64,000 nt of DNA from an uncultured Gammaproteobacteria bacterium (lineage in GTDB: Bacteria; Patescibacteriota; Microgenomatia; Levybacterales; GWA1-39-11). Position numbers and translations under genes: made by a program. Positions 1 through 64,000 of this stretch are shown piece by piece (position 1 is the first letter of the stretch; each line of letters opens with the position of its first letter). The notes beneath the pieces were generated by a model. That model was not told the DNA's origin. It worked only from the letters and a program-made list of their open reading frames with translations, and ran no database searches. Location of the stretch: the NCBI GenBank assembly GCA_964427615.1, contig CAYRUR010000001.1, positions 119,303 to 183,302 of the forward strand. Reading direction: 5' to 3'.

Positions 1-7
1 AAAAACC

Positions 8-289
8 GTGATTATTATCTATCTTATTTTTGTTATTGCAAATACTATGTTTTCGAGTAAAAAAGACATGGAAGGAATGGTAGGACTTTTGATTATGATA
101 GTAATTCTTCTGGGAGGAGTTCTTTTTGCCGGTGGAGGACCATTTCTTATGGAGCAGGTTTTGGATGTTTTGCATAATAAAGACGTAGATTTTGTTCTTG
201 AACGTTTGATGTATTTTCTTTTATTTCCGTTAGGAATGAATGGATTTTTCCTCTTACTGCCTTTTATATTCTCTCAAAAGAAGATTTAA
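8..289 (+). CDS. Small hydrophobic protein; the ORF may continue upstream of the window, and the first in-frame start in view is a GTG
   Basis: Open frame from the window edge encoding 2-3 hydrophobic helices. No recognisable motif. Confidence 0.25.
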   Translation: MIIIYLIFVIANTMFSSKKDMEGMVGLLIMIVILLGGVLFAGGGPFLMEQVLDVLHNKDVDFVLERLMYFLLFPLGMNGFFLLLPFIFSQKKI

Positions 290-322
290 GAATTTCCTAG
301 TAGGATAAGCGCCTATTCTGTA

Positions 323-658
323 CTATGTGTTGCTGGGAGGCGTGATGTTTTCTGGGCTAACTCCTGTAAGTACCGTAATGAAGTTGAAGATGGTGAAAGA
401 AAGAAGAATAAAGACAAGTCCAATGATAGCATAAGTAAGTGTTTTTTTTGCATTAGCTATTTGTTCTTCATCTCCTCGAGATGTAATATATTTGATGCCT
501 GAGAAAATGATGAAAAAAAGAGCTACGACTGCAGATGCGCCAAGTGCGAAGTTAATGACGTTGCTCAAAACGACCCAAATACACGAAAGCGTAGGTACTC
601 CTTCTATTGTGCAGCTGTCCCAACTCAAAGAAGTAAATGAAGCAAAAAAGCTGTCCAT
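323..658 (-). CDS. Small membrane protein with conjugative-pilin (VirB2/TrbC-like) topology, paralog 1
   Basis: It shares a C-terminal block with the next three ORFs: a hydrophobic helix, a charged loop (ITSRGDEEQIANAKKTLTYAIIG), then a second hydrophobic helix. This two-helix hairpin around a charged loop is the VirB2/TrbC pilin architecture. Confidence 0.5.
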   Translation of the reverse strand: MDSFFASFTSLSWDSCTIEGVPTLSCIWVVLSNVINFALGASAVVALFFIIFSGIKYITSRGDEEQIANAKKTLTYAIIGLVFILLSFTIFNFITVLTGVSPENITPPSNT

Positions 659-715
659 ACAATACTATTTATTCTAGTGCAAAGAGAGAAAAAACACAAT
701 ATATGCTAAAAGTCA

Positions 716-1135
716 TTAAGGTCTAGGCTTAATAACGTTGGGAGGATCAGGCTCTGTAAGCGAAGGGATTGTAAGACCAGTGATTCCGTTGCCAGTTATA
801 AGTACAAGAACAAAATTTAATATGACATAGGAAAGTGCAACGAGGACTAAGCCAATAATAGCAGCGATAATAGTTCCTCGTGCTGTTTTCACTTTATCGT
901 CATCTCCTCCTGAAAGAATCCATCTAATTCCTCCATATATTAAGAAGACAAGAGCAATGAGGATAGCGAGCACAAAAGCAGCGTTAACGACAAAACTAAC
1001 CAGTTGTTGCGGGGTTACATTAGTAGGTATGCGAAAGAAAAAATTTAGATCTCTGTCTTCTTGAGCAAAAGCTTGAGGCACGAAAAGTAAAGCAAGAGCA
1101 AGGCTAGCAAAAGTGCTTGATACTATTTTTCTCAT
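716..1135 (-). CDS. Pilin-like (VirB2/TrbC-like) small membrane protein, paralog 2, with signal peptide
   Basis: N-terminal signal peptide (ALALALLFVPQAFA|QE). Conserved block GGIRWILSGGDDDKVKTARGTIIAAIIGLVLVALS flanked by two transmembrane helices. Confidence 0.55.
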   Translation of the reverse strand: MRKIVSSTFASLALALLFVPQAFAQEDRDLNFFFRIPTNVTPQQLVSFVVNAAFVLAILIALVFLIYGGIRWILSGGDDDKVKTARGTIIAAIIGLVLVALSYVILNFVLVLITGNGITGLTIPSLTEPDPPNVIKPRP

Positions 1136-1243
1136 ATCTGTATTTATTAGATCATGTTTTCACGCACTTGTCAAGGAGGAATTGCTTAATGTTATTAGTT
1201 TATAACTGAAAGAGATATAAATATTGTCTAGTATTTTGATTCA

Positions 1244-1585
1244 TCAATTGGATTGAGCACCAAGGTTTGCAACGAAATCAATTCCTAACAGTGTACCTAC
1301 AAATTGTATGATAACAGCACTCAGGAGTATTACTACAATTCCAATAATTGCATATGTCAGTGTTTTACGTGCTTTTTTGACTTTTTCCTCATCTCCTTGA
1401 GAAGTAATCCAAAGAATTCCTCCCCAGATAAGAAATATTAAAGTAAGGATAATGCCAATTACGAAAAGAATGTTTACTCCGAAAGAAACCAGATTTTCTA
1501 AGGTAACTTCAGGCACTCCAGCAGGAGCTTCTACTTCTACCTGCTTTCCTTCCAATCCAGGTACTTTTAGTGCTAGATACTTCAT
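1244..1585 (-). CDS. Pilin-like (VirB2/TrbC-like) small membrane protein, paralog 3
   Basis: Conserved block GGILWITSQGDEEKVKKARKTLTYAIIGIVVILLS between two hydrophobic helices. Confidence 0.55.
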   Translation of the reverse strand: MKYLALKVPGLEGKQVEVEAPAGVPEVTLENLVSFGVNILFVIGIILTLIFLIWGGILWITSQGDEEKVKKARKTLTYAIIGIVVILLSAVIIQFVGTLLGIDFVANLGAQSN

Positions 1586-1595
1586 ATTTTATTTA

Positions 1596-2534
1596 TTATC
1601 GTGAAAATCCAGGGAGTTGTAAAATATCAACTCCAATAATTTCTAGTATAGCAAAAGAAAGAAGAATAAAGATAAACCCAATAATAGCTGAGGTAATTGT
1701 TTCTCTTGCGCCTGCAATTTTTTCTTGATCTCCCCGAGAAGTGAGGATCTTATATCCTGCGTATATAAGGAGTACGATAAGAGAGAATGCGGCTATACCT
1801 ATAATCCAGCGGAAAAGAGAAGATATGATACTGGTAGCAGAGGAAGCATCAACTTCCCCAATAGCGGTTTTACACTTGTGGTCTTCAGTACAAGGGATAA
1901 CATTTTCTGGAACTTTTATAGTAGGGTATAGAAAGGCCGTTGATTCAGGAGGAGGGACATGAATATTCTCCTTTAGATAGGTATTGCATGTCTCTTCTGA
2001 AGTGAAAATACCTTGATTGGAACCGCTGCAAATATTCGTGCATTGGCTATTGATAATCACATAACAGGCATCTCCAGAGGGTGGTTGATTACCAGATGAA
2101 TCAACAAGACTCATAGAGCTTTTCGTAGTGCATTGTCCAATAATATGCTTGTCGTCTCCTTTATTGTAAATATAAGCAGTGAATTTATAGGCTGAAGGAG
2201 GGAGTTCCGTAGAAAACTGAAAAGTAACTGGTTTGGCATCAGTATTACTATACTCCTTTGAGGCGAGCTCTGAGTAGGCAATATTGTTGTAAGTTGCAGT
2301 GCTTCCTCCAGCTATTTTTACAATCCCTTCTTCTTTAGTAGGAAACACTCTTACCTCATATGGCTTTCCGTATTGGGCATTAAAAGATGACTCAATGGTA
2401 CACACTTCCTCTGCAAAAGTTGTTCTTGGTAGAAGGGAAAAAAAAGAAATTACAGATAGAAAAGAAAAGACAAAAAGGTAGGAGAAGACTCTCATCATAC
2501 TATCATCGTATAGCAATAAGGATGTGAAAATCAA
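1596..2534 (-). CDS. Pilin-like protein with a large Cys-rich N-terminal extracellular extension, paralog 4
   Basis: The C-terminal ~90 aa carry the same block (YKILTSRGDQEKIAGARETITSAIIGFIFILLS). It is preceded by a ~200-aa domain with at least 9 Cys and a signal-peptide-like start (MMRVFSYLFVFSFLSVISFFSLLP). The true start is probably the internal Met near 2498. Confidence 0.5.
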   Translation of the reverse strand: MIFTSLLLYDDSMMRVFSYLFVFSFLSVISFFSLLPRTTFAEEVCTIESSFNAQYGKPYEVRVFPTKEEGIVKIAGGSTATYNNIAYSELASKEYSNTDAKPVTFQFSTELPPSAYKFTAYIYNKGDDKHIIGQCTTKSSMSLVDSSGNQPPSGDACYVIINSQCTNICSGSNQGIFTSEETCNTYLKENIHVPPPESTAFLYPTIKVPENVIPCTEDHKCKTAIGEVDASSATSIISSLFRWIIGIAAFSLIVLLIYAGYKILTSRGDQEKIAGARETITSAIIGFIFILLSFAILEIIGVDILQLPGFSR

Positions 2535-2540
2535 CAGCTA

Positions 2541-3965
2541 TCATCGTGAAAGCTTAATGCCTTTCCCCTTTATGGTGTGCAGATACTGAGGATTATTGGG
2601 GTCTGGTTCTATTTTTTTTCTCAGACGGTAGATGATTTGGTCCAGTGCTTGGTCCGTAACTCCTTCGCGACTGACGGTATCACTCCACACAGCTTCAATA
2701 ATCTCATTTTTCTCACATACTTTTTCTTTGTTGATGACAAGAAAACGCAGAAGTCTGAATTCAAGGGGAGTAAGTTGTTGAGTTAGATCCGCATCTCCTT
2801 TAAAAAGAATATTCTTCTCCTCATCATAATAAATTTCTTGTTTCTCCTTTTGTTTAACTGTTTGTATGTAGGATGCGAAAAAAGGAATGGTAAGTGTGTT
2901 ATTTTGCACAAGTTGTAACAGTTGTAATAACTGGATATCCTCATCTTTAACTCCTTTTTTTAGATGTAAAATATGATTTTTTTCATGGGGAGTCAAGAAA
3001 TCCCATAATTCCTCTAGCGCGCGTTGCATTTGTCTTCTTTGTAACAGAAAAGAGGTGAGATCTTCTGCTGGATTTTTTTTAGGAAGCACTGCTTCTACAG
3101 CAATACGGGTGAGTTTGTTATGTCCTCCTGTAAGAGACAGTATCTCTTTTTCTGTTGCATTATCAAGTTTTTTTTCCAGTATTTCTTCTAGATATTCAAT
3201 ACGGTAGGTAATGCCAACAGTGTTATTAATAGGTATAAAAACAGTATTGCCTGCAAGGTACTGATGAAATTCAGCAAACGTCATAGTATCAAGTAGCAAA
3301 TCTAAAGGTCTGGGAAGAGAAAAAATGCATGAAAAACGGTCATGCATAAGTTCTTTTAAAATGGTAAGGTTGATAAAAAACTGCTCTGTAACATCCGGCA
3401 AATATAACTCGAACCTATCAATTAAAAAGACAAGGGTTAACTCTTCCTCAAGCGCAAGGTATTCTACTGCGTCTTTTAGAGCGCGGAATAACACCAGTTC
3501 ATCATCAGCAAGCTGTAGCGCTTTTTTGAATAAGTCATCTACGAAAGCTGCTTCTTTTATTTTTCTGCGTTCTGTTAAAGAATGGGAAAGAGAGATGAGG
3601 AAAAATTTAGTAATGTCTTTCAGGGGCCTTTTATGTACTTCTGAAAAGTCCAAATACACAAAGTGAAATGAAGCAGAGCGTTCTTTCAAGTGGTAATCTC
3701 GTACTGTTCTATTGTAGGCAAGTAATTTTAGGAGGGTACTTTTTCCAGATCCAGGTACTCCGACAATTTGGCATGAAACACCTGTTTTGATAAAGCTCAG
3801 TGCTTTCTCAATTTCTCTGGCCATAGTATCTTCTGGAAATTGTGCTTCAAAGTATCTGTCTTGCATATCCTTATTATAACTGAATTGTGAGGTTGTTGTG
3901 AGGAAAGTATCAAGTACAAAGAATGTTATTTTTTTACAATGTGCGCATGAGAGAAAGATTGACAC
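2541..3965 (-). CDS. AAA+/P-loop NTPase fused to an OmpR/PhoB-type winged-helix DNA-binding domain (putative transcriptional regulator)
   Basis: Walker A GVPGSGKSTLLKLL near the N-terminus. The C-terminal ~100 aa match the OmpR-type trans_reg_C pattern (LTPLEFRLLRFLVINKEKVCEKNEIIEAVW...LDQIIYRLRKKIE...IKGKGIKL). The start may be the internal Met (MQDRYF, ~3866). Confidence 0.6.
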   Translation of the reverse strand: MSIFLSCAHCKKITFFVLDTFLTTTSQFSYNKDMQDRYFEAQFPEDTMAREIEKALSFIKTGVSCQIVGVPGSGKSTLLKLLAYNRTVRDYHLKERSASFHFVYLDFSEVHKRPLKDITKFFLISLSHSLTERRKIKEAAFVDDLFKKALQLADDELVLFRALKDAVEYLALEEELTLVFLIDRFELYLPDVTEQFFINLTILKELMHDRFSCIFSLPRPLDLLLDTMTFAEFHQYLAGNTVFIPINNTVGITYRIEYLEEILEKKLDNATEKEILSLTGGHNKLTRIAVEAVLPKKNPAEDLTSFLLQRRQMQRALEELWDFLTPHEKNHILHLKKGVKDEDIQLLQLLQLVQNNTLTIPFFASYIQTVKQKEKQEIYYDEEKNILFKGDADLTQQLTPLEFRLLRFLVINKEKVCEKNEIIEAVWSDTVSREGVTDQALDQIIYRLRKKIEPDPNNPQYLHTIKGKGIKLSR

Positions 3966-6900
3966 TAGCTAAAACAATATCATATGCTGAATACAGTATG
4001 GAGCCAGCTGAAGTCTATAATGAGTCTCATGTGTCAGAAAGTGGAAAACTTTCCTCTAGTGGTACTTCTCATGAACATCAAAAGGGAAAAAGACCCTTTC
4101 TTCAAGTAGTTGCTCGAGATGGAGAGGCTGTAAGTGCTACAGGACAAGATAGCTTAGATGATGTAGCCGGTCCTGAACCTATTCTTTTTCCAAGCTACCT
4201 TCAAGAAGAACCCTCACCACTTTCTATAAATTCTCAAGAAAAAGGAAAGGTAAAACACGACCTCACACCTCATGAATTATTTGAAGAAGAAAGGTGGGAA
4301 GAATCTTCTTTAGAAGAGAAAATAAGAGAACGTGTGAGTCAAGTAAAAAGTAAAAGAGAAATGGAAAGCTACCTCAGTAAAAATGGTCCTTTAGTAAATG
4401 AAATGCGAAAAGCTATTCAAGAATATGCTAGTTTGCGACTTAATAATATAAGAGAGATAGATCGTATGACCGCAGAACTAACTGGAAAATTTTACCAACA
4501 GCTGGAAGAGGCAATTCATTCTATTGATGGTACTTTACTGGAAGAAGAATGGTTGCAAGAAGCTGAATCAAAACTAAATCCCTTTATTTACGGACTGCTG
4601 CATGCAAAAAATGAAGTAGAGGCATTGAGAATGGAGACAAATGTCTCCAATCCTTCCCCTGAGCCTAGTGGTAGTTTAAGTGCTACTACATCTATGCAGC
4701 CAGAGGAAGAAGGACCTGCGGGTGGTGGGGGAGCTGGTGGAGGAGAAGGAGGCGGCGGAGGAGCTGGTGGAGGATTTGAAGGAGGCTTTGATTATTGGTA
4801 TATCAGCCCTGAAAGAAAAAGGAGAAATCCTGAAGATATAGAGGATTTAGCGGTGGGAATTATGTTTTCAGACCCTCAAAAATGGGGAAGTCTTATGTAT
4901 GTGCGCGAGCGCTATGAAAGTGCTCCAGGAGAACGTGATGGAGCTATTGAAATAGTAGAAAATGGTACAACAAGAATATTAACGCAAGGAGAACATCCGA
5001 TGTTTGATACTGTTTATATACCAAATGAGGGAGAAAGAATTACCTTGAAAGATGGAGATCAAGTTATAGATGAAGAAGTTGGAGCGTCAACTGAACAAGG
5101 TAGAGTAAGAGGAAAGACTACAGAGATAGAAGTTTTAGAAATGAATAGATATATTATGCATGATGGACAAAAATATGAGGTTGGAACTTATGAAATAAGA
5201 AGAATTAAGGGAACTAACGATGTTGTGGATATTGATCCTCGAGATATAAAAGGAAAAATTACAGAGGTATTTAACAAGGATAACTTTTTAAGGTGGGATA
5301 GAGAGCGGGTAGTAACCATTGATATGCAAGATCCTTTTGCTCCGCAAAAATTTTATTCTGAAGTAGATGTGAGTGATCCTAACTGGCTGCGGGGGCATTT
5401 TCCAATGGGACAACTTATGAAAGAAGACAGATGGTGGTTGCTTAAAAATGGAGAAAAAGTTACCGATTTACAGGATGCAACTGTCGACGTGCTTTCTGGA
5501 GCTGGAAATATTCTTAATGGAGGAAAAGAATATAACTTTGTAATGCCTAAAGAATCAGAACTGGTAAAGTATCTCGATGGGGTATATTCTCAGAATACAT
5601 GGACACGAGAATCGGGTGGTATTAGTTATCTTCGTAGGATTTTTGAAATGCCACAAAATTTAAGTGATCACGGAGAATATGATGAGGTTGGGGGAGATAT
5701 TAAAGTTGGGAGTGCTATTAGAAGCATGACTTTGCATTGGTACTACTCGACAGATTTTGAAAAACTAGTGGAGTTATATGGTGAAGATTATACTTTTTTT
5801 AAACGTTCTTATTGGGAAAATGCGCTAAGCAAAGTTGCAAAACAAACAAGTTTTAAAAGTGACTTATCAGAAGAAGAGCTAAGAGCATCAGGTGATTGGG
5901 GTGGGCTTGTTCAATACGATATAAATACCTTTTTCAAAGGGGATGAGGATACTATGGATATCTTTAAAAGAAACAATGATGGGTCATTTGTATTAGAGAA
6001 TGGGAAAAAAGTTGTAGATCCTCAGAAGGCTATGGAAATAGTTAAAAAAATTAACATCTTTGTTCCTCAAAGACCTGACGCAGATAAGTTGGTTGTGAGA
6101 GATGTTTTAAAAAATGGTATTGGAGAATTTTATGGCCTTCAAGATGATAAAGACAACCTCAATTTCGCTGAACTAATCGCTTTTCGGATTTGTTATCCAA
6201 CAGGAATTAATGCCAGGAATGATATTGTACATGCAGGCATGGACGCTTGGGTAAAGTGGCAACGTACTTTTTGGTACCGTAATAAGCAATTGGATGGAGA
6301 TAGAGGAGGATCTGCCGGAAATTACTATAATATGCAAATTTTTAGACAACTAGGAGCAGATTTTTTTACAGGGATTGATACATTAACGGGTAATTCAATT
6401 CTCCAACTTATGGAGGAGGCAGAAAAAGAAGTTAGAAGAGATAGTGAAAATAATAGAGGTGTGAGGACACAAAAAATTTTGGATACCCAAAAAAAGTTGC
6501 GGTTCTCAGCTGATTCTCAGAGACAATTTCTTTCAAATCAAATTAAAAATGCTGCGGGAATGTACGAGAGTCTCACTGACCTAAAAGAAATAAGCTTCCA
6601 AAAATATTCAAAACTCGTTGAGGGTAGACTGGAAATAGATGAAGCAGCGTTTAGTGAAGACCTTAAAGGAGGAGTAATAAAACCTTTGCGTTATATGATT
6701 AGTACTTGGAAACAGCTTGATTTTGGAGAAGAAGAGAGAACAATGATTCCAATAATCAACGAGAAAGGAGAAGCAAAGGAGGGAGAATATAAGACAGTAA
6801 CAAGGCTTGAAGCATATTTTGGAGAAGCAACAGCAGCAGTTTTTAGGAATGATAAGGCCTGGGATTTTGGAGATGCATTAAAAGGGAGAATAGACAGTCT

Positions 6901-7522
6901 TTCCGAGGCGGATTCACGTAAGGCAATAGAAGATTATCTGTCATTTCTTGTTAACCCTAATCCCGAAAAAGATGAAGATAAAGGAAAAGCAGATAAAACG
7001 GCTAAAAAATTAGCATCAGCATACTCTCAAGAATTTATAGGAAAAGATTTTTCAGAACTCACTAGCATTGAGAGAAAGCAACTTTTAACTAAATTAACTG
7101 AAACAAAAGGAATGCTTTCCATTGGAGAAGCAAAAGTAGTAAATGATGTACATAGAACTCATCTTTTTAAATATGCAGTGGCATTTTACGCAGGTACTCA
7201 ATTGCTTGCTCATAGAAAAAATGTTAGCCGCAATTATTTTGAAAAATACGACATTATAGAAAGTCGTACCTTTTTACGTCTTCTTGATTCTATTCCTGGT
7301 AAAGCAATTTTTGATGAAGATGATCTGAGAAATACGCGAGTTGATGGAAATTTCTTTGGAAAAGATATGTATGGAAGGGACTATATGGAGTTTATTAAAG
7401 CACTGTCTAATACTACGACAGGTAAATTATGGACTGGTCACTTAATACTTTTGCTTTTAGGTGCAATGAGAGAAGCTTTTGGAGAGTCTACAGAAGAACT
7501 TACAAAAGGAATTGCTGCTTAA
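3923..7522 (+). CDS. Very large (about 1170-1200 aa) soluble protein of unknown function with an internal poly-Gly tract
   Basis: Uninterrupted 3.6-kb ORF with no transmembrane segments and acidic, coiled-coil-like N-terminal regions. Low-complexity GPAGGGGAGGGEGGGGGAGGGFEGGF tract near nt 4715-4790. A start at 3923 would overlap the upstream gene by 43 nt, so the ATG at 3998 (MEPAEV) is the more likely start. Confidence 0.6.
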   Translation: MLFFYNVRMRERLTLAKTISYAEYSMEPAEVYNESHVSESGKLSSSGTSHEHQKGKRPFLQVVARDGEAVSATGQDSLDDVAGPEPILFPSYLQEEPSPLSINSQEKGKVKHDLTPHELFEEERWEESSLEEKIRERVSQVKSKREMESYLSKNGPLVNEMRKAIQEYASLRLNNIREIDRMTAELTGKFYQQLEEAIHSIDGTLLEEEWLQEAESKLNPFIYGLLHAKNEVEALRMETNVSNPSPEPSGSLSATTSMQPEEEGPAGGGGAGGGEGGGGGAGGGFEGGFDYWYISPERKRRNPEDIEDLAVGIMFSDPQKWGSLMYVRERYESAPGERDGAIEIVENGTTRILTQGEHPMFDTVYIPNEGERITLKDGDQVIDEEVGASTEQGRVRGKTTEIEVLEMNRYIMHDGQKYEVGTYEIRRIKGTNDVVDIDPRDIKGKITEVFNKDNFLRWDRERVVTIDMQDPFAPQKFYSEVDVSDPNWLRGHFPMGQLMKEDRWWLLKNGEKVTDLQDATVDVLSGAGNILNGGKEYNFVMPKESELVKYLDGVYSQNTWTRESGGISYLRRIFEMPQNLSDHGEYDEVGGDIKVGSAIRSMTLHWYYSTDFEKLVELYGEDYTFFKRSYWENALSKVAKQTSFKSDLSEEELRASGDWGGLVQYDINTFFKGDEDTMDIFKRNNDGSFVLENGKKVVDPQKAMEIVKKINIFVPQRPDADKLVVRDVLKNGIGEFYGLQDDKDNLNFAELIAFRICYPTGINARNDIVHAGMDAWVKWQRTFWYRNKQLDGDRGGSAGNYYNMQIFRQLGADFFTGIDTLTGNSILQLMEEAEKEVRRDSENNRGVRTQKILDTQKKLRFSADSQRQFLSNQIKNAAGMYESLTDLKEISFQKYSKLVEGRLEIDEAAFSEDLKGGVIKPLRYMISTWKQLDFGEEERTMIPIINEKGEAKEGEYKTVTRLEAYFGEATAAVFRNDKAWDFGDALKGRIDSLSEADSRKAIEDYLSFLVNPNPEKDEDKGKADKTAKKLASAYSQEFIGKDFSELTSIERKQLLTKLTETKGMLSIGEAKVVNDVHRTHLFKYAVAFYAGTQLLAHRKNVSRNYFEKYDIIESRTFLRLLDSIPGKAIFDEDDLRNTRVDGNFFGKDMYGRDYMEFIKALSNTTTGKLWTGHLILLLLGAMREAFGESTEELTKGIAA
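4714..4791 (+). repeat. GGn/GGA low-complexity tract encoding a poly-Gly linker inside the 1199-aa ORF
   Basis: ggtgggggagctggtggaggagaaggaggcggcggaggagctggtggagga: short direct GGN/GCT repeats that are slippage-prone. Confidence 0.6.
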
Positions 7523-7570
7523 AAGAGAGATAGAGAGTCTATTCTTAGATTATCTTTCTTCTTCTCTTGT

Positions 7571-9397
7571 CTAGATCGGGCTCCGTTCTCTTCTACTAGA
7601 TCTACGATTTAGTAGTCTTCTTTTTTCATCATCTGTAAGATTTGGCAACCTTCTTATTTCCTCCTCAGTATATGGCTGCAAATCATCTCGCAGACCTAAC
7701 CCCCAATTTCTTAATGAACTGCTATTGCTGCGTGAAAGACGTTGAGCTAACGGTCGCTTTATTCTTTCATCATATGCAGTACTGAGAGGGCCTGTAGCTA
7801 CACCCTCTTTATTTCTTGCAAAGAGCACATTCTTAGGGATTCCTGCAAATGGTTTTACTACTTGTGCTCCAATCCCTAAGCTGTTTGGAATAGCTTGTGC
7901 ATATTTAAGTGAAGGAGTATTAAGCTTGTCTTTGATCATGTTAATAACTTCTGGGGTGATAAGAATAGTTGCCATACCAAAAAGAGCTGATAATGCTTCT
8001 GGAGCACCGGGATTACCAATAAGTGGAGGAGTGAAGTACTCTTCTCCTGGAGCAAAGGCGCTCATAAGCACCTTTGCAATCAAAAACATAAATATAGTTG
8101 CTGGAAATACAAGTAAGTACGTGATGATATATTTTAGCCATGCTCCGAAACCTAGACCTGAGTTAGGAATAATTCCCATGGCAATCCAAAAAGGAGAGAG
8201 TATAACTGCTAGAAGTACTCTGATGTAAGACGTAAGGAGTCGGAACCAAATTCGTACAAGTGTTATAAATATAGCTATAGATACAATGAAAAACATAATC
8301 ATTCCTCCTAATATCCCGGCCACACTACCAATAACATTGACGTCCTCGGTACAATCCCACATCGCATCAAGACTAATACCAGTAACCCGGGAGATAATAC
8401 CTCCATCTGATTCAATATGTTGAATTACACAATCTTGGTATACTGGACTGACTGACTGAGGTATGAGAAATATAATACGAGTAACAGTTTGGGTAATGGT
8501 ATTATGAAAAATTCCTAAATTATTTATTACATTGGAGATTACTTCTCCTGTACCCAAAGCTATCTTAAAAGGTATTATGAAAAATCCTATTCCGAGTTCG
8601 CTATCGGTGAAAGGAAGGGGAAGATTGTATAGGTGATTGGCAAAGCCAAAAGGAGTGTTAAAAGCATATTTAAGCATATTTCCTAATGCTCCTGATTCAT
8701 CAAGGGGTGAGAAAGTAGCAAATAAGAGCAGTAATAACACCCACATCATGTCTATCAGAAATCCTGCAATGGGAAAGGAAAAGGTGACAAGCACAAGCGT
8801 AATAATAATTTTAGGAATTTGATTTTGAACAGCCATTACTGCTCTATCATTGAGTTTAAATCTGAACATAATGCCAAGGCCAATGATAACTACAATAAGG
8901 CTAAAAAGAAGATACACAATATTTCTAAACTGTATCCAAATCTTCTGAATAGGTTTTAAGCCTTCAAACCCTATTCCTCCCTCTTCTGCAGCTTGTGCTT
9001 TTTTAGAAAACCCAAAGTTGTGAGAAAGGTAGGTGGCGTAATCATTGCTAGATATAGGGAAGTTGTACGTCATTCCTATAAGTTGTCCCATTTGATTGAC
9101 AGCACCACCATTATTATCTACATAGGTAATCTTCTTTGTTTGAGGATCAACTCCAAGGCATTTTCCGTTAGGTGAAATAGGATCTGCACCTATTACAAAA
9201 CAAGTATAAGTAGAAAAGAACTCAATGAATAAGCTCTGGGTGAATGTGTGGAGGTTTTTTGGTACCGATGCGTCTACATTGGGCTCCAGGTAGCTTGATG
9301 ACTCTATGTTTTGTGCGCTCACTGGAAAAACAAAAAACTTAGTAAAAAGAAGCGTAAAGACAAAAAAGGTCAAAATGGGCAATAACAACTTTTTCAT
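7571..9397 (-). CDS. Polytopic membrane protein with an N-terminal extracytoplasmic domain and a basic C-terminal tail; possible VirB6/TrbL-like channel component
   Basis: Signal peptide, then a ~130-aa Cys-containing soluble region, then at least six predicted transmembrane helices, then an Arg-rich disordered C-terminus (RRLLNRRSSRRERSPI). This architecture matches VirB6-family proteins. No diagnostic motif was seen, so the assignment is topological only. Confidence 0.4.
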   Translation of the reverse strand: MKKLLLPILTFFVFTLLFTKFFVFPVSAQNIESSSYLEPNVDASVPKNLHTFTQSLFIEFFSTYTCFVIGADPISPNGKCLGVDPQTKKITYVDNNGGAVNQMGQLIGMTYNFPISSNDYATYLSHNFGFSKKAQAAEEGGIGFEGLKPIQKIWIQFRNIVYLLFSLIVVIIGLGIMFRFKLNDRAVMAVQNQIPKIIITLVLVTFSFPIAGFLIDMMWVLLLLLFATFSPLDESGALGNMLKYAFNTPFGFANHLYNLPLPFTDSELGIGFFIIPFKIALGTGEVISNVINNLGIFHNTITQTVTRIIFLIPQSVSPVYQDCVIQHIESDGGIISRVTGISLDAMWDCTEDVNVIGSVAGILGGMIMFFIVSIAIFITLVRIWFRLLTSYIRVLLAVILSPFWIAMGIIPNSGLGFGAWLKYIITYLLVFPATIFMFLIAKVLMSAFAPGEEYFTPPLIGNPGAPEALSALFGMATILITPEVINMIKDKLNTPSLKYAQAIPNSLGIGAQVVKPFAGIPKNVLFARNKEGVATGPLSTAYDERIKRPLAQRLSRSNSSSLRNWGLGLRDDLQPYTEEEIRRLPNLTDDEKRRLLNRRSSRRERSPI

Positions 9398-9477
9398 AAG
9401 GTAGGAGAATTTTTAGTATTCATAGATAAGTATGGAGAAAAAAGAGGAGTAAAGTCAAGAATGGGAAAAGACTTTCG

Positions 9478-10083
9478 TTGACACTTTTTCCTATAATAGA
9501 GTATAGTATCAAAAATATGGTAAAAGGGGCTTTATTTTTAAGTATTGTAACCTTCTTCTTTTTGGTACAGCCTATTTTTGCCCAAAATACGCTAGATGCC
9601 ACAGAAAGTGCTGCGCCTTATGCCTCTGGTTCTGCAGTTAAAGAAGTTTCTGTTCAGTACGAATTGCCTTATCCAGGACTTTTACCAGATCATCCTCTTT
9701 ATTTCTTGAAAATGACACGGGATAAAATTGTGGGTTTATTGATCAATGATCCTTTAAAAAAAGCGGAATTTAATCTTTTAAACGCTGATAAGCGGATGCA
9801 TGCAGGAGTACTGCTAGTAAAAAAGAAAGAATATGATCTGGCAGTTACTACTATTTCTAAAAGTATCAATTATGTTGAAGAAGCACGGGTAGCGGAAATG
9901 AAGGCAAAGCAAGCCGGAAAATACACGCCTCCTTTTGAATCAAAGCTTGAAACAGCACTGGCAAAACATACAGAACTAACACAGATGCTTGTACAAAACA
10001 TGGACAAAAAATATGTGCAACAATTTAAAAATGAGTTGAAAAGAATGCGAGAATTGCAAAAAAGAATGGGAAAAAAGCATTAA
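9478..10083 (+). CDS. Secreted or membrane-anchored hypothetical protein
   Basis: Signal-peptide-like stretch (MVKGALFLSIVTFFFLVQPIFAQN, probable start near 9517) followed by a helical, Lys-rich region. Unknown family. Confidence 0.45.
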   Translation: MTLFPIIEYSIKNMVKGALFLSIVTFFFLVQPIFAQNTLDATESAAPYASGSAVKEVSVQYELPYPGLLPDHPLYFLKMTRDKIVGLLINDPLKKAEFNLLNADKRMHAGVLLVKKKEYDLAVTTISKSINYVEEARVAEMKAKQAGKYTPPFESKLETALAKHTELTQMLVQNMDKKYVQQFKNELKRMRELQKRMGKKH

Positions 10084-10336
10084 CTCTTCTATTTTGAGCC
10101 TGCCTTTTTGAATTGTCCTTTGGTTATTTATTTTCTTTGTTGAAAAGTGCATATGAGTTTCTCCATAGAAATAAGAGGAAAAATGATTCAAAAGAATAAT
10201 AAAAATGTACGTTTTTAGTTGCCAGAAATTGCTTTTTCTTTGTCAGAGCTCTTACATAATCAAATTGAAGCTAAAGCAAAAAATGATATAGTTTGTTATA
10301 TTGACTTAACAGATTTAGTGTTCTACTATTGTCTCT

Positions 10337-10352
10337 GACACTAGATGTAAAA
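10337..10352 (+). promoter_or_regulatory. Possible NrdR-box-like site upstream of nrdR-nrdJ
   Basis: acactagatgtaaaaag resembles the first half of the NrdR box consensus (acaCwAtATaTwGtgt). The match is weak and partial. Confidence 0.2.
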
Positions 10353-10417
10353 AGAAAATTTACATTTGGTAAAAGCTCTTTAATTAAGAAAGAAGCACCT
10401 TTAAAAATCGTAATACT

Positions 10418-10867
10418 ATGCTTTGCCCTTATTGCAGAAAAAATGGAACTGAAGTCGTTGAGACACGAATTGCCGAAGACGGAACAAATATTAGAAGAAG
10501 AAGATCATGTTCTTCCTGTGGCAAACGGTTTACTACTTATGAAAGAATTGAGAATGTAACATTAGTAGTAAAGAAAAAAGACGGAAGACGTGAGCAATTT
10601 GATAGAGATAAGTTACGAGCAGGAGTGATCCGGGCATGTGAGAAAACAAGTGTTTCAATTGATAAAATTCATGATATAGTAGATGTTATTGAAAGAGAAC
10701 TACGTAACGGTGAATCAGTAGAGGTTGAAAGTAGAAAGATAGGACAGCTTACGGCTGTTAAACTGAAAAAAGTAGATAAGGTAGCATATATTCGATTTGC
10801 AAGTGTTTTTAAGCGTTTTGTTGATTTAGACGATTTTGAGAAAGAATTAAAAAGATTATTAAAATAA
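10418..10867 (+). CDS. nrdR: Transcriptional repressor NrdR (Zn-ribbon plus ATP-cone)
   Basis: N-terminus MLCPYCRKNGTEVVETRIAEDGTNIRRRRSCSSCGKRFTTYERIE is a canonical NrdR zinc ribbon. It sits immediately upstream of an RNR gene. Confidence 0.9.
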   Translation: MLCPYCRKNGTEVVETRIAEDGTNIRRRRSCSSCGKRFTTYERIENVTLVVKKKDGRREQFDRDKLRAGVIRACEKTSVSIDKIHDIVDVIERELRNGESVEVESRKIGQLTAVKLKKVDKVAYIRFASVFKRFVDLDDFEKELKRLLK

Positions 10868-10868
10868 T

Positions 10869-13283
10869 ATGAAACTTGAAGGATTATCAGAAAAAGTATT
10901 TTTAGACAGATATGCTCTCAAAGATAAAAAGGGCAACCCTATCGAAAAAGACCCTCGCCAGATGTGGAGGAGAATTGCTAAGGCAGTAGCAGAGCAAGAA
11001 GAAGGAGAAAGTAAAAAGATTTGGGAAAAAGAATTTTATGAGGCTCTAAAGGGTTTTAAGTATGTTCCTGGCGGAAGAATCCATGCAGGCGCGGGAACTG
11101 GGTATCAAGTTACTTATTATAATTGTTTTGTAATTCCTTCTCCAAAAGATTCACGAGGTGGTATTATTGATACCCTCAAGCAAATGGTTGAAATTATGGC
11201 ACACGGTGGTGGTGTTGGTATCAACCTCTCCTCTCTTCGTCCTCGCGGTTTTCGAGTTAAGAAAGTAAATGGATTCTCCTCTGGTCCTTGTAACTGGGCA
11301 GAGCTGTTCTCTATTGCTACCAAAGATATTATTCAACAGGGTGGTACTCGTCGAGGTGCACTTATGTTAATGCTTTGGGACTGGCATCCTGATGTAGAAG
11401 AATTTATTACCGTAAAACAAGACTTACTCCGTATCAATGGAGCTAATCTTTCCGTATGTGTGTCTGATAAATTCATGGATGCAGTTGAAAAAGATGGAGA
11501 CTGGGATCTGGTTTTCCCTGATAAAGATGATCCAGATTATGATGAAAAATGGGATGGAGACCTAGAGGCTTGGAAAAAGCTTGGTAAAAAAGTAATAGTA
11601 CACAAAACAGTAAAGGCACGCAAGATATGGGATCTGATTGCTGAAGCTGCTTGGAAATCAGCAGAGCCAGGAGTAGTCTTCATGGAGCGCTACAACAAGC
11701 TATACAACAACTGGTACTGGAACAGCATCAATTGTGTAAATCCATGTGGAGAAGAAGGACTTCCACCATGGGGAGTATGTAACTTGGGTTCTATCAACCT
11801 TTCTGCTTTTGTCAAAGGGTATGAAGTAGATAAAAAAGGAGAGTTTGATTTTGAGACATTAAAGAAAGTAGTGAGAGTAGGAGTGAGATTCCAAGACAAT
11901 GTAGTGAGTATGGATCCATATATTTTTGAAGGAATTCGCAAGACACAGCTTGAGGGAGAAAGAAGAATTGGTCTTGGTACCATGGGTTTGGGAGATGCAC
12001 TAATTAAATTACACTTACGTTATGGTTCACCTGAAGCATTGGAGTTTATAGATGAAGTGTATAAGCTTATTAGAGACGAAGCATACAGAGCGTCATCTGA
12101 GATTGCCAAAGAAAAAGGAGCATTTCCAAAGTTTGATAAAGAACTTTTCCCACAAGGAGCATTTATCAAGCAACTTCCAAAAGACATCCAGAAGATGATT
12201 AAAGAGCAAGGGATTCGCAACTCGCTTCTTTTGATGCAAGCACCAACAGGGTCAATCTCTTTGATGGCTAACACCACTTCTGGTATAGAGCCGGTATATG
12301 AATTTGAATTTATCAGGAGAAGTAGAATTGGGGAGCATGTAATCAGACACCATTTGTATGATGAATGGTACAAAGTACATGATAAAGAACTGGAAGAAGG
12401 AAAAATACAAAGACCGGATTACTTTGTCTCTGCAAATGATCTTACTCCAGAAGAGCATGTGGAAACACAGGGTATCATCCAAAAATATGTGGATGCTTCT
12501 ATCTCAAAGACAGTAAATGCACCTAAGACGCATACTGTAGAGGATGTAAAAAGACTATATACCTTAGCTTACAAATTAGGTTGTAAAGGGATAACCTATA
12601 TGAGAGAAGGATCACGAGTCGGCGTATTAGAAAGAAAAGAGGACAAAAAAGAAGAAGTAAAGGAAGAAATAAAGCAATTACCACCTATTATGCGCAGGCC
12701 AATGGTCATGCAAGGAGTAACATATAAAACGCAAACACCACTGGGGAGTACCTTTATTACCATCAATGTAGACAAGGATGGTAATCCTTTTGAAGTCTTT
12801 ATTAATGCTGGGAAATCAGGTTCTGATGTCATGGCTATGGCAGAGGCATTAGGGCGCATGATTTCATTTGCTTTAAGAATGCAGGGTCCTATTGATTCAC
12901 GGGAAAAAATAGAAAGAATTATTGCCCAAATGACGGGTATCGGAGGTGCAAGAACAGTTGGCTTTGGTCCTAATAGAGTGAGATCTTTGCCTGATGCTGT
13001 AGCCAAGATCCTCGCTGATCACTTTGAATTTAAGGTAAATGGAAAAGTTACTGACGTAAAAAAGAATATAAAAGCTGATGCTATGGAGCCAGCTAGTCTT
13101 ACAAATGGACACGCAGCAGCAAATGAACATGCAGTGATGGCCTTACAACCATCTTTATTGCACGCTGAATCTGCTTCTTCTACAAATGATAGTTTTGATA
13201 TCTGTCCTGATTGTGGAACATCAGGTTTAGCACACGAAGAAGGTTGTATAAAATGTTACTCATGTGGATATTCCGCATGTTAA
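10869..13283 (+). CDS. nrdJ: Class II (adenosylcobalamin-dependent) ribonucleotide reductase with a C-terminal Zn-ribbon
   Basis: NrdJ-type N-terminus (VFLDRYALKDKKGNPIEKDPRQMWRRIAKAVA). Active-site region NPCGEEGLPPWGVCNLGSINL. C-terminal CPDCG...CIKCYSCG zinc ribbon. Length 804 aa. A start codon 2 nt after the nrdR stop indicates an operon. Confidence 0.85.
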   Translation: MKLEGLSEKVFLDRYALKDKKGNPIEKDPRQMWRRIAKAVAEQEEGESKKIWEKEFYEALKGFKYVPGGRIHAGAGTGYQVTYYNCFVIPSPKDSRGGIIDTLKQMVEIMAHGGGVGINLSSLRPRGFRVKKVNGFSSGPCNWAELFSIATKDIIQQGGTRRGALMLMLWDWHPDVEEFITVKQDLLRINGANLSVCVSDKFMDAVEKDGDWDLVFPDKDDPDYDEKWDGDLEAWKKLGKKVIVHKTVKARKIWDLIAEAAWKSAEPGVVFMERYNKLYNNWYWNSINCVNPCGEEGLPPWGVCNLGSINLSAFVKGYEVDKKGEFDFETLKKVVRVGVRFQDNVVSMDPYIFEGIRKTQLEGERRIGLGTMGLGDALIKLHLRYGSPEALEFIDEVYKLIRDEAYRASSEIAKEKGAFPKFDKELFPQGAFIKQLPKDIQKMIKEQGIRNSLLLMQAPTGSISLMANTTSGIEPVYEFEFIRRSRIGEHVIRHHLYDEWYKVHDKELEEGKIQRPDYFVSANDLTPEEHVETQGIIQKYVDASISKTVNAPKTHTVEDVKRLYTLAYKLGCKGITYMREGSRVGVLERKEDKKEEVKEEIKQLPPIMRRPMVMQGVTYKTQTPLGSTFITINVDKDGNPFEVFINAGKSGSDVMAMAEALGRMISFALRMQGPIDSREKIERIIAQMTGIGGARTVGFGPNRVRSLPDAVAKILADHFEFKVNGKVTDVKKNIKADAMEPASLTNGHAAANEHAVMALQPSLLHAESASSTNDSFDICPDCGTSGLAHEEGCIKCYSCGYSAC

Positions 13284-13289
13284 AAACAG

Positions 13290-13478
13290 TTAGTTTGTTG
13301 GTGTATGAAAAGTTAATAGTGAGTATTAGGTAAGAAGGGTGAAAATCCCTCACAGAGCCGCTACTGTTATAGTCAGAAAACGATACTCATGAGAAAGCCC
13401 GAGCTTGGCATTAAATATGGAGTCCTCTCGGGTGATCTTCTTTACTGAACAGGTAAAGAGAGAAACGAAGAGGATTTT
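13290..13478 (+). promoter_or_regulatory. Cobalamin (B12) riboswitch-like leader, copy 1
   Basis: Contains AAGGGUGAAAAUCCCUCACAGAGCCGCUACUGUUAUAG, which matches the conserved GGUGAAAAUCC...GC.G..CCGC.ACUGU core of Firmicutes B12 riboswitches. A B12-box-like AAAGCCCGAGCUUGGC follows, then a hairpin plus U-run before the ATG at 13482. Confidence 0.6.
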
Positions 13479-13481
13479 TTT

Positions 13482-13883
13482 ATGGCTACACTACTTAAAA
13501 ATAAAAAAGCTTTTTTAATACTCATCGGAATTACATTCGTTATTGTTGCTCTTGTTTTTGTTTTTCCAAGTATTCCTGCACAAAAGAGTGAAACAGAAAC
13601 TGTTATTACGCCAACAGTGGCTATTTCCAATCAAACTCAAAACATAGATTCTTTTACGTATCAAGGTGAAGAAGGTAAAAGTGCATTCGAGATCTTAGAA
13701 GTAAAAACAAAAGTAGAGATAGATAAAGTAGGTCTTGTTTCTGCTATCAATGGAAGAAAAGCAGATAACAGCAAAAGAGAGTTTTGGGCATTTTATGTCA
13801 ATGGCAAGTTAGCAGAAGTTGGTCCCAAAGATTACATTACGAAATCAACGGACAAAATAGAATGGAAAATAGAGACTTACTAA
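13482..13883 (+). CDS. Membrane-anchored DUF4430-like protein (putative transcobalamin-like cobalamin-binding protein)
   Basis: N-terminal transmembrane anchor. C-terminal region with the FWAFYVNGKLAEVGPKDY...IEWKIE pattern typical of DUF4430. First gene after the B12 riboswitch. Confidence 0.45.
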   Translation: MATLLKNKKAFLILIGITFVIVALVFVFPSIPAQKSETETVITPTVAISNQTQNIDSFTYQGEEGKSAFEILEVKTKVEIDKVGLVSAINGRKADNSKREFWAFYVNGKLAEVGPKDYITKSTDKIEWKIETY

Positions 13884-13884
13884 T

Positions 13885-14421
13885 ATGAAAAAATCCCACT
13901 TAGTAACTGCAACGCTGATTATTTTCTGTGGAGCACTTTTCCGATTTCTCCCTCATCCACCAAATTTTGCGCCTATTGCAGCTATGGCTCTTTTTGCAGG
14001 AGCGTATATGGACAAAAAATATGCTTTCTTTATTCCTTTTATAGCAATGTTTGTCTCAGATATTTTTCTGGGTTTTCATAATACGATGCCTTTTGTCTAT
14101 GTCAGCTTTTTTCTCGTAGGAGTTTTGGGAATGATGCTTAAAAAGCACTCTAAACCTCAAATGGTTATAGCAGCGGCTTTTGTGTCTTCCCTGTTATTTT
14201 TTGTGATTACCAATATTGGAGTATGGCTGAGTTCAGGGCTCTATGAGCAAAATACAAAAGGATTAGCGGAAGCATTTGTCCTTGCCATTCCTTTTTTCAA
14301 AAACACGCTGATGGGAGACTTGTTGTTTACTAGTGCTTTTTTTGCTCTGTTTGAATTTTTCAAAGCAACTTTGTTGAAAGAAAGGTTGTTGCATGAAAAA
14401 GCTTCTCAACCCAAAAGCTAA
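13885..14421 (+). CDS. Small polytopic membrane protein, ECF-transporter S-component-like (putative cobalamin or precursor uptake)
   Basis: 178 aa with about 5 predicted transmembrane helices. Start codon 2 nt after the previous stop. The context is a B12 riboswitch followed by PduO. Confidence 0.4.
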   Translation: MKKSHLVTATLIIFCGALFRFLPHPPNFAPIAAMALFAGAYMDKKYAFFIPFIAMFVSDIFLGFHNTMPFVYVSFFLVGVLGMMLKKHSKPQMVIAAAFVSSLLFFVITNIGVWLSSGLYEQNTKGLAEAFVLAIPFFKNTLMGDLLFTSAFFALFEFFKATLLKERLLHEKASQPKS

Positions 14422-14444
14422 ACAGTATTTTTACTATTTGCTAT

Positions 14445-15017
14445 TTGGTTTTTAATATTTCTATTATGCCTATTTATACAAAAACTGGAGACAAAGGAAA
14501 AACAGCATTACGGACTAATGAGCGGGTATGGAAAGATTCAGTACGCGTTGAAAGTTATGGAACAGTTGATGAGCTTAATGCGTATTTAGGGGTAGTGCTT
14601 TCTTATATTGATACAGATGCAAAAAAAGAATTGCGTTATGTAGCAGATCTAGTGGTTACAGTACAAAATGATTTGTTTTTTATTGGTTCTTATATTGCCA
14701 ACCCTGGTGAGAAGCGGGACCTGACAGTGCTTAACAAGCATATTACGTATTTTGAGGATGAGATAGATGGTATGACAGAGCAAATGCCAGAACTTAAAAA
14801 TTTTATTCTTCCAGGAGGAGGAAAGGTAGGAGCATCCTTGCAGTACGCACGTACTATTTCCAGAAGAGCGGAGAGAAAATTAGTTTCTTTGCACAAGGCA
14901 GAAGGGGTTGAAAAAGAAATTTTGCAGTATATAAATAGACTTTCTGACTTATTATTTACGTTGTCTCGCTTTGCCAATTACGTAGAAAAAAAGAAAGAGA
15001 TAATTTGGTCTTTGTAA
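14445..15017 (+). CDS. pduO: ATP:cob(I)alamin adenosyltransferase, PduO type
   Basis: N-terminus MPIYTKTGDKGKTALRTNERVWKDSVRVESYGTVDELNAYLG is the PduO-type ATR signature. Length about 190 aa. Confidence 0.85.
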   Translation: MVFNISIMPIYTKTGDKGKTALRTNERVWKDSVRVESYGTVDELNAYLGVVLSYIDTDAKKELRYVADLVVTVQNDLFFIGSYIANPGEKRDLTVLNKHITYFEDEIDGMTEQMPELKNFILPGGGKVGASLQYARTISRRAERKLVSLHKAEGVEKEILQYINRLSDLLFTLSRFANYVEKKKEIIWSL

Positions 15018-15256
15018 CGGGTGAATGAGGTGTAAATCCTCAGCTATGCCGTAGCTGTGATCTTAGGTAAATACTAAGAAAGTCAGATCCCCGTCTGTTT
15101 CAATATTTAATTTGAGAACAGGAAAAGTCTTTCGAGTCCATGTACCATGCGGTACAGGACCATGCGCTGAATAGTGCATGGCAAGAGCAATTTTGTATCC
15201 TTATCCTGCCTTCTCGAAATTCTGTTACAGAACAAAATGAGAAGGTTTTTTTATTG
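15018..15256 (+). promoter_or_regulatory. Cobalamin riboswitch-like leader, copy 2, with a rho-independent terminator as expression platform
   Basis: GAGGUGUAAAUCCUCAGCUAUGCCGUAGCUGUGAUCUUAGG parallels the copy-1 core (GGUG.AAAUCC...GC...CCG.AGCUGU). A B12-box-like AAGUCAGAUCCCCGUCUG follows. The terminator ccttctc...gagaagg plus TTTTTTT lies at 15209-15252, just before the ATG at 15265. Confidence 0.5.
15209..15252 (+). terminator. Intrinsic terminator (riboswitch expression platform)
   Basis: Stem CCTTCTC/GAGAAGG enclosing the sub-hairpin ttctgttacagaa, followed by a 7-T run. Confidence 0.55.
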
Positions 15257-15264
15257 TTATTGTT

Positions 15265-16665
15265 ATGGATCTTGAATCAAGAACAGTTACTTATCAAATA
15301 CAAAGAAATGAAGCTTTTTATGCTGATAATTCTTCTTTAGAAGGAGAATTTCATGATTTACAAAGAGAGTGGATTCGTGAAGAGGAAGATGAATGGTACT
15401 TGTTGCCTGGAACAGGATTTAATGTGAAGCTTCAAGTTGAGTTATTACGCAAGGATCTTGAAGAAGGATTAGAAAAAGGAGAATCGTATGAGGACATTAT
15501 TGAGAAGTGGCTCCAAAAAACAGAACAGGACATTCATGGGTTTAAAATTGAGTATTTGTGTGAGGGCTTGTTATTTCCTATTATGTTGGACAAAGAAGTA
15601 GTAAACGCAGAAGAAAGAATTGTTGCGCCTTTATATGGAGGAAAACTGTTTGTAGACACAGTGAGTGAGCAAGAGCGTTTGGGAAGTGTAAAAAAAGCTA
15701 TCGTGGGTGATCCAGAAACAGGCAAAGAAGGAATAGAACACTTTTTACTCACCGCTCATCCTGGATCTGTTTCAGTTATGACCAGTCCTCCTGGTTGGAG
15801 TGGTTTTGAAGGAATTACGTACCCTGACTCTCAGACTTATATTTGGCAGATACAGGAAGACAGGTCTATTAGAGGGTTTACGGTGCGTACTGATATGGAG
15901 GTAAAAGAAAACATAAAGTTATTAGAAACACTAGGTGAAGATATGAGTGCTATGAAAGGCAAAAATGAACAAGAAAGGTTGGCAGGAATTGTCGGAACAC
16001 CGGTGTTTTTAAGGGGAAATGATGAAAAGCAGTGGAGTATCGAAGATATTGTGAATGCTATTAGATCAGTAAAACACACAAAATCAGCGTATAAAGAAAG
16101 AGGTTTTGATGAAATTTATGATCAGCTTGAAAATCCTGAGTCTTTATGGACGCTTGATGAAACAACACGTAAGCTCGTTGCAGAGTTTAGAAGATATGTG
16201 TGGGATCAAGTATATAATGGTGAAGGAGATAGAGAGAAAAACATTCAAAGAGCATTGGGAATGACTGTTCTGGAACTGGCTAAGAGAATACGTAGACCTA
16301 AGAGAGAAGAGATAGCATACGACGATGAGTGGGTAGGTGAGGAATATAGTTTAGGAGGTGGATTAGTGTCAGGAGATCGGTATCGTGATGTTTTATCTGA
16401 TGTGCAACAATTAGGAGGATGTAATGGCGGAGGAGGTGAGGGTGAAAGTATGCCTGATAGCTATATTGTTAACTCTATTACTCCTCGAATTGGTGTGAGA
16501 AATGAAGTTGATTACTCGAAAGATCCAAATTTATGTAGATGTAGTAATAGCCTTCCTCATTTTCACTGTCCTGGTAAAAAAGAAGGAAAGCCTTGTAAAG
16601 AAAAAATTATCTATGGAAAAGGAATTAAAAAGTGTCCTAGTTGTGGAGAAGGAAAAAAATGTTAA
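15265..16665 (+). CDS. Hypothetical acidic cytoplasmic protein with a Cys-rich C-terminus; putatively B12-riboswitch-controlled
   Basis: 466-aa ORF with no transmembrane segments and no recognisable enzyme motif. C-terminal CRCSNSLPHFHCPGKKEGKPCKEKIIYGKGIKKCPSCGEGKKC suggests metal binding. Confidence 0.55.
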   Translation: MDLESRTVTYQIQRNEAFYADNSSLEGEFHDLQREWIREEEDEWYLLPGTGFNVKLQVELLRKDLEEGLEKGESYEDIIEKWLQKTEQDIHGFKIEYLCEGLLFPIMLDKEVVNAEERIVAPLYGGKLFVDTVSEQERLGSVKKAIVGDPETGKEGIEHFLLTAHPGSVSVMTSPPGWSGFEGITYPDSQTYIWQIQEDRSIRGFTVRTDMEVKENIKLLETLGEDMSAMKGKNEQERLAGIVGTPVFLRGNDEKQWSIEDIVNAIRSVKHTKSAYKERGFDEIYDQLENPESLWTLDETTRKLVAEFRRYVWDQVYNGEGDREKNIQRALGMTVLELAKRIRRPKREEIAYDDEWVGEEYSLGGGLVSGDRYRDVLSDVQQLGGCNGGGGEGESMPDSYIVNSITPRIGVRNEVDYSKDPNLCRCSNSLPHFHCPGKKEGKPCKEKIIYGKGIKKCPSCGEGKKC

Positions 16666-16814
16666 ACAAAAATTCGCAAGAGAATTGTGATGTCTGTTTT
16701 AAAATCAAATGTCGCGGATGTGGGTGGGAGCCAACAGAGGAAGAGGTAGCAAAAATCCAAGCAGGAGAACTGAGAACTTGTCCTTTGTGTGGTTGGCAGC
16801 CAGGAGAAAAATAA
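16659..16814 (+). CDS. Small (51 aa) zinc-ribbon protein, start overlapping the previous stop (ATGTTAA)
   Basis: MLNKNSQENCDVCFKIKCRGCGWEPTEEEVAKIQAGELRTCPLCGWQPGEK has a CxxC...CxxC...CPLCG arrangement. It is absent from the ORF track because it is under 60 aa. Confidence 0.4.
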   Translation: MLNKNSQENCDVCFKIKCRGCGWEPTEEEVAKIQAGELRTCPLCGWQPGEK

Positions 16815-16828
16815 GCTAGTATAAAAGA

Positions 16829-17533
16829 GTGAAGTCTTTTTTACTTAATCTCCTTTTTCCAAAACGCTGTATTCAGTGTAAAAGGCTTGGTTCTTTTGTC
16901 TGTTCTGATTGTTTTGCACACATTCAGTATGCTTCTTTGTCTCTTTGTCCCATGTGTCTTAGACCTTCAGTTGATGGTCTCACGCATCCTGCCTGTTCCA
17001 AACCTCTCGGACTTGATGGGCTGATTACGGTGGTAGAGTATAAAGGAATTATTAAGAAACTGCTCTACCAACTCAAATATGCACCTTATCTTACGAGCCT
17101 AACTACAGTTATTAAAAATCTTTCATATGAGGCATTAATTCAAGATGAAAGTTTTATGTATATTAAAGCCCAAAATCCTTTTCTTATTCCTGTGCCTTTG
17201 CATGTAAAAAAAGAAAGAAAAAGAGGGTATAACCAAGCAACACTTATTGCAAGGCAGATAGCAGATTCATTTGATCTTTCTCTTGAAAATAAAGTGCTTA
17301 TAAGAAGTAAACATACAAAGCCTCAATTTAAGCTCTCAAAAGAAGAAAGAAAAGAAAATATAAAAGATGCTTTTGAGGTGACTGCAAAAGGAAAGGAAGT
17401 TATAAATGGTGCTACCATTTTTGTAGTAGATGATATTGCTACTACCTGTTTTACCCTGCGTTCATGCGCTAAAATCCTCAAAAGAAATGGAGCAAAAAAA
17501 GTCTACGGTTTAGTATTTGCCAAGGAGTATTGA
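16829..17533 (+). CDS. comFC: ComF/ComFC-family phosphoribosyltransferase-domain protein (competence-related)
   Basis: N-terminal Cys cluster (CIQCKRLGSFVCSDCF...CPMC) and a C-terminal PRTase motif (TIFVVDDIATTCFTL). Confidence 0.7.
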   Translation: MKSFLLNLLFPKRCIQCKRLGSFVCSDCFAHIQYASLSLCPMCLRPSVDGLTHPACSKPLGLDGLITVVEYKGIIKKLLYQLKYAPYLTSLTTVIKNLSYEALIQDESFMYIKAQNPFLIPVPLHVKKERKRGYNQATLIARQIADSFDLSLENKVLIRSKHTKPQFKLSKEERKENIKDAFEVTAKGKEVINGATIFVVDDIATTCFTLRSCAKILKRNGAKKVYGLVFAKEY

Positions 17534-17555
17534 GTAAAAAATATTAGATTGTAAA

Positions 17556-17614
17556 AGGCAAAAGGGCACCTCAGATTTTGGAAAGTCGTAAGACTCCCTC
17601 GTCGTTGGTGCCCT
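17556..17614. terminator. Bidirectional intrinsic terminator between convergent genes
   Basis: aaaagggcacc...ggtgccctttt forms an 11-bp GC-rich stem with T-runs on both strands. It lies between the comFC-like stop (17533) and the stop of the GC-rich ORF (17714). Confidence 0.5.
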
Positions 17615-17713
17615 TTTACACTTATCAAAGTTTCGGAAAGTTGACTGATAACGGGTTCATCCGTCCTGCTTGTGCAAGCCCTCTGTACGAGGTTTAGTGT
17701 ATTAAGCTGTAAG

Positions 17714-18460
17714 TTACTCGTCGTTGAGTTGGATGCTGAGTAGGGCGGGATTGAGAACACCGCCGTTCTCGTTAGCTAGCTCGCCCTCGTTCCCGATTTG
17801 GGTGTCGAGGTTGTGCCAACGACGGAGCTGTTCCCCGTGTTTCCAGCAACGAGCGAGCATTGTGACAGCAGCGCCGAACATGAAGCCTGTGATGCCTTCA
17901 AGGTCCGCTTCGTGCGATGTAGCGGAAGCTACCTCTTCGAGGGTCTTCCCGTTAGATATCTCGACCTGCATGAGTCGCGCCCATCGTTGAGCGTATGTGA
18001 TAACGGCACCGCCGTAAGGATCTCGGTTGGCCAGCATGGCTTCTTCCCAAGCATCTGGGTTAGACTCCTCCATAGGAGGAGCACCTTTGAGCTTCGCCTC
18101 CAGAGCATTGCGCTTGGCTTTAGCTTGCGCCTCGTACTCAGCTTGCAGTTCCTGGCGTCTGCGCTCGTTCTTGGCTTCGACCTGGTTGTCATTCTCCTTC
18201 TCCTCGTCGGTAAGGACAAGGTTTGGGTAAGGACCGACGTTGGGGTCGATATAATGATGGAGCGCCCGATGCCAATCCCGAAAGATAAGATCAGGACTAG
18301 AGTCCTTGCGAACACTAACCCTTACCTCATTGAAGTCGAACGTAATGAGGCACCCATCTTCCTCGGCTGATAGAGCGATAGCTTCAACGATGGTATTGCG
18401 GATATGTGCTCCTGCACCAACCTCAAAGACAATTTCCTTCTTTCGCCAAAAGTTACTCAT
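17714..18460 (-). CDS. Hypothetical protein encoded on a compositionally foreign (GC-rich) segment
   Basis: 248-aa ORF in a stretch visibly far more G+C-rich than the rest of the window. GGAGG RBS 8 nt upstream of the ATG. Acidic, Ala/Glu-rich helical protein of unknown family. Spurious antisense ORFs in this stretch fit high GC. Confidence 0.55.
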   Translation of the reverse strand: MSNFWRKKEIVFEVGAGAHIRNTIVEAIALSAEEDGCLITFDFNEVRVSVRKDSSPDLIFRDWHRALHHYIDPNVGPYPNLVLTDEEKENDNQVEAKNERRRQELQAEYEAQAKAKRNALEAKLKGAPPMEESNPDAWEEAMLANRDPYGGAVITYAQRWARLMQVEISNGKTLEEVASATSHEADLEGITGFMFGAAVTMLARCWKHGEQLRRWHNLDTQIGNEGELANENGGVLNPALLSIQLNDE

Positions 18461-18836
18461 GATCTTTTCCTCCAGTCAATTCGGACATACTTACATTGGC
18501 TACCTCCAAATGGATAGCACTCTAAACACAATAATAATTTGTGCTCAAGGTGCTACCCATTTAAGGTTTAATACTTTCCGTAAACTATCAAAGTGCAAGT
18601 AATTATAGATACAAATGAAGTAAGAAACAGACAGCAGTATGAGTCTATTCACACTTCAAATGTAAGTACGAAGTATAGCACAGAAGGCACAAAATATCAA
18701 TATTATAGGATTATGTTTTGGTATTTTTACATTGAAGGAGGTTTTTAGACACTTTCAGAAAGAGTGTGTTTTAAAGCTTGTTTCATTTGTCTTCTTCCGA
18801 ATCCATTTTTTAAAATACTTCACAAAAGTGAGGTTG

Positions 18837-19073
18837 TTATATCAGCCGTTTGTTACGAAATGCAAAGCCAGAACCTGTTTTTAAGTAGTTTTCAAATGAA
18901 AGTGCTTTCTTTTTAGTAGAAAATGCAGCGTAAAAAATGAGAGTAATAGGACGAAGGTTTTTAGTTGATTCTACTTTACCATTTTCGTGAGCCAAAATTC
19001 GTTGTTTCAGGTTATCTGAAAAGCCATGATAGTAAAAATTATCACTTAGTTTGAGAATGTACACATAGTACAT
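18837..19073 (-). CDS. GIY-YIG nuclease-family small protein (UPF0213/YhbQ-like)
   Basis: MYYVYILKLSDNFYYHGFSDNLKQRILAHENG matches the GIY-YIG signature (YxVYIL...G.YYxG.T.NL.RR...H). Length 78 aa. Confidence 0.75.
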   Translation of the reverse strand: MYYVYILKLSDNFYYHGFSDNLKQRILAHENGKVESTKNLRPITLIFYAAFSTKKKALSFENYLKTGSGFAFRNKRLI

Positions 19074-19238
19074 ATGTTTATTGTATAGTAAGTCCCACTA
19101 CACTTCCACTTCCGCTAAAGCTCCAGTGGACAAGAAAGTTTCGTGGGACACACTTCGCAGAGGCCAATTGAGGGAGTAGTGGAATATTGAGTGGCTGTGC
19201 CACACGAAGCTCTGTACTGTAAAGTACGGAGCGAAGTG

Positions 19239-19646
19239 TGGAGATGGGGAGGAGTGACCTCCCGTCCAAAAAATACAAATCACAACGTCTACAAGCATAG
19301 TCAGTTTTTAAGTGTCGTCATATCCTTATCCAACTGACAGGAAAAAATATGACCAAGGCTTTTTAAGAGCACAAAAGACAAGCCAAATCTTTTGCTCTTT
19401 CCTCACCTGGGTTATTGCCTATAAGGAAGCGATGAGGGACTCATCTTATAGACAGCTCGCATTAAGCTGCGAATGCAAAAGCGGGAGTTACCCCAACTTT
19501 TGGCATGGCATCAGCAAAAACTTGCCTGATACCGCGGCTGATGGATTTACCTTCAGCATGTATTATTTGATCCTGTTTTATGACGCATGAATCAACGTCA
19601 GCTTGCTGTTGTAAAAGTGCATTTCCTGTCGAATCAATTCATCCCC
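19239..19646 (-). ncRNA. ssrA: tmRNA (SsrA)
   Basis: Read on the minus strand, the 5' end GGGGAUGAAUUGAUUCGACAGGAAAUGC matches the tmRNA consensus GGGG.UGA.U.GGAUUCGAC.GG. The 3' end GGACGGGAGGUCACUCCUCCCCAUCUCCACA forms a T-arm and an acceptor stem. The acceptor 5'-GGGGAUG pairs with 3'-CAUCUCC, giving the G3:U70 Ala identity pair. An internal tag-like frame ends ...PAFAFAA-TAA and is followed by a hairpin. The gene abuts smpB. Confidence 0.7.
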
Positions 19647-20106
19647 GTCGTGAAAATCGCTTCAGCTCTTCTTGTGCTTCTCTGTCCAAATCTCTTTGTC
19701 TTAACTCTTTTTTGCGTTCAAATTTCTTTTTTCCTTTGACTAAGGCAATTTCAAGCTTGATTAAGACTCCCGTAGTATAAAGGGCGGTAGGGATGATTGT
19801 CAAGTTACCCTGATCCATTTTTGATTTTAGGGCAAGAATTTGTTTTTTATGCAGTAACAGTTTGCGAGTTCTGCCTTCATCATATCCATCGGTGCGAGCG
19901 AATTGGTATGGATAAATTTTAGCATTCACCAAATGTGCTTCTGAATTCATAATTCGCACATACGATGCAGAGAGATCAGCATGGCCTAGTTTTACTGCTT
20001 TTACTTCTTGTCCGGTCAGCGCAATACCTGCTTCTAATTTTTCTAAAATAGTAAATTCTGCTGGTGCTTTTTTATTTACAATTCTCATATGCCCCTTTGC
20101 TTTCAA
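19639..20106 (-). CDS. smpB: SsrA-binding protein SmpB
   Basis: 155 aa; EAGIALTGQEVKAVKLGHADLSASYVRI...LLLHKKQILALKSK is a typical SmpB core. Its last codons overlap the tmRNA 5' end. Confidence 0.9.
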   Translation of the reverse strand: MKAKGHMRIVNKKAPAEFTILEKLEAGIALTGQEVKAVKLGHADLSASYVRIMNSEAHLVNAKIYPYQFARTDGYDEGRTRKLLLHKKQILALKSKMDQGNLTIIPTALYTTGVLIKLEIALVKGKKKFERKKELRQRDLDREAQEELKRFSRRG

Positions 20107-20332
20107 AGTTTAAATACATAATACCAAACGGAGCTTTGTATGGGTAGTATTGTGAGCTTGTAATGTCAGTGCTGCTTTCGTTTTGAAAGCTACGGTAGGC
20201 ATATACAAATTTGTAATACAAAGCAGAGTGATATAAGTAGGTGTATTGTAGCGCAAATAGGGTAAAATGTGAAAGAGTACAAGTTACGACAAAAAAGAAT
20301 TGTTTGTAAGCCTTACATTACTTACACCATTT

Positions 20333-20368
20333 CCTCTCCCTTTCTAAGGGAGAGGATGAAGGTGAGGG
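20333..20368 (+). repeat. Left imperfect terminal inverted repeat flanking the DUF559 gene
   Basis: cctctccctttctaagggagaggatgaaggtgaggg matches the reverse complement of 20735-20771 (ccttctccctttttaagggagaaggtagggatgaggg) at about 31 of 36 positions. Each copy also contains its own hairpin. Confidence 0.6.
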
Positions 20369-20380
20369 TTGATACATACG

Positions 20381-20776
20381 ATGCCAAACCGTAGAAATGA
20401 GGAAAACATACCTGTTGCCAAGAAGCTGAGAAGGAACCAAACTAACTCTGAAAAATTATTATGGTCTTATTTAAGAAATAGGAATATTGATGGGGTAAAA
20501 TTTAGACGACAGTATCCAATAGGAGTGTATGTTCTTGATTTTGTAAGCATTGAAAAGAAACTTGTGGTAGAAATTGATGGAGGACAACACAATGAACAAG
20601 ATCATAAGGAGTATGATGATATACGTTCATCTTGGTTACAACAAGAAGGGTTTCGAGTATTGAGGTTTTGGAATAATGAAATTTTAGAAAATAGTGAAGG
20701 AGTGGTTTTCAAAATAAGAGAAGAATTAGGTAAACCCTCATCCCTACCTTCTCCCTTAAAAAGGGAGAAGGAGTAA
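20381..20776 (+). CDS. DUF559 (Vsr/restriction-endonuclease-like fold) domain protein
   Basis: LRRNQTNSEKLLWSYLRNRNIDGVKFRRQYPIGVYVLDFVSIEKKLVVEIDGGQHN...FRVLRFWNNEI is the characteristic DUF559 pattern. An alternative TTG start lies at 20369. Confidence 0.8.
   Translation: MPNRRNEENIPVAKKLRRNQTNSEKLLWSYLRNRNIDGVKFRRQYPIGVYVLDFVSIEKKLVVEIDGGQHNEQDHKEYDDIRSSWLQQEGFRVLRFWNNEILENSEGVVFKIREELGKPSSLPSPLKREKE
20735..20771 (+). repeat. Right imperfect terminal inverted repeat (lies inside the last 13 codons of the DUF559 ORF)
   Basis: See left repeat. The sequence ccctcatccctaccttctcccttaaaaagggagaagg encodes PSSLPSPLKREKE. Confidence 0.6.
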
Positions 20777-20858
20777 ATTAAGACAGCTTTTCTTAAAAGG
20801 GAAAGAGACGCTACTTGGGAGAAAATATTTTAGGCAGAGTTCTGGTAGGAGTTTTCGT

Positions 20859-22712
20859 TTAGAGTGAAAAAGTATAAATTTTGGAGTTGCTTACAACATA
20901 TAACGTGTGATTTGGTTCATCTACTGCAAATGAGGTGGCATTTTTAAAAATATCTGAAGTATATTGTTTGGCAAACGAACCACTTTTTTGGATAGATACC
21001 ATTCGTTTTCCAGAGGGGTCAAGTACATAAAGATTTGCATAATCAACATCGGTGTAAATACTGCTTCCTTTGCCAATAGAGGTGGGAAGCCCTTGTATAG
21101 AGAAAGCATCTTTGCTGCCTCGTGTATATTTTTGAATACTTCCATCATCTAAAAGAACCCAGACAGAGGCATCAATACTAAATGATACGGGATTTTTAGA
21201 AAAATCAGGTTCTTGGCTAAAATAATCAGTGTCATTATATGCTTCAGGAATAAATTTTTTAATAGTATTTTGGCGCGTATCCAGCACGTAAATGTTATTT
21301 CCAAAGGTACTAATACTTTTTGGAGCTTGTAGGTCTTCTATAATTGTTTCGTTTTCTTTTTCATTCTTTTCTTGTTTGATAACAGAGTCATTAGTAAGCA
21401 TGTAAAAATAGTCTTCATCTGCACTAATATCTACCACCCGTGTTGATTCACCTTCAAAAAATTGTTCTATTTCTCCGCTTTTAGAAAGTAAAACAGCAGA
21501 AGTATTATTTGTTCCTGTGGCAATAATACTGCCCCCTTTAATAGTAATATGCCCAACTTGTTTTATTTTTTCCTGAGATGGATCAAAAAAGAGTTTTTCT
21601 CCTCCCAGTTGTTCTCCTCCTCCTAGTTTTTGAATCTCAGCATTTACTTTTTCAAGGAGGGTATCTAATTGTTCTCGTTCAGGAGTGCCTTGAGGGAATT
21701 TGTCCTGTTCTGCAAGGAGTATTTTTTTGGCTTCATACAGTGTTTCAAGAGCAAGTGGTTTATTTAAAGATGCAAGCGCTATTGCTTCATCCAACTGTTG
21801 CTGGGTAGGTGCAAGAATATGGGCAAACTCTTCTTGTAACTGTTTTTTTTCTTTATTCATGTTTTCATGTATAATTCCGCCTATTAATATACTTAAAAGA
21901 ACAGCGATACCAATACCAATAAGCACATTTTTTTTCAAAAGCACCTCTTTTTTTGGTATATGAAGGTTTTTGATAAAAGAAGAAAGAGTAGCAGGATGAG
22001 GTATGCGCTCTTTAAGGGTGGTGATAAAAGATGGTTTTAGGGCTTCTGGTTTTTCTTGTTTTTGCTCTTCGTCTTTTTCTACTTCTTCGAAAGTTTCCTC
22101 ATCTGCTAAATAGCTTGCATCGTGGCTTTGAATTTGCAGGACTATAGCTGCTTCTGTGCCTTGTGGTTCTGTACTGATAAGCGGAGCAAGTGTTTCTGCA
22201 ATATCCAGGATGTTGATAGTTTTGGTAAAGGTTTGATAGAGGGAGGGATCTATCTTCTGGGCAAAGCCTGGCGTTTGCAGAAAAAGCATATCGTTGTGAC
22301 GTAGCTCTCCTGAAAAGCCAGTAATGCTTTGTGGTTCTGCTTCTGCAATAATTCCAATAGTCTCATCTCTTTTTAAGAGTACTTTTCCGGCTGATGAGAT
22401 AATAATATAAGCAACTCCTTCAATGATCGTTACCAAAACAAGTGAGTGCTCTATTTCAGCAGGGATAATAGATACAGTATTTTCTACTGCTTGTTTTATG
22501 GTAGATAGATTTTTTTCGTCAATTGCAAAGTATTCTCGTTGTAGTTTTTCAAGGACTTCTTTTCCTAAAGTAGTGGGTTGGATATCTGATTCACCCTGTT
22601 TTTTAAGGCTGACTACAACAAACACATGTAACGTGGAAAAAGCCTGCGCCCAGGTTTTTTCTGTTGTATTTGAAACGAGTTTTTCGTGAACAATAGTATA
22701 GTTTTGGTTCAT
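20859..22712 (-). CDS. Hypothetical bitopic membrane protein with a C-terminal beta-propeller-like repeat region
   Basis: One central transmembrane helix (VLIGIGIAVLLSILIGGII), a coiled-coil segment, and repeated YVLD / YMLTND / YVVSN beta-strand motifs. Unknown family. Confidence 0.5.
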   Translation of the reverse strand: MNQNYTIVHEKLVSNTTEKTWAQAFSTLHVFVVVSLKKQGESDIQPTTLGKEVLEKLQREYFAIDEKNLSTIKQAVENTVSIIPAEIEHSLVLVTIIEGVAYIIISSAGKVLLKRDETIGIIAEAEPQSITGFSGELRHNDMLFLQTPGFAQKIDPSLYQTFTKTINILDIAETLAPLISTEPQGTEAAIVLQIQSHDASYLADEETFEEVEKDEEQKQEKPEALKPSFITTLKERIPHPATLSSFIKNLHIPKKEVLLKKNVLIGIGIAVLLSILIGGIIHENMNKEKKQLQEEFAHILAPTQQQLDEAIALASLNKPLALETLYEAKKILLAEQDKFPQGTPEREQLDTLLEKVNAEIQKLGGGEQLGGEKLFFDPSQEKIKQVGHITIKGGSIIATGTNNTSAVLLSKSGEIEQFFEGESTRVVDISADEDYFYMLTNDSVIKQEKNEKENETIIEDLQAPKSISTFGNNIYVLDTRQNTIKKFIPEAYNDTDYFSQEPDFSKNPVSFSIDASVWVLLDDGSIQKYTRGSKDAFSIQGLPTSIGKGSSIYTDVDYANLYVLDPSGKRMVSIQKSGSFAKQYTSDIFKNATSFAVDEPNHTLYVVSNSKIYTFSL

Positions 22713-22948
22713 AGAAATAGCACAATACCAAATAAAAGTAGTATAGAAAGTATGGCGTGGACATGGGCAAAGGTAGCAAAGATAGGAGAAAAAGAAACTT
22801 GGTCAATGATGCGCGAAAGCGTACGGATTTGATTTGCTAAAATCAGAGCAAATAGAGTGTAGAGAAGCAGTAATACAATAAGCGCAATCTTAAATAAGAA
22901 ATCTTGGTTGAGTGAAAGGGAAAGTAATTGAAAGAATTCTTCGTTCAT
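22709..22948 (-). CDS. Small two-helix membrane protein
   Basis: 79 aa, hydrophobic. Overlaps the downstream gene by 4 nt, suggesting an operon. Confidence 0.35.
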   Translation of the reverse strand: MNEEFFQLLSLSLNQDFLFKIALIVLLLLYTLFALILANQIRTLSRIIDQVSFSPIFATFAHVHAILSILLLFGIVLFL

Positions 22949-22957
22949 ATATACTAA

Positions 22958-23617
22958 TTATATTATAAGGTTTGTGATAATTCTGGCAACTCGAGCAGGT
23001 TGCGGAATTCTATCAAATTCAACATTTACATGCGGCCCAGCGGTTTGGATAGAGACTGAGCCTAGTCCAAAGATAGCATGTAAGCCACCCACTTGTTTGT
23101 AACTAACGTCTTCTATTAGATTCAGTTTTGTCTCTGCAATATCACGTACTAAAATCCCATTCAAGTCTACATCAATAGCACGTTTGTTAGTAATAAGTCC
23201 TACATGAAAGTACCAGAGGGTAAAATTAAGTAGGATAAATCCAGATACGATCAAATAATAAAAAAGTAAAAAGGCAGTAGTCGTAGTAGAGGAAGGGTTA
23301 AAGAATGGAAAGACAGAAAGAAGAGAGGGTAAAAAGAAAGGAACCAAAACCATCACAAATGCACCCAAAATCCAGGTGAGGTTAGTAATAAATCCTCTTC
23401 TGATAAGCAAGATTATCTCTTCATCTTCCTCCTGATATTGGTAATGGACTCCTTTGGGACGGGCAACTAAAGAGCTGTAAAAATGGGGAGAGTGGGGAGT
23501 TGTGATATCAAGATCTTCTACCTCAGTAGTTTTCTTTTTTCCAGAAGTTGTAGAATGAGATTTGGTATCTGATAAATGAAATTCTCCTTTCAGTGGTGAG
23601 TGCGTATCTTTTTCCAT
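22958..23617 (-). CDS. Membrane protein with a bacterial PH (bPH_2/DUF304, YdbT-like) domain
   Basis: Two adjacent transmembrane helices followed by TNKRAIDVDLNGILVRDIAETKLNLIEDVSYKQVGGLHAIFGLGSVSIQTAG, a typical bPH_2 fold pattern. Confidence 0.55.
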   Translation of the reverse strand: MEKDTHSPLKGEFHLSDTKSHSTTSGKKKTTEVEDLDITTPHSPHFYSSLVARPKGVHYQYQEEDEEIILLIRRGFITNLTWILGAFVMVLVPFFLPSLLSVFPFFNPSSTTTTAFLLFYYLIVSGFILLNFTLWYFHVGLITNKRAIDVDLNGILVRDIAETKLNLIEDVSYKQVGGLHAIFGLGSVSIQTAGPHVNVEFDRIPQPARVARIITNLII

Positions 23618-23634
23618 ACAACGTATAAATGTGA

Positions 23635-25365
23635 TTATTTGTGTTCTATATTAAAGAATGCCCAGCCACCTTCACAGGTGCTTTGTGGGATACGAATATA
23701 TCCAGGTGCTCTAAGGCAAACTGCCCTTTTGAATTCGAGACCAGTCATGCTGATATTATTGATTATAACCCGGTTTGTAGTATTATTTCCTTGTTCGATT
23801 TTCACACTTGTTGCTGAGCTTATCCCTCCATGAGTGCTTACGAGATTTCTTAACTCTTCCATGCTATACGGGTTTTTTTCTGGCCAGCAGGAAGTAGTAA
23901 CTGGAGCAATTCTTGAAGTATCAATACCTCCTACCTTGAGAGCAATTGCAGCATTAGCAATATCTGCCATTTCTTCAGGAGAAAGCCATGGATTTGTACG
24001 CCCACAGGTATCACCATACTTGCTTGTACCATTTCTCCACCAAGCTTTATATCCCCATGGAGATCCTGCTGTTTTTTCATACGTCTTATCCATGAAATTT
24101 TCTCCGCGTTGACCATCTGTAGTATCCCAGCCTGATGTATTTAGCCAACCTCCTGTTATGGCTGAATATTGTCTATTATTTATACCTCCTGTCATAATCA
24201 TTCCCTCAGTTTCTTTTACCGCTTGTTTCCATGTGTCAGTATTTTCTTCAAGTTTTACTTCTTGACAGTCTTGATTTGGGCAGACAGTAGATTTACCGTA
24301 TGCATAACTCCTTGCAGCAATTGCTTGCACCTTCAATACTTCTAATGGCCATGATCCAGGCATTTCGTAAATATGTTTTAAATAGTCTTCAAGTTGATAT
24401 GATACGTTGTTGAAATTTTGTCCGTATGTATTTGTTCCATTAACTGTAATAGTTTGATTAGTATCTACCTTGGTAATTTCTACACCAGGATAATAGTGTT
24501 TTAATATTTGCTCTGCTGATTGTCCTTGTTGGACTCTTCCGAGTGCTCCGTATTGGCTCATACCATTTCTATGTGTATATGCGCCTATAGAGAATATTGC
24601 AAAATATCCACTAGGGGCAGTATCTTGAAAACCTTTCAGAGAAGATAGGTATTCATCAGCTAATTCACCACTGCCTATACTAATAGTAAAGTTCCCACTT
24701 CTAGCAGACATGATTTGTTTTTGTTTTGCACTCAATTCTGCAATTTGACTGGAGACTGAGGCTTGATAATTTTTTGCACCAGCTACAACTTCTTCAATCT
24801 TTTGTCTTTCTGCAGCAAGTCTTGTTTTTACACTGCTGAGTCTTTTTTCCTCGCTTTCCAATGTTTTTTTTCGTTGTTCTAAGTCTGCAATTTTGATAGC
24901 TGTGTTGGTGATAATTGCTTTATTTATATCTGCTTTTTGTTTTTGAAATGTTATGGCCTGTATTAGCTCTGAGGCACTGGCACTTGAGAGAAAGATAAGA
25001 ATGGGTGGAAAACTTGCGTTTTGCATGTAGTACTCTCTGCTTGCTCTACTGAAAAGATCTCTTTGTTTTTCAAAATCTTTATATCCTTCTTCGATGTCTT
25101 TTTTCTTACGTACGATATCATTTTCTATAAATGCAATTTGGTTTTCAATGCCTGCGATTTGTTTCTTCATACTTGCGATTTGTGACTCAAGTGGAGTAGT
25201 GGCTTTTTTTGATGCCTCCAGTGCTTGTTGTAGCTCGCTTAATTTCCGATTAATATCATCCAATTCATCAGAGTAAGCAGAAGGCACAGAAGTAGTAAGA
25301 GTGAAAATGACAATAGCAAAGAGTCCACAGGAGAGCAGGAGCAGCTTTTTCATAGGTAGCAACAT
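23635..25365 (-). CDS. Secreted coiled-coil protein with a SpoIID/LytB-like domain (putative peptidoglycan-remodelling lytic factor)
   Basis: Signal peptide; a ~230-aa heptad-rich coiled coil; then GYFAIFSIGAYTHRNGMSQYGALGRVQQGQSAEQILKHYYPGVEI, which matches the SpoIID motif (G.SQ.GA...A..G..Y..IL..YY.G). Confidence 0.6.
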   Translation of the reverse strand: MLLPMKKLLLLSCGLFAIVIFTLTTSVPSAYSDELDDINRKLSELQQALEASKKATTPLESQIASMKKQIAGIENQIAFIENDIVRKKKDIEEGYKDFEKQRDLFSRASREYYMQNASFPPILIFLSSASASELIQAITFQKQKADINKAIITNTAIKIADLEQRKKTLESEEKRLSSVKTRLAAERQKIEEVVAGAKNYQASVSSQIAELSAKQKQIMSARSGNFTISIGSGELADEYLSSLKGFQDTAPSGYFAIFSIGAYTHRNGMSQYGALGRVQQGQSAEQILKHYYPGVEITKVDTNQTITVNGTNTYGQNFNNVSYQLEDYLKHIYEMPGSWPLEVLKVQAIAARSYAYGKSTVCPNQDCQEVKLEENTDTWKQAVKETEGMIMTGGINNRQYSAITGGWLNTSGWDTTDGQRGENFMDKTYEKTAGSPWGYKAWWRNGTSKYGDTCGRTNPWLSPEEMADIANAAIALKVGGIDTSRIAPVTTSCWPEKNPYSMEELRNLVSTHGGISSATSVKIEQGNNTTNRVIINNISMTGLEFKRAVCLRAPGYIRIPQSTCEGGWAFFNIEHK

Positions 25366-25397
25366 TATAGCAGAAGGAGAAAATTATGCCAAAAGAT

Positions 25398-26105
25398 TTA
25401 CTTCTGTATTTCTTTTACGTTTTTATATACCAGGTACATAAAAATAATACCCAGAGGAGTGATAATCAGACTTACGAGGGAATCCAAAATAGTGAGAACA
25501 ATCATATCTCTAATACCAAAGATAGTAGATAGAATACCAAGTACTAAATAAGTCCCTATGAAGAAGAAAACAAGAAAAACTATTTTGCCAAAGACTGCAA
25601 ACCAAAGACCGGTAACATACTGTTTGCTTTTCTTAAACGATTCAACAATACCTGTATTTTCAAATACTAAAGTGTATGTTGCCAGACTGAACCACACCAA
25701 CAAAATGATGCCCGGAATAATCAACAGTAAAAATCCTCCAAAGACAGCAAGTCCAGCAAGCAGCAGGACAGCAAAGTAAGGAAGTATTTTATTGGGAGTT
25801 TTTTTATAAGCTTCAGAAATGGTAAGTGTTTTGGATGGTATAGCATAGAGCGTAGCAATGCTAGAGGCAATGGTAGCTACCAAATACAAAAGACTCAATG
25901 GCAGAATAAGGAAATCAATAGAGTCTATGGTATTTGTCATATTATTTCTGTCCGGGGTTATCAAAGCGATAATGATATTTAAAATAACGGGGATTGCAGT
26001 AATACCAATAAAAAGTTGATATTTTTCTTTGAAAATGTTTACTGTTTTATCAAAAAGGTCAAATGAACTTGGAAGTTGTTTGGAATGAGAATTGTCAGAT
26101 GCCAC
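25398..26105 (-). CDS. Small polytopic membrane protein of unknown function
   Basis: At least 5 transmembrane helices. The track ORF extends to 26219, but its first ~38 codons merely read through the tRNA gene. The real start is probably a GTG/TTG or Met nearer 26100 or below. Confidence 0.45.
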   Translation of the reverse strand: MASDNSHSKQLPSSFDLFDKTVNIFKEKYQLFIGITAIPVILNIIIALITPDRNNMTNTIDSIDFLILPLSLLYLVATIASSIATLYAIPSKTLTISEAYKKTPNKILPYFAVLLLAGLAVFGGFLLLIIPGIILLVWFSLATYTLVFENTGIVESFKKSKQYVTGLWFAVFGKIVFLVFFFIGTYLVLGILSTIFGIRDMIVLTILDSLVSLIITPLGIIFMYLVYKNVKEIQK

Positions 26106-26142
26106 AACTTTAGTAAACCAGGAATTACCGAGAGTGTCAAGT

Positions 26143-26215
26143 GTGCGCCCGGATGGATTCGAACCATCGACATCTACTTTATAAGAGTAGCGCTCTGCCC
26201 CTGAGCTACGGGCGC
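26143..26215 (-). tRNA. tRNA with anticodon UAU (Ile, AUA-decoding), CCA not encoded
   Basis: Minus strand GCGCCCG-UA-GCUC-AGGGGCA-GAGC-G-CUACU-CUUAUAA-AGUAG-AUGUC-GAUGG-UUCGAAU-CCAUC-CGGGCGC-A. Perfect 7-bp acceptor, U8, GG in the D-loop, U33 and A37, and a TUCGAAU T-loop. Confidence 0.6.
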
Positions 26216-26258
26216 CCAACGTGGGGATATTATATCAAATAACGTAGGCAAAAAAACG

Positions 26259-28658
26259 TTATGATCTTTTCATGCCTGGTGGAAGTTCTCCTGAATCATT
26301 ATCTTCTAAGGCTTCAAACATGCGGGAGCGTCTTGCAATATCTGCTCCGACTAGCTCTTTTGGTTTGCCATATTTAAGGCGGGAGAGTTCCCTGACTAGT
26401 TCTGCAATGCGTGGATTATCAAGTTTTTTCTCTTCTTCCATGTTTCTTGTGAAATCAACAGAAAATGGTAGAGCTGGTTCACCATCAATCAATGTTCTCA
26501 TATAGGCATGGTATCGTTCTATATTGATAAGGTCTGCTTCTGAAAAAGTAGGCTGGAATTCATGCTGTAAGTAGTTGGCATCAGTTACTCCTACGCGGAA
26601 GGAAACGATTGTTCCTACATTACCAAAGATAGCATTTTTTACTTCTTCTTCCATTTGTCCGATAAATTGGTTGGCTACAATCAGATTAAGACGGTATTTT
26701 CTAGCCTCAGAAAGAATTTGGGCAAAGTCAGGGGTGGCAAAGTTTTGGAACTCATCTACATATAGATAAAAATCTTTTCTTTGGCTCATAGGTATATCTT
26801 GTCGAGACATAGCAGCAATTAAAATACGAGGTACTAAAATAAGTCCTAAGAAGCTGGAGTTTTCTTCTCCAATTTTTCCTTTGGCAAGATTGACTAACAG
26901 AATTTTTTGCTGATCCATGACTTCACGGAAATTAAATGCACTTTGGCCTTGTCCTATGATATTACGCATCATGGTATTGGTAACAAATCGTCCGAATTTG
27001 GAAGTAATGTAATCCAGTGTTTCTGATTTATGGAAGTCGTTCGTTTGGGCAATTTGATCTGTCCAGTAACGCCTGATAATTGGGTCTTGAACTTTTGGCA
27101 ACAGTTCTTGTACAAAAGAAGAGTCAGTGAGGGCACGCATTACTTCTACCAAAGTATTCCCCTTTTCTGCCATAACGGTTAACATTGCGTTGCGTACTGC
27201 GTGTTCAAATCGAGGACCCACGATACCGGTCTTATGAGGATCAAAAAGCTTGTACATCAAGCCAATAATAGAGGATACGACAAAGTGTTTTTGCTCTTCA
27301 TCTGTTGCCTCAAGCATATTCAGTCCCATAGGTCTTTGCGTATCAGAAGGGTCAAAAAGAATAACATCCTCAGCTCTTTCCGGTGGAATACGCAGGAGCA
27401 CGTCATCTATCAAGTCTCCGTGTGGGTCAATAGCAGCTATTCCTTTGCCATTTTGGATATCCTGCAGGATCATAGATTTTAACAGTTCTGATTTTCCGAC
27501 ACCTGTTTTTCCAATAATATACATATGTCTTCTCCTGTCATCATCACTCATGTAAATTTGCCTTTCCATGCCTCTATAAGTGCTTTTTCCAATATAGAGT
27601 CCTGAAGTAGGGATGTTAGCAGGTGCAGGTGCACTTCTGGCTGCCAGCCAGTGAATCTGAGAGTTTTCAACGCTTTTATTAGGCAAATGGAAGAGGGTGG
27701 CAAGCTCTTCAGTATTCAGTACGGAACCAGCTCCTACCAGTGGAAGATAGCGGTAAATAAAATCAATCATAAATAACCCTTTGAAAAAACGGATTTTATC
27801 TCTCTCAAATGAGTTATAAGAAGCAAATTGGGCAAAGGCACTTTCAATGTTGGATAAGTGCATATCAGCAGCATCTTTGGTAGAAGAGGAGACTACAATA
27901 CGAATATAGGTGTTAAATCCAGGTTTGGTGATTTTCTGCTCAATTGCTTCTAGCTCTTTTTGATCTGTTGAGTATTTGGCAGTTTCAGGGTCCGCCTCTT
28001 TTTTCTTCGTACTTGAGATGTAGGCTCTCCCTGCTTTTCTCCAGCCAGAACCAGCAGGTGTTATGACGAATTGAATAACAGCTCCTTCTCCTTCCTGCAT
28101 CTTACTTAAGGTGCTGGTAATCATAGAAAGAGGGTCTACTGCTAGATCTTTGTAAGTCTTCAAAGGTTTATAAGAGGCTTCTTCTAATTTCAAACCAGCA
28201 TAGGCTACAGCCCCATTCTCACTAAAAATATTATATTCTTCAACTTCTTTGATAAGCGCATCAGGGTAGGAACCATGAATTTGTTTTTCTACCATGTCCT
28301 TGATATGGCGTGGGACACTAACATGAAAGCGAATATCACCAGGTCGTGCTACTATCTCAAAAGCAATACTGTCAGGAATTTTGAAAAAGGCAAGCCTTCC
28401 TTTTGCGGTCTTTAAAGAGGTAAGACCCGCAAATAGCTGCTCTGCTGCATCAATTTTGATTTCATTTTCTCGGGGCAAGGCGATTTCTAAGAGAACTGAG
28501 TTGAGTGATTTTTTATGCCTTGCATTATTTTTGCGCCAAAGCCCAAATAAAAAAGCAAGACCTACCAGAGAAAACACAACTAAAGAAGAGATAAAAATCC
28601 CGAGTAAAAAGAGTAGTAAAAAGTCGATTATGCCGGTTCCAAACGCATCAATTTGCAT
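26259..28658 (-). CDS. Type IV secretion/conjugation-type ATPase (VirD4/TraG coupling-protein-like or VirB4-like) with an N-terminal transmembrane anchor
   Basis: N-terminal transmembrane helices. Walker A IIGKTGVGKS is followed ~25 aa later by AAIDPHGDL, the DP[KHN]GD motif of TrwB/VirD4/VirB4 ATPases. Walker B FYLYVDEFQNF. Length 799 aa. Confidence 0.65.
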   Translation of the reverse strand: MQIDAFGTGIIDFLLLFLLGIFISSLVVFSLVGLAFLFGLWRKNNARHKKSLNSVLLEIALPRENEIKIDAAEQLFAGLTSLKTAKGRLAFFKIPDSIAFEIVARPGDIRFHVSVPRHIKDMVEKQIHGSYPDALIKEVEEYNIFSENGAVAYAGLKLEEASYKPLKTYKDLAVDPLSMITSTLSKMQEGEGAVIQFVITPAGSGWRKAGRAYISSTKKKEADPETAKYSTDQKELEAIEQKITKPGFNTYIRIVVSSSTKDAADMHLSNIESAFAQFASYNSFERDKIRFFKGLFMIDFIYRYLPLVGAGSVLNTEELATLFHLPNKSVENSQIHWLAARSAPAPANIPTSGLYIGKSTYRGMERQIYMSDDDRRRHMYIIGKTGVGKSELLKSMILQDIQNGKGIAAIDPHGDLIDDVLLRIPPERAEDVILFDPSDTQRPMGLNMLEATDEEQKHFVVSSIIGLMYKLFDPHKTGIVGPRFEHAVRNAMLTVMAEKGNTLVEVMRALTDSSFVQELLPKVQDPIIRRYWTDQIAQTNDFHKSETLDYITSKFGRFVTNTMMRNIIGQGQSAFNFREVMDQQKILLVNLAKGKIGEENSSFLGLILVPRILIAAMSRQDIPMSQRKDFYLYVDEFQNFATPDFAQILSEARKYRLNLIVANQFIGQMEEEVKNAIFGNVGTIVSFRVGVTDANYLQHEFQPTFSEADLINIERYHAYMRTLIDGEPALPFSVDFTRNMEEEKKLDNPRIAELVRELSRLKYGKPKELVGADIARRSRMFEALEDNDSGELPPGMKRS

Positions 28659-29037
28659 GAATAATTCCTCCTCTCATTTCTTGAGCACGTTCATCAGTTA
28701 TTTTTATCCATTCTCCACTTTCGTTGGTGTTGAATATACGTAAAAGGCTAACTGCTTCCATGAAAAGTCCACCAAGAGTATGTCTGGCAGGAGCCATTGT
28801 TTGAGCTTTTCGTTTTACCTGAATTATTTGTGGGTTTTTAATAATTTCTTGAGGTAGTACTGCAGGTCCAGAATGTGTTAAAGGCGTTTTGCCACCTGTT
28901 TCTGCAAAGTGTTTGTTTATCACTTCTTGACCGGCTTCTTCATCAGGAAATATGCCTGCTTTTTTTAATTCAGGATCAACAGGTAGAACCTCCGTAACAG
29001 GAGCTATATATTGAGTATTTTCAACTTCATTATGCAT
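28648..29037 (-). CDS. Hypothetical protein, probably co-transcribed with the ATPase (11-nt overlap)
   Basis: 129-aa ORF with no motif recognised. Confidence 0.4.
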   Translation of the reverse strand: MHNEVENTQYIAPVTEVLPVDPELKKAGIFPDEEAGQEVINKHFAETGGKTPLTHSGPAVLPQEIIKNPQIIQVKRKAQTMAPARHTLGGLFMEAVSLLRIFNTNESGEWIKITDERAQEMRGGIIHAN

Positions 29038-29238
29038 AGTTTCATGATATCAAAATAGACCTTGCACTACAATCAATTCAGGTAGTTTGTGAGGCTGTTG
29101 TGAGGTACTTGAAAGGTACAAAACAAAAAGAAGGGAAAAGAGAAGAATTTTATTATATTTGGTATAATAGGGGTCGTTTACGAGATCTTTGGAGGAGTCG
29201 TCCTTACAGGACTTCTCACTTACTAAGAATCAATCAAT

Positions 29239-29328
29239 GGAGGAGTCGCATAGCTGGTCCATTGCGGGGGTTTGCTAAACCCCTGAGCCTTTTGGCTCGC
29301 GCAGGTTCGAATCCTGTCTCCTCCGCCA
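29239..29328 (+). tRNA. tRNA-Ser (anticodon GCU) with long variable arm, CCA encoded
   Basis: GGAGGAG...anticodon stem GGGGU/ACCCC with loop UUGCUAA...variable arm UGAGCCUUUUGGCUCGC...GCAGG-UUCGAAU-CCUGU-CUCCUCC-G-CCA. Confidence 0.8.
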
Positions 29329-29373
29329 AAATTGTTTTTTTGGTTTTAACATCTATAAAGCTCTTATACGAGG

Positions 29374-30147
29374 TTATTTAGATGAAGCGTTAAAAAGTTC
29401 TATAAGCTTAGTTTGTTCTTTCATTTTGAGCAAATCATTCATATTATTAATAATACTTCTTTGCTGTAGTTTTGGATTACTAAAGCCTATTTTTTTACAA
29501 AAAATATCTATATCTTTATCATTACTAATATAAAGGGAGTTTTTTAATGAAAGGGTAGGTCTGATCCCAAGGCTCAAAAGAGAATCTCTAACAAACAAAA
29601 TAAGTTCTTTATTATAATTTCTAAAATTTAACTGTTTGTAGAGAGAGGTTCCTTTCTTACTTCTGTAATCTTTGAAGGAAATTGATCCTTCAGTATCAAA
29701 AAGTCCTCTTATGCAAGCACTTCTGTATTCTTCTTTAGAATAAATCCAAGAGGGCACTGTTTTTCTTTTGGGTATTATTCCCATATTAAGTAAAAATTCT
29801 GCAACTATTTTTGAGCTTATTCTTATATCTGTCGCATTTTCTTTTTTTCTCTTTATGAGAGAAATTTTAATTTCCGGAAATAATGTACTTATTAAATTTA
29901 CAACATAAGGGATATACTGCTTGTCTGCTTCTGAATTAAGGGTTATCGCAATTTGGTAAGGAGAAACGTACCCATCTCCTAAACAAATACCAACAAGCTC
30001 AGCTAAACGAGTACTCACACTAGGAAGTAAAACATTTTTTAACCCATTTTTATTAAAGTTATTCGCACACTTTAGTGAACAAAACTTGTATTTCCTTTCT
30101 CGCTTTCTGAATTCTTTCTTGCAAAAAGTACATTGTCCTAGTATCAT
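29374..30147 (-). CDS. Free-standing double-motif LAGLIDADG homing-endonuclease-like protein with an N-terminal Cys4 zinc finger
   Basis: Two LAGLIDADG-type motifs (LVGICLGDGYVS and IRGLFDTEGSIS) about 100 aa apart. N-terminal CTFC...CSLKC. Confidence 0.7.
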   Translation of the reverse strand: MILGQCTFCKKEFRKRERKYKFCSLKCANNFNKNGLKNVLLPSVSTRLAELVGICLGDGYVSPYQIAITLNSEADKQYIPYVVNLISTLFPEIKISLIKRKKENATDIRISSKIVAEFLLNMGIIPKRKTVPSWIYSKEEYRSACIRGLFDTEGSISFKDYRSKKGTSLYKQLNFRNYNKELILFVRDSLLSLGIRPTLSLKNSLYISNDKDIDIFCKKIGFSNPKLQQRSIINNMNDLLKMKEQTKLIELFNASSK

Positions 30148-30218
30148 ACACTAAACCACCCTGCAATAAGTATACAGATTATTATTTTTGTTTACAATTT
30201 GTTACAATAATTGGACTC

Positions 30219-30305
30219 GGAGAGGTGCTGGAGTGGACGATCAGGAAGGTCTTGAAAACCTTTGTGGGTGCAAGCTCACCGTGGGTTCGAATCCCACCCT
30301 CTCCG
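30219..30305 (+). tRNA. tRNA-Ser (anticodon UGA) with long variable arm
   Basis: GGAGAGG...anticodon stem AAGGU/ACCUU with loop CUUGAAA...variable arm UGUGGGUGCAAGCUCACCG...GUGGG-UUCGAAU-CCCAC-CCUCUCC-G. Confidence 0.8.
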
Positions 30306-30332
30306 CATAGGTGATATAGGTAAACGCCTTAT

Positions 30333-30902
30333 ATGCAAAAAGTTCCTAAAAAAATCTCCTCAAAAGAAATTTATTCCAATACTTATTTGTCTGTAAAAGT
30401 AGATACACTTGAGTCTGAAGGGTATGTGTGGGAGCAGGCTTATTTTACCAAACCCAACAAAGATAGTGTAGTCATTATTGCCACAGATAGAAAAGGTGTT
30501 TATTTAATTCATCAATATCGCTATGCATCGGCAAAGTACTTTTGGCAGCTTCCTGCAGGGATGATAGAAATGGGAAAATCAGAGATTGATGCAGCTCAGG
30601 CAGAGCTAAAGGAAGAAGCAGGCATCAAAGCTCAAAAATGGAAAAAAATAGGCTCTTTTAATGCAGAGCCGGGTATGAGCAACCAAATGGCACACGTTTT
30701 TGTGGCAGAAGGGCTTACTAAAGGAAAAAAAGAGCTATCTCCAACAGAAAAGGGGATAGAGGTGGTCTATTTTCCATTTGAAAAGATTCAGGAGATGATC
30801 CAAAAAGGGGAAATAGAGTGTGGATTTACGCTTAGTAGTCTTCTTTTGTTTCAGAATAATTATTTGCAAAACCTTCATTTAGGTAAAAATAACAGGAGCT
30901 GA
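30333..30902 (+). CDS. NUDIX hydrolase (ADP-ribose pyrophosphatase-like)
   Basis: Nudix box GMIEMGKSEIDAAQAELKEEAGI (GX5EX7REUXEEXGU). Confidence 0.8.
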   Translation: MQKVPKKISSKEIYSNTYLSVKVDTLESEGYVWEQAYFTKPNKDSVVIIATDRKGVYLIHQYRYASAKYFWQLPAGMIEMGKSEIDAAQAELKEEAGIKAQKWKKIGSFNAEPGMSNQMAHVFVAEGLTKGKKELSPTEKGIEVVYFPFEKIQEMIQKGEIECGFTLSSLLLFQNNYLQNLHLGKNNRS

Positions 30903-31343
30903 GTAGGGAGGAGAGTGGTGGAAGAGGAGTATATTTTGCCTTTTAGGGTATCACTGAAACTTGTTTTGTACCTAGTTTCACTAAAAATTGGAAAAAATGA
31001 AAAAAAGTCGAAACTATATCCCCCTGCCTATGTCGCACAATATAGACTAAAAAATGGTACTCTGGCTTTTTTGCCTCAAAATACCTTTTCTTTTCACGAA
31101 TGTGGAAAACTTTAGTTGATACTTTTCACAGCATATAATATACACAGGTATAAAAAGAAAGAAAAAGATACAGATAGGAGTATGTTAGTGATAAGCATGT
31201 TATCTTTTTTGTTTTTTTAGATGTTTTAAAAGGACAATAAATAATTTGTTTTTTATAAAAATAATAGTAGTAGAAGAAAATTAAAACAAAGATCTCTACC
31301 CTCTACTCTTTCTTTTCTTGCCAAAAATTTGTCATAATGGTAA

Positions 31344-32180
31344 TTGATGCAGAGACCAATATTTGTGATTAAAAAGTCAGGTGACAGAGAACCATTTTCA
31401 GAGGAGAAGGTGATGCGCTCTATGCAACGGGCAGGGTTGCCGAGCCATTTATACGATACTGTTCTTGCCCACATTAAAAGTAAGCTCCATCCTGACATTG
31501 AAACTGCAGAGATTTTTGCACATATCCAGGAGTATCTGGAAAAAGAGGATAAGCCCTCCTCTCTTCGTTTTAATCTCAAAAGAGCTATTTTTGAATTAGG
31601 ACCTACAGGATTTCCTTTTGAGGTGTATATTAGCAAAGTATTTACTTCACAAGGATATAACTGTGAGGTGGGACTCATATTGCAAGGAGACTGTGTAAAG
31701 CATGAGGTGGACTTGTTGATAGAAAAGGATGGAAACAAAGAGATTATGGAAGCAAAATTTCATAACCAGCAAGGGACCAAAACTGATGTGCAAGTAGCAC
31801 TCTACACTCACGCTCGATTTTTAGATTTAAAAAATCAACATGATTTGTCCGGTGTATGGATTGTTACTAATACAAAGCTAACGGAGGATGCTACGCAATA
31901 TGCTCGATGTAAAGGGGTGAAAATGATTGGTTGGAATTATCCTGCAAAAGGGAATTTACAAGACTTTGTGGAAAACCCACAGATGTATCCAATAACGATT
32001 CTGGACAGTTTGACATTGGATGAAAAAAGAAAGTTATTGGAAGAAGATATTGTGTTATGTAAGGACTTGGCAGAAGCGCCTGATTATATTTTATATGAGA
32101 AACTGTTGCTGGATAAAAAAAGAATGGAATATGCCAAAGAACATGCTCGAATGATCTACGCTACTCCTCAACTCGCCTGA
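31344..32180 (+). CDS. ATP-cone domain protein fused to a restriction-endonuclease-like (Mrr-type) C-terminal domain
   Basis: The N-terminal ~90 aa (IFVIKKSGDREPFSEEKVMRSMQRAGL...) look like an ATP-cone. The C-terminal region has a PD-(D/E)xK-like core (VDLLIEKDGNKEIMEAKFH...). Domain calls were made by eye only. Confidence 0.45.
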   Translation: MMQRPIFVIKKSGDREPFSEEKVMRSMQRAGLPSHLYDTVLAHIKSKLHPDIETAEIFAHIQEYLEKEDKPSSLRFNLKRAIFELGPTGFPFEVYISKVFTSQGYNCEVGLILQGDCVKHEVDLLIEKDGNKEIMEAKFHNQQGTKTDVQVALYTHARFLDLKNQHDLSGVWIVTNTKLTEDATQYARCKGVKMIGWNYPAKGNLQDFVENPQMYPITILDSLTLDEKRKLLEEDIVLCKDLAEAPDYILYEKLLLDKKRMEYAKEHARMIYATPQLA

Positions 32181-32189
32181 TCATCAATT

Positions 32190-33578
32190 TTACTTATAAC
32201 AGGAAAATACGTTAATTCTATTGGTAACTCCTTCTGCTTGTATTGGTACAGAATCTAAAAGTTCACATTCCTTAAGAATCTTGTGCTTATCAACAATTTC
32301 ATCTAACACAAACTCTTGGACGTTATATTGAGGATAAAAGGCACCGTGTGTAATAATTACTGTCTTTTTTTGTAGCGCATCTGTGGTAAGCGTGGAGGCA
32401 TTCAAAAATCCTTTTCTAAAAATATTAGTATTGGTATCAACTATATTGTTTAACAGCGGGGTATTGGTAAGGTAAGCCAGAGCAGGCGTAATATCATTGG
32501 GTCCGTATAAAAAGGAAGGTTCTGCTTTTTGTATAGATTTTTTTAAATCTTCTATATGCTCTACTCTTTGTAATGTGTGAAAGCCTGAAAAATAGGAAAA
32601 AAGATTGATGCAGACAAAAAAGAGAATAAGTGTGGGAACGATTCCTGATTGTATCGGTATTTTTCGGTGAATTGAGGTATGCAGTGAGGCATAAGAGAGC
32701 GCCAGAAAAGGTACAGCAAAATTGAGATACAAATAATAGATGTCCTGATATGCAAAGAAAAAAGTAATGCCAAATAGTGCAGCTAATCCAAAAAAGAGTT
32801 GTTTGCGAATGAGAAAAATGCTCCAGACGAGTAAAAGAAAAAGCAAGATATCATGAAAAATAAAAAACTGTCCGATATCCCACTTAGGAATACCAGCTCC
32901 TCTCGTAAGTGAGTAAGCAAACACATCGGTTAGAAAATCATTTCTGGCAAAGAGAAGAGATGGGGTAAGTACAACGAGTATTGTAGCGAGCATGCTGATG
33001 GATAAAAAGAGAAAAGGTTTTATTTTTTTCTGCAAAAGCAGTGCAACAAAAAAAGCAAAAGCCACAGGTAGAAAATAGGCTTTTATCATGAGGGTTAACC
33101 CTAGAAAAACACCTGCAAAGATGTATCGTTTTGTATCAAACAATATAAAAGCCAAGACAGCACACAGGGAGGCAATAAAAACGCCTGTTTGGTGGTCTGT
33201 AGTTGATAGGACAAGAAAAGAAAACAAGTACACTACTCCACTTAAGGTGGCAGGTATATACTGTCTGGTTTTATAAAGGGTATAGCCAGAGATAAGCGTT
33301 CCGGTAATGATAGCTTCCAAAGCAGGGGTAAGAAAAAAGAGGTTCAAATTGCCTTGCAGTAAAAAGACATAAAAAGCAGAAATATAAGCAAATAGAGGGA
33401 AGTTAGTAAAGAAAATATCTCTGTAGAGCATATTGCCTTGCAGAAGCTCGTAGCCTGTGTACCAGTAAATGTTGGAGTCTGAAAGTCTGATGCCAAATGT
33501 TGAAAGTTTTATCAAGAAAAAGAGAAGGACAAAAAGGAAAAAGGGAATAATTTTGGGGGTGGACAGTAGTTTTAGCAT
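32190..33578 (-). CDS. Polytopic membrane protein, GT-C-like glycosyltransferase (ArnT/PMT-like) candidate
   Basis: At least 10 transmembrane helices, an early extracytoplasmic loop, and a C-terminal soluble domain. No strong motif was seen. Confidence 0.35.
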   Translation of the reverse strand: MLKLLSTPKIIPFFLFVLLFFLIKLSTFGIRLSDSNIYWYTGYELLQGNMLYRDIFFTNFPLFAYISAFYVFLLQGNLNLFFLTPALEAIITGTLISGYTLYKTRQYIPATLSGVVYLFSFLVLSTTDHQTGVFIASLCAVLAFILFDTKRYIFAGVFLGLTLMIKAYFLPVAFAFFVALLLQKKIKPFLFLSISMLATILVVLTPSLLFARNDFLTDVFAYSLTRGAGIPKWDIGQFFIFHDILLFLLLVWSIFLIRKQLFFGLAALFGITFFFAYQDIYYLYLNFAVPFLALSYASLHTSIHRKIPIQSGIVPTLILFFVCINLFSYFSGFHTLQRVEHIEDLKKSIQKAEPSFLYGPNDITPALAYLTNTPLLNNIVDTNTNIFRKGFLNASTLTTDALQKKTVIITHGAFYPQYNVQEFVLDEIVDKHKILKECELLDSVPIQAEGVTNRINVFSCYK

Positions 33579-33580
33579 AT

Positions 33581-34618
33581 TTACTTTTTAAGCCGTAGAA
33601 GTATCCACCGCAGCTTATCCGCTACTTTATATGCTTGATACAAGGCAGGGTTAATTACTAGATCAAAGCTGCCGACGAATTCAGTCAGTTCTCCGCCATA
33701 CCCTTCCTTAAACCGATGAAATCCATACCAGGGGTCCTTTTTATCAGGATCAGGACTCAGCGCACCCCACATGTCAAACTGCTGTAGCTGCATGCTTCTG
33801 CCAAAACGTATTGCTTCCCATGCTATGAGATTAGAGGCCATTAGTTCTCTGTGTTCACTGCTTGAGGCACCATAAGGATAGTACAGCATGTCTTTAAAAG
33901 CAAAAAGTACCCATGAGACAAGTGTTTTTGTCTTTCCTGATTCATCTTTAAAGCGAGCATGAAACAAATGGTAAGTAAGGCTTTTAGTGTTGATATCATT
34001 GGAAAGTGTCTTCCAGAGTGTTTTATGGTAAGTAGGCGTGTGGGCATAAAATTTTTGCCGTGTAGTGGTTTCTTGCGTAAGGCGCATATACTCGGCAAAG
34101 GCTTTTTCAGAATTATCTTCCTCTACATACACCCCTTTGCGCTGTGCAAGACGAATGTTATAACGTGTTTTTGAATGCATGTTTTTGAGTAATGTCTCTT
34201 CATCAGGACTGATATCAAGGATAAATGTAAATTGGGTGAAAAGTGGATGAAAAGAAGGTCTGAGACTGTATTTTTTGTACCAGTTCTTACTTGTGTTTTT
34301 TTTGATAACATTGGGTTCTAGCTGGATAAAAATACAACGATGTTCTTTGGCAATGTCTTTGAGTGTTTGGATTAGTTTTTTAGAAGGCAGATTTCCTTTG
34401 GGTAAATAGCCTACGGTAAAAGGAGTATGAGGAATACGGTGAATGGTAATCGTAAAAGCTTCGGTTAACGCTTCGTTTTCAACTATTCCTTTGCGTATTA
34501 CGGTAACACCTGTTTTTTTTCTAAACTCTCCCCACTCAAATGATTGCAATGGGTGATTAACCACTGCATTATATGCTTCTTTTTCAGCTGCTGTAATATC
34601 AATAACACCGTTGACCAT
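33581..34618 (-). CDS. FemAB-family (GNAT-fold) peptidyl/aminoacyl-transferase-like protein
   Basis: N-terminal QSFEWGEF, and C-terminal DMLYYPYGASSSEHRELMASNLIAWEAIRFGRSMQLQQFDMWGA matching the FemABX pattern (YYxYGAS..E.R.L.A..L..WEAI.....G...YDFxG). Confidence 0.55.
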   Translation of the reverse strand: MVNGVIDITAAEKEAYNAVVNHPLQSFEWGEFRKKTGVTVIRKGIVENEALTEAFTITIHRIPHTPFTVGYLPKGNLPSKKLIQTLKDIAKEHRCIFIQLEPNVIKKNTSKNWYKKYSLRPSFHPLFTQFTFILDISPDEETLLKNMHSKTRYNIRLAQRKGVYVEEDNSEKAFAEYMRLTQETTTRQKFYAHTPTYHKTLWKTLSNDINTKSLTYHLFHARFKDESGKTKTLVSWVLFAFKDMLYYPYGASSSEHRELMASNLIAWEAIRFGRSMQLQQFDMWGALSPDPDKKDPWYGFHRFKEGYGGELTEFVGSFDLVINPALYQAYKVADKLRWILLRLKK

Positions 34619-36480
34619 TAAAAATATTCTGGCATATCTTTGTCTTGCATTGCAAAACTTTGTTCACGTATTTCTTCAGGGAGTTCAAATAAAAAGCGGG
34701 AAACAGTATTTGAAGTTCTTTGTCCAAAAAAAAGTCGGCGTTTGGCATACGTTAAGTATAACTTGTGTTTTGCCCGGGTAATGCCTACATAGCAGAGTCT
34801 TCTTTCTTCTTCAACATCTGACTCATCAAAAAATGATTGGCTATGTGGGAAAAGACCTTCTTCCATACCTACCATAAAGACTACCGGAAATTCGAGCCCT
34901 TTGGCAGCATGAAAAGTCATAAGTGTGATTGCATTGGGTTTTTCTTCATTTTGAGATTTATCAGGCATGTATTCCTGCTCTACCAGAGAAACATTTTCCA
35001 AAAATTGCACAAGATTGGTAAAGGAAATAGCTACAGAACGCAGCTCTTTGATATTCTCAAGCCGTGCTTTGTCTTCTGGGTCATTGGCATCATACAGTCC
35101 TAGATAATCTACTTGTTTTATCACTTCATCTAAAATTTCAATGGTGGATTTTTCTTCCAGATAATTTTTTTGGTTAAATTCCTCAACGTATTCTAAGAAT
35201 AGTTTTGCTCTTCTCTTACCGATTTTCTCAATGCGAGAAAAAGCAACAGTGTCTTTTTGATTAGCTAGAAAAGAAAGAAATGAAAGTACATCTTTGATCT
35301 CTTTTCTTTCATAAAATCGGGTGCCTCCTACCAGCTTGTATGGTATACCGTGATGGAGCAAGACTTCCTCAAGAGCACGGGATTGAGCATTCATACGGTA
35401 TAACACGGCAACGTCAGAAAGGCTGAAAGAAGGATCTTGTCGAGAACGCTGGAGTATTTCTTGAATAATAAATTCTGCTTCATTTTGTTCACTTTCTGTC
35501 TCATGAATTTCTATCTCTTCTCCTGTAGGGTTTTGGGTCCAGAGAGCAAGAATAGGATGCGTGTTATTATGCTTGATAACGGTATACGCAGCATCTAAAA
35601 TGTTTTGGGTGGAGCGATAATTTTGGGATAAAGGAAACGTTTTAGCCTCAGTAAAGTCCTTTTTAAATTTTTCTAAGTTTCGGAAATCAGCACCGCGAAA
35701 ACTATAAATGCTTTGAGCAAAGTCTCCCACAATACACACATTACGATGCTTTTCTCCCAGTAGTTTAGTAAGTGTGTACTGGGCGTGGTTCGTATCCTGA
35801 TACTCATCCACCAAAATGTATTGATAGAGCTCCTGATATTTTTCCAGCACGGAAGGATTATCTTTTAATAGCCTGATTGTCTCAAGCAGTAAATCATCAA
35901 AATCAAGTGCATTATTTTCTCTTAAGAGATGCTGATAAAGTGGATAGACACGGGCCACTGTTTCTTGAAAATAACCTCTGGCGTATGAAGAGTACGTAGT
36001 TGGATCAAGCATTTGATTTTTAGCAGCAGAGATAGATTGGTGTACTGACTTAGGACGAATATTTTTAGGTGAAATATCCAATTTCTTAAATACTTCTTTG
36101 ACAATAGCCTGTTGGTCCTGGACATCATAAATAACAAAGTTACTTGGGATGCCAATGTGTTTTCCGTCACGGCGCAATAGACGAGCACATAATGAGTGAA
36201 AGGTGCCGACAGTTGGCAATGCGTACGTACCAATGTCCGTATGGTGTTGCCCTAATATCGTTTTTATTCGCTCAAGCATTTCATTGGCTGCTTTGTTGGT
36301 AAAGGTAACCATGAGAATGTGGGAAGGGTGAATATTTTTTTCAAGAATCAAATAAAGGACTTTGTACACGAGTACTCGTGTTTTACCACTGCCTGCTCCT
36401 GCCAACACAATTTGCGGACCCTGGGTAGTCTTTACTGCTTCTTGTTGTTCTTTGTTTAGCTCATTGAGAAACTGATTCAT
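34618..36480 (-). CDS. UvrD/PcrA/Rep-family ATP-dependent DNA helicase
   Basis: Motif I AGAGSGKTRVL, motif II VDEYQDTN, and later helicase motifs (VGDFAQSIYSFRGA, YRS). Confidence 0.85.
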   Translation of the reverse strand: MNQFLNELNKEQQEAVKTTQGPQIVLAGAGSGKTRVLVYKVLYLILEKNIHPSHILMVTFTNKAANEMLERIKTILGQHHTDIGTYALPTVGTFHSLCARLLRRDGKHIGIPSNFVIYDVQDQQAIVKEVFKKLDISPKNIRPKSVHQSISAAKNQMLDPTTYSSYARGYFQETVARVYPLYQHLLRENNALDFDDLLLETIRLLKDNPSVLEKYQELYQYILVDEYQDTNHAQYTLTKLLGEKHRNVCIVGDFAQSIYSFRGADFRNLEKFKKDFTEAKTFPLSQNYRSTQNILDAAYTVIKHNNTHPILALWTQNPTGEEIEIHETESEQNEAEFIIQEILQRSRQDPSFSLSDVAVLYRMNAQSRALEEVLLHHGIPYKLVGGTRFYERKEIKDVLSFLSFLANQKDTVAFSRIEKIGKRRAKLFLEYVEEFNQKNYLEEKSTIEILDEVIKQVDYLGLYDANDPEDKARLENIKELRSVAISFTNLVQFLENVSLVEQEYMPDKSQNEEKPNAITLMTFHAAKGLEFPVVFMVGMEEGLFPHSQSFFDESDVEEERRLCYVGITRAKHKLYLTYAKRRLFFGQRTSNTVSRFLFELPEEIREQSFAMQDKDMPEYF

Positions 36481-36567
36481 AACTTGCTATAATGAAGATT
36501 GCTTAAATAAGGGTGGGCACGTTATCAGTGCTTCTCCTTTGATTATACCAGATCCTCTCCACAAAGC

Positions 36568-37236
36568 ATGGAAAAAAAACTATATATCGGCAATTGGAAA
36601 TCACACAAAACGAGTGATCAGACTAGAGTTTTTTGGCAGCAATTTGCTAAAGAAATCGAAAACATTTCCCTTACCCATCAAGAAGTAGTTGTCTGTCCTT
36701 CTTTTACAGCACTTGGTGTGAGCAGAGAACTAATCAGATACCATGCTTTGCCAGTAAAACTGGGATCACAAGATATTTCCCCTTTTCCAGAAGGAGCCTA
36801 CACAGGTGAGGTAGCAGGATCTCAGCTGAAAGAATTAGCAGATTATGTTATTATTGGTCATTCAGAACGTCGGAATTTATTGAATGAAACCGATAAAGAT
36901 GTAGAAGAGAAAGTAACACAGGCAAAAGCACAGGGTCTTATTCCTGTTGTATGTGTTCAGGGATCAGAGACACCAATTCCAGCTGAAAGCAAGTATGTGG
37001 CCTACGAGCCAGTAACAGCCATTGGTACTGGTAATCCTGATAGCCCTGAAAATATTGCAGCAGTTTTTTCTGCTATTCATAGGGACCGGCCGGATGTTAC
37101 CCTGCTCTATGGTGGCAGTGTTAATGAGGAAAATGTAAAAAATTTTATGCACATTCCTCTTTTGTCTGGTTTTTTAATTGGGGGTGCAAGCCTTGATCCA
37201 GGTACGTTTGCCCGCATTATTCAATCTCATGAGTAA
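36568..37236 (+). CDS. tpiA: Triosephosphate isomerase
   Basis: IGNWKSHKT, IIGHSERR and YEPVTAIGTG active-site motifs. Confidence 0.9.
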   Translation: MEKKLYIGNWKSHKTSDQTRVFWQQFAKEIENISLTHQEVVVCPSFTALGVSRELIRYHALPVKLGSQDISPFPEGAYTGEVAGSQLKELADYVIIGHSERRNLLNETDKDVEEKVTQAKAQGLIPVVCVQGSETPIPAESKYVAYEPVTAIGTGNPDSPENIAAVFSAIHRDRPDVTLLYGGSVNEENVKNFMHIPLLSGFLIGGASLDPGTFARIIQSHE

Positions 37237-38365
37237 AAGAAGAAAAATTACGATTATTGCTGTCAGTACTCTTCTGCTTTTAGGTGGAATACTTTTTTAT
37301 TTTAGAGCATTTTTGCCTCTTTTTGTAACGGTTGCATCCCCTATCCCCTTGCAAACACCACAAGAAGAAAAAGATTTTAATGTACTGTTGCTCGGTAAAG
37401 GTGGAGCACGTCATGATGGACCAGATTTAACAGACACGATTATGGTAGCCAATGTGCAGCCTGCCAAAAATAGAGTAAATCTGATTTCTCTTCCTCGTGA
37501 TCTATGGATCCCGCATATTCCTGGAAAGATTAACACTGCTTATGCTTTTGGACAAGAAAAGGGAGATGGAAAAGGTATGCTACTAGCAAAAGCTGTAGTA
37601 CAGAGAGTAACAGGAGTAGATATTGATTACGTCTTTGTTCTGGATTTTGATGGCTTTACTACGCTAATAGACCATTTGGGTGGTATTGATGTAAATGTGA
37701 AGCGGTCATTTGATGATTATGAATACCCCGTAGAAGGAAATGAAGCAGACTTATGTGGCCATACAGAGGAAGAAGCTGCACGCCTGGCAACTGAGTCAGC
37801 AAGCATGCTTGAAGTTTTCCCATGCCGATATAAGCATCTGCATTTTGATAAAGGTGTGCAGCATATGGATGGAAATACAGCGCTTGAATTTGTTCGTTCC
37901 CGTCATGCATTGGGTCCTGAAGGAAGTGATTTTGCCCGCAGTGCCCGTCAGCAGGAAGTGATTAAAGCTACCCGTGAAAAAGCACTCTCTCTTAACATTT
38001 TGTTAAATCCGGTAAAAGTGTTAGGTATTTATGATATTGTAAAACAAAATATTGACACTGATATTCCTGTAGAACAGTATGATAAATTTGCCAAAATTGC
38101 AAAGAGAATGAGTGACGTAACTATTAAAAGTTTTGTTATCTCAGAAGATGATCTCAGTAATGATACCTATGGATTGCTTACCAACCCTCCTACGGCAAAA
38201 GAATATGGATACCAGTGGGTACTTGCTCCCAGAGCTGGTAATGGTGCCTTTGATGAGATTCGGGAGTATGTAGCCTGTGTTATCAGTGGTAATAACTGTC
38301 TTATCACCAAAACAGGTATTAGTAGTATGCCAGCAACTGGTTCAGCAGAACTATCAACGCACTAA
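37229..38365 (+). CDS. LytR-CpsA-Psr (LCP) family cell-wall glycopolymer ligase
   Basis: N-terminal transmembrane helix, then LLLGKGGARHDGPDLTDTIMVANVQPAKNRVNLISLPRDLWIP, the LCP core. The ATG at 37229 overlaps the tpiA stop (ATGAGTAA). Confidence 0.75.
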   Translation: MSKRRKITIIAVSTLLLLGGILFYFRAFLPLFVTVASPIPLQTPQEEKDFNVLLLGKGGARHDGPDLTDTIMVANVQPAKNRVNLISLPRDLWIPHIPGKINTAYAFGQEKGDGKGMLLAKAVVQRVTGVDIDYVFVLDFDGFTTLIDHLGGIDVNVKRSFDDYEYPVEGNEADLCGHTEEEAARLATESASMLEVFPCRYKHLHFDKGVQHMDGNTALEFVRSRHALGPEGSDFARSARQQEVIKATREKALSLNILLNPVKVLGIYDIVKQNIDTDIPVEQYDKFAKIAKRMSDVTIKSFVISEDDLSNDTYGLLTNPPTAKEYGYQWVLAPRAGNGAFDEIREYVACVISGNNCLITKTGISSMPATGSAELSTH

Positions 38366-40512
38366 TTACGGACTTTATAAATGGTTACCCCTGGATTTTG
38401 ATAGATCACACTCCCTAACGTTTGTAACTGTTCTTCTTTGAGGAATGGATATTTTTCTCGCTCCAGGTTGCCTACATAAATGTATGAAACATTGTACTTT
38501 TTAAGTACTGCTCTTGCTTGTGGAAGGGTACCTTCATAAATAGTTTTTACCTCGTTGATACGAGGAGAAACCATTTCATAGGTTCCTCTCCAGAGCCATT
38601 CATGTACAGTCCACCCCATGATAGTAGGAAGACCAGTATTGGCAGAAATGCGCTCGTAGTCTGTATATGATTCTCCCTGTGCTTCAACCATAATAGGTTG
38701 TCCATTAATGTTTTTGTTGATCCAGTCAATCGCTTCTTTATCGTATGGGTGAAGAATATCTAAATAAGCAAGTCCATTCAGTCCTTTATAGGCAGAAAGG
38801 TTGTTGTAATAAGAAGAAATTGCAAAGTATGGGTAAGCAAAGATGGAAACTAACAGCACAATACTTGCAAGCATCAGTATTGTATTGCGAGCTGGTTTTA
38901 TGACTGAAATGATCACGGCAGAAGATACTAAGGAAAGCATAATAAACGCTTGATAGCCAAGCTTAAACATAGTATTAGCGCGATAATGTTGGGGGTAAAT
39001 ATCTTTTACATAGATAAATTCAGGTGCCAACAAAAGCAGTAGTGAAAGAAAAAGTAAGGCAAGTACAAATAACGACTCTCCTTTTTGTACTTTTATTTTT
39101 AGGGTTAAGAAGTAATAGATAAAAACAGCCCCAAAAAAGAGGAAAAAGCCATGCAAAATGAAAAATTGCCACCAGACAGAGCGTTGACAATGGTTTTGCT
39201 CAAAAAGAAGGGGTCCTAGTTTGCCAAGATGGGTTAAAAAGTCAGGAGCACAAATTACACCAACTCCAGAGACAAAAGGTGAAAAATGCAGACTAAAAGG
39301 CAAAGAAAAAAGGAAAAAACCAATAACAAGCGTTGCCATAGAGGCAAAAAGAGGAAGCAAAGTATTAGAAATTCTCTGGATATTTTTTGGAAGTGAGATG
39401 GATATTTTTTTAAAAAGAGAGATAGTTCGTGATCCTTTGAAACGTAGACGAGGGATAAAAAGCAGGAGAAAGATCAAAAAGCTAAGAGTCAAGTAGATAG
39501 CCCCATCCCAGGCATTGGTCATGTACAGCACTGCTATAACCAGTGATAAGAGAATGAGGAGTGGAAGGTGGACATTCTTGGTTTTGTAGATGGATAAAAG
39601 AAGTGCAATAGTGAGTAATACAAATGGAATATCAAGCACATGTCCATGCAAATCTGAGACAACAAAAGAGTAAATCGGAAATTCGTGGATAGTAAAAGGA
39701 ATAAAACGAGTTGCATTTGGGTACCAATAATCATTCGGAAATGTTTGTAATGAAAAGGCAAGGTTCCAAAAAGGAAGGGGGTTATCAGCAGGGTAGGAAG
39801 TGAAAAAAGCATACAGAGTGTGCAGGTTACCTCCTAGCGAAACCAAGAATCCAGCAAGAATTCCCTGTACTACTCTATTTGTTGTAAGTTTTTTGGTAGC
39901 GGTAAGCAGATGGAGTCCAATTGAAAAACTTAAAGAAAATGTGAACGCAAAAAGAGTGGCAACCATGAGGTTAAAGGTAATAAAAGCAGGGATACTGCTT
40001 ATTTTGGTAAGGACTGCGGTAACCAGATGCCCAAAGTAGTAATAATTAATGGAAAGAGGTGCAAACCACATATCCTTAGGCGGAAAATACTCGCTTCTTA
40101 AAATCGAGTTAATAAAGCCAAAATCCATGTATTTCTCAAGTCCTTGGATACTTGGCTCGTGTCCTCTGATATATACCCAAAAAAGAAAGGTTGCTAAGAA
40201 AAGTAATTCTTCTGCAACCAACAATTTTTTATTAACGGTACTAACAGATAAAAAGTTCTTTTTTAACAAAAGGCTATTGATGCCAAAAGCAATGAATAAT
40301 ACAGTGAGTATGGTGTAAAAATGAAACGGCGCAATATGAAAAATACCCAGAAGAAAGATAGTGTAGGATAACAAAAGAACTCCTAATACTTTGGAAAACA
40401 GGTAACCTCTATCCAAAAATGACGGAAAAAGAAGTGCCGTAAGTGGAAAAAAAATAACACCGATATAAAATAAAAGCAGCCACCATTGTGTAATAAAGAG
40501 TATGTCGCTCAT
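38362..40512 (-). CDS. DUF2298 / Chlor_Arch_YYY-domain polytopic membrane protein (GT-C-like)
   Basis: 716 aa with at least 12 transmembrane helices, the hallmark INYYYFGH motif, and a C-terminal soluble domain. Confidence 0.55.
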   Translation of the reverse strand: MSDILFITQWWLLLFYIGVIFFPLTALLFPSFLDRGYLFSKVLGVLLLSYTIFLLGIFHIAPFHFYTILTVLFIAFGINSLLLKKNFLSVSTVNKKLLVAEELLFLATFLFWVYIRGHEPSIQGLEKYMDFGFINSILRSEYFPPKDMWFAPLSINYYYFGHLVTAVLTKISSIPAFITFNLMVATLFAFTFSLSFSIGLHLLTATKKLTTNRVVQGILAGFLVSLGGNLHTLYAFFTSYPADNPLPFWNLAFSLQTFPNDYWYPNATRFIPFTIHEFPIYSFVVSDLHGHVLDIPFVLLTIALLLSIYKTKNVHLPLLILLSLVIAVLYMTNAWDGAIYLTLSFLIFLLLFIPRLRFKGSRTISLFKKISISLPKNIQRISNTLLPLFASMATLVIGFFLFSLPFSLHFSPFVSGVGVICAPDFLTHLGKLGPLLFEQNHCQRSVWWQFFILHGFFLFFGAVFIYYFLTLKIKVQKGESLFVLALLFLSLLLLLAPEFIYVKDIYPQHYRANTMFKLGYQAFIMLSLVSSAVIISVIKPARNTILMLASIVLLVSIFAYPYFAISSYYNNLSAYKGLNGLAYLDILHPYDKEAIDWINKNINGQPIMVEAQGESYTDYERISANTGLPTIMGWTVHEWLWRGTYEMVSPRINEVKTIYEGTLPQARAVLKKYNVSYIYVGNLEREKYPFLKEEQLQTLGSVIYQNPGVTIYKVRN

Positions 40513-40568
40513 AGCTATATTATTTTCTGTTTCGTTTTTTTGATATTATGCAGGTAGAAAAAGCTTTT

Positions 40569-41138
40569 TTATTTTTTCTTTTTTTCAAAATACAGATTAT
40601 AAAATTCCAGTAAGTCATGAATAGGAGTAATATTTTTTGGTAATCTCTTTTGAGGTAACCTCTCTCCATTTTTTACCCAATAGAACTGTATTTTAGGGTT
40701 TTGTTTAGCAAGATACAGGAGTAAATCTAAATCATCATCAATAAAAGTATCGATTTTTGTTTTTTGGATAACTCTATTTTTTTCCAAATGGGGTTGTTTA
40801 TTTTTAAAATTAAAATGAATTTCTTTAAAAAGAGGTTGCATATTGTGTCTTATTATCCATTCCTCTGTTTTTTGTTTTAAAAAACCGAATCTTCCAGATA
40901 TTAAGTAAAGGTCATGATTATTTTGTTTGGCTATTTTTTGCAGAATCTGGACATTTTTTGTAATAGGTTTGCGCAACACTGGGTGGTGGGAAAGAATGCG
41001 TACTTTTTGTTCTATTTTTCCAGGAATACGGTATGACAGTCTTCTTGTTCTTTTTTTATACAGAAAATGAACAAGAGACGTGGGAATAAATGGCGGGAAA
41101 TTTACAAACACTTTGTCAAAATCAAATCCTATTTTCAT
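40569..41138 (-). CDS. Hypothetical protein (possible HAD-like or nucleotidase fold)
   Basis: 189-aa ORF starting MKIGFDFDKVF. Weak resemblance only. Confidence 0.3.
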   Translation of the reverse strand: MKIGFDFDKVFVNFPPFIPTSLVHFLYKKRTRRLSYRIPGKIEQKVRILSHHPVLRKPITKNVQILQKIAKQNNHDLYLISGRFGFLKQKTEEWIIRHNMQPLFKEIHFNFKNKQPHLEKNRVIQKTKIDTFIDDDLDLLLYLAKQNPKIQFYWVKNGERLPQKRLPKNITPIHDLLEFYNLYFEKKKK

Positions 41139-42184
41139 AAAAATTTGTTAATAATTTCGAGTAGCTTAAAATTCCAAATTGTTTTATGGGTTTTGCCGAC
41201 AGTATGTAAAAACTCTTTGCGATGTTCTTTATACCAATCATAACTTTCAATGAGAATTTCTTTATTTGATTTGGTAGGAGTAAACCGTAACTGCTTTTTA
41301 GCTTTTTCAATACTGACATAGGAATTAACGGGAAAGGTTTTGTAATGCCAGGCAACAATAGGAGATAAATGCAGTTTTTCCAAAATTGCCAGAGCTGTTT
41401 GGGTAGGCAGTACGGGTAAAGATAAAATTTTGGACTGTGATTTGGCGTGCTTGATAAGTGCTGAGAGATCTTTTTTCCAGGTATCATAGCGATCAGTACC
41501 TACATTGAAAATTTCACCATCTTTTTTAGTAAGGAGCGCAGATTCGATTGCACGACAGAGATCTTGTACTTCAAGGAGTTGGTAGAGGTTATTTCCTTTG
41601 CCTAAAATAAACACGGGCTTATTGTTATATATTGCTTCAAACCACAGGGTAAAAACACCTAGTCGTTCTGGCCCTAAAAATGTTTTGGGACGCAGAATGT
41701 TAAGGGATAATCCTTTTTTATGATATTGAAAGCACAATTTTTCTCCCGCAGCTTTTGATTCTCCATAATAACCGATAGGATAAATTTCGTCTGTCTCTTC
41801 TTCAGGTAATTTTTTGGGTACTCCATACATAGCGGTAGTAGAGATAAAGATAAGTCGTTTTACTTTTTGTTGTAAAGTTGCCTCAAGTACATTTCTGGTA
41901 CCCTTTACATTGACATCAAAAATATACTCTCTATTTTGATGAATAGGTAGTGCTGCTGCAGCATGGACTACGTAGTCTACTCCTTTTGTGGCTGCTAGTA
42001 TTTTTTTCTTATCTCGAATATCAGCTGTAATAACCGTAACTTTTCCTTCTAAGTCTTTGGCAGCAAGTGGAGCAATGTCATAAAGGATGACGTTATACTG
42101 TTGTTTTAAAAAATGGCGAGCCAAATGGGTCCCTAAAAAACCAGTTCCTCCAGTTATTAAAATAGTCTTTTTTCGTTTTGGCAT
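41135..42184 (-). CDS. NAD-dependent epimerase/dehydratase (extended SDR) family protein
   Basis: ILITGGTGFLGTHLARHFL Rossmann motif, and YGESKAAGE (YxxxK). Confidence 0.8.
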   Translation of the reverse strand: MPKRKKTILITGGTGFLGTHLARHFLKQQYNVILYDIAPLAAKDLEGKVTVITADIRDKKKILAATKGVDYVVHAAAALPIHQNREYIFDVNVKGTRNVLEATLQQKVKRLIFISTTAMYGVPKKLPEEETDEIYPIGYYGESKAAGEKLCFQYHKKGLSLNILRPKTFLGPERLGVFTLWFEAIYNNKPVFILGKGNNLYQLLEVQDLCRAIESALLTKKDGEIFNVGTDRYDTWKKDLSALIKHAKSQSKILSLPVLPTQTALAILEKLHLSPIVAWHYKTFPVNSYVSIEKAKKQLRFTPTKSNKEILIESYDWYKEHRKEFLHTVGKTHKTIWNFKLLEIINKFL

Positions 42185-42256
42185 ATACGTATTGTACTAT
42201 GGTACGTAAGAAAAATAAAATCCTTCATGTCTTTGTTTAACAAGTAAGACTGACTT

Positions 42257-43942
42257 TTATAGGCGTTTAAAGATAATAACATGGGGATGATCATAAACCG
42301 TAAATGATTCATCAGCGCTTTGATCATTGATTGTTATATTCGTAAAGGGAATAGTAGGAAAACTAGTAAATTCTGCCACTTTTTGAAAACCTAATGCTCC
42401 TGTTAATAACTGGTGATAATAGGCTGCTGTAAGGGGATAGCAGAAGTTAGGAGATAATTTTTGGCAGTTAGTCAACTTTTGTAGAGGCTCAGCAAGTCTT
42501 TGAGAAGAAAGAATAATATAATCTGTCTCTAACAACTGTTCTCGAATCAAGTGCCATTTTTGAGTGGTATCAGGTTGATAAAGATCTAACGTGATAAAGG
42601 TATATTTATTGCTATCATACAGTGGCAAGGCATCATCCCAGTACTCTACTGCTAGGCTGCTGTCTGCAGGAATGGAGCGATGGATCCAGTCAGAGGCTTG
42701 CATACGCGTATGGTCTTTTGTGTAAATCTGCATAAAGCTTAAAGGCCAGATAAGAAGAAGTAAAGATAAAACAATACCTAGCGCAAGACTTTTTTTAAAT
42801 GAAAAAAAAGCAAGTATTTTTTCAAAAAGGATGGCAGCAAAGAGAACAATCAATGGATAGACAGGCAACATATATCGCATCCACCCTACAGCAAAACTAC
42901 CCACTATTGCTAAGTGGAGCAAGAAAAATATCAGCACAATAACCAGTGGTAATTTCTCTTTTTTCTTTTTCCAAATACTAACCAGAAGATAGAAAAAACC
43001 TGTTGCAGCAAAAAGAGATAACAAGGGTCCTAGTCCCCACAGAAAGATTTGTTTTAGCTGATACCAGTAGGGAGTAATGCCTACATACTGCAAGGTGTAA
43101 GGAAATGTGAAAGCACTCTTGGTCATGACTGCTTGTTCTGTTGTTTGCTGCCAGAATGAGTCAAAATCAATAAAGGCATAGGGTTCAAAAAGAAAAAGAA
43201 AAAGTACCCCTACACCAGTAAAAAAAAGTGCCTGCGTTAAAAATAAAGAAATACTTTTTTTTAAGTTTTTTTGTTTTTTGGCAAGATGGGGATAGATGGT
43301 TTTTGCCATCAGTGCTATGCCAAGCGGTGCAATAAGAAGAATAGCACTTATTTTGGTAGCTATGGCTGCAGCTGTAAAAATAGCCAGTAAAAGTATGTTT
43401 TGCAAAGAAGGAGTTTGTAAGTAGCGGATGATTTGCCATAAGGTAAGGATAGTAAAAAAAGTGAGAAGAATATCAACTGCATAAAAGTGGGATGTTTGGA
43501 TAGGAAAAACAGCAGTGGTATACAAGGCAGCTACAAGAAGCCCTGTTTTTTCTGAAAATAATTTTTTTCCTATAAAAAACAATACTAACACAGTTCCAGT
43601 ATCTGCCAAAGCTGATAAGAGTCGGCCTAAAATATTAATCTTAGTGTAATTGCCAAAATCAGGATCAAGAAAAGAGAAAGGATAGGCAAAAAGTTTTAAT
43701 AGGTAAAAAGGCAGACTGCCGTAAGCAAAAAAATGAGGATTCAAAGGACTTTGCTCAGAAAAAAAAGCAGACAACGAAGAGGGTAAGGAGAGTTTTTCTA
43801 CAGTCATCACAATAGCTCTTTCATCAGGATGTAAATGCGTTCCTTTATCCCAATTGATGTTGTATGTTCTGAGCAGAAAAGCCAAGAAGAGAATGGCAAG
43901 TAATATTCCTTTGGTGATGGGAGTAAGATGTTTTTTATTCAT
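42257..43942 (-). CDS. GT-C-fold polytopic membrane glycosyltransferase candidate (paralog A)
   Basis: 561 aa, at least 11 transmembrane helices, an acidic first-loop motif HLHPDERAIVMT, and a soluble C-terminal domain. Paralogous to 43935..45638. Confidence 0.5.
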   Translation of the reverse strand: MNKKHLTPITKGILLAILFLAFLLRTYNINWDKGTHLHPDERAIVMTVEKLSLPSSLSAFFSEQSPLNPHFFAYGSLPFYLLKLFAYPFSFLDPDFGNYTKINILGRLLSALADTGTVLVLFFIGKKLFSEKTGLLVAALYTTAVFPIQTSHFYAVDILLTFFTILTLWQIIRYLQTPSLQNILLLAIFTAAAIATKISAILLIAPLGIALMAKTIYPHLAKKQKNLKKSISLFLTQALFFTGVGVLFLFLFEPYAFIDFDSFWQQTTEQAVMTKSAFTFPYTLQYVGITPYWYQLKQIFLWGLGPLLSLFAATGFFYLLVSIWKKKKEKLPLVIVLIFFLLHLAIVGSFAVGWMRYMLPVYPLIVLFAAILFEKILAFFSFKKSLALGIVLSLLLLIWPLSFMQIYTKDHTRMQASDWIHRSIPADSSLAVEYWDDALPLYDSNKYTFITLDLYQPDTTQKWHLIREQLLETDYIILSSQRLAEPLQKLTNCQKLSPNFCYPLTAAYYHQLLTGALGFQKVAEFTSFPTIPFTNITINDQSADESFTVYDHPHVIIFKRL

Positions 43943-45638
43943 GTTTTACTTCAAAAAGATACACAGTAGGTCTGTCAAAAACATATGCTGTCTCTTCAAG
44001 ATATGTTTCAAAACCACCCAGATAAGCAATTCTACAAAATAGGTTGCAGTTTGTTTTATAGACCAATTCATACTTTTTTTCATCAAAAAGCCCAGTGTAA
44101 AAAGAATGTCCTGCAGGAAATTGCTCAGGCTGGGAAAGACGAGATTTTAACACTCTTTGGCTCGGAAGTAGCACGTAATTTGTCATCTGTAACTGCTGTT
44201 GTAAAAGTTCTTTTTTTGCAGAGTCTTGGTCAAGTGAGTAAAAATCAAAAATAGTAATAGTTTGGGGCAGTTCTTGAAAGGCGGTAAGTCCTACATCATA
44301 CGGTTCACTTAAGAGGTGTTGTTGAGGAGGAAGGTTTTGTTTCATCCAAGATGAGGCATCTACTCTCGTATCTGGATATAAATATACAGTAACGAAAAAG
44401 GATATGCCAAATAAGGCACTGATGACACTTATCGTTACAAATGCAAGGTACTTATCTACAGCAAGTGAAAAAGGTTGAATAAGTTTCGGCACTCTCTCAT
44501 ATGGAAATCGAGCTACCAGAAGAGCAATAAAAAGGTATATAAATGGCAGTAATGGCACCATGTAACGGGTCCATTTCACAAATAAAAATGCTTGCGAAGC
44601 AAAAAGAATAAAAAAAGCTAGCAAATATATGCCAAAAGAATTTTTATATTGTATGCTTTTCACAAAAAAGAACACTAAAGCAGGAAGCATAAGAAGGGTT
44701 AGAAGTGGATTAAGTAAAAAAGGAAAGACTTTAAAGAGCTGAAAGACAACAGGTGTAGTATCAATAAATCCTTGAGTATAAAAAACAGGAAGACTGCCTG
44801 TAGCAACAGAAGACTCATATTGCATGCTGGCTAAAAACGAAGTGGTATCTAACAAAACATATGGATTGCTTACGACAAAAATACTTACTGGAATAACAAA
44901 AAGAAAAACAGTGTAGGCAATAGATGTGTATATTTTTTGGGATAAAGGTGTTGCTTGATGGATAAGATCATACAGCAACACAATAAAAGGTAATGCCAGT
45001 AGTGGTAAAGACGAGACTTTTAGGGCAATACTTATTCCTAGACAGATAGTAGAGATTAGGAAAAAGAGCAATCTTTTGTTTTTTATATAGAGTACTAAAG
45101 TATATACAAAGGCAAAGTAAAAAAAGGTAAGCCACATTTCATAGGTCCCAAAATGAGTATATTGGATAAGTCCTGTGCTTACTGTTGCCAAGAAAAGGGC
45201 AAAAATGCCTGTGCTCTGCTGATCTAGTTGTTTTGCAGCTTTATAAATGAGGATAAGTAGTAAGGTTGAGAAAAGAACGGAAAGAAAACGAAGTATTAAA
45301 ATAGCTTGCTCAAAAGTAGCTTGAAAAGGAGAAATGCTCTGTCCAGTAAGCCTATTCCACACAACGGCTGTTGCATACGTGAGATAAATAGGCAAACTAC
45401 CATAAGCAAAAAAATGAGGATTAAGGTTATCAGGATAGGATAGATTTACAACAGCTGAGGCAATGTTGCGTTCATCAGGATGAAAATAGTAAGGAGCACC
45501 CCAATTAAGGTTATAGAAACGTAGCAAAAATCCAAGGGCAACAATGAGAAAGAGAAAAAAAGAAACGGAACGTGGATAACTTTTCATGTTTCTATGCTTT
45601 TTGATCCTCCACCATGATCTGAGCTGCTTTTTCACCAA
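43935..45638 (-). CDS. GT-C-fold polytopic membrane glycosyltransferase candidate (paralog B)
   Basis: 567 aa, first-loop FHPDERNIASAV motif, and the same architecture as paralog A. The two genes are in tandem and overlap by 8 nt. Confidence 0.5.
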   Translation of the reverse strand: MVKKQLRSWWRIKKHRNMKSYPRSVSFFLFLIVALGFLLRFYNLNWGAPYYFHPDERNIASAVVNLSYPDNLNPHFFAYGSLPIYLTYATAVVWNRLTGQSISPFQATFEQAILILRFLSVLFSTLLLILIYKAAKQLDQQSTGIFALFLATVSTGLIQYTHFGTYEMWLTFFYFAFVYTLVLYIKNKRLLFFLISTICLGISIALKVSSLPLLALPFIVLLYDLIHQATPLSQKIYTSIAYTVFLFVIPVSIFVVSNPYVLLDTTSFLASMQYESSVATGSLPVFYTQGFIDTTPVVFQLFKVFPFLLNPLLTLLMLPALVFFFVKSIQYKNSFGIYLLAFFILFASQAFLFVKWTRYMVPLLPFIYLFIALLVARFPYERVPKLIQPFSLAVDKYLAFVTISVISALFGISFFVTVYLYPDTRVDASSWMKQNLPPQQHLLSEPYDVGLTAFQELPQTITIFDFYSLDQDSAKKELLQQQLQMTNYVLLPSQRVLKSRLSQPEQFPAGHSFYTGLFDEKKYELVYKTNCNLFCRIAYLGGFETYLEETAYVFDRPTVYLFEVKHE

Positions 45639-46884
45639 TTTCTACTGCATAATTGGTTCCTCTATCCCATGGATAGACTTGTTGCATATTGGCAAGGTAC
45701 ACATTTTGAAGAGGAGTTTTAATAGAAGGAATCATCTTGGAATAATTAACCGGTACAATAGGTTGTGCAAACGGTGCTTTGAAGATATGTGCTTGGATAA
45801 GCGTTTTACGGTAGTCCGTGTTGATCTGTTTTAAGAATGGATCAAAGCGTTTTAATAATTCTTCTGCACTGAGCGAAAAATGAGGATGATTGGCAGGAAG
45901 ATAATTGCCTAAATATACTAAGTGGTCATTGTTGTAATGCTTTTTGTTCATAAAATGCGTGTGTTCTACAATAGCCATCACAGGTGCATTTTTCTGACAA
46001 ATACTGAGCCAATAGGTATTGCTAGGCAAGAATTCTTTTTTAAGTCGCAATACCAGATTGATGGCTCCTAATCCATTAAGTTTTGCCAGTTTTTTACTGT
46101 AGGCAGTAGGAAGGTCAGGAGTTATCTGATCAAAAAGAGCTGAAGGAAGGGTTACTAACACTTTATCAAATTCCTGCACTGTTTTTTTTGTCTTTTTTTG
46201 GGTGTGTACCGTGATTTTATTGCGTTTGGGTTCTATACGAGTTACCTGTGTCTCAAAGTAAAAGGTAGCATTTTTGTTAGATAAAAAAGAGACAAGATGT
46301 TCTGCAAACCGCAGAAAACCACCCTCAGGATAGGCAAGAGAACTGGTTCTTTTTTTGATACGCGCCCAAAACCAGGCAAGTGAAACATCTGTGTGGTAAT
46401 CTCCAAATTTATTGACGAGCTGCGGTTCCCAAATAGTTTTATATGCTTTTTTTCCCATGAGTTTTGGTAGCATAGTTGCTGCATTAACCTGCTCGAGCGG
46501 TTGCCAAAATGGATCAAAGCGTAGTGCTGCCAGAACTCCGGCCATACGTAGGCGCTCAACCAGTGACAACTGAGGAAATGTCAGGATGTGTAAAGGAGAG
46601 TCAAGTTGGAAAATTTGATTATCAAGATAGACTGATGTTTTTGGGCGCTTAATAAGAACAGGATACTGTATGTCTGAGGCTAGTTTGAGAATTGCTTTAT
46701 CATTAGTAAACCAGTGATGATAGTGCTGCTCTAAAGTCCAGTTCCATTTATCAGTTTGAAATCCAAGGGCCAGTCCACCTGCAGTCTTATCTCTTTCAAA
46801 CAGAGTTACGGTGTGCCCTTTTTGAATTAATGTATAAGCAGCTGATAAACCCGTAAAACCGGCTCCAATAATTGCAATATTCAT
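45592..46884 (-). CDS. FAD-dependent oxidoreductase (amine-oxidase/CrtI-like fold; UDP-galactopyranose-mutase-like is possible)
   Basis: N-terminal dinucleotide-binding motif MNIAIIGAGFTGLSAAYTL...LFERDKTAGG. Length 430 aa. Confidence 0.6.
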   Translation of the reverse strand: MNIAIIGAGFTGLSAAYTLIQKGHTVTLFERDKTAGGLALGFQTDKWNWTLEQHYHHWFTNDKAILKLASDIQYPVLIKRPKTSVYLDNQIFQLDSPLHILTFPQLSLVERLRMAGVLAALRFDPFWQPLEQVNAATMLPKLMGKKAYKTIWEPQLVNKFGDYHTDVSLAWFWARIKKRTSSLAYPEGGFLRFAEHLVSFLSNKNATFYFETQVTRIEPKRNKITVHTQKKTKKTVQEFDKVLVTLPSALFDQITPDLPTAYSKKLAKLNGLGAINLVLRLKKEFLPSNTYWLSICQKNAPVMAIVEHTHFMNKKHYNNDHLVYLGNYLPANHPHFSLSAEELLKRFDPFLKQINTDYRKTLIQAHIFKAPFAQPIVPVNYSKMIPSIKTPLQNVYLANMQQVYPWDRGTNYAVEIGEKAAQIMVEDQKA

Positions 46885-46887
46885 GTG

Positions 46888-48303
46888 TTACAGAAGAAAT
46901 AGTATGGTTGCTCCCGTAACTATAAAAACGAGGGAAGCAAAAGTCAAGACAAGTGTTTGAGTCTCTCCTCCTGGCTCATCAATAGGTTGACGAGTAGGAG
47001 CAGTAGTGATGATAGGTGCTGTAGTAGGGGCGGTGGTGATAATAGGCGTAGGCTCCAGGGTAGGTGCCGGAGCTTCAGTTGGCGTAATCTCAATAGTAGG
47101 AACCGCTGTTGGCAGTGGAGTTGGTGTGGCTATAACAGTAGTCGGTGTAGGGGTAGGTACTTCAGTTGGTTGAGCAGAAGGAGTGGCACTGTCCGCAATT
47201 TGAGAGCCTGAGGAAAAAATAGTGACCGTGTGAGTTACTTGTCTGGCAATGCCTATGTTATCCTGTGTTTTGATGGTAATGTCGTGTTCTCCGATTGATA
47301 ATGGAATTTGAGGACGGTAAGACCAGAAGCCTGAGCCGTTGGCAGTAAGAGTAGTCTCTATGGTGCTGTTGGAAATAGAAAGATCTACCTCTTTATAAGG
47401 AACAGCAGTTCCTTGGATACGGGGACGCTCATCAGTCAGTGAGCTTCCATTTGTAGGTGAGGATATTTGAATAGGAGAAAGACGCGTCTTTTTCTCTTCT
47501 GGTACGTCAAAAGAAGCAGAAGGCGTGGCAGTTGTATCATCTTGCTCTGCAATAAAAGCAGTAAAATCATAGTCATTGGTCAAGGTGATAAGGGGAACAG
47601 CAGAAGCATCTTGTACAAAAATAGAAACATTTGACTCAGAGTCTTGTTGCAAAAATTGCAAGTGAACTTTTTCATCTGGATCTATGCTGAAGTACTCTTG
47701 CAAAGATTCATTTCTTATTTCTTGTAGAGAAAAAGTATAGTTTCCCTTTTCATCAGTCAGGGTTGCGATAGGCTGTGAGGAACCAACAGTTGCAATGACG
47801 ACTGTGTCAGTCCCCTCTGCTCCATCAGGTAGTATAAGAGTTCCTGTTATTGTTTGCTCTTTTTGGGTAGAAGGTTGTGCTAATTTTGGAGCAGTACGTG
47901 CCTGATATGGATTTTCCCCATCTAAGAAAACTTTCCCATCAGAGATAATAGAGAAGGAATAGTCAGTATCAGGATCTAGGTTATCAACCGAAATCAGATG
48001 TGAATAATAGGTGGCTTGTGCTCCATTTTTTTCTTTATTTCTCGTATCAAAATAAACTTTGTTCTCTCCATTTTGAGTAAGTTGAATAGCAGCATTTGTT
48101 TTACTAGTGGTGGTAAAAACCACAGTAAAGGATTTTTCCGTAACATTTACCACCCGTACGTATTTTGGTTCTGGTTGGGGAGTCGCTTTGGTAACCACAA
48201 AAACACCTGTCTGTACTACATAAGAAGTTATGGCAATACTACCTACTACCAAAAGGAGTGCAGCAAAGGTTGGAATTCTAATATGCCATATTTTTTTCTT
48301 CAT
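46888..48303 (-). CDS. Cell-surface protein with Ig-like beta domains, a Pro/Thr-rich stalk and a C-terminal transmembrane anchor
   Basis: N-terminal signal/anchor; a long PT-rich linker (TPTPTTVIATPTPLPTAVPTIEITPTEAPAPTLEPTP...); and a C-terminal hydrophobic helix. Confidence 0.45.
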   Translation of the reverse strand: MKKKIWHIRIPTFAALLLVVGSIAITSYVVQTGVFVVTKATPQPEPKYVRVVNVTEKSFTVVFTTTSKTNAAIQLTQNGENKVYFDTRNKEKNGAQATYYSHLISVDNLDPDTDYSFSIISDGKVFLDGENPYQARTAPKLAQPSTQKEQTITGTLILPDGAEGTDTVVIATVGSSQPIATLTDEKGNYTFSLQEIRNESLQEYFSIDPDEKVHLQFLQQDSESNVSIFVQDASAVPLITLTNDYDFTAFIAEQDDTTATPSASFDVPEEKKTRLSPIQISSPTNGSSLTDERPRIQGTAVPYKEVDLSISNSTIETTLTANGSGFWSYRPQIPLSIGEHDITIKTQDNIGIARQVTHTVTIFSSGSQIADSATPSAQPTEVPTPTPTTVIATPTPLPTAVPTIEITPTEAPAPTLEPTPIITTAPTTAPIITTAPTRQPIDEPGGETQTLVLTFASLVFIVTGATILFLL

Positions 48304-48318
48304 ATCTGTTTTTTATTC

Positions 48319-48621
48319 TTATAGTTCTGCAGCTGGTGTGGCTGTTGGTATTTCAGATGTATCGGGAATAGTTTCCTCAGGTGTAGTTGAGGCTGCTTTA
48401 CTAGCTACAGGGCTTTTTTCTTCTAGGTTAGCAGGGATAATTTTTCTACCCGAAAGCGAATTGACAGTTGCAGTATCAAATGAAGGAGCAATGGGTTTGA
48501 TACGGGATGTTGTTTCGGGCAAAATGGTTGATTCAGTAGCACTAAGATAGATAGTAACTACGGTAAAAATTAGTACCATTGCTGCAATAGATGCTGATAA
48601 GTAAAGGATGTTGCGTATCAT
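48319..48621 (-). CDS. Small secreted or membrane-anchored protein
   Basis: 100 aa, N-terminal hydrophobic helix, Thr/Pro-rich. Confidence 0.3.
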   Translation of the reverse strand: MIRNILYLSASIAAMVLIFTVVTIYLSATESTILPETTSRIKPIAPSFDTATVNSLSGRKIIPANLEEKSPVASKAASTTPEETIPDTSEIPTATPAAEL

Positions 48622-49244
48622 GGATTTGGTTTATAAAAATAGGTTCTTCCTGTAATGAGTGCTTCCTGATTTTCTCCAGTTGTGCCGGTAGTAACTCTTT
48701 CTAAGGTAATGATACGGTTAAAATTGATCAGGTCTTGCATAAAAGCATTGATTTGTGTTGTCCCACCTTGTAAAGACATGGTAAAGGTGAATGAAAAAAT
48801 GGATGCATTTTTTTTCACTCCTGGGTATAGTTCTATCGTACCAAAATCAAGCCGTTGTATCGAGAGATTATGGGTTGAGGCCAACATTTCCAATTGACGA
48901 GTCAGGGTAGGAATCTCAGGTGAGGATGGAATAGCATCCTGGATAAGAGTAGCTGTTTGACCCAAACTGGCATATGCACCATCTAATTTTTGCAAAGCTG
49001 CCAGTTTGGTCTCAAGAGCTTCTAGTACTAATTGGCTATCTTCTTTTTGTTTGTTTAGATTTGAGATAGTAGCCAATGTGGGTCTGATAGCAAAAAGAGT
49101 AAAAAATGACACAGTCAAAAGGGATAAAATAATATAAAAGGTTCCCTCAACTCTTTTTTGCTGCTGTTGCTTGAAAATTATTCTGTATTTTTTCCTATAC
49201 AGATTATAATATTTTTTTAATTCTGGTCTTAGTGTACTGATCAT
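48618..49244 (-). CDS. Bitopic membrane protein with coiled coil (PilO/PilN-like architecture)
   Basis: Cytoplasmic basic N-terminus, one transmembrane helix, then coiled coil plus a beta-rich periplasmic domain. Overlaps neighbours by 4 nt. There is no PilM-like gene upstream, so the function is uncertain. Confidence 0.35.
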   Translation of the reverse strand: MISTLRPELKKYYNLYRKKYRIIFKQQQQKRVEGTFYIILSLLTVSFFTLFAIRPTLATISNLNKQKEDSQLVLEALETKLAALQKLDGAYASLGQTATLIQDAIPSSPEIPTLTRQLEMLASTHNLSIQRLDFGTIELYPGVKKNASIFSFTFTMSLQGGTTQINAFMQDLINFNRIITLERVTTGTTGENQEALITGRTYFYKPNP

Positions 49245-49810
49245 AAGAGATTTTCTAGTTCTTTTTTCAATTCTACTGTTAGTTTAAATTTAATGCCCAG
49301 AGGTGTGCTGTTGATTTCGTTTACTCCAAGAGACTGAATTTCATCTTTATGTTTTTTTACTAACTCATCAATGGCACTATTGAGCTGAAAAATGGTAAAA
49401 GTGCCTCCGTCAATGGTGATGGTGTTTTGAAAAATAATAAGATTGGTAGCAGTAAAGGTGCCGTTATTAATTTTTGCAAGCAAATCTTCCATAACTGCCA
49501 ATTTGCTTGCTGTTTCTTGATTGGTACGTTTTATAAGGGTTAATCGTTCTTGGATGCTGCGGTACCGCTCTTCTTTGTCTTTTTGTGCTTTCACAAATAC
49601 TTCTTGTTTTCTAATTTGATCATGTAAATCAGTGATTTGTCTATCAATAGCAAAACGGTACATCAATGCTCCCAGTGCAATAAGTTCTGTTACTACAATA
49701 ATAATTCTACCTGCATGAACAGCCCACTGAAAAAAAATGTTTTCAAAATTTTTCTTAGGTCTTCCACTGAGATCAATTTGGATGCGTTGAGGGTTATTTG
49801 AGCTTCCCAT
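49241..49810 (-). CDS. Bitopic membrane protein with coiled coil (PilN-like architecture)
   Basis: Same architecture as the previous gene and co-directional with it in a 4-gene operon. Confidence 0.35.
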   Translation of the reverse strand: MGSSNNPQRIQIDLSGRPKKNFENIFFQWAVHAGRIIIVVTELIALGALMYRFAIDRQITDLHDQIRKQEVFVKAQKDKEERYRSIQERLTLIKRTNQETASKLAVMEDLLAKINNGTFTATNLIIFQNTITIDGGTFTIFQLNSAIDELVKKHKDEIQSLGVNEINSTPLGIKFKLTVELKKELENLL

Positions 49811-49868
49811 ACATCTTAAAGTTTAGAAGCTTTTTGCTGTTTTGTAAAGGAAGAGATAAGGGAAAGTA

Positions 49869-50186
49869 TTAGGCTTTTTTCTTAGAAGAAGTTGCTGTTT
49901 TTTTCTTCGTTACTGTTTTTGTAGTTTTTTTAACAGTAGAGGTAGCAGCAACAGTTGTCCCTTCTGCTTGTTTTGATAAGGATGATTTAAGTCTTGCAGC
50001 TTTATTTAGATGGATAAGTCTTTTTTTAGCTGCTTTATCAATTACGGAAAATGCCTCACTAAGGGTCTTTTCTCCCTTTTTGGCATTTTTTACAATATCT
50101 TTTACTTTTCTTCTCAAAGAGTCATTAAGTATTTCTCTTTTTACATCTTGTCGAAGCTTTTTAATAGCTGATTTTGTTACTGGCAT
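49869..50186 (-). CDS. rpsT: 30S ribosomal protein S20
   Basis: MPVTKSAIKKLRQDVKREILNDSLRRKVKDIVKNAKK... is an S20-like basic helical protein, with a Lys-rich C-terminal extension. Confidence 0.75.
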   Translation of the reverse strand: MPVTKSAIKKLRQDVKREILNDSLRRKVKDIVKNAKKGEKTLSEAFSVIDKAAKKRLIHLNKAARLKSSLSKQAEGTTVAATSTVKKTTKTVTKKKTATSSKKKA

Positions 50187-50231
50187 GGGAGTATTTTACC
50201 ATGGTATACTTAAAAAAACAATAAACATACC

Positions 50232-51878
50232 ATGGTAAGAGATCTTTTCAGGAAAAGCCTGAGTGCCTTAACAGCAAAGCAGACCAATATATTTTCCGCA
50301 GCATTCTATATTTTTGCCACCACCATTCTGGCGCAGCTTCTAGGTATTTTTAAGTACAGACTTTTGGTCTCTGTATTTGGAGCTTCAGATAATCTTGGTG
50401 TTTTTTTTGCTGCTTTTAGGATTCCTGATGTTATTATGCAAGTTTTAATTACTGCTGCTGTTTCTTCAGCATTTATCCCTCTTTTTTCTGATTTTTTAGT
50501 TAAAGATAAGAAGGAAGAAGCCTATTCATTTACCTCCACTCTTATCACATTAGGTCTTGTAGCCTACATTGTTATTGCGCTGTTTGTGTCTATTTTTGCT
50601 CAACAGCTTTCAATGCTTATTGCGCCTGGTTTTTCTCCTGCACAGCTAGAGTTGATGACTCAACTTACGCGTATTATTTTGCTTTCTCAGGTATTCATGA
50701 TTTTAGGAACAGTAGTAACTGCAGTTCTGCAGTCTTTTCAGCATTTCTTAATTCCGGGAATTGCTGCTGCACTGTATAACTTAGGTATTATTGTAGGGTT
50801 GCTTCTTTTTACGCCTCTTTTTGGTATTTATGGAGCTGCAATAGGTGTGGTTTTAGGATCTGTTCTTTTTTTCCTTTTCCAGCTTCCGTTAATGAAGGGC
50901 TCTTGGTCTATTTTTAAGCCACGGTTTGCATTTACCACGGAAATTAAAAAACTATATGCACTTTCTATTCCCAGAGGTCTTACTCTTTTAGTAGTGGGAC
51001 TTGGTTCTATGGTGAGTGTTTTTTTTGCTTCCTTTATTTCTCCTAAAAGCTATGTGTATTTTGATCTTGCCCAAACCTTGATGCTTGCACCAGTACTTCT
51101 TTTTGGGCAATCAATTGCACAAGCTAGTTTTCCAGCACTTGCTCAAAAAGTGCATGATAAAAAAGAGTTTGTATCTATTTTCTTAAGTTCTTTTGGTCAA
51201 ATTGTGTATTTAACGTTGCCGGTTAGTGTGCTTTTTATTGTGTTGCGTATTCCTTTAGTCCGTTTGTTTTATGGTGCATCTCGCTTTGACTGGGAAGCAA
51301 CTGTTGCTACTGGTATGACTCTTTCTTTTTTTGCTTTGTCTATTTTTGCCCAAGCTCTCATTTATTTATTCTCACGGGTATTTTATGCGTATAAAGATAC
51401 CAAAACACCACTCATTGTTACAGTCGGCTCCATTGGTATTTATATTTTCTTAGCATACATATTTATTTTGGTAGGTGGTCAATCAATTCACTATTTAGCC
51501 TTTTCTTATTCGGTGGCTAATATTTTTAGTGTTATCGTCCTGTTGTGGTATGTAAATAAGAGAATTGAGTTGCCGAAATGGTTGATGGTAAAAGATTTTA
51601 TAAAAATTGCAGTTGCAACTATTATTATGGGAATTTGTTTGTATATTCCTATCAAGTTGTTGGATCAGCTTGTTTTTGATACGACTCGTACTATCAATCT
51701 TATGATGCTTACCGGTATTGCCTCAGCTGCTGGATTTGCTGCATTCATTTTTTTCACCTGGTTACTTAATATTAAAGAAGCATATGTGATTATTGCTGTT
51801 TTAAAGAAATTTGGGAAATGGGATAAGATGCTTAAGCAACTCCGTGAGCCAATTGAGGGTTCACGCCTCAATCCCTAA
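50232..51878 (+). CDS. murJ: Lipid II flippase MurJ (MviN)
   Basis: 548 aa with 14 predicted transmembrane helices. The N-terminal region SAAFYIFATTILAQLLGIFKYRLLVSVFGASDNLGVFFAAFRIPD...AFIPLFS is typical MurJ. Confidence 0.85.
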   Translation: MVRDLFRKSLSALTAKQTNIFSAAFYIFATTILAQLLGIFKYRLLVSVFGASDNLGVFFAAFRIPDVIMQVLITAAVSSAFIPLFSDFLVKDKKEEAYSFTSTLITLGLVAYIVIALFVSIFAQQLSMLIAPGFSPAQLELMTQLTRIILLSQVFMILGTVVTAVLQSFQHFLIPGIAAALYNLGIIVGLLLFTPLFGIYGAAIGVVLGSVLFFLFQLPLMKGSWSIFKPRFAFTTEIKKLYALSIPRGLTLLVVGLGSMVSVFFASFISPKSYVYFDLAQTLMLAPVLLFGQSIAQASFPALAQKVHDKKEFVSIFLSSFGQIVYLTLPVSVLFIVLRIPLVRLFYGASRFDWEATVATGMTLSFFALSIFAQALIYLFSRVFYAYKDTKTPLIVTVGSIGIYIFLAYIFILVGGQSIHYLAFSYSVANIFSVIVLLWYVNKRIELPKWLMVKDFIKIAVATIIMGICLYIPIKLLDQLVFDTTRTINLMMLTGIASAAGFAAFIFFTWLLNIKEAYVIIAVLKKFGKWDKMLKQLREPIEGSRLNP

Positions 51879-51910
51879 TTGCATTCCTCTTTTTTCTTCT
51901 CCAGGCAGTC

Positions 51911-53704
51911 TTGTCTGAGGTCTGGTATAATCGTGAAGCTATGCAAACAGAAAAAATAAGAAATTTTGCCATTATTGCCCATGTAGATCATGGAAAATCT
52001 ACTTTAGCCGATAGACTTTTGGAATTAACCGGTACGATAACCAAGGAAAAAATTGGTGAACAGTTCTTGGATTCCAATCCTATTGCGCGAGAACATGGTA
52101 TTACCATCAAACTTGCCCCTGTCAGAATGGACTACCAGCTAGAGGGAAAGCCGTACGTACTTAATTTAATTGATACTCCGGGACACGTGGACTTTTCTTA
52201 TGAGGTAATTCGTACGCTGTATGCGTGTGAAGGTGCAGTATTGGTGGTTGATGCTACCAAAGGAATTCAGGCGCAAACTATTGCAAATTTTACTCATGCT
52301 TTTAACTTAGGACTAACCATTATTCCGGTTATTAATAAAGTTGATTTACCTACTGCAAATGTAGAAAAAGTAGAAAAGGAACTGGGGGAAGCATTTGGGT
52401 TTGATAAATCCGAGATACTGCATATTTCAGCAAAAACTGGGCTAGGTGTAGAAGCTGTAATTAAAGCAATTATCGATCGTATCCCTGCACCTAAAGCAGA
52501 TGCTAGTAAGTCGACTCAAGCTTTTATTTTTGACTCAGTCTATGATACACATCGGGGAATTGTGATTTATGCCAAAGTAGCCAATGGAGTGGTGAGAAAA
52601 GGAGAAGAAATTGTGTTTTTGTCTGATGGCTCAAAAGCCTTGGTTATGGATGTGGGATACATGAAACCTTCTTTTACCTCTGCTGAGGAATTGACTGCAG
52701 GAAACGTAGGTTATATTTTGACCAATATTAAAGATATTAGCCAAGCAAAAGTAGGAGACACGTTGACGCATGAGCTGGCAAAAGGAGAAGCGCTTCCTGG
52801 GTACAAACCATTAAAGCCATTTGTATTTTTAAGTATTTATCCTTCTGAAAGTACGAATGTAGAGTTGTTGAGAAAAGCGCTATTTTCACTCAAACTCAAT
52901 GATGCATCACTTGAATTTACACCTGATTACTCAACTATTTTGGGCACTGGTTTTCGCTGTGGATTTTTAGGACTACTGCATGCACAAATTATTGTCGAAC
53001 GAATAGAAAAAGAGTATGGCATTGATGTCTACACTGCTCCTCCCAATATTGCCTATATGGTAAACGGTGAAATGATTACTTCTGCGAAAGAATTTGATAT
53101 CAGCCAAAAAGATATTAAAGAACCCTATGTAAGAGCAGAAATTTATACCCCGGAAGAATACTTGGGTGGATTTATGGATCTTATTTATCAACGGCGTGGA
53201 GAGAATACAGATGTGGAGTACTACGCTTCTCAGATAAAAATTACGTTTGAGATTCCGCTTGCCAGTATTGTATATGACTTTTTTGATCGTTTGAAAAGCA
53301 TCTCATCAGGGTATGCTTCTTTTGATTATGAGTTTCTGGATTATCGCAGTTCTGATTTAGTACGGGTAGATATTGCAGTCAATGATGTTTTAGTTCCTGA
53401 ATTTTCATTTGTAGTGCATAAAGGAGAAGCAGACAGTTTTGCCCGTAAAATTACCAAAACCTTATCAGAATCTATTCCGAAACACATGTTTATCATCACA
53501 GTACAGGCCAGAATTGGAGGGCGCATTTTAGCAAGCGAAAAAATTGCGTCATTATCTAAAAACGTAACAGCAAAGTTATATGGTGGCGATATTACGCGAA
53601 AAATGAAGCTGATAGAAAAACAGAGAGAAGGAAAGAAAAAAATGAAAACAATTGGTAAAGTCAGTATCCCCAAAGAAGCTTTTCTTTCAGTATTAAAAAT
53701 TTAA
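51911..53704 (+). CDS. lepA: Elongation factor 4 (LepA)
   Basis: IRNFAIIAHVDHGKSTLADRLLELTG G1 motif, DTPGHVDF, NKVD, and the LepA-specific C-terminal domain. The start may be the Met at about 51941. Confidence 0.9.
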   Translation: MSEVWYNREAMQTEKIRNFAIIAHVDHGKSTLADRLLELTGTITKEKIGEQFLDSNPIAREHGITIKLAPVRMDYQLEGKPYVLNLIDTPGHVDFSYEVIRTLYACEGAVLVVDATKGIQAQTIANFTHAFNLGLTIIPVINKVDLPTANVEKVEKELGEAFGFDKSEILHISAKTGLGVEAVIKAIIDRIPAPKADASKSTQAFIFDSVYDTHRGIVIYAKVANGVVRKGEEIVFLSDGSKALVMDVGYMKPSFTSAEELTAGNVGYILTNIKDISQAKVGDTLTHELAKGEALPGYKPLKPFVFLSIYPSESTNVELLRKALFSLKLNDASLEFTPDYSTILGTGFRCGFLGLLHAQIIVERIEKEYGIDVYTAPPNIAYMVNGEMITSAKEFDISQKDIKEPYVRAEIYTPEEYLGGFMDLIYQRRGENTDVEYYASQIKITFEIPLASIVYDFFDRLKSISSGYASFDYEFLDYRSSDLVRVDIAVNDVLVPEFSFVVHKGEADSFARKITKTLSESIPKHMFIITVQARIGGRILASEKIASLSKNVTAKLYGGDITRKMKLIEKQREGKKKMKTIGKVSIPKEAFLSVLKI

Positions 53705-53711
53705 GGTGTGT

Positions 53712-54791
53712 TTATAAAGTAAACAGGAAGATGCCTCCTAGAACAGTAAGTAGGATTCCTCCAATAACACCAATGGTTGTAGCAACACTACCAGTAGCCG
53801 GAAGGGTTGGTTTTGCAGTATCCGTAGGCGCAGTAGGAGCTTGGGTAGGCTCTTCAGTTGGAGCCCCAGCTGCTACACTAATTGTTTGAGTACAGGACTG
53901 GCTAATGGCTCCTTTGTCATCTGTGAAGACAACAGATGCGTTAAATGTTCCCATATTCTGATAGGTATGTGTAACTTGTGAGCTGACAGTAGCAATATTC
54001 ATGCCGTCAGTTACATCTTGTGCTTGTCCATCACCAAAATCAAACGTTGCTTTACTAATAAGTCCATCTGAGTCAGATCCATTGGCTGAAAGTGTAACAG
54101 AAAGTGGTGCAGAACCTGATGCTTGAGGGGCAACCAGCAAATTGGTACAAACTGGTGCATTATTTAAGTCACTTACTTGTGTGGTAGGAGATGGGATGAT
54201 ACTAGGAGAGGGTGCAGGTGTGGTAGAGGGAGTAGCACCTTGTAAAACAGTAACATTGGCAGGTGAGGCATTGGCTAGCACATTTTCTCCTGCTTGATCA
54301 TCTGAGGAAAGAGATAAGACTTGGGTCGCACCAGGATCAAAGGTCACCTGTATGGCCTGTCCTCCTGTCTCTTGCAGGGCTTTAAAAGTTACTACCGCAA
54401 CATCAGTAGGAGCTTGAATGGCTTTGGTGACATCAGAACCAATACCCAGAGAAATAACAGTACTTCCTGAGGTAATAGTGGGTCCTTCAAGGGTAAGTGG
54501 AAATGAGGTGGAAGGAGTTATTGTAACCACTTCCAATTTTTGTGGGTCATAGAGTAAATTGAATTTTACATAGGACACAATATTTTTCCCAGGATCAAGA
54601 CGCACGGTAATAGGAAACTCTTCTCCTGCTGATATAGTAGAGTCAGGAGGAGTAAGCGTAAGGGTGCTGGTAGGAGCAGCTTGGGTACGTACATCTTGCT
54701 GCTGTTTTACAAAGTACATCGTTAGTGGGATGCTAATAAGGAGAAGGGCAATAACACCCAGAAAAAAATATTTATTGGCTACATTTTTCAT
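53712..54791 (-). CDS. Surface protein with cohesin/PKD-like domains and a C-terminal LPATG motif followed by a hydrophobic segment (sortase-type sorting signal)
   Basis: N-terminal signal/anchor. FDFGDGQ PKD-like motif. C-terminal ...AKPTLPATGSVATTIGVIGGILLTVLGGIFLFTL. Confidence 0.5.
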   Translation of the reverse strand: MKNVANKYFFLGVIALLLISIPLTMYFVKQQQDVRTQAAPTSTLTLTPPDSTISAGEEFPITVRLDPGKNIVSYVKFNLLYDPQKLEVVTITPSTSFPLTLEGPTITSGSTVISLGIGSDVTKAIQAPTDVAVVTFKALQETGGQAIQVTFDPGATQVLSLSSDDQAGENVLANASPANVTVLQGATPSTTPAPSPSIIPSPTTQVSDLNNAPVCTNLLVAPQASGSAPLSVTLSANGSDSDGLISKATFDFGDGQAQDVTDGMNIATVSSQVTHTYQNMGTFNASVVFTDDKGAISQSCTQTISVAAGAPTEEPTQAPTAPTDTAKPTLPATGSVATTIGVIGGILLTVLGGIFLFTL

Positions 54792-55000
54792 GTTTTAAGG
54801 CAAGGATACTATAAAATAGCGTAGATGATTTTACGTGGTAAGTCAATAAGCTTGCCCTGTCAGAATAAGCTAATAGATTTAGATTATGAACATAAGGTAA
54901 AGATAACAGGAAAAATATTATAGGTTATTGACAAGAATTTTAAATTCTTGTAATATTTTAGCACTTAGACATTTTAATTGATAGAATTCTTTTAGAGATT

Positions 55001-55303
55001 ATGGCAACAACAGCAAACAACCTAAAGCCGCTTTTTACCAATGTACTGATAAAACCAGTAGAAGCTGAAGCAACCACTGCAAGTGGTATTGTCCTTCCTG
55101 ATACTGCACAAGAAAAACCACAAATGGGTATTATTATGGCAGTTGGTGAGGGAGATACTACTGCTGAAGGAAAAAAAATTGAAATGAAAGTAAAGGTTGG
55201 ACAAAAAGTAGTATACAAAAAGTGGGGAGGCAATGAAGTCAAAGTAGGAACAGAAGAATGGACAATTATTGATCAACGTGATATCTTAGCAATTGTAGAA
55301 TAA
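55001..55303 (+). CDS. groES: Co-chaperonin GroES
   Basis: LKPLFTNVLIKPVEAEATTASGIVLPDTAQEKPQMGIIMAVGEG is the typical Cpn10 pattern. Lies 15 nt upstream of groEL. Confidence 0.9.
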   Translation: MATTANNLKPLFTNVLIKPVEAEATTASGIVLPDTAQEKPQMGIIMAVGEGDTTAEGKKIEMKVKVGQKVVYKKWGGNEVKVGTEEWTIIDQRDILAIVE

Positions 55304-56992
<1,689 letters not shown>

Positions 56993-57062
56993 TAAGTAGT
57001 GCTGTACTTTTCCTCAGAAAACTCTTCCTTATTTTTCCTTAATTTTTTACAATATATCTTGT

Positions 57063-57869
57063 ATGACTGATTCTCATTGTCATTTAAATTTTGAAGCCTT
57101 TTCAACCGATGTTGAGGAAGTAATTAAGCGAGCTCAAGACGCAGGAGTAAAAAGAATTGTCAATGTCGGCACAAAATTAGACTCAAGCAAATGGGCGGTA
57201 GATTTAGCTCATCAGTATCAAGGACTTCTGGCTATTGTCGGTATTCACCCACACCACGCTGATAAAGTAGAAAAAGGTTGGGAAAAAGAACTTAAAAATC
57301 TGGCACAAGATACAAAAGTCATTGCTATTGGAGAAATTGGACTTGATTATTTTAGTTATAAATCAAATGGTGTGGTAGATCCTAAAGTGCAAAGAGAGGT
57401 TTTTGAAACACAAATTGCTCTAGCTCACTCATTGCATCTTCCACTTCAAATTCATACCCGTCTGGCTTGGGATGATGTGTACGAAGTATTATCTTCTCAT
57501 CGTAATATATTGCAAAGCGTTCCCGGTATGTTTCATTGTTTTTCAGGAGACATTGCTTTTTTAAAGAAGGTCTTGGACTTAGGGTTTTATGTAGGGTTTG
57601 ATGGAAATGTTACTTACCCTGGGGTGCCAAAAGGAGAAACAACTGCTATAAAAGAGCTTGCATTATATGCTCCTGCTGATAGAATACTAATAGAAACAGA
57701 TAGCCCTTATTTGACGCCTGTGCCTATGCGTGGATTAAGAAATGAGCCAAAGCATGCTATAATTGTGGCAGAGTATCTTGCTAAGCTAAAACAAATCCCA
57801 TATCAAGATTTCTGTTATCAGCTGGAGAACAATTTTGAAACATGTTTTGCGTTAAAAGGAGAACAGTAG
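57063..57869 (+). CDS. tatD: TatD-family metal-dependent DNase/hydrolase
   Basis: DSHCHLNF start, and the HxH / E / H / H / D metal-ligand pattern (IGEIGLDY, HCFSG, IETDSPYL). Confidence 0.85.
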   Translation: MTDSHCHLNFEAFSTDVEEVIKRAQDAGVKRIVNVGTKLDSSKWAVDLAHQYQGLLAIVGIHPHHADKVEKGWEKELKNLAQDTKVIAIGEIGLDYFSYKSNGVVDPKVQREVFETQIALAHSLHLPLQIHTRLAWDDVYEVLSSHRNILQSVPGMFHCFSGDIAFLKKVLDLGFYVGFDGNVTYPGVPKGETTAIKELALYAPADRILIETDSPYLTPVPMRGLRNEPKHAIIVAEYLAKLKQIPYQDFCYQLENNFETCFALKGEQ

Positions 57870-57872
57870 TGT

Positions 57873-59369
57873 ATGATGTACGATTTTTTTGATAATTTTT
57901 TTCAGAGGCATCCGGTAAAATCAATTCGATTGTTGGAGATTATTCCTCCGGTTGCTTCTCTTTTTTTAATTAGCCTTCCGTTTTGGGGCTCTTTAGTATT
58001 TCCTATTTTTGTTGCCTACTTTATTATTTTCTTTGATATCTACTGGCTGTATAAATCATTTACGTTGGCAGTATACTCTTACTTTGGAACGCGTAAAGTA
58101 AACGAGGCAGAAAAAGCTGACTGGTTGGCCAAAGCTAAAGGTTGTAACAACTTTGAAAAAATACATCATATTATTGTTATTCCCAATTACAAAGAAAAAA
58201 TAGAAAAGTTGCGGGAAACACTTGAGACTCTAAAGTTACAAACCTTTCCTCATAAAAGAATTCATATTTTTCTTGCTATGGAAAATCGGGAGAAAGAAGC
58301 TTCTCAAAAAGCAAGAACCTTACAAAAAGAATTTCAAAATGACTTTGGAGGAGTATATTACACCATGCATCCTATCAAAAAAGGTGAAGTAGCAGGTAAA
58401 TCATCAAATCAAGCATATGCTGCTCGAAGAGCTTATGAGACTCTTGTTGCAGAGAAAAAATTAGACATCAATTACCTTACGATTTCCTCAACTGATGCTG
58501 ATGCCAAATTTGATCCTCAATACTTTGCCTATCTTTCTTATGGTTTTCTGACAAGTGAAGAACCTCATTTGCGTATTTGGCAGTCTGCCATTGTTTTTTA
58601 TAATAACTTTTGGCAAGTACCTTCCTTTACTCGGATTATCTCATTTTTTGGTAGCCTATGGAGAACAGCACTCTTGCTGCAGCAAGTAAAACTCTTGCCT
58701 CATGCTACTTACTCACTATCATTTAAACTCTTAAAAGATATTGGTTATTGGGATACTGATGTGATCCCAGAAGATTACCGAACCTTTTTTAAAGCCTTTT
58801 TTAAAACACAAGGAAAGGTGGAGGTTGAGCCCATTTTTCTCAAAACGTCTGTTGATGCTGCTCAGTCTTCCACTTATAAAAGCAGTCTTATGAATCGATA
58901 TCATCAAGAAAGAAGATGGTCATGGGGAGTCTCAGACGTAGCAGTGTATTTTAAATGGGGGTTGACGGTAAAGGGAGTTTCTTTTTGGCGCAAGGCTTTT
59001 CTACTGGGAAATGTGTTAAGTGACCATGTCTTGTGGCCTGCGTACTGGTATATTATTACGATTTCTGCAAACTTAGTCGTTATCTTTAACCCAGTATTTA
59101 GTAGAACAAGTTTGGGATACATGTTGCCTCGTGTTTCTGGTCTTATTTTAACGGTCTGTTTGCTTTCTTTACTTATTATGATTTATGTTGATTATATCTT
59201 GCAGGCGCGTCATACAAAGCCATCCAAAGTGCGCAGGCTTATTTTTCCTTTTGAATTTTTACTCATGCCAGTTGCAGGATTTTTTCTTTCCTCTCTCCCT
59301 GCACTTATTTCCCATGTACAGCTTATTATGGGAAAACGGCTTGAATATAAAGTTACTGAAAAAGTATGA
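57873..59369 (+). CDS. Membrane-embedded GT2-family (GT-A fold) glycosyltransferase
   Basis: N-terminal transmembrane helices; IVIPNYKEKIEKL...; TISSTDADAKFD (DxD); QxxRW-like RRWSWG; and C-terminal transmembrane helices. The architecture resembles processive or integral GT2 synthases. Confidence 0.55.
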   Translation: MMYDFFDNFFQRHPVKSIRLLEIIPPVASLFLISLPFWGSLVFPIFVAYFIIFFDIYWLYKSFTLAVYSYFGTRKVNEAEKADWLAKAKGCNNFEKIHHIIVIPNYKEKIEKLRETLETLKLQTFPHKRIHIFLAMENREKEASQKARTLQKEFQNDFGGVYYTMHPIKKGEVAGKSSNQAYAARRAYETLVAEKKLDINYLTISSTDADAKFDPQYFAYLSYGFLTSEEPHLRIWQSAIVFYNNFWQVPSFTRIISFFGSLWRTALLLQQVKLLPHATYSLSFKLLKDIGYWDTDVIPEDYRTFFKAFFKTQGKVEVEPIFLKTSVDAAQSSTYKSSLMNRYHQERRWSWGVSDVAVYFKWGLTVKGVSFWRKAFLLGNVLSDHVLWPAYWYIITISANLVVIFNPVFSRTSLGYMLPRVSGLILTVCLLSLLIMIYVDYILQARHTKPSKVRRLIFPFEFLLMPVAGFFLSSLPALISHVQLIMGKRLEYKVTEKV

Positions 59370-60883
59370 ATAGAGCAAAATCTTTCTTAGGGAAAAAAGC
59401 ACAATTTTTACAAAAGGAAGTTGTGTTTTTACCTCTTTGCCTTATTACCTTTATTTTTCTGCGAATGCCTTCTTTATGGGAACCTGCTTGGTATGGGGAT
59501 GAGGCAATTTATCAAGTGATTGGGATGGCACTTAATGAGGGAAGAGTGTTATATCTTGATATTTGGGACAACAAACCCCCTCTTTTGTACTGGATATACG
59601 CCTTTGCCCATGCTGATCTTTTTTCAGTGAAGTTATTATCTCTTTTAGCTGGATTACTTTCTGTTATTGTTTTTTTCTTGTTGGCAAAGGTGGTGCTCAA
59701 GAAAACACCGGCAGTTTATCTAGCAACAGCAGTGTACAGCGTATTATTTGGCCTACCCTTATTAGAAGGCAATATTGCTAATGCAGAAAATTTTATGCAT
59801 CTTCCTATTTTTCTTGCTTTTTTTATATTACTTTTTTCCTTGCAAAAAATATCAGGTCGATCTTATACCAAAAAGTTGTTTTTTCCTTTTGCGTTTGCCG
59901 GGTTATTATTATCAATTGCGTTTAGTATTAAAATAGTGGCTCTTTTTGATTTTTTGGCACTTTTTATCATGGCTTTTACCATGATGCTTCCTGAAAAAAT
60001 ATCCCTGCAAAGTATTACAAAAATGGTGTGGGAAAAAGGTCACCTTTTTCTTATTTTTCTTTTATCTTTTACTGTTACGCCACTTCTTTTTATACTTTAT
60101 TTTGCTTATCATCATGCTTTGGCTGAGTATTTGGCAGGGGTATATTTTTCCAATGTTGGTTATGTAAATGTAGAAAATCATTTTATTATCCCGCTGGGAC
60201 TGGTGAGTATTAAAGCAATAGTAGCTTTTATTGCCATAGTGTTAGTAGTCTTGTCTCGTAAAAGACTGTCCATGAGTGGTCTGGTGATTTACATTTGGTG
60301 TATCTTTTCTCTTTTTAGTACCTTTTTTTCTGATAGACCTTACACCCATTACATGTTGATGTTTCTCCCTGCATTTTCTTTGCTTTTAGGTTATGTAATA
60401 CAAGTAAAGAAAAAAGCACAAATAGTTGCTATGAGTATCGTAGTAGGGAGTACAGTGCTTCTTTGGTGGCAGTTTCCTTTGTATACTAAAGTGGGTGCTT
60501 ACTATCAAAATGCGGTTGATTTTGTTCTTCGTACCAAGTCAGTTGAAGCATACCAAGCCTTTTTTGATGCCAGTACTCCTCAAGATTATGCACTTGCTCA
60601 ATTTATTCAAAGTTACACTACAAAAAACGATACTATATTTGTGTGGAGCGATCATGCTCAAATCTATTCGTTATCAGATAAGCTGCCTCCTGGAAAATAT
60701 GCAGTTGCATATCACATTACGTTTTATGAGAATGCTCTCAAACAAACACAAGATGTTTTATCTTTCACTCGTCCTAAGTTAATTATTCAAACTAAAAACA
60801 CGCCTGAAATAAAATACTTTTTGCCAGGATATCGTTTACAGTATAAAATGGGAGAAGCTTTAATTTATGAAAGAGAAATTTAA
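59366..60883 (+). CDS. ArnT/PMT-like GT-C glycosyltransferase (polyprenyl-phosphate-sugar dependent)
   Basis: First-loop acidic motif PAWYGDEAIYQVIGMAL...DIWDNKPPLLYW, typical of ArnT/GT39/GT83 enzymes. About 12 transmembrane helices. Confidence 0.55.
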   Translation: MNRAKSFLGKKAQFLQKEVVFLPLCLITFIFLRMPSLWEPAWYGDEAIYQVIGMALNEGRVLYLDIWDNKPPLLYWIYAFAHADLFSVKLLSLLAGLLSVIVFFLLAKVVLKKTPAVYLATAVYSVLFGLPLLEGNIANAENFMHLPIFLAFFILLFSLQKISGRSYTKKLFFPFAFAGLLLSIAFSIKIVALFDFLALFIMAFTMMLPEKISLQSITKMVWEKGHLFLIFLLSFTVTPLLFILYFAYHHALAEYLAGVYFSNVGYVNVENHFIIPLGLVSIKAIVAFIAIVLVVLSRKRLSMSGLVIYIWCIFSLFSTFFSDRPYTHYMLMFLPAFSLLLGYVIQVKKKAQIVAMSIVVGSTVLLWWQFPLYTKVGAYYQNAVDFVLRTKSVEAYQAFFDASTPQDYALAQFIQSYTTKNDTIFVWSDHAQIYSLSDKLPPGKYAVAYHITFYENALKQTQDVLSFTRPKLIIQTKNTPEIKYFLPGYRLQYKMGEALIYEREI

Positions 60884-61220
60884 AATACTAACCAGTGACA
60901 AAACTATCAAATATTCACTTATCGTGTCAATAATTGTGTGGTTATTAGCAACAGTAATGATTGCTGTTTTACAAACCATGTTGCCACCACTTATTCCTTT
61001 TTTTAACAGCATGCCATGGGGAGAAGAACGGCTTGCTAGTTCCTGGTGGGTTTTGTCTTTACCTGTTATTTTTTTATGTATTCTGGTTGCCAATTATATT
61101 CTCAGCGGATTTTTTTATAAAAATCATCCTTTAATGGCGCGTTTACTCGTTTTTAATGCTTTGCTTTTTTTGCTACTGGGATTGCTCGCTTACTTGCAAA
61201 TTGTATTCCTGGTATTATAA
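60867..61220 (+). CDS. Small three-helix membrane protein
   Basis: 117 aa, hydrophobic. Overlaps the upstream gene by 17 nt. Confidence 0.35.
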   Translation: MKEKFKILTSDKTIKYSLIVSIIVWLLATVMIAVLQTMLPPLIPFFNSMPWGEERLASSWWVLSLPVIFLCILVANYILSGFFYKNHPLMARLLVFNALLFLLLGLLAYLQIVFLVL

Positions 61221-61225
61221 ATACT

Positions 61226-62281
61226 ATGCAACCTATTTTTATTCTGTCGCTTTTTGCCTCCTTTTTTATAACTGCTTGTCTTATTCCATTAACCATACGC
61301 TTCGCTAAAAAGTACCAGCTAATTGATGACCCAAAGAAGCGTGTTCATCCTGCTGCTGTGCATACCAAACCTATTCCCCGAGCAGGTGGGTTGGCTATTT
61401 ACCTCGGCATATTGGGTGCTAGTCTTATTTTTCTTCCTTTTGATAGAATATTTGGCTCTATTCTTTTTGCTGGAGCTTTAGTTGTTATAGTTGGATTGTT
61501 GGATGATAAATATGATTTATCTCCTTACTTACGGTTTTTAACGAATATTTTTGCTGCTTCTTTTGTGGTATTTCAAGGGATTACGGTCCCTTACATTACC
61601 AATCCTTTTGGCGGATTTTTGGAGTTTGCTAATATGCAGATTTCACTGTTTGGTATGTCTGTATTTTCACTTCCAGCAATTCTTGCGATAGTGTGGATTG
61701 TTTGGGTGATGAATATGCTTAATTGGAGTAAAGGGGTAGACGGACAGATGCCAGGTATTGCAGCAGTTGCTGCTATCGTAATTGGCATAGCCTCACTTCG
61801 TTTTGATACGCTCGCTATGTTGAACATACACACAGCAGTCTTAGCCTTTATTGTGGCGGGAGCTTCCTTAGGCTTTTTACTTTTCAATGTGTATCCTGCG
61901 CGGATTTTTCCTGGGTATAGTGCCACAATTCTGGGCTTTGTTATTGGTATTCTTGCTATTCTTTCGAGTGTAAAATTAGCCACGGCGCTGCTTGTTATGG
62001 GAGTGCCAGCTGCAGATGCTTTATTTACGGTAGTAAGAAGAGTTTTATCCAAGAAATCACCTTTTTGGCACGATAGGGGACATTTACATCATCATCTGCT
62101 CAATTTAGGTTGGGGACATCGGCAGATTGCCTTTTTTTACTGGTCAGTTTCTGTTCTTTTAGGCGTTATAGCACTAAATCTTAGCAGTAAAGGGAAGTTA
62201 TTTGTTATAATCTTAGTGTTGGTTATGGTAACAGGTGGTATCATAGGTTTGAAGATTTTTTTGAAGCAAAAACACACATAA
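61226..62281 (+). CDS. Polyprenyl-phosphate N-acetylhexosamine-1-phosphate transferase (MraY/WecA family)
   Basis: GLLDDKYDL (DDxxD), NMLNWSKGVDGQ, and VYPARIFPG motifs. 351 aa with about 10 transmembrane helices. Confidence 0.75.
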   Translation: MQPIFILSLFASFFITACLIPLTIRFAKKYQLIDDPKKRVHPAAVHTKPIPRAGGLAIYLGILGASLIFLPFDRIFGSILFAGALVVIVGLLDDKYDLSPYLRFLTNIFAASFVVFQGITVPYITNPFGGFLEFANMQISLFGMSVFSLPAILAIVWIVWVMNMLNWSKGVDGQMPGIAAVAAIVIGIASLRFDTLAMLNIHTAVLAFIVAGASLGFLLFNVYPARIFPGYSATILGFVIGILAILSSVKLATALLVMGVPAADALFTVVRRVLSKKSPFWHDRGHLHHHLLNLGWGHRQIAFFYWSVSVLLGVIALNLSSKGKLFVIILVLVMVTGGIIGLKIFLKQKHT

Positions 62282-63226
62282 ATGGAGAAATCGTATTGGT
62301 TTTATGTTTTTAAGCTCTTGCGCCCACGTCAATGGATTAAGAACTTGGCGCTTTTTGCAGCGATTGTTTTTGGTGAATTGCTTTTTGATGTTCCCACTCT
62401 TTTTCAGGTATCTTTAGGGTTTTTTGCCTTTTGTTTTCTTTCCTCAATTACCTATATTATCAATGATATTTTTGATGTAAAAAAGGATCGATTGCATCCC
62501 TTCAAAAAGAATCGACCGATTGCCAGTGGTAAAGTTGCGATTAAAGAGGCTGTTTTTATTCTCCTCATTTTAGTGTTAGGAGTTGTGGTAACTGCAGCTT
62601 CTCTTCCACCTGCTTTTTGGCTAATTGCTCTGTTATATCTGGCTATTCAATTTCTGTACTCTTTCTTTTTTAAGGCAGTAGTTATTTTTGATATTTTTAC
62701 CATTGCGACAGGATATATTTTACGTGTTTTGGCAGGGGAGATAATTACTGGGTACCATATTTCTGTCTGGCTGTTGCTTACCACCATTGCATTGTCACTC
62801 TTTTTGGCAGTAGCAAAAAGAAGGTCTGAACTCACTTTGCTAAAAAGTGTTAAAAGTACTGATATTGCAGAGATTAGAAAAAGTCTTTCTCATTACTCAG
62901 AAGGATTGTTGGATGCTTTCTCTGCAATGTTTGCTACTGCTACTTTTATTTTTTACTCAATGTTTACTTTTTTGGAGAACCCAACAGGCGTAAAAATTAA
63001 CTTAACAGTATTGTTGCCTGATTTTCTGCCATACTATTTACAAAGAAAATGGTTGATGATTACTATCTTTCCCGTAATTTATGGGCTGATGAAGTATTTG
63101 CAAGATGTTTATGAAAAAAATGAAGGAGAAAGTCCTGATAGAGTCATCCTTGCAGATAAATCATTACTTGCTTCAGTAGTACTGTGGGCGTTTCTCGTAA
63201 TTGTTATTATTTACTTTATTGGCTAG
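62282..63226 (+). CDS. UbiA-family decaprenyl-phosphate phosphoribosyltransferase (DPPR synthase)-like enzyme
   Basis: LRPRQWIKNLALFAA...YIINDIFDVKKDRLHPFKKNRPIASG...IRKSLSHYS closely parallels the mycobacterial Rv3806c pattern (IRPRQWVKN...YLVNDVRDVEADREHPTKRFRPIAAG...IRKSLESYT). Confidence 0.7.
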   Translation: MEKSYWFYVFKLLRPRQWIKNLALFAAIVFGELLFDVPTLFQVSLGFFAFCFLSSITYIINDIFDVKKDRLHPFKKNRPIASGKVAIKEAVFILLILVLGVVVTAASLPPAFWLIALLYLAIQFLYSFFFKAVVIFDIFTIATGYILRVLAGEIITGYHISVWLLLTTIALSLFLAVAKRRSELTLLKSVKSTDIAEIRKSLSHYSEGLLDAFSAMFATATFIFYSMFTFLENPTGVKINLTVLLPDFLPYYLQRKWLMITIFPVIYGLMKYLQDVYEKNEGESPDRVILADKSLLASVVLWAFLVIVIIYFIG

Positions 63227-64000
63227 TTTTTGTTGCATAGCGACTACTGATCCATCCAGTAGTATTTTCATCTACTTGTATTTGGTACCAGCCGGTTTGT
63301 TCTTCTAAAAGGGTATATGTTTCTCCTGGTTTTACTTGAGTAATCTCAGAGGAGGAAAGTGAAGCACCACTTCTGACCCGCAGAAAACCAGTAGGAGTGT
63401 CAGAGATGGTCACCTTTTCTTGGTCGTCTTCAATCGACGTTGGAGTGGGTGTGGGCTCTTGAGTGGGGCCAGCAGATTTAAGAATTTCTTCAGTATTACC
63501 TTCTGTTCCTAAGGTTACATTCACAACCACTTTGTAGCCTTCTATGGTTTTGACGCGTAACGTTTTTTTGCTAAACCCCTGTTTTTGGATTTCTATTTCA
63601 TGTTCGGAAGGGGGGATTTTTTTCTGCAAGTAAGGTGTTGCTCCTGAAGGAATGCCATCAATTAATACCATAGCTCCTTCTGGAATAGAGCTAACTAAAA
63701 TCTGTGCATCTTTTGAACCCGCTTTTTCCAAGGTGATAGTAGAAGTACTGGCCAAGGATCCAGGCAAAAAGATTCTTTCTACTGCAGTAAGCAGATCTGG
63801 TTTTACCTCCACTTTGGTAATGAAAGGAGTCATGCTGTTATCTTGGGGAACGAGTTTTATTTCGTATTCTCCTGCTTTAATGGTGTTGTTTTGCTCACAC
63901 TTACAAAAAGGCGTTTCACCTATTTCTTTACCATTAAGAAATACAGTGCTTTTGATGTTAGCAGTAACTTGTAGTCCTCCTTTTTGAGCAGGCCGTAACA
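63216..64000 (-). CDS. PEGA-domain / SH3b-domain secreted protein (3' part; ORF runs off the window end)
   Basis: PEGAMVLIDGIPSGATPY PEGA motif, and a C-terminal GWYQI...GWIS SH3b-like region. The frame stays open upstream to nt 64000, with a second PEGA-like segment. Confidence 0.55.
   Translation of the reverse strand, partial: LRPAQKGGLQVTANIKSTVFLNGKEIGETPFCKCEQNNTIKAGEYEIKLVPQDNSMTPFITKVEVKPDLLTAVERIFLPGSLASTSTITLEKAGSKDAQILVSSIPEGAMVLIDGIPSGATPYLQKKIPPSEHEIEIQKQGFSKKTLRVKTIEGYKVVVNVTLGTEGNTEEILKSAGPTQEPTPTPTSIEDDQEKVTISDTPTGFLRVRSGASLSSSEITQVKPGETYTLLEEQTGWYQIQVDENTTGWISSRYATKTSQ

Follow-up and report, generated by a model that had tools for sequence, protein, structure and literature searches.

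The co-directional gene run described here probably reflects the lineage-specific juxtaposition of two independent conserved units, A and B, rather than one secretion module. The window, meaning the whole stretch of 64,000 nucleotides that was analysed, is a Patescibacteria (Levybacteria-like) chromosome, and all the genes that the initial annotation had listed in the run (for a bPH_2 membrane protein, a SpoIID protein, a further membrane protein, a tRNA, an ATPase and a small overlapping ORF) were confirmed, positions included, all on the minus strand. The run extends past position 22958 with a DUF5657 gene followed by a 617-aa ORF (Table 1). The ORFs are long, match known families, have homologues in the thousands and are thus not chance ORFs. 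Unit A comprises the 129-aa ORF, the 799-aa ATPase and tRNA-Ile(UAU), and unit B the coiled-coil SpoIID protein, the bPH_2 protein, DUF5657 and the 617-aa protein. A rearrangement in the window's Levybacteria lineage would have shifted the pilin array about 20 kb away, leaving unit A upstream of unit B, and a YciC-like gene would have been inserted between the two. The case is a warning that, in compact genomes, a co-directional run of genes need not be an operon.

Table 1. Features of the co-directional run and its context, in coordinates of the window
Feature	Position	Strand	Evidence
129-aa ORF, unit A, probable fast-evolving ATPase partner	28648..29037	-	ORF call; 11-nt overlap with ATPase start
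799-aa membrane-anchored ATPase, unit A	26259..28658	-	Motifs, Pfam profiles, model
tRNA-Ile, anticodon UAU, unit A; 43 nt past ATPase stop	26143..26215	-	ARAGORN, Rfam
YciC/UPF0259-like polytopic membrane protein, lineage-specific insert, start uncertain	25398..26105	-	ORF call, profile
Promoter-like site immediately before SpoIID gene	25364..25392	-	TTGGCA-17-TATAAT with TG, 11/12 matches
576-aa coiled-coil and SpoIID/LytB-type protein, secreted or membrane-anchored, unit B	23635..25365	-	Profiles, AlphaFold2, Foldseek
bPH_2 membrane protein, unit B	22958..23617	-	Pfam bPH_2 30.1 bits (cut-off 22)
DUF5657 small membrane protein, unit B	22709..22948	-	DUF5657 43.6 bits
617-aa protein, no assigned family, unit B	20859..22712	-	ORF call; weak NCBIfam CIS12 match
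SmpB and tmRNA, context	19236..20106	-	ORF call, Rfam
VirB2-like T4SS_pilin gene array, context	323..2534	-	Pfam PF18895, three genes confirmed

How often do the two units occur together? Of 80 GTDB loci anchored on the ATPase, only six have a SpoIID homologue no more than 10 kb from it, three on the downstream side (L003-L005) and three on the upstream side (L031, L036 and L037); of 29 metagenome loci anchored on the SpoIID gene, one has the ATPase at up to that distance. These counts run against the earlier proposal that ATPase, SpoIID and membrane proteins form a single secretion-like module, with an ATPase-energised channel for which the SpoIID protein clears a path through the wall, a proposal that we now regard as very improbable. 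Such a module would account for the tight packing and common direction of the genes in the window, for the same adjacency in the close Levybacteria L003-L005, L083 and L085, and for a permuted adjacency in the Dojkabacteria-type L036 and L037, where an 11-kb stretch holds pilins, unit B and unit A, all in the same direction. Adjacency in this subset of Levybacteria and in Dojkabacteria-type loci is indeed commoner than chance in genomes of about 1 Mb, and may thus reflect a loose functional link. A single module sits poorly, however, with the variable gene between the units (YciC-like in the window, an HTH protein in L085, nothing in L083), with the promoter-like site that precedes the SpoIID gene, and with the housekeeping genes that adjoin the ATPase in most lineages (RNR/NrdR, an XerC-like recombinase, FtsB-like, DnaX, GyrB and CysRS, recognised by eye from cluster sequences and not profile-tested). 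The channel components VirB6, VirB3 and VirB8 were not seen beside either unit.

The ATPase belongs to the VirD4/VirB4/HerA branch. The initial label of VirD4/VirB4-type stands at this level, and the profile searches lean towards its VirD4/TrwB/TraD side; a VirB4-specific profile was matched neither by the window ATPase nor among the matches of 23 diverse family members. The motifs include a Walker A (GKTGVGKS, 383-390), DPHGD (411-415) and a Walker B (YVDEFQN, 633-639), and the Pfam profiles TrwB_AAD_bind (32.2 bits, cut-off 20.5), DUF87 (31.9 bits), TraG-D_C (28.5, cut-off 22) and T4SS-DNA_transf (20.2, cut-off 20.1) all score over cut-off. Among the 23 family members, TrwB_AAD_bind and TraG-D_C each match 21, and T4SS-DNA_transf 14. 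The FtsK_SpoIIIE profile did not reach its threshold, and the NCBIfam TraD and VirD4 equivalog models stayed far from their cut-offs (TraD 53.6 against 366, CD1115 38.3 against 250). Among PDB sequences, TrwB and DotL match best and have the DPxGD, DE, RK and Q..Q motifs in common with the ATPase. By fold, the ATPase is equally like TrwB, VirB4 and HerA, a comparison that does not separate T4CPs from VirB4 or HerA; the top full-length Foldseek E-value (4e-16) is for VirB4/TrwK, yet with a full-length TM-score of only ~0.3. On sequence grounds, we favour a coupling protein (VirD4/TrwB/TraD).

In the structural model, an N-terminal helix (4-52) is followed by a DUF8128 alpha/beta domain (54-330) and by a TrwB/VirD4-like ATPase domain (354-735) that carries an all-alpha insert at 454-582 in its RecA-like nucleotide-binding domain; the two-helix membrane anchor of T4CPs is absent from the model, its place being taken by one continuous helix and then the 280-residue alpha/beta domain. 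With over 7,400 homologues, 6,303 cluster representatives at E <= 1e-30 and ~70% identity across Levybacteria, the protein is a chromosomal orphan of the T4CP lineage, nearly universal in Patescibacteria. The family has already been reported as T4CP homologues encoded far from virB4, only 148 of 5,713 lying near it, in a survey that treats Patescibacteria VirB4 and T4CP homologues as separate sets (PMC12102498). The single helix would anchor the ATPase in the membrane, the DUF8128 domain and ATPase ring being cytoplasmic, and the ring would spend ATP on delivering its substrate, whether protein or DNA, to a channel in the membrane, most likely that of the dispersed Patescibacteria T4SS/VirB2-pilus machinery encoded elsewhere. 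These orphan T4CP homologues are now better described, with a domain layout, a conserved small partner gene and a tRNA linkage.

Across the 80 loci, the genes that stay adjacent to the ATPase are limited to the small upstream ORF and, where the locus is of Microgenomatia type, the tRNA. In 55 of 74 related loci the gene directly preceding the ATPase is a small co-directional ORF, and these ORFs form several lineage-specific families. The 129-aa ORF of the window had no family match in profile searches, and its comparison with the small upstream ORFs of other loci (E 9.6) did not demonstrate homology; it is a probable fast-evolving partner of the ATPase and, probably coupled to it in translation, would serve it as an adaptor or regulator. 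The tRNA-Ile(UAU), whose anticodon loop CTTATAA is readable in the sequence, was found by ARAGORN (anticodon TAT) and Rfam (72.4 bits) inside the run, between the membrane protein and the ATPase, as first described. Of 72 loci, 23 have it downstream of the ATPase at no more than 4.2 kb, most of them 17-103 nt past the ATPase stop; these 23 all belong to the Microgenomatia or Dojkabacteria type. In the window, profile scans showed no VirB4, VirB6 or relaxase beside the ATPase, and no T4SS parts appeared among the inspected recurrent neighbour clusters of the 80 loci. The YciC-like ORF (UPF0259/YciC, 31.8 bits against a cut-off of 31.4), as called at 25398-26219 (273 aa), runs into the tRNA, so that its real start lies downstream, probably at a GTG at 26105 (~235 aa); no homologue occupies the equivalent position in any other locus compared.

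Turning to unit B, the SpoIID/LytB-like C-terminal domain proposed for the 576-aa protein (572 aa, starting at M5, in the NCBI version) was upheld by Pfam SpoIID (51.3 bits, cut-off 23) and TIGR02669 SpoIID_LytB (84.3, cut-off 83.3), and spans about 239-572. Its YEMPG motif has a Glu that does not vary among 52 homologues and that falls on the EM motif when aligned with the solved SpoIID structures 4rwr and 5i1t. The segments of the domain appear to be permuted, query 258-300 corresponding to 4rwr 278-320 and query 322-359 to 4rwr 65-104, and the same order was obtained with the TIGR02870 and TIGR02669 profiles, whose middle was unmatched. The sporulation SpoIID equivalog TIGR02870 was not reached (53.8 bits against a cut-off of 234.75) and no sporulation partners were seen near the gene; only SpoIID-type profiles match the protein, and no SLT/lysozyme-like or CHAP domain was found in it. 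A coiled-coil hairpin with helices at 28-113 and 127-218 precedes the domain (AlphaFold2, overall pLDDT 83.6, hairpin ~80) and weakly resembles those of EnvC and RipA (EnvC sequence E 8e-4; EnvC and RipA by Foldseek); with such weak E-values, these coiled-coil matches may stem from composition alone. Homologues number more than 1,400, at about 50% identity over the full length, and relatives are labelled 'CwlO-like' by JGI. The enzyme would cut peptidoglycan glycan strands, the hairpin would let a membrane partner control it, as happens in EnvC, CwlO or RipA, and its task would be to open the wall for a pilus or T4SS apparatus.

The genes that follow are largely conserved with it. The bPH_2 gene follows the SpoIID gene in 16 of 26 metagenome loci and all three Levybacteria loci, the DUF5657 gene is conserved within the block in related loci, and the gene for the 617-aa protein, which has an apparent central hydrophobic segment and a C-terminal region (423-571) that only weakly matches NCBIfam CIS12, is kept after DUF5657 in 19 of 26. 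SmpB lies downstream of unit B in 15 of 24 loci and in 3/3 Levybacteria loci, and SmpB and tmRNA come after the unit in most related genomes. The promoter-like site before the SpoIID gene is near consensus and suggestive, the total of such sites in the region not being above shuffled expectation, and unit B, an envelope block, is probably under a promoter of its own.

What does this block accompany, if not the ATPase? Examination of gene order near pilin arrays placed the SpoIID block directly and divergently beside VirB2-like arrays: a pilin gene lies within 3 kb upstream of the SpoIID gene, and divergent from it, in 21 of 24 related contigs, and is its immediate neighbour in 22 of the 28 loci with an upstream pilin (median gap ~58 nt). 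Ten of ten sampled pilin neighbours match Pfam T4SS_pilin, seven above cut-off, and the divergent pairing persists at 28-48% protein identity. In the window this adjacency is broken, the pilin array (three genes confirmed by Pfam PF18895, with a 113-aa ORF at 1244-1585 as a putative further member) lying 18-23 kb from the SpoIID gene. SmpB, tmRNA and a cluster of tRNA-Ser/Arg genes are conserved in the same neighbourhood as the pair, and the adjacency could be inherited gene order only, as Levybacteria tolerate the separation. A large secreted protein whose lysozyme-like domain is of SLT_3 type is also encoded in some related pilin islands.

In the one genetically tractable Patescibacteria lineage, the T4SS and its VirB2-like pilin array are essential for life on the host, and the same survey found almost no VirB1 homologues near Patescibacteria T4SS, leaving other glycosidases possible (PMC12102498). 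The analogy with VirB1 drawn in the initial annotation is plausible, from gene order, when the SpoIID protein is tied to the pilins, and gains no support for a tie to this ATPase. For the VirB1 role in a group that holds a large share of bacterial diversity, the conserved SpoIID-type enzyme encoded beside pilin arrays offers a concrete candidate that can be tested. A bolder reading, to which we give little probability, is that in Microgenomatia-type Patescibacteria the permuted SpoIID-type glycan-cleaving enzyme on its EnvC-like stalk, transcribed back to back with pilin arrays, fills the vacant VirB1 role in the VirB2-like pilus/T4SS system, and that the dispersed DUF8128 ATPase with its small partner is the coupling motor.

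Each half of the two-unit reading has a competitor. Unit B may instead be a general unit of cell-wall growth or division, controlled, like EnvC, PcsB, CwlO or RipA, by a membrane complex, its position beside pilins being inherited order without shared function; this is a genuine, if lesser, possibility. FtsEX-controlled hydrolases have this architecture of an N-terminal helical hairpin and a wall enzyme at the C-terminus, and the EnvC and RipA matches, the 'CwlO-like' names and the full-length conservation of the SpoIID family point the same way, as do the SmpB, tmRNA and tRNA cluster common to the conserved neighbourhood and the retention of the block without adjacent pilins in Levybacteria. 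The near gap-free divergent pairing with pilins (21/24) is nevertheless tighter than the link to SmpB (15/24), the coiled-coil matches are weak and possibly compositional, and no division genes were seen beside the block. Among the scanned window ORFs, FtsE and FtsX had no match.

Similarly, the ATPase may have been exapted as a HerA/FtsK-like motor, one that handles DNA at the membrane for instance, and be a T4CP only by descent, which we hold to be possible but less likely. It has replication or recombination neighbours in several classes, including DnaX, GyrB, an XerC-like recombinase and RNR (by eye), no relaxase or T4SS gene nearby, and few relatives near virB4; in S. epibionticum, the T4CP homologue is not essential while other T4SS genes are, which fits an exapted role, and exaptation of T4CP homologues is not ruled out by the authors (PMC12102498). 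On the other hand, the T4CP-specific profiles TrwB_AAD_bind, TraG-D_C and T4SS-DNA_transf match most family members, T4CP genes are often distant from virB4 in any case (PMC12102498), and the fusion partners of longer family members give no hint of a DNA enzyme.

Compared with known systems, the ATPase shares with the T4CPs (TrwB of R388, VirD4, TraD, Cagbeta, DotL) an ATPase fold with an all-alpha insertion, a Walker A followed by DPxGD, a Walker B DE, RK and Q..Q, and T4CP Pfam profiles above cut-off. It differs in having one anchoring helix instead of two and an extra 280-residue DUF8128 domain with no known counterpart, and in being encoded by a highly conserved chromosomal gene, not a mobile-element gene, that is not beside a T4SS or relaxase. 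It resembles VirB4/TrwK in its length (about 800 aa) and in its N-terminal domain followed by a C-terminal ATPase, but lacks a VirB4-specific match and VirB3, VirB6 or VirB8 neighbours. The SpoIID protein is like the wall hydrolases VirB1, TrsG and PrgK in being a predicted glycan-cleaving enzyme beside VirB2-like pilin genes in most relatives, although it is of SpoIID/LytB type instead of SLT/lysozyme-like or CHAP, and the window copy adjoins no pilin or T4SS gene. With EnvC, PcsB, CwlO and RipA/RipC it shares a helical hairpin N-terminal to a wall-enzyme domain, which is of LytM, CHAP or NlpC/P60 type in those proteins and SpoIID-type here, with bPH_2 and DUF5657 downstream. Finally, SpoIID of Bacillus and Clostridioides, a lytic transglycosylase of engulfment (4rwr, 5i1t), has both the EM...LKxQAxAAR motif with its catalytic Glu and the GMSQYGA motif that are conserved here, whereas in the present protein the order of the segments appears permuted and a 200-residue coiled-coil hairpin precedes the domain.

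All the genes on which the initial annotation had based a single secretion-like module at 22958-29037 are found at their positions on the minus strand, and the co-directional run extends further, through a DUF5657 gene and a 617-aa ORF, with SmpB and tmRNA beyond (see table). The called YciC-like ORF opens with 25 codons that are the tRNA-Ile itself, and its true start is probably further downstream, at the GTG at 26105. A promoter-like site (11 of 12 positions, plus a TG extension) lies immediately 5' of the SpoIID gene, and is a hint only, because the total of such sites in the region is not above the shuffled expectation.

Positions and strands of the gene run and of other features in the window
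Feature	Positions	Strand	Remarks
129-aa ORF	28648-29037	minus	11-nt overlap with the next gene (ATPase)
799-aa ATPase	26259-28658	minus	GKTGVGKS, DPHGD 21 residues on, then YVDEFQN
tRNA-Ile, anticodon TAT	26143-26215	minus	ARAGORN; Rfam 72.4 bits; anticodon loop read directly
YciC-like ORF, as called	25398-26219	minus	UPF0259/YciC match, 31.8 bits (barely over cut-off)
576-aa SpoIID protein	23635-25365	minus	
bPH_2 protein	22958-23617	minus	
DUF5657 gene	22709-22948	minus	
617-aa ORF	20859-22712	minus	
135-aa ORF	20369-20776	plus	DUF559-like by reading of the sequence
248-aa ORF	17714-18460	minus	Pfam Tad4, E 8.8e-28
466-aa ORF	15265-16665		no Pfam match
Cobalamin riboswitch	14975-15112	plus	Rfam 36 bits, cut-off 31.5
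Cobalamin adenosyltransferase gene	14445-15017		
608-aa ORF	7571-9397		
VirB2-like pilin array	323-2534		
tRNA-Ser	29239-29328		
LAGLIDADG-type ORF, 257 aa	29374-30147	minus	free-standing
tRNA-Ser	30219-30306		

The window (G+C about 37%) is chromosomal and belongs to a Patescibacteria bacterium near Levybacteria: the closest homologues are labelled Candidatus Levybacteria by the source databases, and the window carries housekeeping genes (NrdR with RNR, GroEL, LepA, MurJ, SmpB with tmRNA) as well as families common in the phylum (T4SS_pilin, DUF5657, DUF5667). Among the scanned ORFs of the window, none matched VirB4, VirB6 or a relaxase. Other features include a LAGLIDADG-type ORF lying between two tRNA-Ser genes just upstream of the run, a cobalamin riboswitch that overlaps the end of a cobalamin adenosyltransferase gene and is followed downstream by the 466-aa ORF, and a strong match to Tad4 (type I Thoeris inhibitor), an anti-defence family for which a bacterial chromosome is an unexpected place.

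The surroundings of the SpoIID gene were compared in three Levybacteria contigs and in a wider sample of metagenome contigs bearing full-length homologues (28-48% identity), with home-made HMMs for the pilin, bPH_2, DUF5657 and the 617-aa protein. The three Levybacteria contigs all have the order SpoIID, bPH_2, a protein of about 600 aa and SmpB, and a DUF5657 gene was called in two of them. Upstream of SpoIID, two of the three also have the tRNA, the ATPase and the small ORF; the gene between these and SpoIID is a different one or is missing. In the window, the usual order from the 617-aa gene to SmpB is split by the 135-aa ORF on the opposite strand, for which none of the compared loci has a homologue in that place. 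In the wider sample, a T4SS_pilin gene lies within 3 kb upstream of SpoIID in 23 of 31 loci with at least 1 kb of flank, and in 21 of 24 with at least 3 kb, always on the opposite strand; the initial annotation had proposed a check of the gene order near pilin-like arrays. Of the 28 loci with an upstream pilin, 22 have it directly next to SpoIID (median gap about 58 nt), the arrays comprise up to ten genes, and all ten of the pilin neighbours sampled match Pfam PF18895, seven of them over the cut-off. Downstream, among loci with enough flank, follow bPH_2 (16/26), DUF5657 (13/26), a 617-aa homologue (19/26) and SmpB (15/24). Large secreted Cys-rich proteins (750-970 aa) are encoded past the pilin arrays in these metagenome contigs (L086-L144), the 821-aa ORF beyond the array of L089 has a C-terminal SLT_3 lysozyme-like domain, and homologues of the 608-aa ORF of the window also occur in the islands.

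For the ATPase, 80 loci were taken from species-representative genomes across the phylum, chosen as the 80 best matches per scan rather than at random; several of the records have titles with plainly unreliable taxon labels. In all loci compared, ORFs were called by a simple longest-ORF method; those around the ATPase were then clustered, and neighbour clusters were identified by reading representative sequences by eye, without profile searches. The neighbours vary by lineage: many Levybacteria and Woesebacteria have NrdR, RNR and a PduO-type gene upstream and a XerC-like recombinase and an FtsB-like gene downstream, Paceibacteria-type loci have CysRS upstream and a 212-aa protein and DnaX downstream, and Saccharimonadia-type loci have GyrB nearby. 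In 55 of 74 loci, the gene directly upstream is a small co-directional ORF, which often overlaps the ATPase gene or lies at most 20 nt from it. These ORFs form several lineage-specific families, none with a Pfam family, whose N-termini are disordered and whose C-termini form a basic amphipathic helix. In Microgenomatia (L003, L008-L013, L015, L016, L029), they share the motifs ExxAGV and LP(I/L)(T/S) and a C-terminal RWLAEW..RLKQ amphipathic helix; other classes have different families in the same place. An HMM built from the Microgenomatia copies strongly links 10 loci and reaches the 129-aa ORF of the window only at E 9.6, so that homology was not retained for this ORF and positional conservation alone can be claimed. 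A tRNA-Ile(UAU) lies within 4.2 kb downstream of the ATPase in 23 of 72 loci, all Microgenomatia- or Dojkabacteria-type, and in most of them 17-103 nt past the ATPase stop. The tRNA was noted beside the ATPase in L003-L037, L083 and L085, and is conserved across Microgenomatia-type genomes. In bacteria without tilS, such as Mycoplasma mobile, AUA is decoded by tRNA-Ile(UAU) (PMC3575796).

Seen from either side, the reading of the run as one secretion module is not borne out. A SpoIID homologue occurs within 10 kb of the ATPase in only six of the 80 loci (downstream in L003-L005, upstream in L031, L036 and L037), and a DUF8128 ATPase within 10 kb of SpoIID in one of 29 loci with enough flank. 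Related lineages usually have the SpoIID gene back to back with a pilin array and followed by bPH_2, DUF5657, the protein of about 600 aa and then SmpB/tmRNA. The sampled Levybacteria (the window, L003-L005 and L083-L085) have no adjoining pilin array; in the window, the array is 18-23 kb away, the ATPase unit lies upstream of the SpoIID block, and a lineage-specific YciC-like gene stands between them. This layout and its break in Levybacteria lead to the conclusion that the run consists of two units: the 129-aa ORF, the ATPase and the tRNA (unit A), and the SpoIID block (unit B).

The ATPase has more than 7,400 scored homologues (about 70% identity across Levybacteria); a library clustered at 50% identity contains 6,303 representatives with E <= 1e-30. 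Its precomputed domains are, from the N-terminus, PF26449 (DUF8128), TrwB_AAD_bind, DUF87 and TraG-D_C, and its AlphaFold2 model is confident (pLDDT 90.5, pTM 0.82), with a long N-terminal helix (4-52), an alpha/beta domain (54-330) and an ATPase domain (354-735) holding an all-alpha insert (454-582). The initial assignment to a VirD4/VirB4 type is supported. Sequence profiles favour a coupling protein: the ATPase is over the cut-off for Pfam TrwB_AAD_bind, TraG-D_C and T4SS-DNA_transf, which match 21, 21 and 14 of 23 diverse family members, and TrwB and DotL are its only PDB sequence matches at E < 0.001, the DPxGD, DE, RK and Q..Q motifs being aligned. Fold comparison, on the other hand, does not discriminate, with figures of 23.2 for HerA, 23.1 for both TrwB and the VirB4 C-terminal domain, 21.6 for Cagbeta, 21.1 for DotL, 17.6 for TcpA and 17.1 for FtsK; full-length TrwK/VirB4 ranks first in Foldseek (E 4e-16), yet with TM-scores near 0.3. 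Longer family members are fused to TPR repeats or unannotated extensions only, which give no clue to function. A T4SS_pilin match in one of the 23 members (E 1.8e-5) was not reproduced by the home-made pilin HMM, and may be a transmembrane-helix match.

Two profiles confirm the SpoIID domain, Pfam SpoIID at 51.3 bits and TIGR02669 at 84.3 (cut-off 83.3). The family has at least 1,416 members at about 50% identity over full length, some of which are named 'SpoIID/LytB domain' or 'CwlO-like' by some sources. The Glu of the YEMPG motif lines up with the EM motif in solved structures of SpoIID, and does not vary among 52 homologues. Relative to SpoIID, the segments of the domain come in reverse order, in the protein as in the consensus of these 52: residues 258-300 (GAYTHRNGMSQYGA...HYYPGVEI) correspond to the C-terminal end of SpoIID (4rwr 278-320; TIGR02870 positions 296-337 of 338), and residues 322-408 to its N-terminal start (4rwr 65-104; TIGR02669 positions 6-104). 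This looks like a circular permutation common to the whole family, as drawn from sequence alignments, since a fold search with the model (pLDDT 83.6; signal or anchor helix, long helices 28-113 and 127-218, globular domain) was dominated by the coiled coil and returned no SpoIID structure among the top 50. Re-scanning an artificially re-permuted domain gave near-equal scores (86.1 and 89.3 bits), which is uninformative because HMMER sums the stretches.

What could the two units do? Unit A most likely provides a membrane-anchored, coupling-type ATPase ring that would pass substrate to a dispersed T4SS/pilus machinery, its small co-translated protein being a putative adaptor or regulator. The profile matches argue for this role; a role unrelated to secretion is a serious rival, possible if rather unlikely. 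For unit B, the back-to-back arrangement points most likely to controlled glycan cleavage, by which the wall would be opened to the pilus apparatus. Nearly as likely, tentative as it is, would be a general role in growth or division, by analogy with EnvC and CwlO. EnvC (FtsEX-EnvC complex) and the RipA N-terminal domain match the helical part of the SpoIID protein weakly, and the composition of coiled coils can by itself give such matches. In the pilin/SpoIID islands, neither an ATPase HMM at relaxed stringency nor a scan for Walker A turned up a VirB4-like ATPase within 10 kb. Conserved gene order in such small genomes takes in unrelated housekeeping genes too.

The SpoIID family is already annotated in databases; the searchable literature yielded nothing on SpoIID in the Candidate Phyla Radiation, on its pairing with VirB2-like pilin arrays and permuted domain order, or on DUF8128, which has a Pfam entry. 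Published work already describes the ATPase family and its location apart from virB4: 5,713 VirD4-type T4CP homologues were counted in 2,918 Patescibacteria genomes, about two per genome, just 148 of them near virB4, and the S. epibionticum copy is not essential, exaptation remaining possible according to the authors (PMC12102498). A second ATPase paralogue (858-1073 aa), a few genes from the first in L038, L052 and L062, agrees with that number per genome. Beside its pilin arrays, the SpoIID-type enzyme is a candidate for the role filled by VirB1.

Follow-up and report, generated by a model that had tools for sequence, protein, structure and literature searches.

A probable free-standing LAGLIDADG homing cassette at the 5' end of a bacterial tRNA-Ser(UGA) gene

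Free-standing homing endonucleases are known chiefly from phages and organelles; endonucleases of the LAGLIDADG superfamily carry out site-specific double-strand cleavage that leaves 4-nt 3' overhangs. I-Tsp061I and I-DmoI are archaeal monomeric LAGLIDADG enzymes, encoded in rRNA introns and targeting rRNA genes. WhiA and the mitochondrial maturases are LAGLIDADG proteins recruited to host roles; WhiA is a LAGLIDADG-derived transcription factor that lacks the catalytic acids, bears a C-terminal helix-turn-helix (HTH) and is universal in its lineages. In work attributed to Edgell and colleagues in 2004, I-TevI is said to repress its own expression through an operator that resembles its homing site and overlaps the endonuclease gene promoter. 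To our knowledge, the LAGLIDADG enzymes of CPR bacteria have been described solely within rRNA insertions. One such account places them in insertion sequences or introns of the genes for 16S and 23S rRNA and nowhere mentions tRNA (PMC11270868). T4 SegB is a free-standing GIY-YIG homing endonuclease encoded in a phage tRNA gene cluster; it recognises the conserved tRNA T-loop motif GGTTCRANTCC with a relaxed specificity that takes in many tRNAs, and it drives inheritance of its own gene together with the flanking tRNA region (PMC2330249).

The locus considered here lies in a 64-kb stretch of DNA, the window, which encodes a 257-aa LAGLIDADG endonuclease on the minus strand (29374-30147; supported by Pfam, AlphaFold2, Foldseek and homologues). 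The ORF is placed between tRNA-Ser(GCU) (29239-29328) and tRNA-Ser(UGA) (30219-30306), both on the plus strand; both tRNAs had been named as its neighbours in a first-pass annotation, and ARAGORN agrees with the Rfam tRNA model on each (51.9 and 54.4 bits, respectively). Together with its 71-nt promoter spacer (30148-30218), the ORF is probably a selfish free-standing homing cassette set against the 5' end of tRNA-Ser(UGA), with position +1 of that tRNA read as the cassette boundary.

The first-pass annotation had described a double-motif LAGLIDADG protein with an N-terminal Cys4 finger, and this is borne out. In a profile search the ORF matches Pfam LAGLIDADG_3 (PF14528) at E 2.6e-11, scoring 44.1 bits where the cut-off is 22.5. 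Motif 1 (aa 48-61, LAELVGICLGDGYV; 29965-30006, minus strand) is identified by conservation and has the core ICLGDGYV with the catalytic D58, and motif 2 (aa 146-156, IRGLFDTEGSI; 29680-29712, minus strand), also identified by conservation, has the catalytic E153; both acidic residues, within LGDG and DTEG, are retained in the window protein. Across 26 homologues G57, D58 and G59 of the first motif and D151, T152, E153 and G154 of the second are invariant, and GDG and DT[DE]G are kept in all of the approximately 60 family members examined. AlphaFold2 modeling of the 257-aa protein (pLDDT 91.9) together with Foldseek gives two α-β-β-α-β-β-α domains within a single chain; the Foldseek probability is 1.00 to I-Tsp061I, I-DmoI and PI-PfuI, of which I-Tsp061I and I-DmoI are the best matches (2dch: E 1.7e-11, TM-score of 0.75 on the target, 24% identity) and are also top by sequence search. 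The protein has 140 homologues, with 45-68% identity among the matches listed. The ORF is confidently assigned as an intact two-domain enzyme of the LAGLIDADG superfamily, and its product would be expected to cleave DNA.

The N-terminal zinc-ribbon module (aa 1-33; 30049-30147, minus strand) contains four cysteines, C6, C9, C23 and C27, each at least 90% conserved in the homologue alignment, and is modeled as two β-hairpins followed by a helix; a linker of lower model confidence (aa 33-45) joins it to the core. This Cys4 module is probably an additional DNA-binding domain; a DUF2116 treble-clef is weakly matched in one relative, and longer sister clades carry HTH_3 as their extra domain. At the other end of the protein, a C-terminal G[FS]xNPK motif was considered as a T-loop relic (GGTTCGAATCC encodes G-S-N-P); the idea was dropped, since archaeal relatives that do not adjoin tRNA-Ser conserve this motif to the same degree.

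The ORF is on its own, with a complete, uninterrupted tRNA on either side, and the nuclease domains it holds are LAGLIDADG only, not the GIY-YIG of SegB. It is considered free-standing, outside any intron or intein as the first-pass annotation had it, since an Rfam-type scan of 28900-30500 returned no intron-like RNA at E<=1 and the ORF is not set within a host protein. The scan gave no RNA family besides tRNA either, the antisense RF04351 matches in this interval being just the tRNA-Ser genes themselves. Near the ORF neither an integrase nor a transposase nor an intron was found. Within the spacer, an extended -10 box for tRNA-Ser(UGA) (TGTTACAAT; 30200-30208, plus strand) lies 10 nt ahead of the tRNA, and its pattern, T.TG.TA.AAT, is invariant across seven aligned loci. 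Back-to-back with this box is a candidate endonuclease promoter from a consensus scan (TTGTAA, 17-nt spacer, TATACT; 30169-30197, minus strand); a -10-like hexamer occupies the equivalent place in every member of the window's clade.

On the tRNA-Ser(GCU) side, an extended -10 box read from the sequence, TGgTATAAT (29160-29168, plus strand), is the likely promoter of that tRNA, approximately 70 nt before the mature 5' end; the TATAAT reported earlier at 29164-29169 is part of this box and occupies 29163-29168. Related empty loci have TGATATAAT just 10-13 nt ahead of tRNA-Ser(GCU). In the window an exact copy of nt 1-10 of the tRNA (29191-29200, plus strand) has 38 nt of unrelated sequence after it; GGAGGAGTCG is found only at 29191 and 29239 in the 64 kb, both strands checked, and the repeat is therefore not a product of chance. 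The duplication, also in the first-pass annotation, was listed there among the signs of a possible homing or insertion remnant at a tRNA locus. The window copy stands before tRNA-Ser(GCU), not the partner of this gene, and no tie between it and the endonuclease was found. Comparable orphan 5' fragments do recur at tRNA-Ser genes of related genomes (L005, as tandem repeats, and L076), so that endonuclease activity at such sites may plausibly be connected with them. A structured leader before tRNA-Ser(GCU) was considered and rejected: the hairpin predicted there does not reach significance (z = -1.4).

The ORF itself begins behind tRNA-like sequence. A 5'-leader element, GCAGGGTGGTTTAGTG, lies directly ahead of the ATG (30149-30164, minus strand) and is identified by conservation and by its likeness to the tRNA-Ser D-arm, matching positions 10-25 of the tRNA-Ser 5' model. 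It is conserved in the window and L001-L006 and is present in the spacers of L077, L093, L105 and L108; L008 and L009 have entire 5' tRNA halves in its place, and the HTH-clade sequence considered as a possible decoy operator alongside it is TATAAT-GGAGAT-ATGGCTGAATCGTTAAAG. Every clade has sequence resembling a tRNA-Ser 5' half at the promoter, leader or ORF 5' end; it may have a role, and it may just as well be left over from an insertion into a copy of a tRNA.

The endonuclease belongs to a large and apparently undescribed family of 314 clusters (50% identity) at E<=1e-30; free-standing LAGLIDADG genes of this kind are common in the ultrasmall CPR bacteria, contrary to the earlier expectation that they are uncommon in bacteria. 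A full-text literature search found no account of a LAGLIDADG family linked to tRNA-Ser, and no relatives were found in IMG/VR viral contigs, giving no sign of phage carriage. Bacterial loci were collected by protein motifs alone; all 47 have a tRNA-Ser within 161 nt of the gene, and 46 have one within 85 nt. At the 41 co-directional loci the tRNA starts 0-38 nt past the stop codon or overlaps it, except for a single locus where the distance is 161 nt; in the clade of the window, tRNA-Ser(UGA) and the gene diverge across a spacer of 38-85 nt. This inverted arrangement is common to at least 13 loci (the window, L001-L006, L067, L077, L091, L093, L105 and L108). DPANN archaeal relatives adjoin tRNAs other than tRNA-Ser. 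The protein clades largely track the Ser isoacceptor (UGA, GCU, CGA or GGA), and one sub-lineage has switched between neighbouring Ser(GCU) and Ser(UGA) sites. The two-tRNA sandwich around the window gene is thus real but incidental; tRNA-Ser(UGA) alone is the constant partner in its clade, tRNA-Ser(GCU) varying in position, orientation or presence. Two copies occur within one MAG (L022/L025) and two on one contig (L004); the L067 copy is frameshifted and nearly all others are intact.

Comparison with related loci shows empty, occupied and swapped sites, the presence-or-absence comparison having been proposed with the first-pass annotation. Metagenomic loci with a matching tRNA-Ser(UGA) 5' half numbered 48, of which the 33 with at least 900 nt upstream were assessed: 14 are occupied and 19 are empty, and some of the empty sites may be losses. 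One syntenic block is found in three states: empty (L070, L099, L110); with a cassette 5' of Ser(GCU), in place of the Ser(GCU) promoter (L088, L092); and with a cassette of approximately 1,047 nt where Ser(GCU) and Ser(UGA) are otherwise 2 nt apart (L096). The empty junction in L070 or L099 reads …CCTCCGCCAA|GGTGAGGTGCTGG…. Likewise, at the locus that holds a cassette in L091, L077 and L079, L089 shows an empty allele. L073 and L077 bear different endonuclease types and are 100% identical from tRNA -1 to +148, with a left flank of 94.5% identity; the breakpoint is at tRNA -1/+1, and L077 retains a remnant of the 3' end of the other type. The window-type cassette overwrote another endonuclease in both L077 and L105. 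At one syntenic site the endonucleases are just 48% identical and the DNA flanks 68-77%; the L092 endonuclease is closer to that of L096, which occupies a different site. The inserted segments are 0.8-1.05 kb and consist of the ORF and promoter alone, and presence or absence at one locus has sharp boundaries. The suggestion of a remnant of homing or insertion at a tRNA locus therefore stands as to insertion at tRNA-Ser, with empty sites in relatives, and falls as to the remnant, the gene being an intact member of a large family.

L110 is an 11.9-kb contig with all four tRNA-Ser genes and no family member. On the same contig a 246-aa ORF (HTH_Tnp_1, with a single LAGLIDADG-like motif) abuts tRNA-Arg(GCG); Pfam and PDB sequence searches detect no LAGLIDADG domain in it. 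Given this ORF, a description of L110 as wholly endonuclease-free holds only for family members. Exact repeats of the tRNA 5' end were sought upstream of 22 co-directional ORFs and are essentially absent there, so that the classic target-site duplication of an insertion event is discarded. Fragments of the tRNA 3' end downstream of the resident tRNA occur at few loci (L010, L014, L049, L022), so that att-type duplication by an integrase is not a general feature.

For the homing cassette considered probable here, we infer cleavage activity, a cut-site position, a route of spread and a dependence of the tRNA on the cassette promoter. The monomeric two-domain core and the N-terminal zinc ribbon would recognise a site of approximately 20 bp that spans the 5' boundary of a cassette-free tRNA-Ser, comprising the first 10-25 nt of the tRNA and sequence upstream; the enzyme would make a double-strand break at this boundary, and repair from a cassette-bearing genome would copy the cassette in, a form of intronless homing. 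The occupied allele would be immune because the cassette replaces the sequence upstream of tRNA +1. Positioned on the 5' side, the cassette would supply or replace the tRNA promoter, which would ensure its expression and make clean deletion costly to the host. Some observations fit this scheme less well. Occupied L096 and empty L099 have the same 5' end of the resident tRNA, so immunity would have to rest wholly on the upstream half of the site, which is not alike from one insertion context to the next. Simple homing does not predict tRNA-like sequence at the ORF 5' end, and this counts against it, as do the intactness of nearly all copies and the 45-68% identity within the clade, which exceed what a decaying selfish gene would usually show. 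Because at least 13 loci share the window-type arrangement, much of its history may moreover be vertical.

It is also conceivable, though unlikely, that the family is mobile now or was once, and that the window copy is a purely vertical passenger kept via the tRNA-Ser(UGA) promoter in its spacer, whether its enzyme still cuts DNA or not. The like inversion of at least 13 loci, the invariant tRNA -10 box inside the spacer and the lack of an empty allele near the window's own species among the sampled loci are in keeping with such a passenger. Against it, no catalytic or structural residue is missing from the intact ORF, a cassette of its type displaced another endonuclease in L077 and L105, and L089 is an empty allele for the locus that this type occupies in L091.

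A domesticated host factor, which would regulate tRNA-Ser transcription or bind tRNA-Ser and whose leader would mimic the tRNA for autoregulation, is considered very unlikely; on such a reading the tRNA-Ser linkage would reflect function, not homing. The strict and ancient linkage in 47 of 47 bacterial loci would suit a host factor, as would mostly intact and conserved genes, additional DNA-binding domains (a zinc ribbon or, among the longer clades, HTH_3), tRNA-Ser-like sequence at the ORF 5' end in every clade and probable co-transcription of gene and tRNA. However, the gene is missing from more than half of comparable sites (19/33) and from the four tRNA-Ser genes of L110, types replace one another in near-identical backgrounds, and both catalytic acids are invariant; a WhiA-like regulator would have lost these acids and be universal. 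It is scarcely credible that the gene is part of an intron or intein, or of an integrase-type island using a tRNA-Ser attachment site: introns or inteins encode the nearest relatives of solved structure, tRNA genes are well known as places of integration and a few loci have 3' fragments, but there is no detected intron RNA, both tRNAs are complete, the ORF is outside any host protein, and the insert of ORF and promoter alone lies 5' rather than 3' of the tRNA, with no integrase nearby.

Beyond the homing cassette itself, a broader and doubtful reading is offered tentatively: an ancient class in CPR bacteria and DPANN archaea may be specialised on tRNA 5' flanks, combining homing, promoter addiction, decoy autocontrol and cutting footprints. 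Cassettes would capture or replace essential tRNA promoters, so that the host could not delete them cleanly; their own expression would be controlled by a decoy target, the tRNA-Ser 5' half at the promoter, leader or first codons; and the orphan fragments (the window 10-nt repeat, the L005 tandem repeats and L076) would be footprints of cutting. Apart from this broader reading, the family has a single precise niche, the 5' boundary of tRNA-Ser genes, with isoacceptor-specific lineages, site switching and cassette-for-cassette replacement. As a probable homing cassette it would represent a selfish gene taking over essential tRNA transcription in minimal genomes as well as a mobile-element niche common to CPR bacteria and DPANN archaea. 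The family also accounts for many "hypothetical proteins" beside tRNA-Ser genes in CPR annotations, and would provide a natural series of compact meganucleases with targets readable from empty sites.

Among known systems, I-Tsp061I and I-DmoI are like the window enzyme in fold, single-chain two-domain build and conserved catalytic acids; unlike them, the window enzyme is free-standing, has an extra N-terminal Cys4 ribbon, where sister clades have HTH_3, and is located at the tRNA-Ser 5' flank. WhiA shares the LAGLIDADG scaffold with a helix-turn-helix domain, relatives give weak WhiA-domain matches, and Foldseek matches 3hyi and 8dy9; unlike WhiA, the window family has invariant acids, an extra domain that is N-terminal and a variably present gene. 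The likeness to I-TevI is the target-like sequence at the endonuclease promoter or leader in every clade, for which an operator role is putative here. The LAGLIDADG enzymes of CPR rRNA insertions are alike in host group, superfamily and, putatively for the window family, in target-specific homing into RNA genes of high conservation (PMC11270868). T4 SegB is the nearest functional analogue, as a free-standing endonuclease among tRNA genes, and the likeness is one of function, not descent; SegB is a GIY-YIG enzyme of a phage and the window family is LAGLIDADG on a cellular chromosome, and whereas SegB is without a fixed position at the tRNA 5' end or isoacceptor-specific lineages, the window family has both.

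The endonuclease gene of the window lies on the minus strand (29374-30147), encodes 257 aa and sits between tRNA-Ser(GCU) (29239-29328, plus strand) and tRNA-Ser(UGA) (30219-30306, plus strand); both flanking tRNA-Ser genes, named in the first-pass annotation, are also called by ARAGORN and Rfam. The double-motif LAGLIDADG protein proposed there is borne out, as the ORF matches Pfam LAGLIDADG_3 (E 2.6e-11, over the curated cut-off), contains the motifs ICLGDGYV and GLFDTEGSI, and has invariant acidic residues at D58 and E153. The predicted N-terminal Cys4 finger likewise stands, with conservation of at least 90% at C6, C9, C23 and C27. Among enzymes of solved structure, the protein is nearest in sequence to I-Tsp061I and I-DmoI, both encoded in archaeal introns, which are again the top Foldseek matches to a confident AlphaFold2 model (pLDDT 91.9, built on 26 homologues); on this modelled structure, the protein is a LAGLIDADG family member closest to these two enzymes. 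Rfam detects no intron-like RNA at the locus, in agreement with the earlier statement that the gene is not inside an intron. Neighbouring genes encode a TrwB/TraG-like ATPase, an unknown 129-aa ORF and a NUDIX hydrolase; no integrase or transposase is found among them.

Other RNAs are present in the window. A tRNA-Ile with anticodon UAU (26143-26215, minus strand) lies 44 nt downstream of the ATPase gene, and the same tRNA species occurs in the related locus L005 (handles with L denote comparison loci from related genomes or metagenome contigs). A full-length tmRNA of 411 nt (19236-19646, minus strand; Rfam 122.5 bits) is unreported by ARAGORN, which calls tmRNAs of 410-421 nt with long tag peptides in L002 and L003. 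A Cobalamin riboswitch aptamer (14975-15112, plus strand) scores 36.0 bits, just over the Rfam gathering score of 31.5, and is unexpected in a reduced CPR-type genome.

Judged by sequence, the window endonuclease belongs to a family and is not an isolated case. Searching 5.8 billion proteins returns 140 homologues; the 120 listed share 45-68% identity at a length of about 245 aa, and the organisms named among them are Roizman-, Levy- and Daviesbacteria. When 1.84 billion cluster representatives are searched with a profile, 314 clusters reach E<=1e-30 and 1,567 reach E<=1e-10, the representatives being mostly 330-350 aa long; in the longer forms an N-terminal HTH_3 domain replaces the zinc ribbon, and both catalytic acids are kept in every family member checked.

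The family is linked to tRNA genes. Sixty-six genome loci were retrieved by conserved peptide patterns alone and then scanned for tRNAs; a tRNA-Ser lies beside the endonuclease gene in 47 of 47 bacterial loci, the tRNA of L028, truncated at a contig end, being recovered with nhmmer. The tRNA is co-directional in 41 loci, starting 0-38 nt past the stop codon or overlapping the 3' end of the ORF; one co-directional locus is an exception, with the tRNA 161 nt past the stop codon. The window and L001-L006 form a clade in which the ORF is divergent from tRNA-Ser(UGA) across a spacer of 38-85 nt. In a neighbour-joining tree the protein clades track the isoacceptor: UGA corresponds to one Zn-ribbon clade, and GGA, CGA and GCU to HTH clades. 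Among 14 archaeal relatives, mostly DPANN, 8 or 9 abut the 5' end of tRNA-Gln, -Gly, -Lys, -Cys or -Asn, although some of these tRNA calls depend on intron-aware ARAGORN and are less certain; the 5'-flank habit is thus not limited to bacteria or to tRNA-Ser. In the MAG loci L023, L040, L048, L054, L058 and L066, from DPANN-type archaea, the gene of the relative stops at the 5' end of tRNA-Gln, -Gly, -Lys or -Cys or extends into it, and some of the tRNA genes abutted by archaeal relatives contain introns.

A scan of metagenome contigs with the first 41 nt of the window-type tRNA-Ser(UGA) yielded 48 loci, and occupancy, defined as a family member within 100 nt on the 5' side of a tRNA-Ser, was counted only for the 33 that extend at least 900 nt upstream. 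Fourteen are occupied and 19 lack a cassette (about 12 versus 15 without near-duplicates). The empty-site comparison suggested by the first-pass annotation was run, and relatives hold both occupied and empty syntenic sites (L089 versus L091/L077; L070/L099/L110 versus L088/L092/L096). L089 is an empty allele of a locus occupied by a window-type cassette in L091 and L077 and by an HTH-type one in L079. The second syntenic block reads Nudix-like, Ser(CGA), Arg(GCG), a gene of ~180 aa and, further along, Ser(GCU), Ser(UGA), ComF-like and SmpB. It is empty in L070, L099 and L110, with a 2-nt gap between Ser(GCU) and Ser(UGA) and a TGATATAAT promoter 10 nt before Ser(GCU); in L088 and L092/L106 a cassette immediately 5' of Ser(GCU) replaces this promoter, and in L096 a cassette of ~1,047 nt lies within the 2-nt gap, immediately 5' of Ser(UGA). 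Occupied L096 and empty L099 do not differ in tRNA positions 1-30, so protection of the occupied allele must come from the altered upstream flank. The L096 enzyme is 59% identical to that of L092, whereas the enzymes of L092 and L088, found at one and the same site, are only 48% identical; switching of sites between adjacent Ser genes therefore occurs.

The boundaries of the cassette are seen where one form replaces another. L073 and L077 are 100% identical from position -1 to +148 of tRNA-Ser(UGA) and 94.5% identical over 218 nt of the other flank; the segment enclosed by the two flanks holds an HTH-type gene in L073 and a Zn-ribbon gene of the window type in L077. The right breakpoint falls exactly at the tRNA 5' end and the left within the part of the HTH-type gene coding for the C-terminus; a remnant of about 45 codons of this gene persists in L077 and L105, the window-type ORF reading into it. 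The window-type cassette thus comprises the ORF and a divergent-promoter spacer abutting tRNA +1, and the remnant indicates that it has overwritten a competitor. Turnover also fits a window-type gene split into two frames in L067 (residues 1-139 and 141-237; about 10574-11513, stored coordinates), the result either of a frameshift that made it a pseudogene or of an assembly error; a second, HTH-type member of 333 aa in L004 (5995-6996, plus strand), 32 nt 5' of tRNA-Arg(GCG)-tRNA-Ser(CGA) and 0.8 kb from the window-type copy, giving two endonuclease genes and four tRNAs in 3 kb; and one MAG with two copies at different isoacceptors (L022 and L025).

Three further observations concern these neighbourhoods. 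Compared with L005, the closest of the relatives sampled, the window has the tRNA-Ser(UGA)/endonuclease unit on the other side of the TrwB/TraG-like ATPase gene, which is conserved between the two (72% aa identity), and the genome has therefore rearranged around the unit. L110 has a 246-aa ORF (about 1987-2727, stored coordinates) that overlaps a tRNA-Arg(GCG)-tRNA-Ser(CGA) pair at its 5' end and combines an HTH_Tnp_1 domain with one LAGLIDADG-like motif, LLSMLYWAEGSK. This ORF may represent another kind of endonuclease occupying that niche; Pfam and PDB sequence searches give no support for a LAGLIDADG identity. Isolated tRNA-Ser 3' halves a few kb from the endonuclease in L022 (11296-11347) and L024 (10989-11027) are duplications of the integrase att-site kind and appear unrelated to the cassette.

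The 71-nt spacer of the window contains the invariant extended -10 box of tRNA-Ser(UGA), TGTTACAAT (30200-30208, plus strand), and, on the opposite strand, a candidate ORF promoter, TTGTAA-17-TATACT (30197-30169, minus strand), followed downstream by a conserved 16-nt ORF leader, GCAGGGTGGTTTAGTG (30149-30164, minus strand). The window-clade leader resembles the D-arm of tRNA-Ser. A 27-33-nt tRNA-Ser 5' half occurs upstream of the ATG in L008/L086 and L009 (3 nt away in L008, about 30 nt in L009); L010-L016, the remaining UGA-clade loci, have GAGTGGTTTAAAG immediately 5' of a TGnTATAAT box, with an ATG that is probably leaderless. Many HTH-clade ORF starts read TATAAT-GGAGAT-ATG-GCT-GAA-TCG-TTA-AAG, which corresponds to the tRNA-Ser start GGAGAGGTGGCTGAGTGGTTGAAAG, tRNA positions 7-9 supplying the ATG. 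Matches of at least 4 bits to a tRNA-Ser 5'-half profile number 10 in the 4.6 kb around ORF starts versus about 8 in the other 437 kb. As the motif is kept whether as untranslated leader, promoter-upstream DNA or coding sequence, selection seems to act on the DNA itself; the favoured reading, by analogy with I-TevI, whose operator reportedly mimics the enzyme's own target, is a putative operator of this kind. Alternatively, the motif would be what remains of an insertion into a duplicate copy of a tRNA. In the sub-lineages L088, L092 and L096 the promoter is an ordinary TTGACw-N17-TAGKAT, and the ORF starts show no obvious mimic of a tRNA.

Partial tRNA copies also occur apart from ORF starts. 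The 10-nt duplication of the tRNA-Ser(GCU) start noticed earlier is confirmed, GGAGGAGTCG occurring in the whole window only at 29191 and 29239; the accompanying TATAAT box is present at 29163-29168, within TGgTATAAT, one base off the coordinates first given for it. The repeat lies upstream of tRNA-Ser(GCU), not of the partner tRNA of the endonuclease. The promoter stands about 70 nt from tRNA-Ser(GCU) versus 10-13 nt in relatives, so about 48 nt look inserted, made up of the 10-nt copy and 38 nt of filler. L005 (5713-5845, minus strand) has two tandem 67-nt units, each opening with 26 nt of the following tRNA-Ser 5' end, with a hairpin and T-rich sequence next; this tRNA-Ser itself carries an unusual anticodon, ACU, a normal tRNA-Ser(GCU) being present elsewhere in the locus. 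In L076, L107, L080 and L104, the interval from Ser(GCU) to Ser(UGA) holds an orphan 35-nt tRNA-Ser 5' fragment, GGAAGTGTGGCTGAGTGGTTGAAAGCGGCAGCTCG (about 8916-8950 in L076), and no endonuclease ORF. Orphan 5' fragments may be left over from cassette loss or may arise when breaks at tRNA-Ser sites are repaired; SegB is reported to promote the segmental amplification of tRNA loci (PMC13096335).

Published work on CPR bacteria has catalogued LAGLIDADG genes located within rRNA insertions (PMC11270868) and surveyed tRNA introns (PMC13011429); neither paper mentions a tRNA-Ser-linked LAGLIDADG family, and no description of one was found in the full-text literature, coverage of which is incomplete. 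Mechanistic steps past anatomy and comparative genomics are those that we infer. In lifestyle the protein is like the free-standing Seg and Mob endonucleases of T4, and its best analogue is SegB, which lies in the T4 tRNA cluster and recognises a T-loop motif of tRNA genes (PMC2330249); SegB, however, is a GIY-YIG enzyme, whereas the window family is LAGLIDADG.

Follow-up and report, generated by a model that had tools for sequence, protein, structure and literature searches.

An uncultured Levybacteria-like (CPR) genome carries a conserved set of envelope-sugar genes, and the question that this locus raises is what these genes assemble and whether they do so as one cluster. A sequence-only reading of positions 32190-46884 had taken this range for the first block of a cluster assembling a wall-linked glycan from polyprenyl-phosphate sugar donors; all positions here are those of the window, the whole 64,000-nucleotide stretch of DNA that was analysed. 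We give roughly even odds (probability about 0.5) to the view that the range makes up most of an envelope glycosylation system conserved in Levybacteria, a lipid-linked pentofuranose/GT-C variant that supplies a wall polymer attached by LCP, surface proteins, or both. The cytoplasmic enzymes probably make lipid-linked five-carbon sugar donors. On this reading the locus does not represent a new kind of system but a further version of a known one, the route by which mycobacterial arabinan and enterobacterial O-antigen side chains are made through lipid-linked pentofuranose, as is proposed for Levybacteria.

Every gene named in the sequence-only reading was found where it had been placed, and the list holds apart from two omissions, the UvrD helicase and HAD phosphatase genes (Table 1). 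The range itself is not a single cluster: it breaks into three transcription units, namely, a minus-strand UvrD-FemAB-GT-C unit, a plus-strand tpiA-LCP unit, and the 3' two-thirds of a minus-strand ten-gene operon that begins upstream of the range. This main operon, extending from 49810 to 38362, encodes PilN/PilO-like proteins (the PilN-like gene sharing a 4-nt overlap with the next gene), an Ig-like surface protein, the PRK07233 flavoenzyme, two PMT_2 GT-Cs, SDR, HAD, and DUF2298 proteins.

Table 1. Genes of the main operon, its neighbours and the second block, with positions in the window
Product	Length (aa)	Position	Strand	Evidence or remark
PilN-like bitopic membrane protein	189	49241..49810	-	operon gene 1; one predicted TM segment
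PilO-family bitopic membrane protein	208	48618..49244	-	PF04350, E 2.7e-9
Small bitopic protein, Pro/Thr-rich tail	100	48319..48621	-	from translation
Ig-like/fn3-like membrane-anchored surface protein	471	46888..48303	-	Big_13, Pur_ac_phosph_N matches
Cytoplasmic FAD-dependent oxidoreductase	430	45592..46884	-	NF005560/PRK07233, 404.7 bits (cut-off 252)
GT-C paralogue A (PMT_2)	567 (from TTG)	43935..45638	-	PF13231, 38.9 bits (cut-off 26.1)
GT-C paralogue B (PMT_2/PMT/GT22-like)	561	42257..43942	-	PF13231, 48 bits
Extended SDR	349	41135..42184	-	PF01370, E 8e-47; TGxxGxxG and YxxxK motifs
HAD-superfamily phosphatase-like protein	189	40569..41138	-	4-nt overlap with SDR gene
DUF2298/Chlor_Arch_YYY polytopic protein	716	38362..40512	-	TIGR03662, 527 bits (cut-off 300); PF10060, E 5e-102
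LCP-family glycopolymer-peptidoglycan ligase	395 (from TTG)	37178..38365	+	PF03816, E 2e-34; TIGR00350, 101.5 bits
Triosephosphate isomerase (TIM)	222	36568..37236	+	PF00121, E 4e-57
UvrD/PcrA-type helicase	620	34618..36480	-	PF00580, E 4e-94; PF13361, E 4e-66
FemAB-family aminoacyltransferase	345	33581..34618	-	PF02388, E 4e-36; no predicted TM segments
Polytopic GT-C-like protein, paired with FemAB	462	32190..33578	-	nine predicted TM segments
Membrane GT2 synthase-like protein	498	57873..59369	+	weak PgaC, Glycos_transf_2 matches; five predicted TM segments
Fifth GT-C	505	59366..60883	+	weak PMT match; hhalign to paralogue B, 97% probability
Small three-TM membrane protein	117	60867..61220	+	translation, TM prediction
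WecA/TagO-like polyprenyl-phosphate HexNAc-1-phosphate transferase (GT4)	351	61226..62281	+	PF00953, E 3.5e-24
UbiA-family polyprenyl-phosphate 5-phosphoribosyltransferase (PPPRS/DPPRS type)	314	62282..63226	+	

Upstream genes were counted in 68 loci and downstream genes in 58 related loci whose sequence extends 8.5 kb or more 3' of the flavoenzyme gene; flanks of up to 10 kb were examined in related genomes. This comparison, which the sequence-only reading had suggested, revealed a conserved order, kept in about 80 Levybacteria genomes around a variable GT-C cassette, and because the order is conserved, the arrangement exceeds chance. Along the series PilN-like, PilO, small protein, Ig-like, and flavoenzyme, the core members are kept in 66-67 of the 68 loci (PilN-like upstream of the flavoenzyme gene in 67, PilO in 66, Ig-like in 67), and the small bitopic protein was detected in 45. 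Downstream of the flavoenzyme gene, DUF2298 is found in 51/58 loci and LCP in 42/58. The SDR and HAD genes are absent from 23 ‘type 2’ loci, which have other GT-C genes instead, and are variable cassette members, not core; HAD occurs together with the A/B paralogues in 29 of the 58 loci. The flavoenzyme gene is more strongly linked with the PilN/PilO/Ig-like genes upstream of it than with any GT-C, and in three loci (L055, L081, and L084) it is retained with neither GT-C nor DUF2298 following it. The Ig-like protein itself, with its Pro/Thr/Ser-rich stalk and C-terminal TM segment, is a possible O-glycosylation substrate; among 84 homologues, the stalk is present in 76 and a hydrophobic C-terminal tail in 68.

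Sequence comparisons support a connection of all four polytopic proteins of the range to GT-C. The candidates proposed earlier are backed by Pfam PMT_2 matches, a profile network (94-100% probability), and solved-structure matches to Pmt2 and ArnT; the alternative that they are transporters or permeases was checked, and none of the four is transporter-like. Paralogues A and B both exceed the Pfam PMT_2 gathering score, align with each other at 100% probability (hhalign), and do carry the first-loop HPDER motifs ascribed to this tandem pair (residues 53-57 in A and 38-42 in B), whose acidic D and E never vary among 26 homologues of each paralogue. Against solved structures, their joint profile matches yeast Pmt2 best (6p25, E 1.8e-5) and ArnT less strongly (E 0.0045). 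Paralogue A has eight predicted TM segments, and its likely start is the ATG at 45587, 4 nt past the flavoenzyme stop. The DUF2298 protein, the product of the last gene of the operon, contains a conserved YYYFGH motif (residues 157-162) and a soluble C-terminal domain; it appears to be GT-C-related, joining the profile network via family F545 (97% probability), and a search for a solved sequence relative found none. The 462-aa protein has no Pfam match of its own, and its family profile aligns with GT-C families at 94-96% probability over 237-309 columns (95.6%, E 1e-8, 309 columns for the 505-aa family; 94% for paralogue B); PMT_2, GT87 or DUF2079 matches occur in a subset of its homologues. 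The GT-C enzymes here are PMT/ArnT-like, and PMT_2 enzymes can take hexose donors, which counts against the pentofuranose reading.

The link to pentofuranose comes from a second block (57873-63226), in which the UbiA and WecA/TagO-like GT4 genes lie 15 kb from the main operon. The block is intact in 31-32 of 32 loci, and in 11 loci it lies 7.8-9.3 kb from the first. The UbiA protein, 33-36% identical to annotated DPPRS genes, scores just below the cut-offs of the decaprenyl-phosphate phosphoribosyltransferase NCBIfams (226.8 against 234 bits for NF008977; 197.8 against 207 for NF008978), and its NDIFDVKKD fits the catalytic NDxxDxxxD motif, which mutagenesis found necessary (PMC11127046). Its gene adjoins that of the GT4 protein, which matches WecA (83 bits) better than MraY (53 bits), in all 32 loci. 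The GT2 synthase-like gene, likewise present in 32/32, encodes TDAD and QERRW (QxxRW-type) motifs, and the 505-aa GT-C (31/32) has a conserved YGDE motif. An ORF of 117-131 aa sits at the position of the 117-aa membrane protein in most related loci; this protein, a candidate for flipping the lipid-linked donor, has no Pfam match and resembles neither SMR nor GtrA flippases. A UbiA gene lies inside the first block in only one of 85 loci, L071, where a paralogue or orthologue bearing this NDxxDxxxD motif is located between the flavoenzyme and GT-C genes.

How the flavoenzyme and the SDR fit in can be weighed from their folds and neighbourhoods. NCBIfam names PRK07233 ‘hypothetical protein’. The closest folds to the AF2 model (pLDDT 91.5) are PPOX, phytoene desaturase, and MAO (TM about 0.8). 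A check between UGM-like and CrtI-like folds had been proposed, and UDP-galactopyranose mutase is missing from the 50 best structural matches. The protein is not firmly a carotenoid or porphyrin enzyme, given PRK07233 membership and only 14-18% identity to the solved examples. UbiA phosphoribosyltransferase genes are rare on plasmids (96 of 72,556), and of the eight plasmid records with a PRK07233 homologue, seven place it about 5 kb or less from a UbiA fusion gene. The proteobacterial operon comprises HAD-UbiA (PRK08238), DprE1-like, DprE2-like, SDR, PRK07233, and GtrA genes, and was seen in Burkholderia, Agrobacterium, Rhizobium, and a Rhodobacteraceae strain. Full-length blastp alignments (E down to 1e-82) show the SDR to share 31-39% identity with UbiA-adjoining SDRs on plasmids of haloarchaea, Streptomyces, Nonomuraea, and Rhizobium. 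Its six best homologues in the plasmid database (34-39% identity), from Natronococcus (two), Halostagnicola, Haloterrigena, Streptomyces, and Nonomuraea, adjoin a UbiA phosphoribosyltransferase gene or lie at most 3.5 kb from it; three more are within 6 kb, one in the Rhizobium CCGE531 record, listed as an ‘elaborate’ candidate pentofuranose system (2024 PNAS paper). A single SDR, ORF13, turns undP-Ribf into undP-Xylf (same paper), and the SDR here is a candidate for epimerising a lipid-linked pentofuranose.

The speculation that the two enzymes form an oxidase/reductase couple like DprE1/DprE2 survives in part. Both are independently UbiA-linked, and in Proteobacteria PRK07233 shares its operon with DprE1-like and DprE2-like genes; an obligate pair is not supported, the SDR lying less than 10 kb from the flavoenzyme in only 22 of the 58 Levybacteria loci. 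SDR homologues adjoin UbiA genes on replicons that lack any PRK07233 homologue at E <= 1e-8, and DprE1/DprE2 are absent from the 2.26 Mb of related-genome flanks searched.

The HAD protein has invariant D6, D8, R83, K120, and D134-136, and S81 is kept in 90% or more; nearly all of the best PDB matches to its AF2 model (pLDDT 91.4) are HAD hydrolases. Its candidate role as a polyprenyl-P-ribose-5-phosphate phosphatase is drawn from fold and gene context only, because its family shows no similarity to UbiA-fusion phosphatase domains or Lactococcus HAD-IB (hhalign probability 0.15%; hmmsearch not significant). In Lactococcus, a standalone HAD phosphatase adjoins the UbiA gene, with GtrA and LCP in the same locus, parallel to the Levybacteria gene set; a phage has the same HAD-UbiA adjacency (2024 PNAS paper).

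From these gene identities, folds, motifs, conserved synteny, and cross-phylum neighbourhoods, we infer substrates, step order, acceptor, and sugar as follows. The cytoplasmic UbiA-type enzyme would move ribose-5-phosphate from PRPP onto polyprenyl phosphate; the HAD phosphatase would take off the 5-phosphate; and the SDR would epimerise the lipid-linked ribofuranose to another pentofuranose. The flavoenzyme may perform some further redox step on the lipid-linked sugar or its carrier. Once flipped across the membrane, the donor would be used outside by the two PMT_2 paralogues, the DUF2298 and 505-aa proteins, and perhaps the 462-aa protein. The acceptor would be a glycopolymer primed by the GT4 enzyme, which the LCP ligase would then join to peptidoglycan; the WecA-like initiator and LCP ligase bracket a wall-glycopolymer pathway. 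The original idea of a wall-linked glycan built from polyprenyl-phosphate donors is strengthened by the UbiA and GT4 genes, by the LCP gene conserved beside the operon, and by the parallels in Lactococcus and in haloarchaea.

The LCP protein has one predicted TM segment, and its gene converges on that of DUF2298 and, as proposed, overlaps tpiA; the overlap measures 59 nt if translation begins at the TTG and 8 nt if it begins at the ATG at 37229. The TIM gene, adjacent to LCP in 34/58 loci, precedes and overlaps the LCP gene as a conserved neighbour and does not encode a glycan enzyme, and the UvrD/PcrA helicase is a housekeeping neighbour. FemAB, correctly recognised earlier, acts on the peptidoglycan peptide; its place in the glycan pathway did not hold up, FemAB and the helicase being conserved neighbours and not demonstrable members. 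The pair formed by FemAB and the 462-aa GT-C was found again in two other genomes.

The window has a G+C content of about 37%, and its proteins have their best matches, at 57-64% identity, in metagenome-assembled genomes of Candidatus Levybacteria/Levyibacteriota (Microgenomates, CPR); judged by these matches, the source is probably a Levybacteria-like CPR bacterium. The sequence-only reading had described the region 32190-46884 as the first block of an envelope-glycopolymer cluster; the open reading frames it listed there all stand, but two had been left out, the genes for a UvrD/PcrA helicase and for a HAD-fold protein. Gene spacing within and around the region defines three units. UvrD, FemAB and a 462-aa membrane protein form a minus-strand unit in which neighbours overlap by 1 nt or lie 2 nt apart; tpiA and the LCP gene overlap on the plus strand; and a minus-strand operon, with gaps of -8 to +72 nt, runs from 49810 to 38362 in the order PilN-like, PilO, 100-aa protein, Ig-like, flavoenzyme, GT-C A, GT-C B, SDR, HAD and DUF2298. 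Because this operon starts at 49810, the range of the sequence-only reading cuts it at the fifth gene. Promoter-like sites were at chance level in a scan and terminator-like sites in slight excess (19 versus 11.8 +/- 3.2 by chance), and neither helped to place operon boundaries.

Features of the window discussed in the text
Feature	Position	Strand	Length	Remark
T4SS_pilin-domain protein	1596-2534	-		type IV secretion-like part
ORF	3923-7522	+	1199 aa	no Pfam match at E <= 0.001
ORF	7571-9397	-	608 aa	no Pfam match at E <= 0.001
Ribonucleotide reductase	10869-13283	+		with TSCPD domain
Cobalamin riboswitch	14975-15112	+		36 bits, gathering score 31.5
ORF	15265-16665	+	466 aa	no Pfam match
ORF	20859-22712	-	617 aa	no Pfam match at E <= 0.001
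TrwB/VirD4-like coupling ATPase	26259-28658	-	799 aa	type IV secretion-like part
tRNA gene	29239-29325		87 nt	
LAGLIDADG-domain ORF	29374-30147	-		
tRNA gene	30219-30305		87 nt	
ATP-cone/Mrr/AF1548-like fusion	31344-32180	+		directly adjoins 32190-46884
FemAB and GT-C-like pair	32190-34618	-	GT-C-like 462 aa	overlapping genes
UvrD/PcrA helicase	34618-36480	-	620 aa	absent from the earlier list
tpiA-LCP pair	36568-38365	+		LCP 37178-38365
DUF2298 protein	38362-40512	-	716 aa	
HAD-fold protein	40569-41138	-	189 aa	absent from the earlier list
Extended SDR	41135-42184	-	349 aa	
GT-C B	42257-43942	-		
GT-C A	43935-45638	-		
Flavoenzyme (PRK07233)	45592-46884	-	430 aa	
PilN-like, PilO-family, small Pro/Thr-rich and Ig-like anchored proteins	46888-49810	-		co-transcribed with flavoenzyme and GT-C genes
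MurJ	50232-51878			
Cohesin/PKD surface protein	53712-54791	-		LPXTG-anchored
Membrane GT2 synthase-like protein	within 57873-63226	+		TDAD and QERRW motifs
Fifth GT-C	within 57873-63226	+	505 aa	
Three-TM protein	within 57873-63226	+	117 aa	
WecA/TagO-like GT4	within 57873-63226	+		
UbiA-family protein	62282-63226	+		outside 32190-46884

For comparative analysis, 80 loci were fetched with the flavoenzyme as the anchor, all of them from Levybacteria-type genomes, and five more came from exact look-ups. Gene order is conserved across these Levybacteria loci around a variable cassette. With almost no variation (66-67 of 68 loci), the genes run PilN-like, PilO, (small protein), Ig-like, flavoenzyme, and the cassette lies downstream, between the flavoenzyme and DUF2298 genes (L001-L085), in at least two types. 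The first, to which the window belongs, carries GT-C A and GT-C B, usually with the HAD gene (29 loci) and often with the SDR gene (22 loci). The second (23 loci) has neither SDR nor HAD gene and encodes other polytopic proteins, namely F545 (DUF2298-like), F420 (with a weak GT87 match) and F458/F517 (PMT_2), F458 being present in some loci. GT-B glycosyltransferase, methyltransferase and cyclase genes are occasional insertions. The DUF2298 gene closes the cassette in 51 of the 58 loci that extend at least 8.5 kb downstream of the flavoenzyme gene, the convergent LCP-tpiA pair comes next in 42 loci, and UvrD-FemAB follows. Such a constant frame around a swappable glycosyltransferase cassette is the pattern expected for surface-glycan diversification, and the cassette region looks serotype-like and hypervariable.

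The tpiA and LCP genes, kept as a pair in 34 of 58 loci, overlap by 8-59 nt in the window (11 nt in the Levybacteria locus L004, 16296-18057), an odd arrangement in which a wall ligase is apparently coupled in translation to a glycolytic enzyme. The overlapping FemAB and 462-aa GT-C-like genes recur in two other Levybacteria genomes, L180 (5979-8401) and L181 (5910-8398), about 50 kb from the flavoenzyme block and without UvrD; this suggests that the partner of the 462-aa GT-C is the enzyme that branches the peptidoglycan peptide, not the main operon. Next to the pair, a single ORF joins an ATP-cone to an Mrr-type restriction endonuclease domain and, at the C-terminus, an AF1548-like domain.

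Homology to GT-C enzymes, proposed before for three or four membrane proteins of the first block, could be established for five proteins of the window by Pfam matches, profile comparison and solved relatives. The two tandem paralogues with HPDER first-loop motifs are indeed homologous, over 523 columns, with the D and E of HPDER invariant. Both pass the gathering score of 26.1 bits for PMT_2, a GT39/GT83-like family (48.0 and 38.9 bits), and their joint profile matches yeast Pmt2 best among solved structures (E 1.8e-5) and ArnT more weakly (E 0.0045); a tblastn search of plasmids with paralogue B gave no match. The 716-aa protein, taken earlier for a DUF2298 YYY protein, is a full-length member of TIGR03662 (Chlor_Arch_YYY)/DUF2298 (527.1 bits, cut-off 300.25), and the YYYFGH motif is kept in 25-26 of its 26 homologues. 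No solved relative was found among PDB sequences with the DUF2298 profile, which enters the GT-C network through F545, a shorter relative in other Levybacteria (97% probability, 464 columns) that links onward to PMT_2-like families in profile comparisons. In Pseudobutyrivibrio, a DUF2298 gene lies within a polysaccharide cluster. The TIGR03662 and TIGR03663 families of Archaea and Chloroflexi co-occur, often as neighbours, according to the TIGRFAMs descriptions. The window paralogues are weakly similar to TIGR03663 (Agl23-like) proteins, with which they have the invariant first-loop DE in common, but are not members of that family, scoring 29.4 and 17.8 bits against a cut-off of 126.25. We found nothing relevant in the literature on PRK07233, TIGR03662 or TIGR03663, and no paper that assigns a function to DUF2298.

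The 462-aa protein alone has no Pfam match; its link to GT-C enzymes comes from a family profile of 30 homologues, not from a single-sequence comparison, and this profile matches the family of the 505-aa GT-C with 95.6% and paralogue B with 94% probability. Several of the homologues have PMT_2, GT87 or DUF2079 matches or carry the NCBI name GT39. The LCP-family ligase was correctly recognized (PF03816, 119 bits against 24.6; TIGR00350, 101.5 against 62.3) and has an N-terminal anchor, with a TM segment at residues 22-53.

A second block, at 57873-63226, suggests a link to lipid-linked pentofuranose. Its UbiA-family protein scores just below the cut-offs of two NCBIfam models for decaprenyl-phosphate phosphoribosyltransferase (NF008977, 226.8 bits against 234; NF008978, 197.8 against 207), is 33-36% identical to the products of annotated DPPRS genes, and contains the motif NDIFDVKKD, an instance of the NDxxDxxxD loop, which mutagenesis showed to be essential in the Citrobacter enzyme (PMC11127046). 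Of 32 Levybacteria metagenome loci, 31-32 have the complete block, which lies 7.8-9.3 kb from the first block in 11 loci; L071, a Levybacteria locus, has a UbiA gene with this motif directly between the flavoenzyme and GT-C A genes. A dedicated flippase of the MATE, SMR or GtrA type was not found at the window: neither the window nor 2.26 Mb of related Levybacteria loci gave a GtrA homologue, and the 117-aa protein beside the GT4 and UbiA genes has no Pfam match and no similarity to SMR or GtrA. The nearby MurJ is presumably the lipid II flippase. Our literature search found no paper that joins Patescibacteria and decaprenyl-phosphate phosphoribosyltransferase. Between the two glycan blocks, here and in many other loci, lies a gene for a cohesin/PKD surface protein with a weak match (E 1.4e-5) to the NCBIfam family 'CPR pilus system RbmA-like protein PamR'.

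The flavoenzyme is a cytoplasmic protein that lacks TM segments and has GxGxxG at the N-terminus; it belongs to NF005560 (PRK07233, 'hypothetical protein'), which it matches over residues 1-428 with 404.7 bits (cut-off 252). Its structural model (pLDDT 91.5) has the GR2/amine-oxidase type of fold, with TM scores of about 0.8 to protoporphyrinogen oxidase, plant phytoene desaturase and monoamine oxidases, to which it is 14-18% identical. A UGM-like fold was rejected, with no GLF Pfam match and no UDP-galactopyranose mutase among the top 50 PDB structural matches. Nor is this firmly a carotenoid or porphyrin enzyme, the assignment that the sequence-only reading had named as telling against its proposal: identity to the solved enzymes is low, and the family models score far below their cut-offs. 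The next NCBIfam match after PRK07233 is HpnE (87.5 bits, cut-off 283), and the best named NCBIfam match of the SDR is HpnA (103 bits, cut-off 368). Both are hopanoid-associated families, and both window proteins fall far below the cut-offs; the likeness probably stems from a common preference for lipid-bound substrates and not from hopanoid synthesis.

The SDR is of the extended type, with TGxxGxxG and YxxxK motifs. Its best match among solved SDRs is sterol-4-alpha-carboxylate 3-dehydrogenase (E 9e-22), and a far stronger one is to an SDR of Haloterrigena (37-38% identity over 347 residues, blastp E 1e-77 to 1e-82) whose gene is flanked by a UbiA gene and two GT-C genes. Just 132 members could be detected of the family to which the HAD-fold protein belongs; its DxD, K and DDD motifs are invariant, S being also among the motifs confirmed. 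Its AlphaFold model (pLDDT 91.4) matches HAD phosphatases and dehalogenases almost exclusively. At the sequence level, its profile found no match among PDB sequences, hhalign detected no similarity to the phosphatase domains of UbiA fusions (probability 0.15%), and an hmmsearch comparison with an HAD-IB protein of Lactococcus was not significant. Its fold, the 4 nt that its gene shares with the SDR gene, and parallels in other organisms make the protein a candidate 5-phosphatase.

Gene neighbourhoods outside the Levybacteria connect both oxidoreductases to UbiA genes. A tblastn search of 72,556 plasmids with the flavoenzyme retrieved eight records, and in seven of them the homologue lies within about 5 kb of a UbiA gene; since only 96 of the plasmids carry such a gene at all, PRK07233 seems to be an accessory, and an optional one, in pathways with a UbiA phosphoribosyltransferase. 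Six loci from five of these seven records, from Burkholderia stagnalis, Agrobacterium salinitolerans, three Rhizobium species and a Rhodobacteraceae strain (SC52), were fetched and examined, and all contain the same six-gene operon. It encodes an HAD-UbiA fusion (PRK08238, 447 bits), a DprE1-like protein (NF053785, 318 bits, cut-off 500), a DprE2-like protein (NF053786, 149 bits), an extended SDR, PRK07233 (502.6 bits, cut-off 252) and, last in this order, GtrA; the SDR gene immediately precedes PRK07233 in all six. The seventh record is a second Rhizobium tumorigenes plasmid, on which the tblastn positions of the UbiA and flavoenzyme matches are 3.2 kb apart. On the eighth, from Embleya, the homologue is again in sugar-tailoring company: a DegT aminotransferase and a GT2 precede it, and two GMC oxidoreductases follow. 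GMC-family FAD oxidoreductases adjoin the flavoenzyme homologue in the plasmid locus L169 (Embleya sp. NBC_00888, 5192-15276) and SDR/SMR/UbiA genes in L177 (Rhizobium CCGE531, 9953-17895), a hint that lipid-linked sugars undergo flavin-dependent oxidation more often than has been described.

The SDR follows a similar pattern. Among its 15 best plasmid homologues (E <= 1e-30), each of the top six, from Natronococcus (two), Halostagnicola, Haloterrigena, Streptomyces SAT1 and Nonomuraea, adjoins a UbiA match on the same record or lies within 3.5 kb of it. Three more are within 6 kb of a UbiA match, one of them on pRCCGE531b of Rhizobium CCGE531, a plasmid named in the supplement of PMC11127046. 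With homologues beside UbiA phosphoribosyltransferase genes in four phyla, this subfamily of extended SDRs travels with these enzymes in Archaea, Actinomycetota, Pseudomonadota and CPR. Genes resembling DprE1 (VAO-type FAD oxidase, NF053785) or DprE2 (classical SDR, NF053786) were not found by tblastn in the window or in the 2.26 Mb of Levybacteria flanks, so that Levybacteria seem to have neither near these loci.

The known systems of this kind consist of a polyprenyl phosphoribose synthase, an HAD-type phosphatase, a flippase and a GT-C, with optional epimerases, either a single SDR, of the ORF13 type, that yields Xylf or DprE1/DprE2 that yield Araf (PMC11127046). The three-component systems by which Citrobacter youngae O1/O2 adds pentofuranose outside the cytoplasm (Kelly et al., PNAS 2024, PMC11127046) have in common with the window a UbiA-type synthase with NDxxDxxxD, an HAD-type phosphatase (predicted here), an auxiliary cytoplasmic SDR epimerase that diversifies the pentose (a candidate here), one or more GT-C enzymes that use the flipped lipid-linked donor (putative here), and variable, cassette-like gene content. 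In the window, however, the candidate phosphatase stands alone, as a 189-aa protein for which sequence comparison detects no relationship to the fused phosphatase domains; the synthase is encoded in a different block 15 kb away; five PMT_2/DUF2298-type GT-C genes occur where Citrobacter has one GT136; and no MATE or recognizable SMR/GtrA flippase is present. Furthermore, the PRK07233 flavoenzyme and DUF2298 are constant members, and in place of an O-antigen producer the host is a CPR bacterium of Gram-positive type that has an LCP ligase. The supplement of the same study reports a standalone phosphatase in a phage and, from Burkholderia, Rhizobium, Xanthomonas and Bacillus, 'elaborate' loci that encode multiple epimerases and GT-Cs; the Rhizobium CCGE531 plasmid on that candidate list encodes an SDR 31-32% identical to that of the window.

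A Gram-positive parallel, the wall-polysaccharide locus of Lactococcus cremoris plasmid pF27D, resembles the window in its polytopic hypothetical protein, UbiA protein (33% identical), standalone 187-aa HAD phosphatase and LCP protein, but it has a GtrA flippase, lacks the flavoenzyme, SDR and DUF2298, and its HAD protein has no detectable sequence similarity to the one found here. The proteobacterial operon has in common with the window a true PRK07233 member, a UbiA phosphoribosyltransferase and an extended SDR; it differs in the presence of DprE1-like, DprE2-like and GtrA genes and the lack of DUF2298, and its flavoenzyme is only 24-27% identical to that of the window. Mycobacterial arabinan is made by the DPPRS Rv3806c, the phosphatase Rv3807c, DprE1/DprE2, the GtrA-like Rv3789, Aft/Emb enzymes, WecA and Lcp1. 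Common to that pathway and, as predicted, to the window is a logic of WecA-type priming, UbiA-type phosphoribosyl transfer, dephosphorylation, redox tailoring of a lipid-linked pentose, several GT-Cs and LCP attachment to peptidoglycan; besides the lack of DprE1 and DprE2 homologues in the flanks examined, the window differs in its candidate phosphatase, which is HAD-type and not PAP2-type, and in GT-C enzymes with PMT/ArnT-like rather than Aft/Emb-like matches. Some of the mycobacterial gene names are given in PMC11127046.

The general proposal of the sequence-only reading, assembly of a wall-linked glycan from polyprenyl-phosphate donors, is supported by these data and sharpened by the UbiA and WecA-like genes of the second block and the conserved LCP ligase. 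The evidence supports the locus as a CPR variant of lipid-linked pentofuranose/GT-C glycosylation with an LCP end-point and a variable GT-C cassette. Judging from the gene neighbourhoods, the SDR likely acts on the product of the UbiA enzyme; that the flavoenzyme does so is plausible, at about even odds. A more specific reading, to which we give a probability of roughly one in four, is that PRK07233 would be an unrecognized tailoring class for polyprenyl-phosphate pentofuranoses and that the Levybacteria donor, made by an undescribed route, would feed a wall polymer built by DUF2298 and PMT_2 proteins. The flavoenzyme might then act alone, as a redox-neutral isomerase, or with an SDR, the candidate reactions being 2'- or 3'-oxidation, 5'-oxidation or formation of a different epimer.

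The oxidase/reductase couple like DprE1/DprE2 that had been suggested for the flavoenzyme and SDR pointed to the right pathway but, it appears, to the wrong mechanism. It would be an improbable arrangement for the two proteins to form a two-step 2'-epimerase, a non-homologous analogue of DprE1/DprE2 that converts polyprenyl-phosphate-ribose to polyprenyl-phosphate-arabinofuranose for an arabinan-like polymer, although both genes lie in one operon with GT-C genes, both families are independently tied to UbiA phosphoribosyltransferase genes in other phyla, an extended SDR gene stands next to PRK07233 throughout the proteobacterial loci, no DprE1/DprE2-like gene was found in the 2.26 Mb of Levybacteria flanks, and the flavoenzyme has the fold of enzymes that oxidize hydrophobic, membrane-associated substrates. 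An obligate pair is not supported because the SDR gene is within 10 kb of the flavoenzyme gene in only 22 of 58 loci, because close SDR homologues adjoin UbiA genes on replicons without a PRK07233 homologue at E <= 1e-8, because the SDR paired with PRK07233 in Proteobacteria is of a different subfamily, only 24% identical to that of the window, and because the proteobacterial operon already has DprE1- and DprE2-like genes, so that PRK07233 there does something other than 2'-oxidation. Moreover, epimerization of Ribf to Xylf in Citrobacter needs only a single SDR (PMC11127046). Equally hard to credit is synteny without a shared pathway, with the flavoenzyme a lipid/isoprenoid (CrtI/HpnE/PPOX-like) or other housekeeping oxidoreductase co-transcribed by chance, the GT-Cs using ordinary polyprenyl-phosphate-hexose donors and the UbiA block a separate system. 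Compact CPR genomes do keep long syntenic runs of unrelated genes, and tpiA, uvrD, rpsT, lepA and groEL all fall within the conserved order here; PPOX, phytoene desaturase and amine oxidases are the structural neighbours of the flavoenzyme, HpnE is its next-best family, and in three loci its gene has no downstream GT-C genes. However, unrelated phyla with different overall gene orders also have the PRK07233-UbiA and SDR-UbiA neighbourhoods, which inherited synteny does not account for, the UbiA gene of L071 is inside the operon, and both the scores against carotenoid and porphyrin models and the identities to solved enzymes are low.

Protein O-glycosylation, in which the PMT_2 GT-Cs would modify the Pro/Thr-rich Ig-like stalk, the pilus or other surface proteins by analogy with actinobacterial Pmt or with TfpW, seems to us a rather unlikely account of the locus in place of a wall-polymer system. 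The operon does start with PilN-like and PilO-family genes and an Ig-like protein gene, and the flavoenzyme gene has its tightest linkage to these upstream genes; in 67 of 68 loci the flavoenzyme and GT-C genes have the Ig-like gene directly upstream, and 76 of 84 homologues of its product share the P/T/S-rich stalk, the C-terminal anchor being likewise conserved. Moreover, the best solved relative of the GT-C paralogues, Pmt2, is a protein O-mannosyltransferase, and O-glycosylation of pilin is on record in Pseudomonas, where TfpW adds D-arabinofuranose from a lipid-linked, UbiA-derived donor (PMC11127046). Against this, conservation of an LCP ligase and a WecA/TagO-like initiator beside the operon favours a polymer linked to peptidoglycan, the operon contains no PilM, pilin or pilus ATPase gene, and five GT-Cs with a GT2 synthase-like protein exceed the needs of simple protein O-glycosylation. 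A wall polymer and O-glycosylated surface proteins are not mutually exclusive.

CPR bacteria are uncultured, and their envelopes are almost uncharacterized. A locus conserved across Levybacteria that contains a hypervariable GT-C cassette is therefore a likely determinant of surface chemistry and of host and phage interactions, and two 'hypothetical' families, PRK07233 flavoenzymes and DUF2298/YYY proteins, become tied to lipid-linked sugar metabolism. Should PRK07233 indeed tailor a pentofuranose donor for a wall polymer, the Candidate Phyla Radiation would gain its first arabinan- or xylan-like pentofuranan envelope and DUF2298 its first function; a new pentofuranose donor made by the flavoenzyme would extend a pathway that is a major mycobacterial drug target.

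Several features elsewhere in the window deserve mention. Two parts resemble type IV secretion components, a T4SS_pilin-domain protein and a coupling ATPase, and in the Levybacteria locus L003 a T4SS_pilin gene follows DUF2298. Three long ORFs (1199, 608 and 617 aa) are without a Pfam match. The cobalamin riboswitch lies downstream of the ribonucleotide reductase gene and just upstream of the 466-aa ORF. Finally, the LAGLIDADG-domain ORF, located between two tRNA genes, may be a homing-endonuclease remnant.
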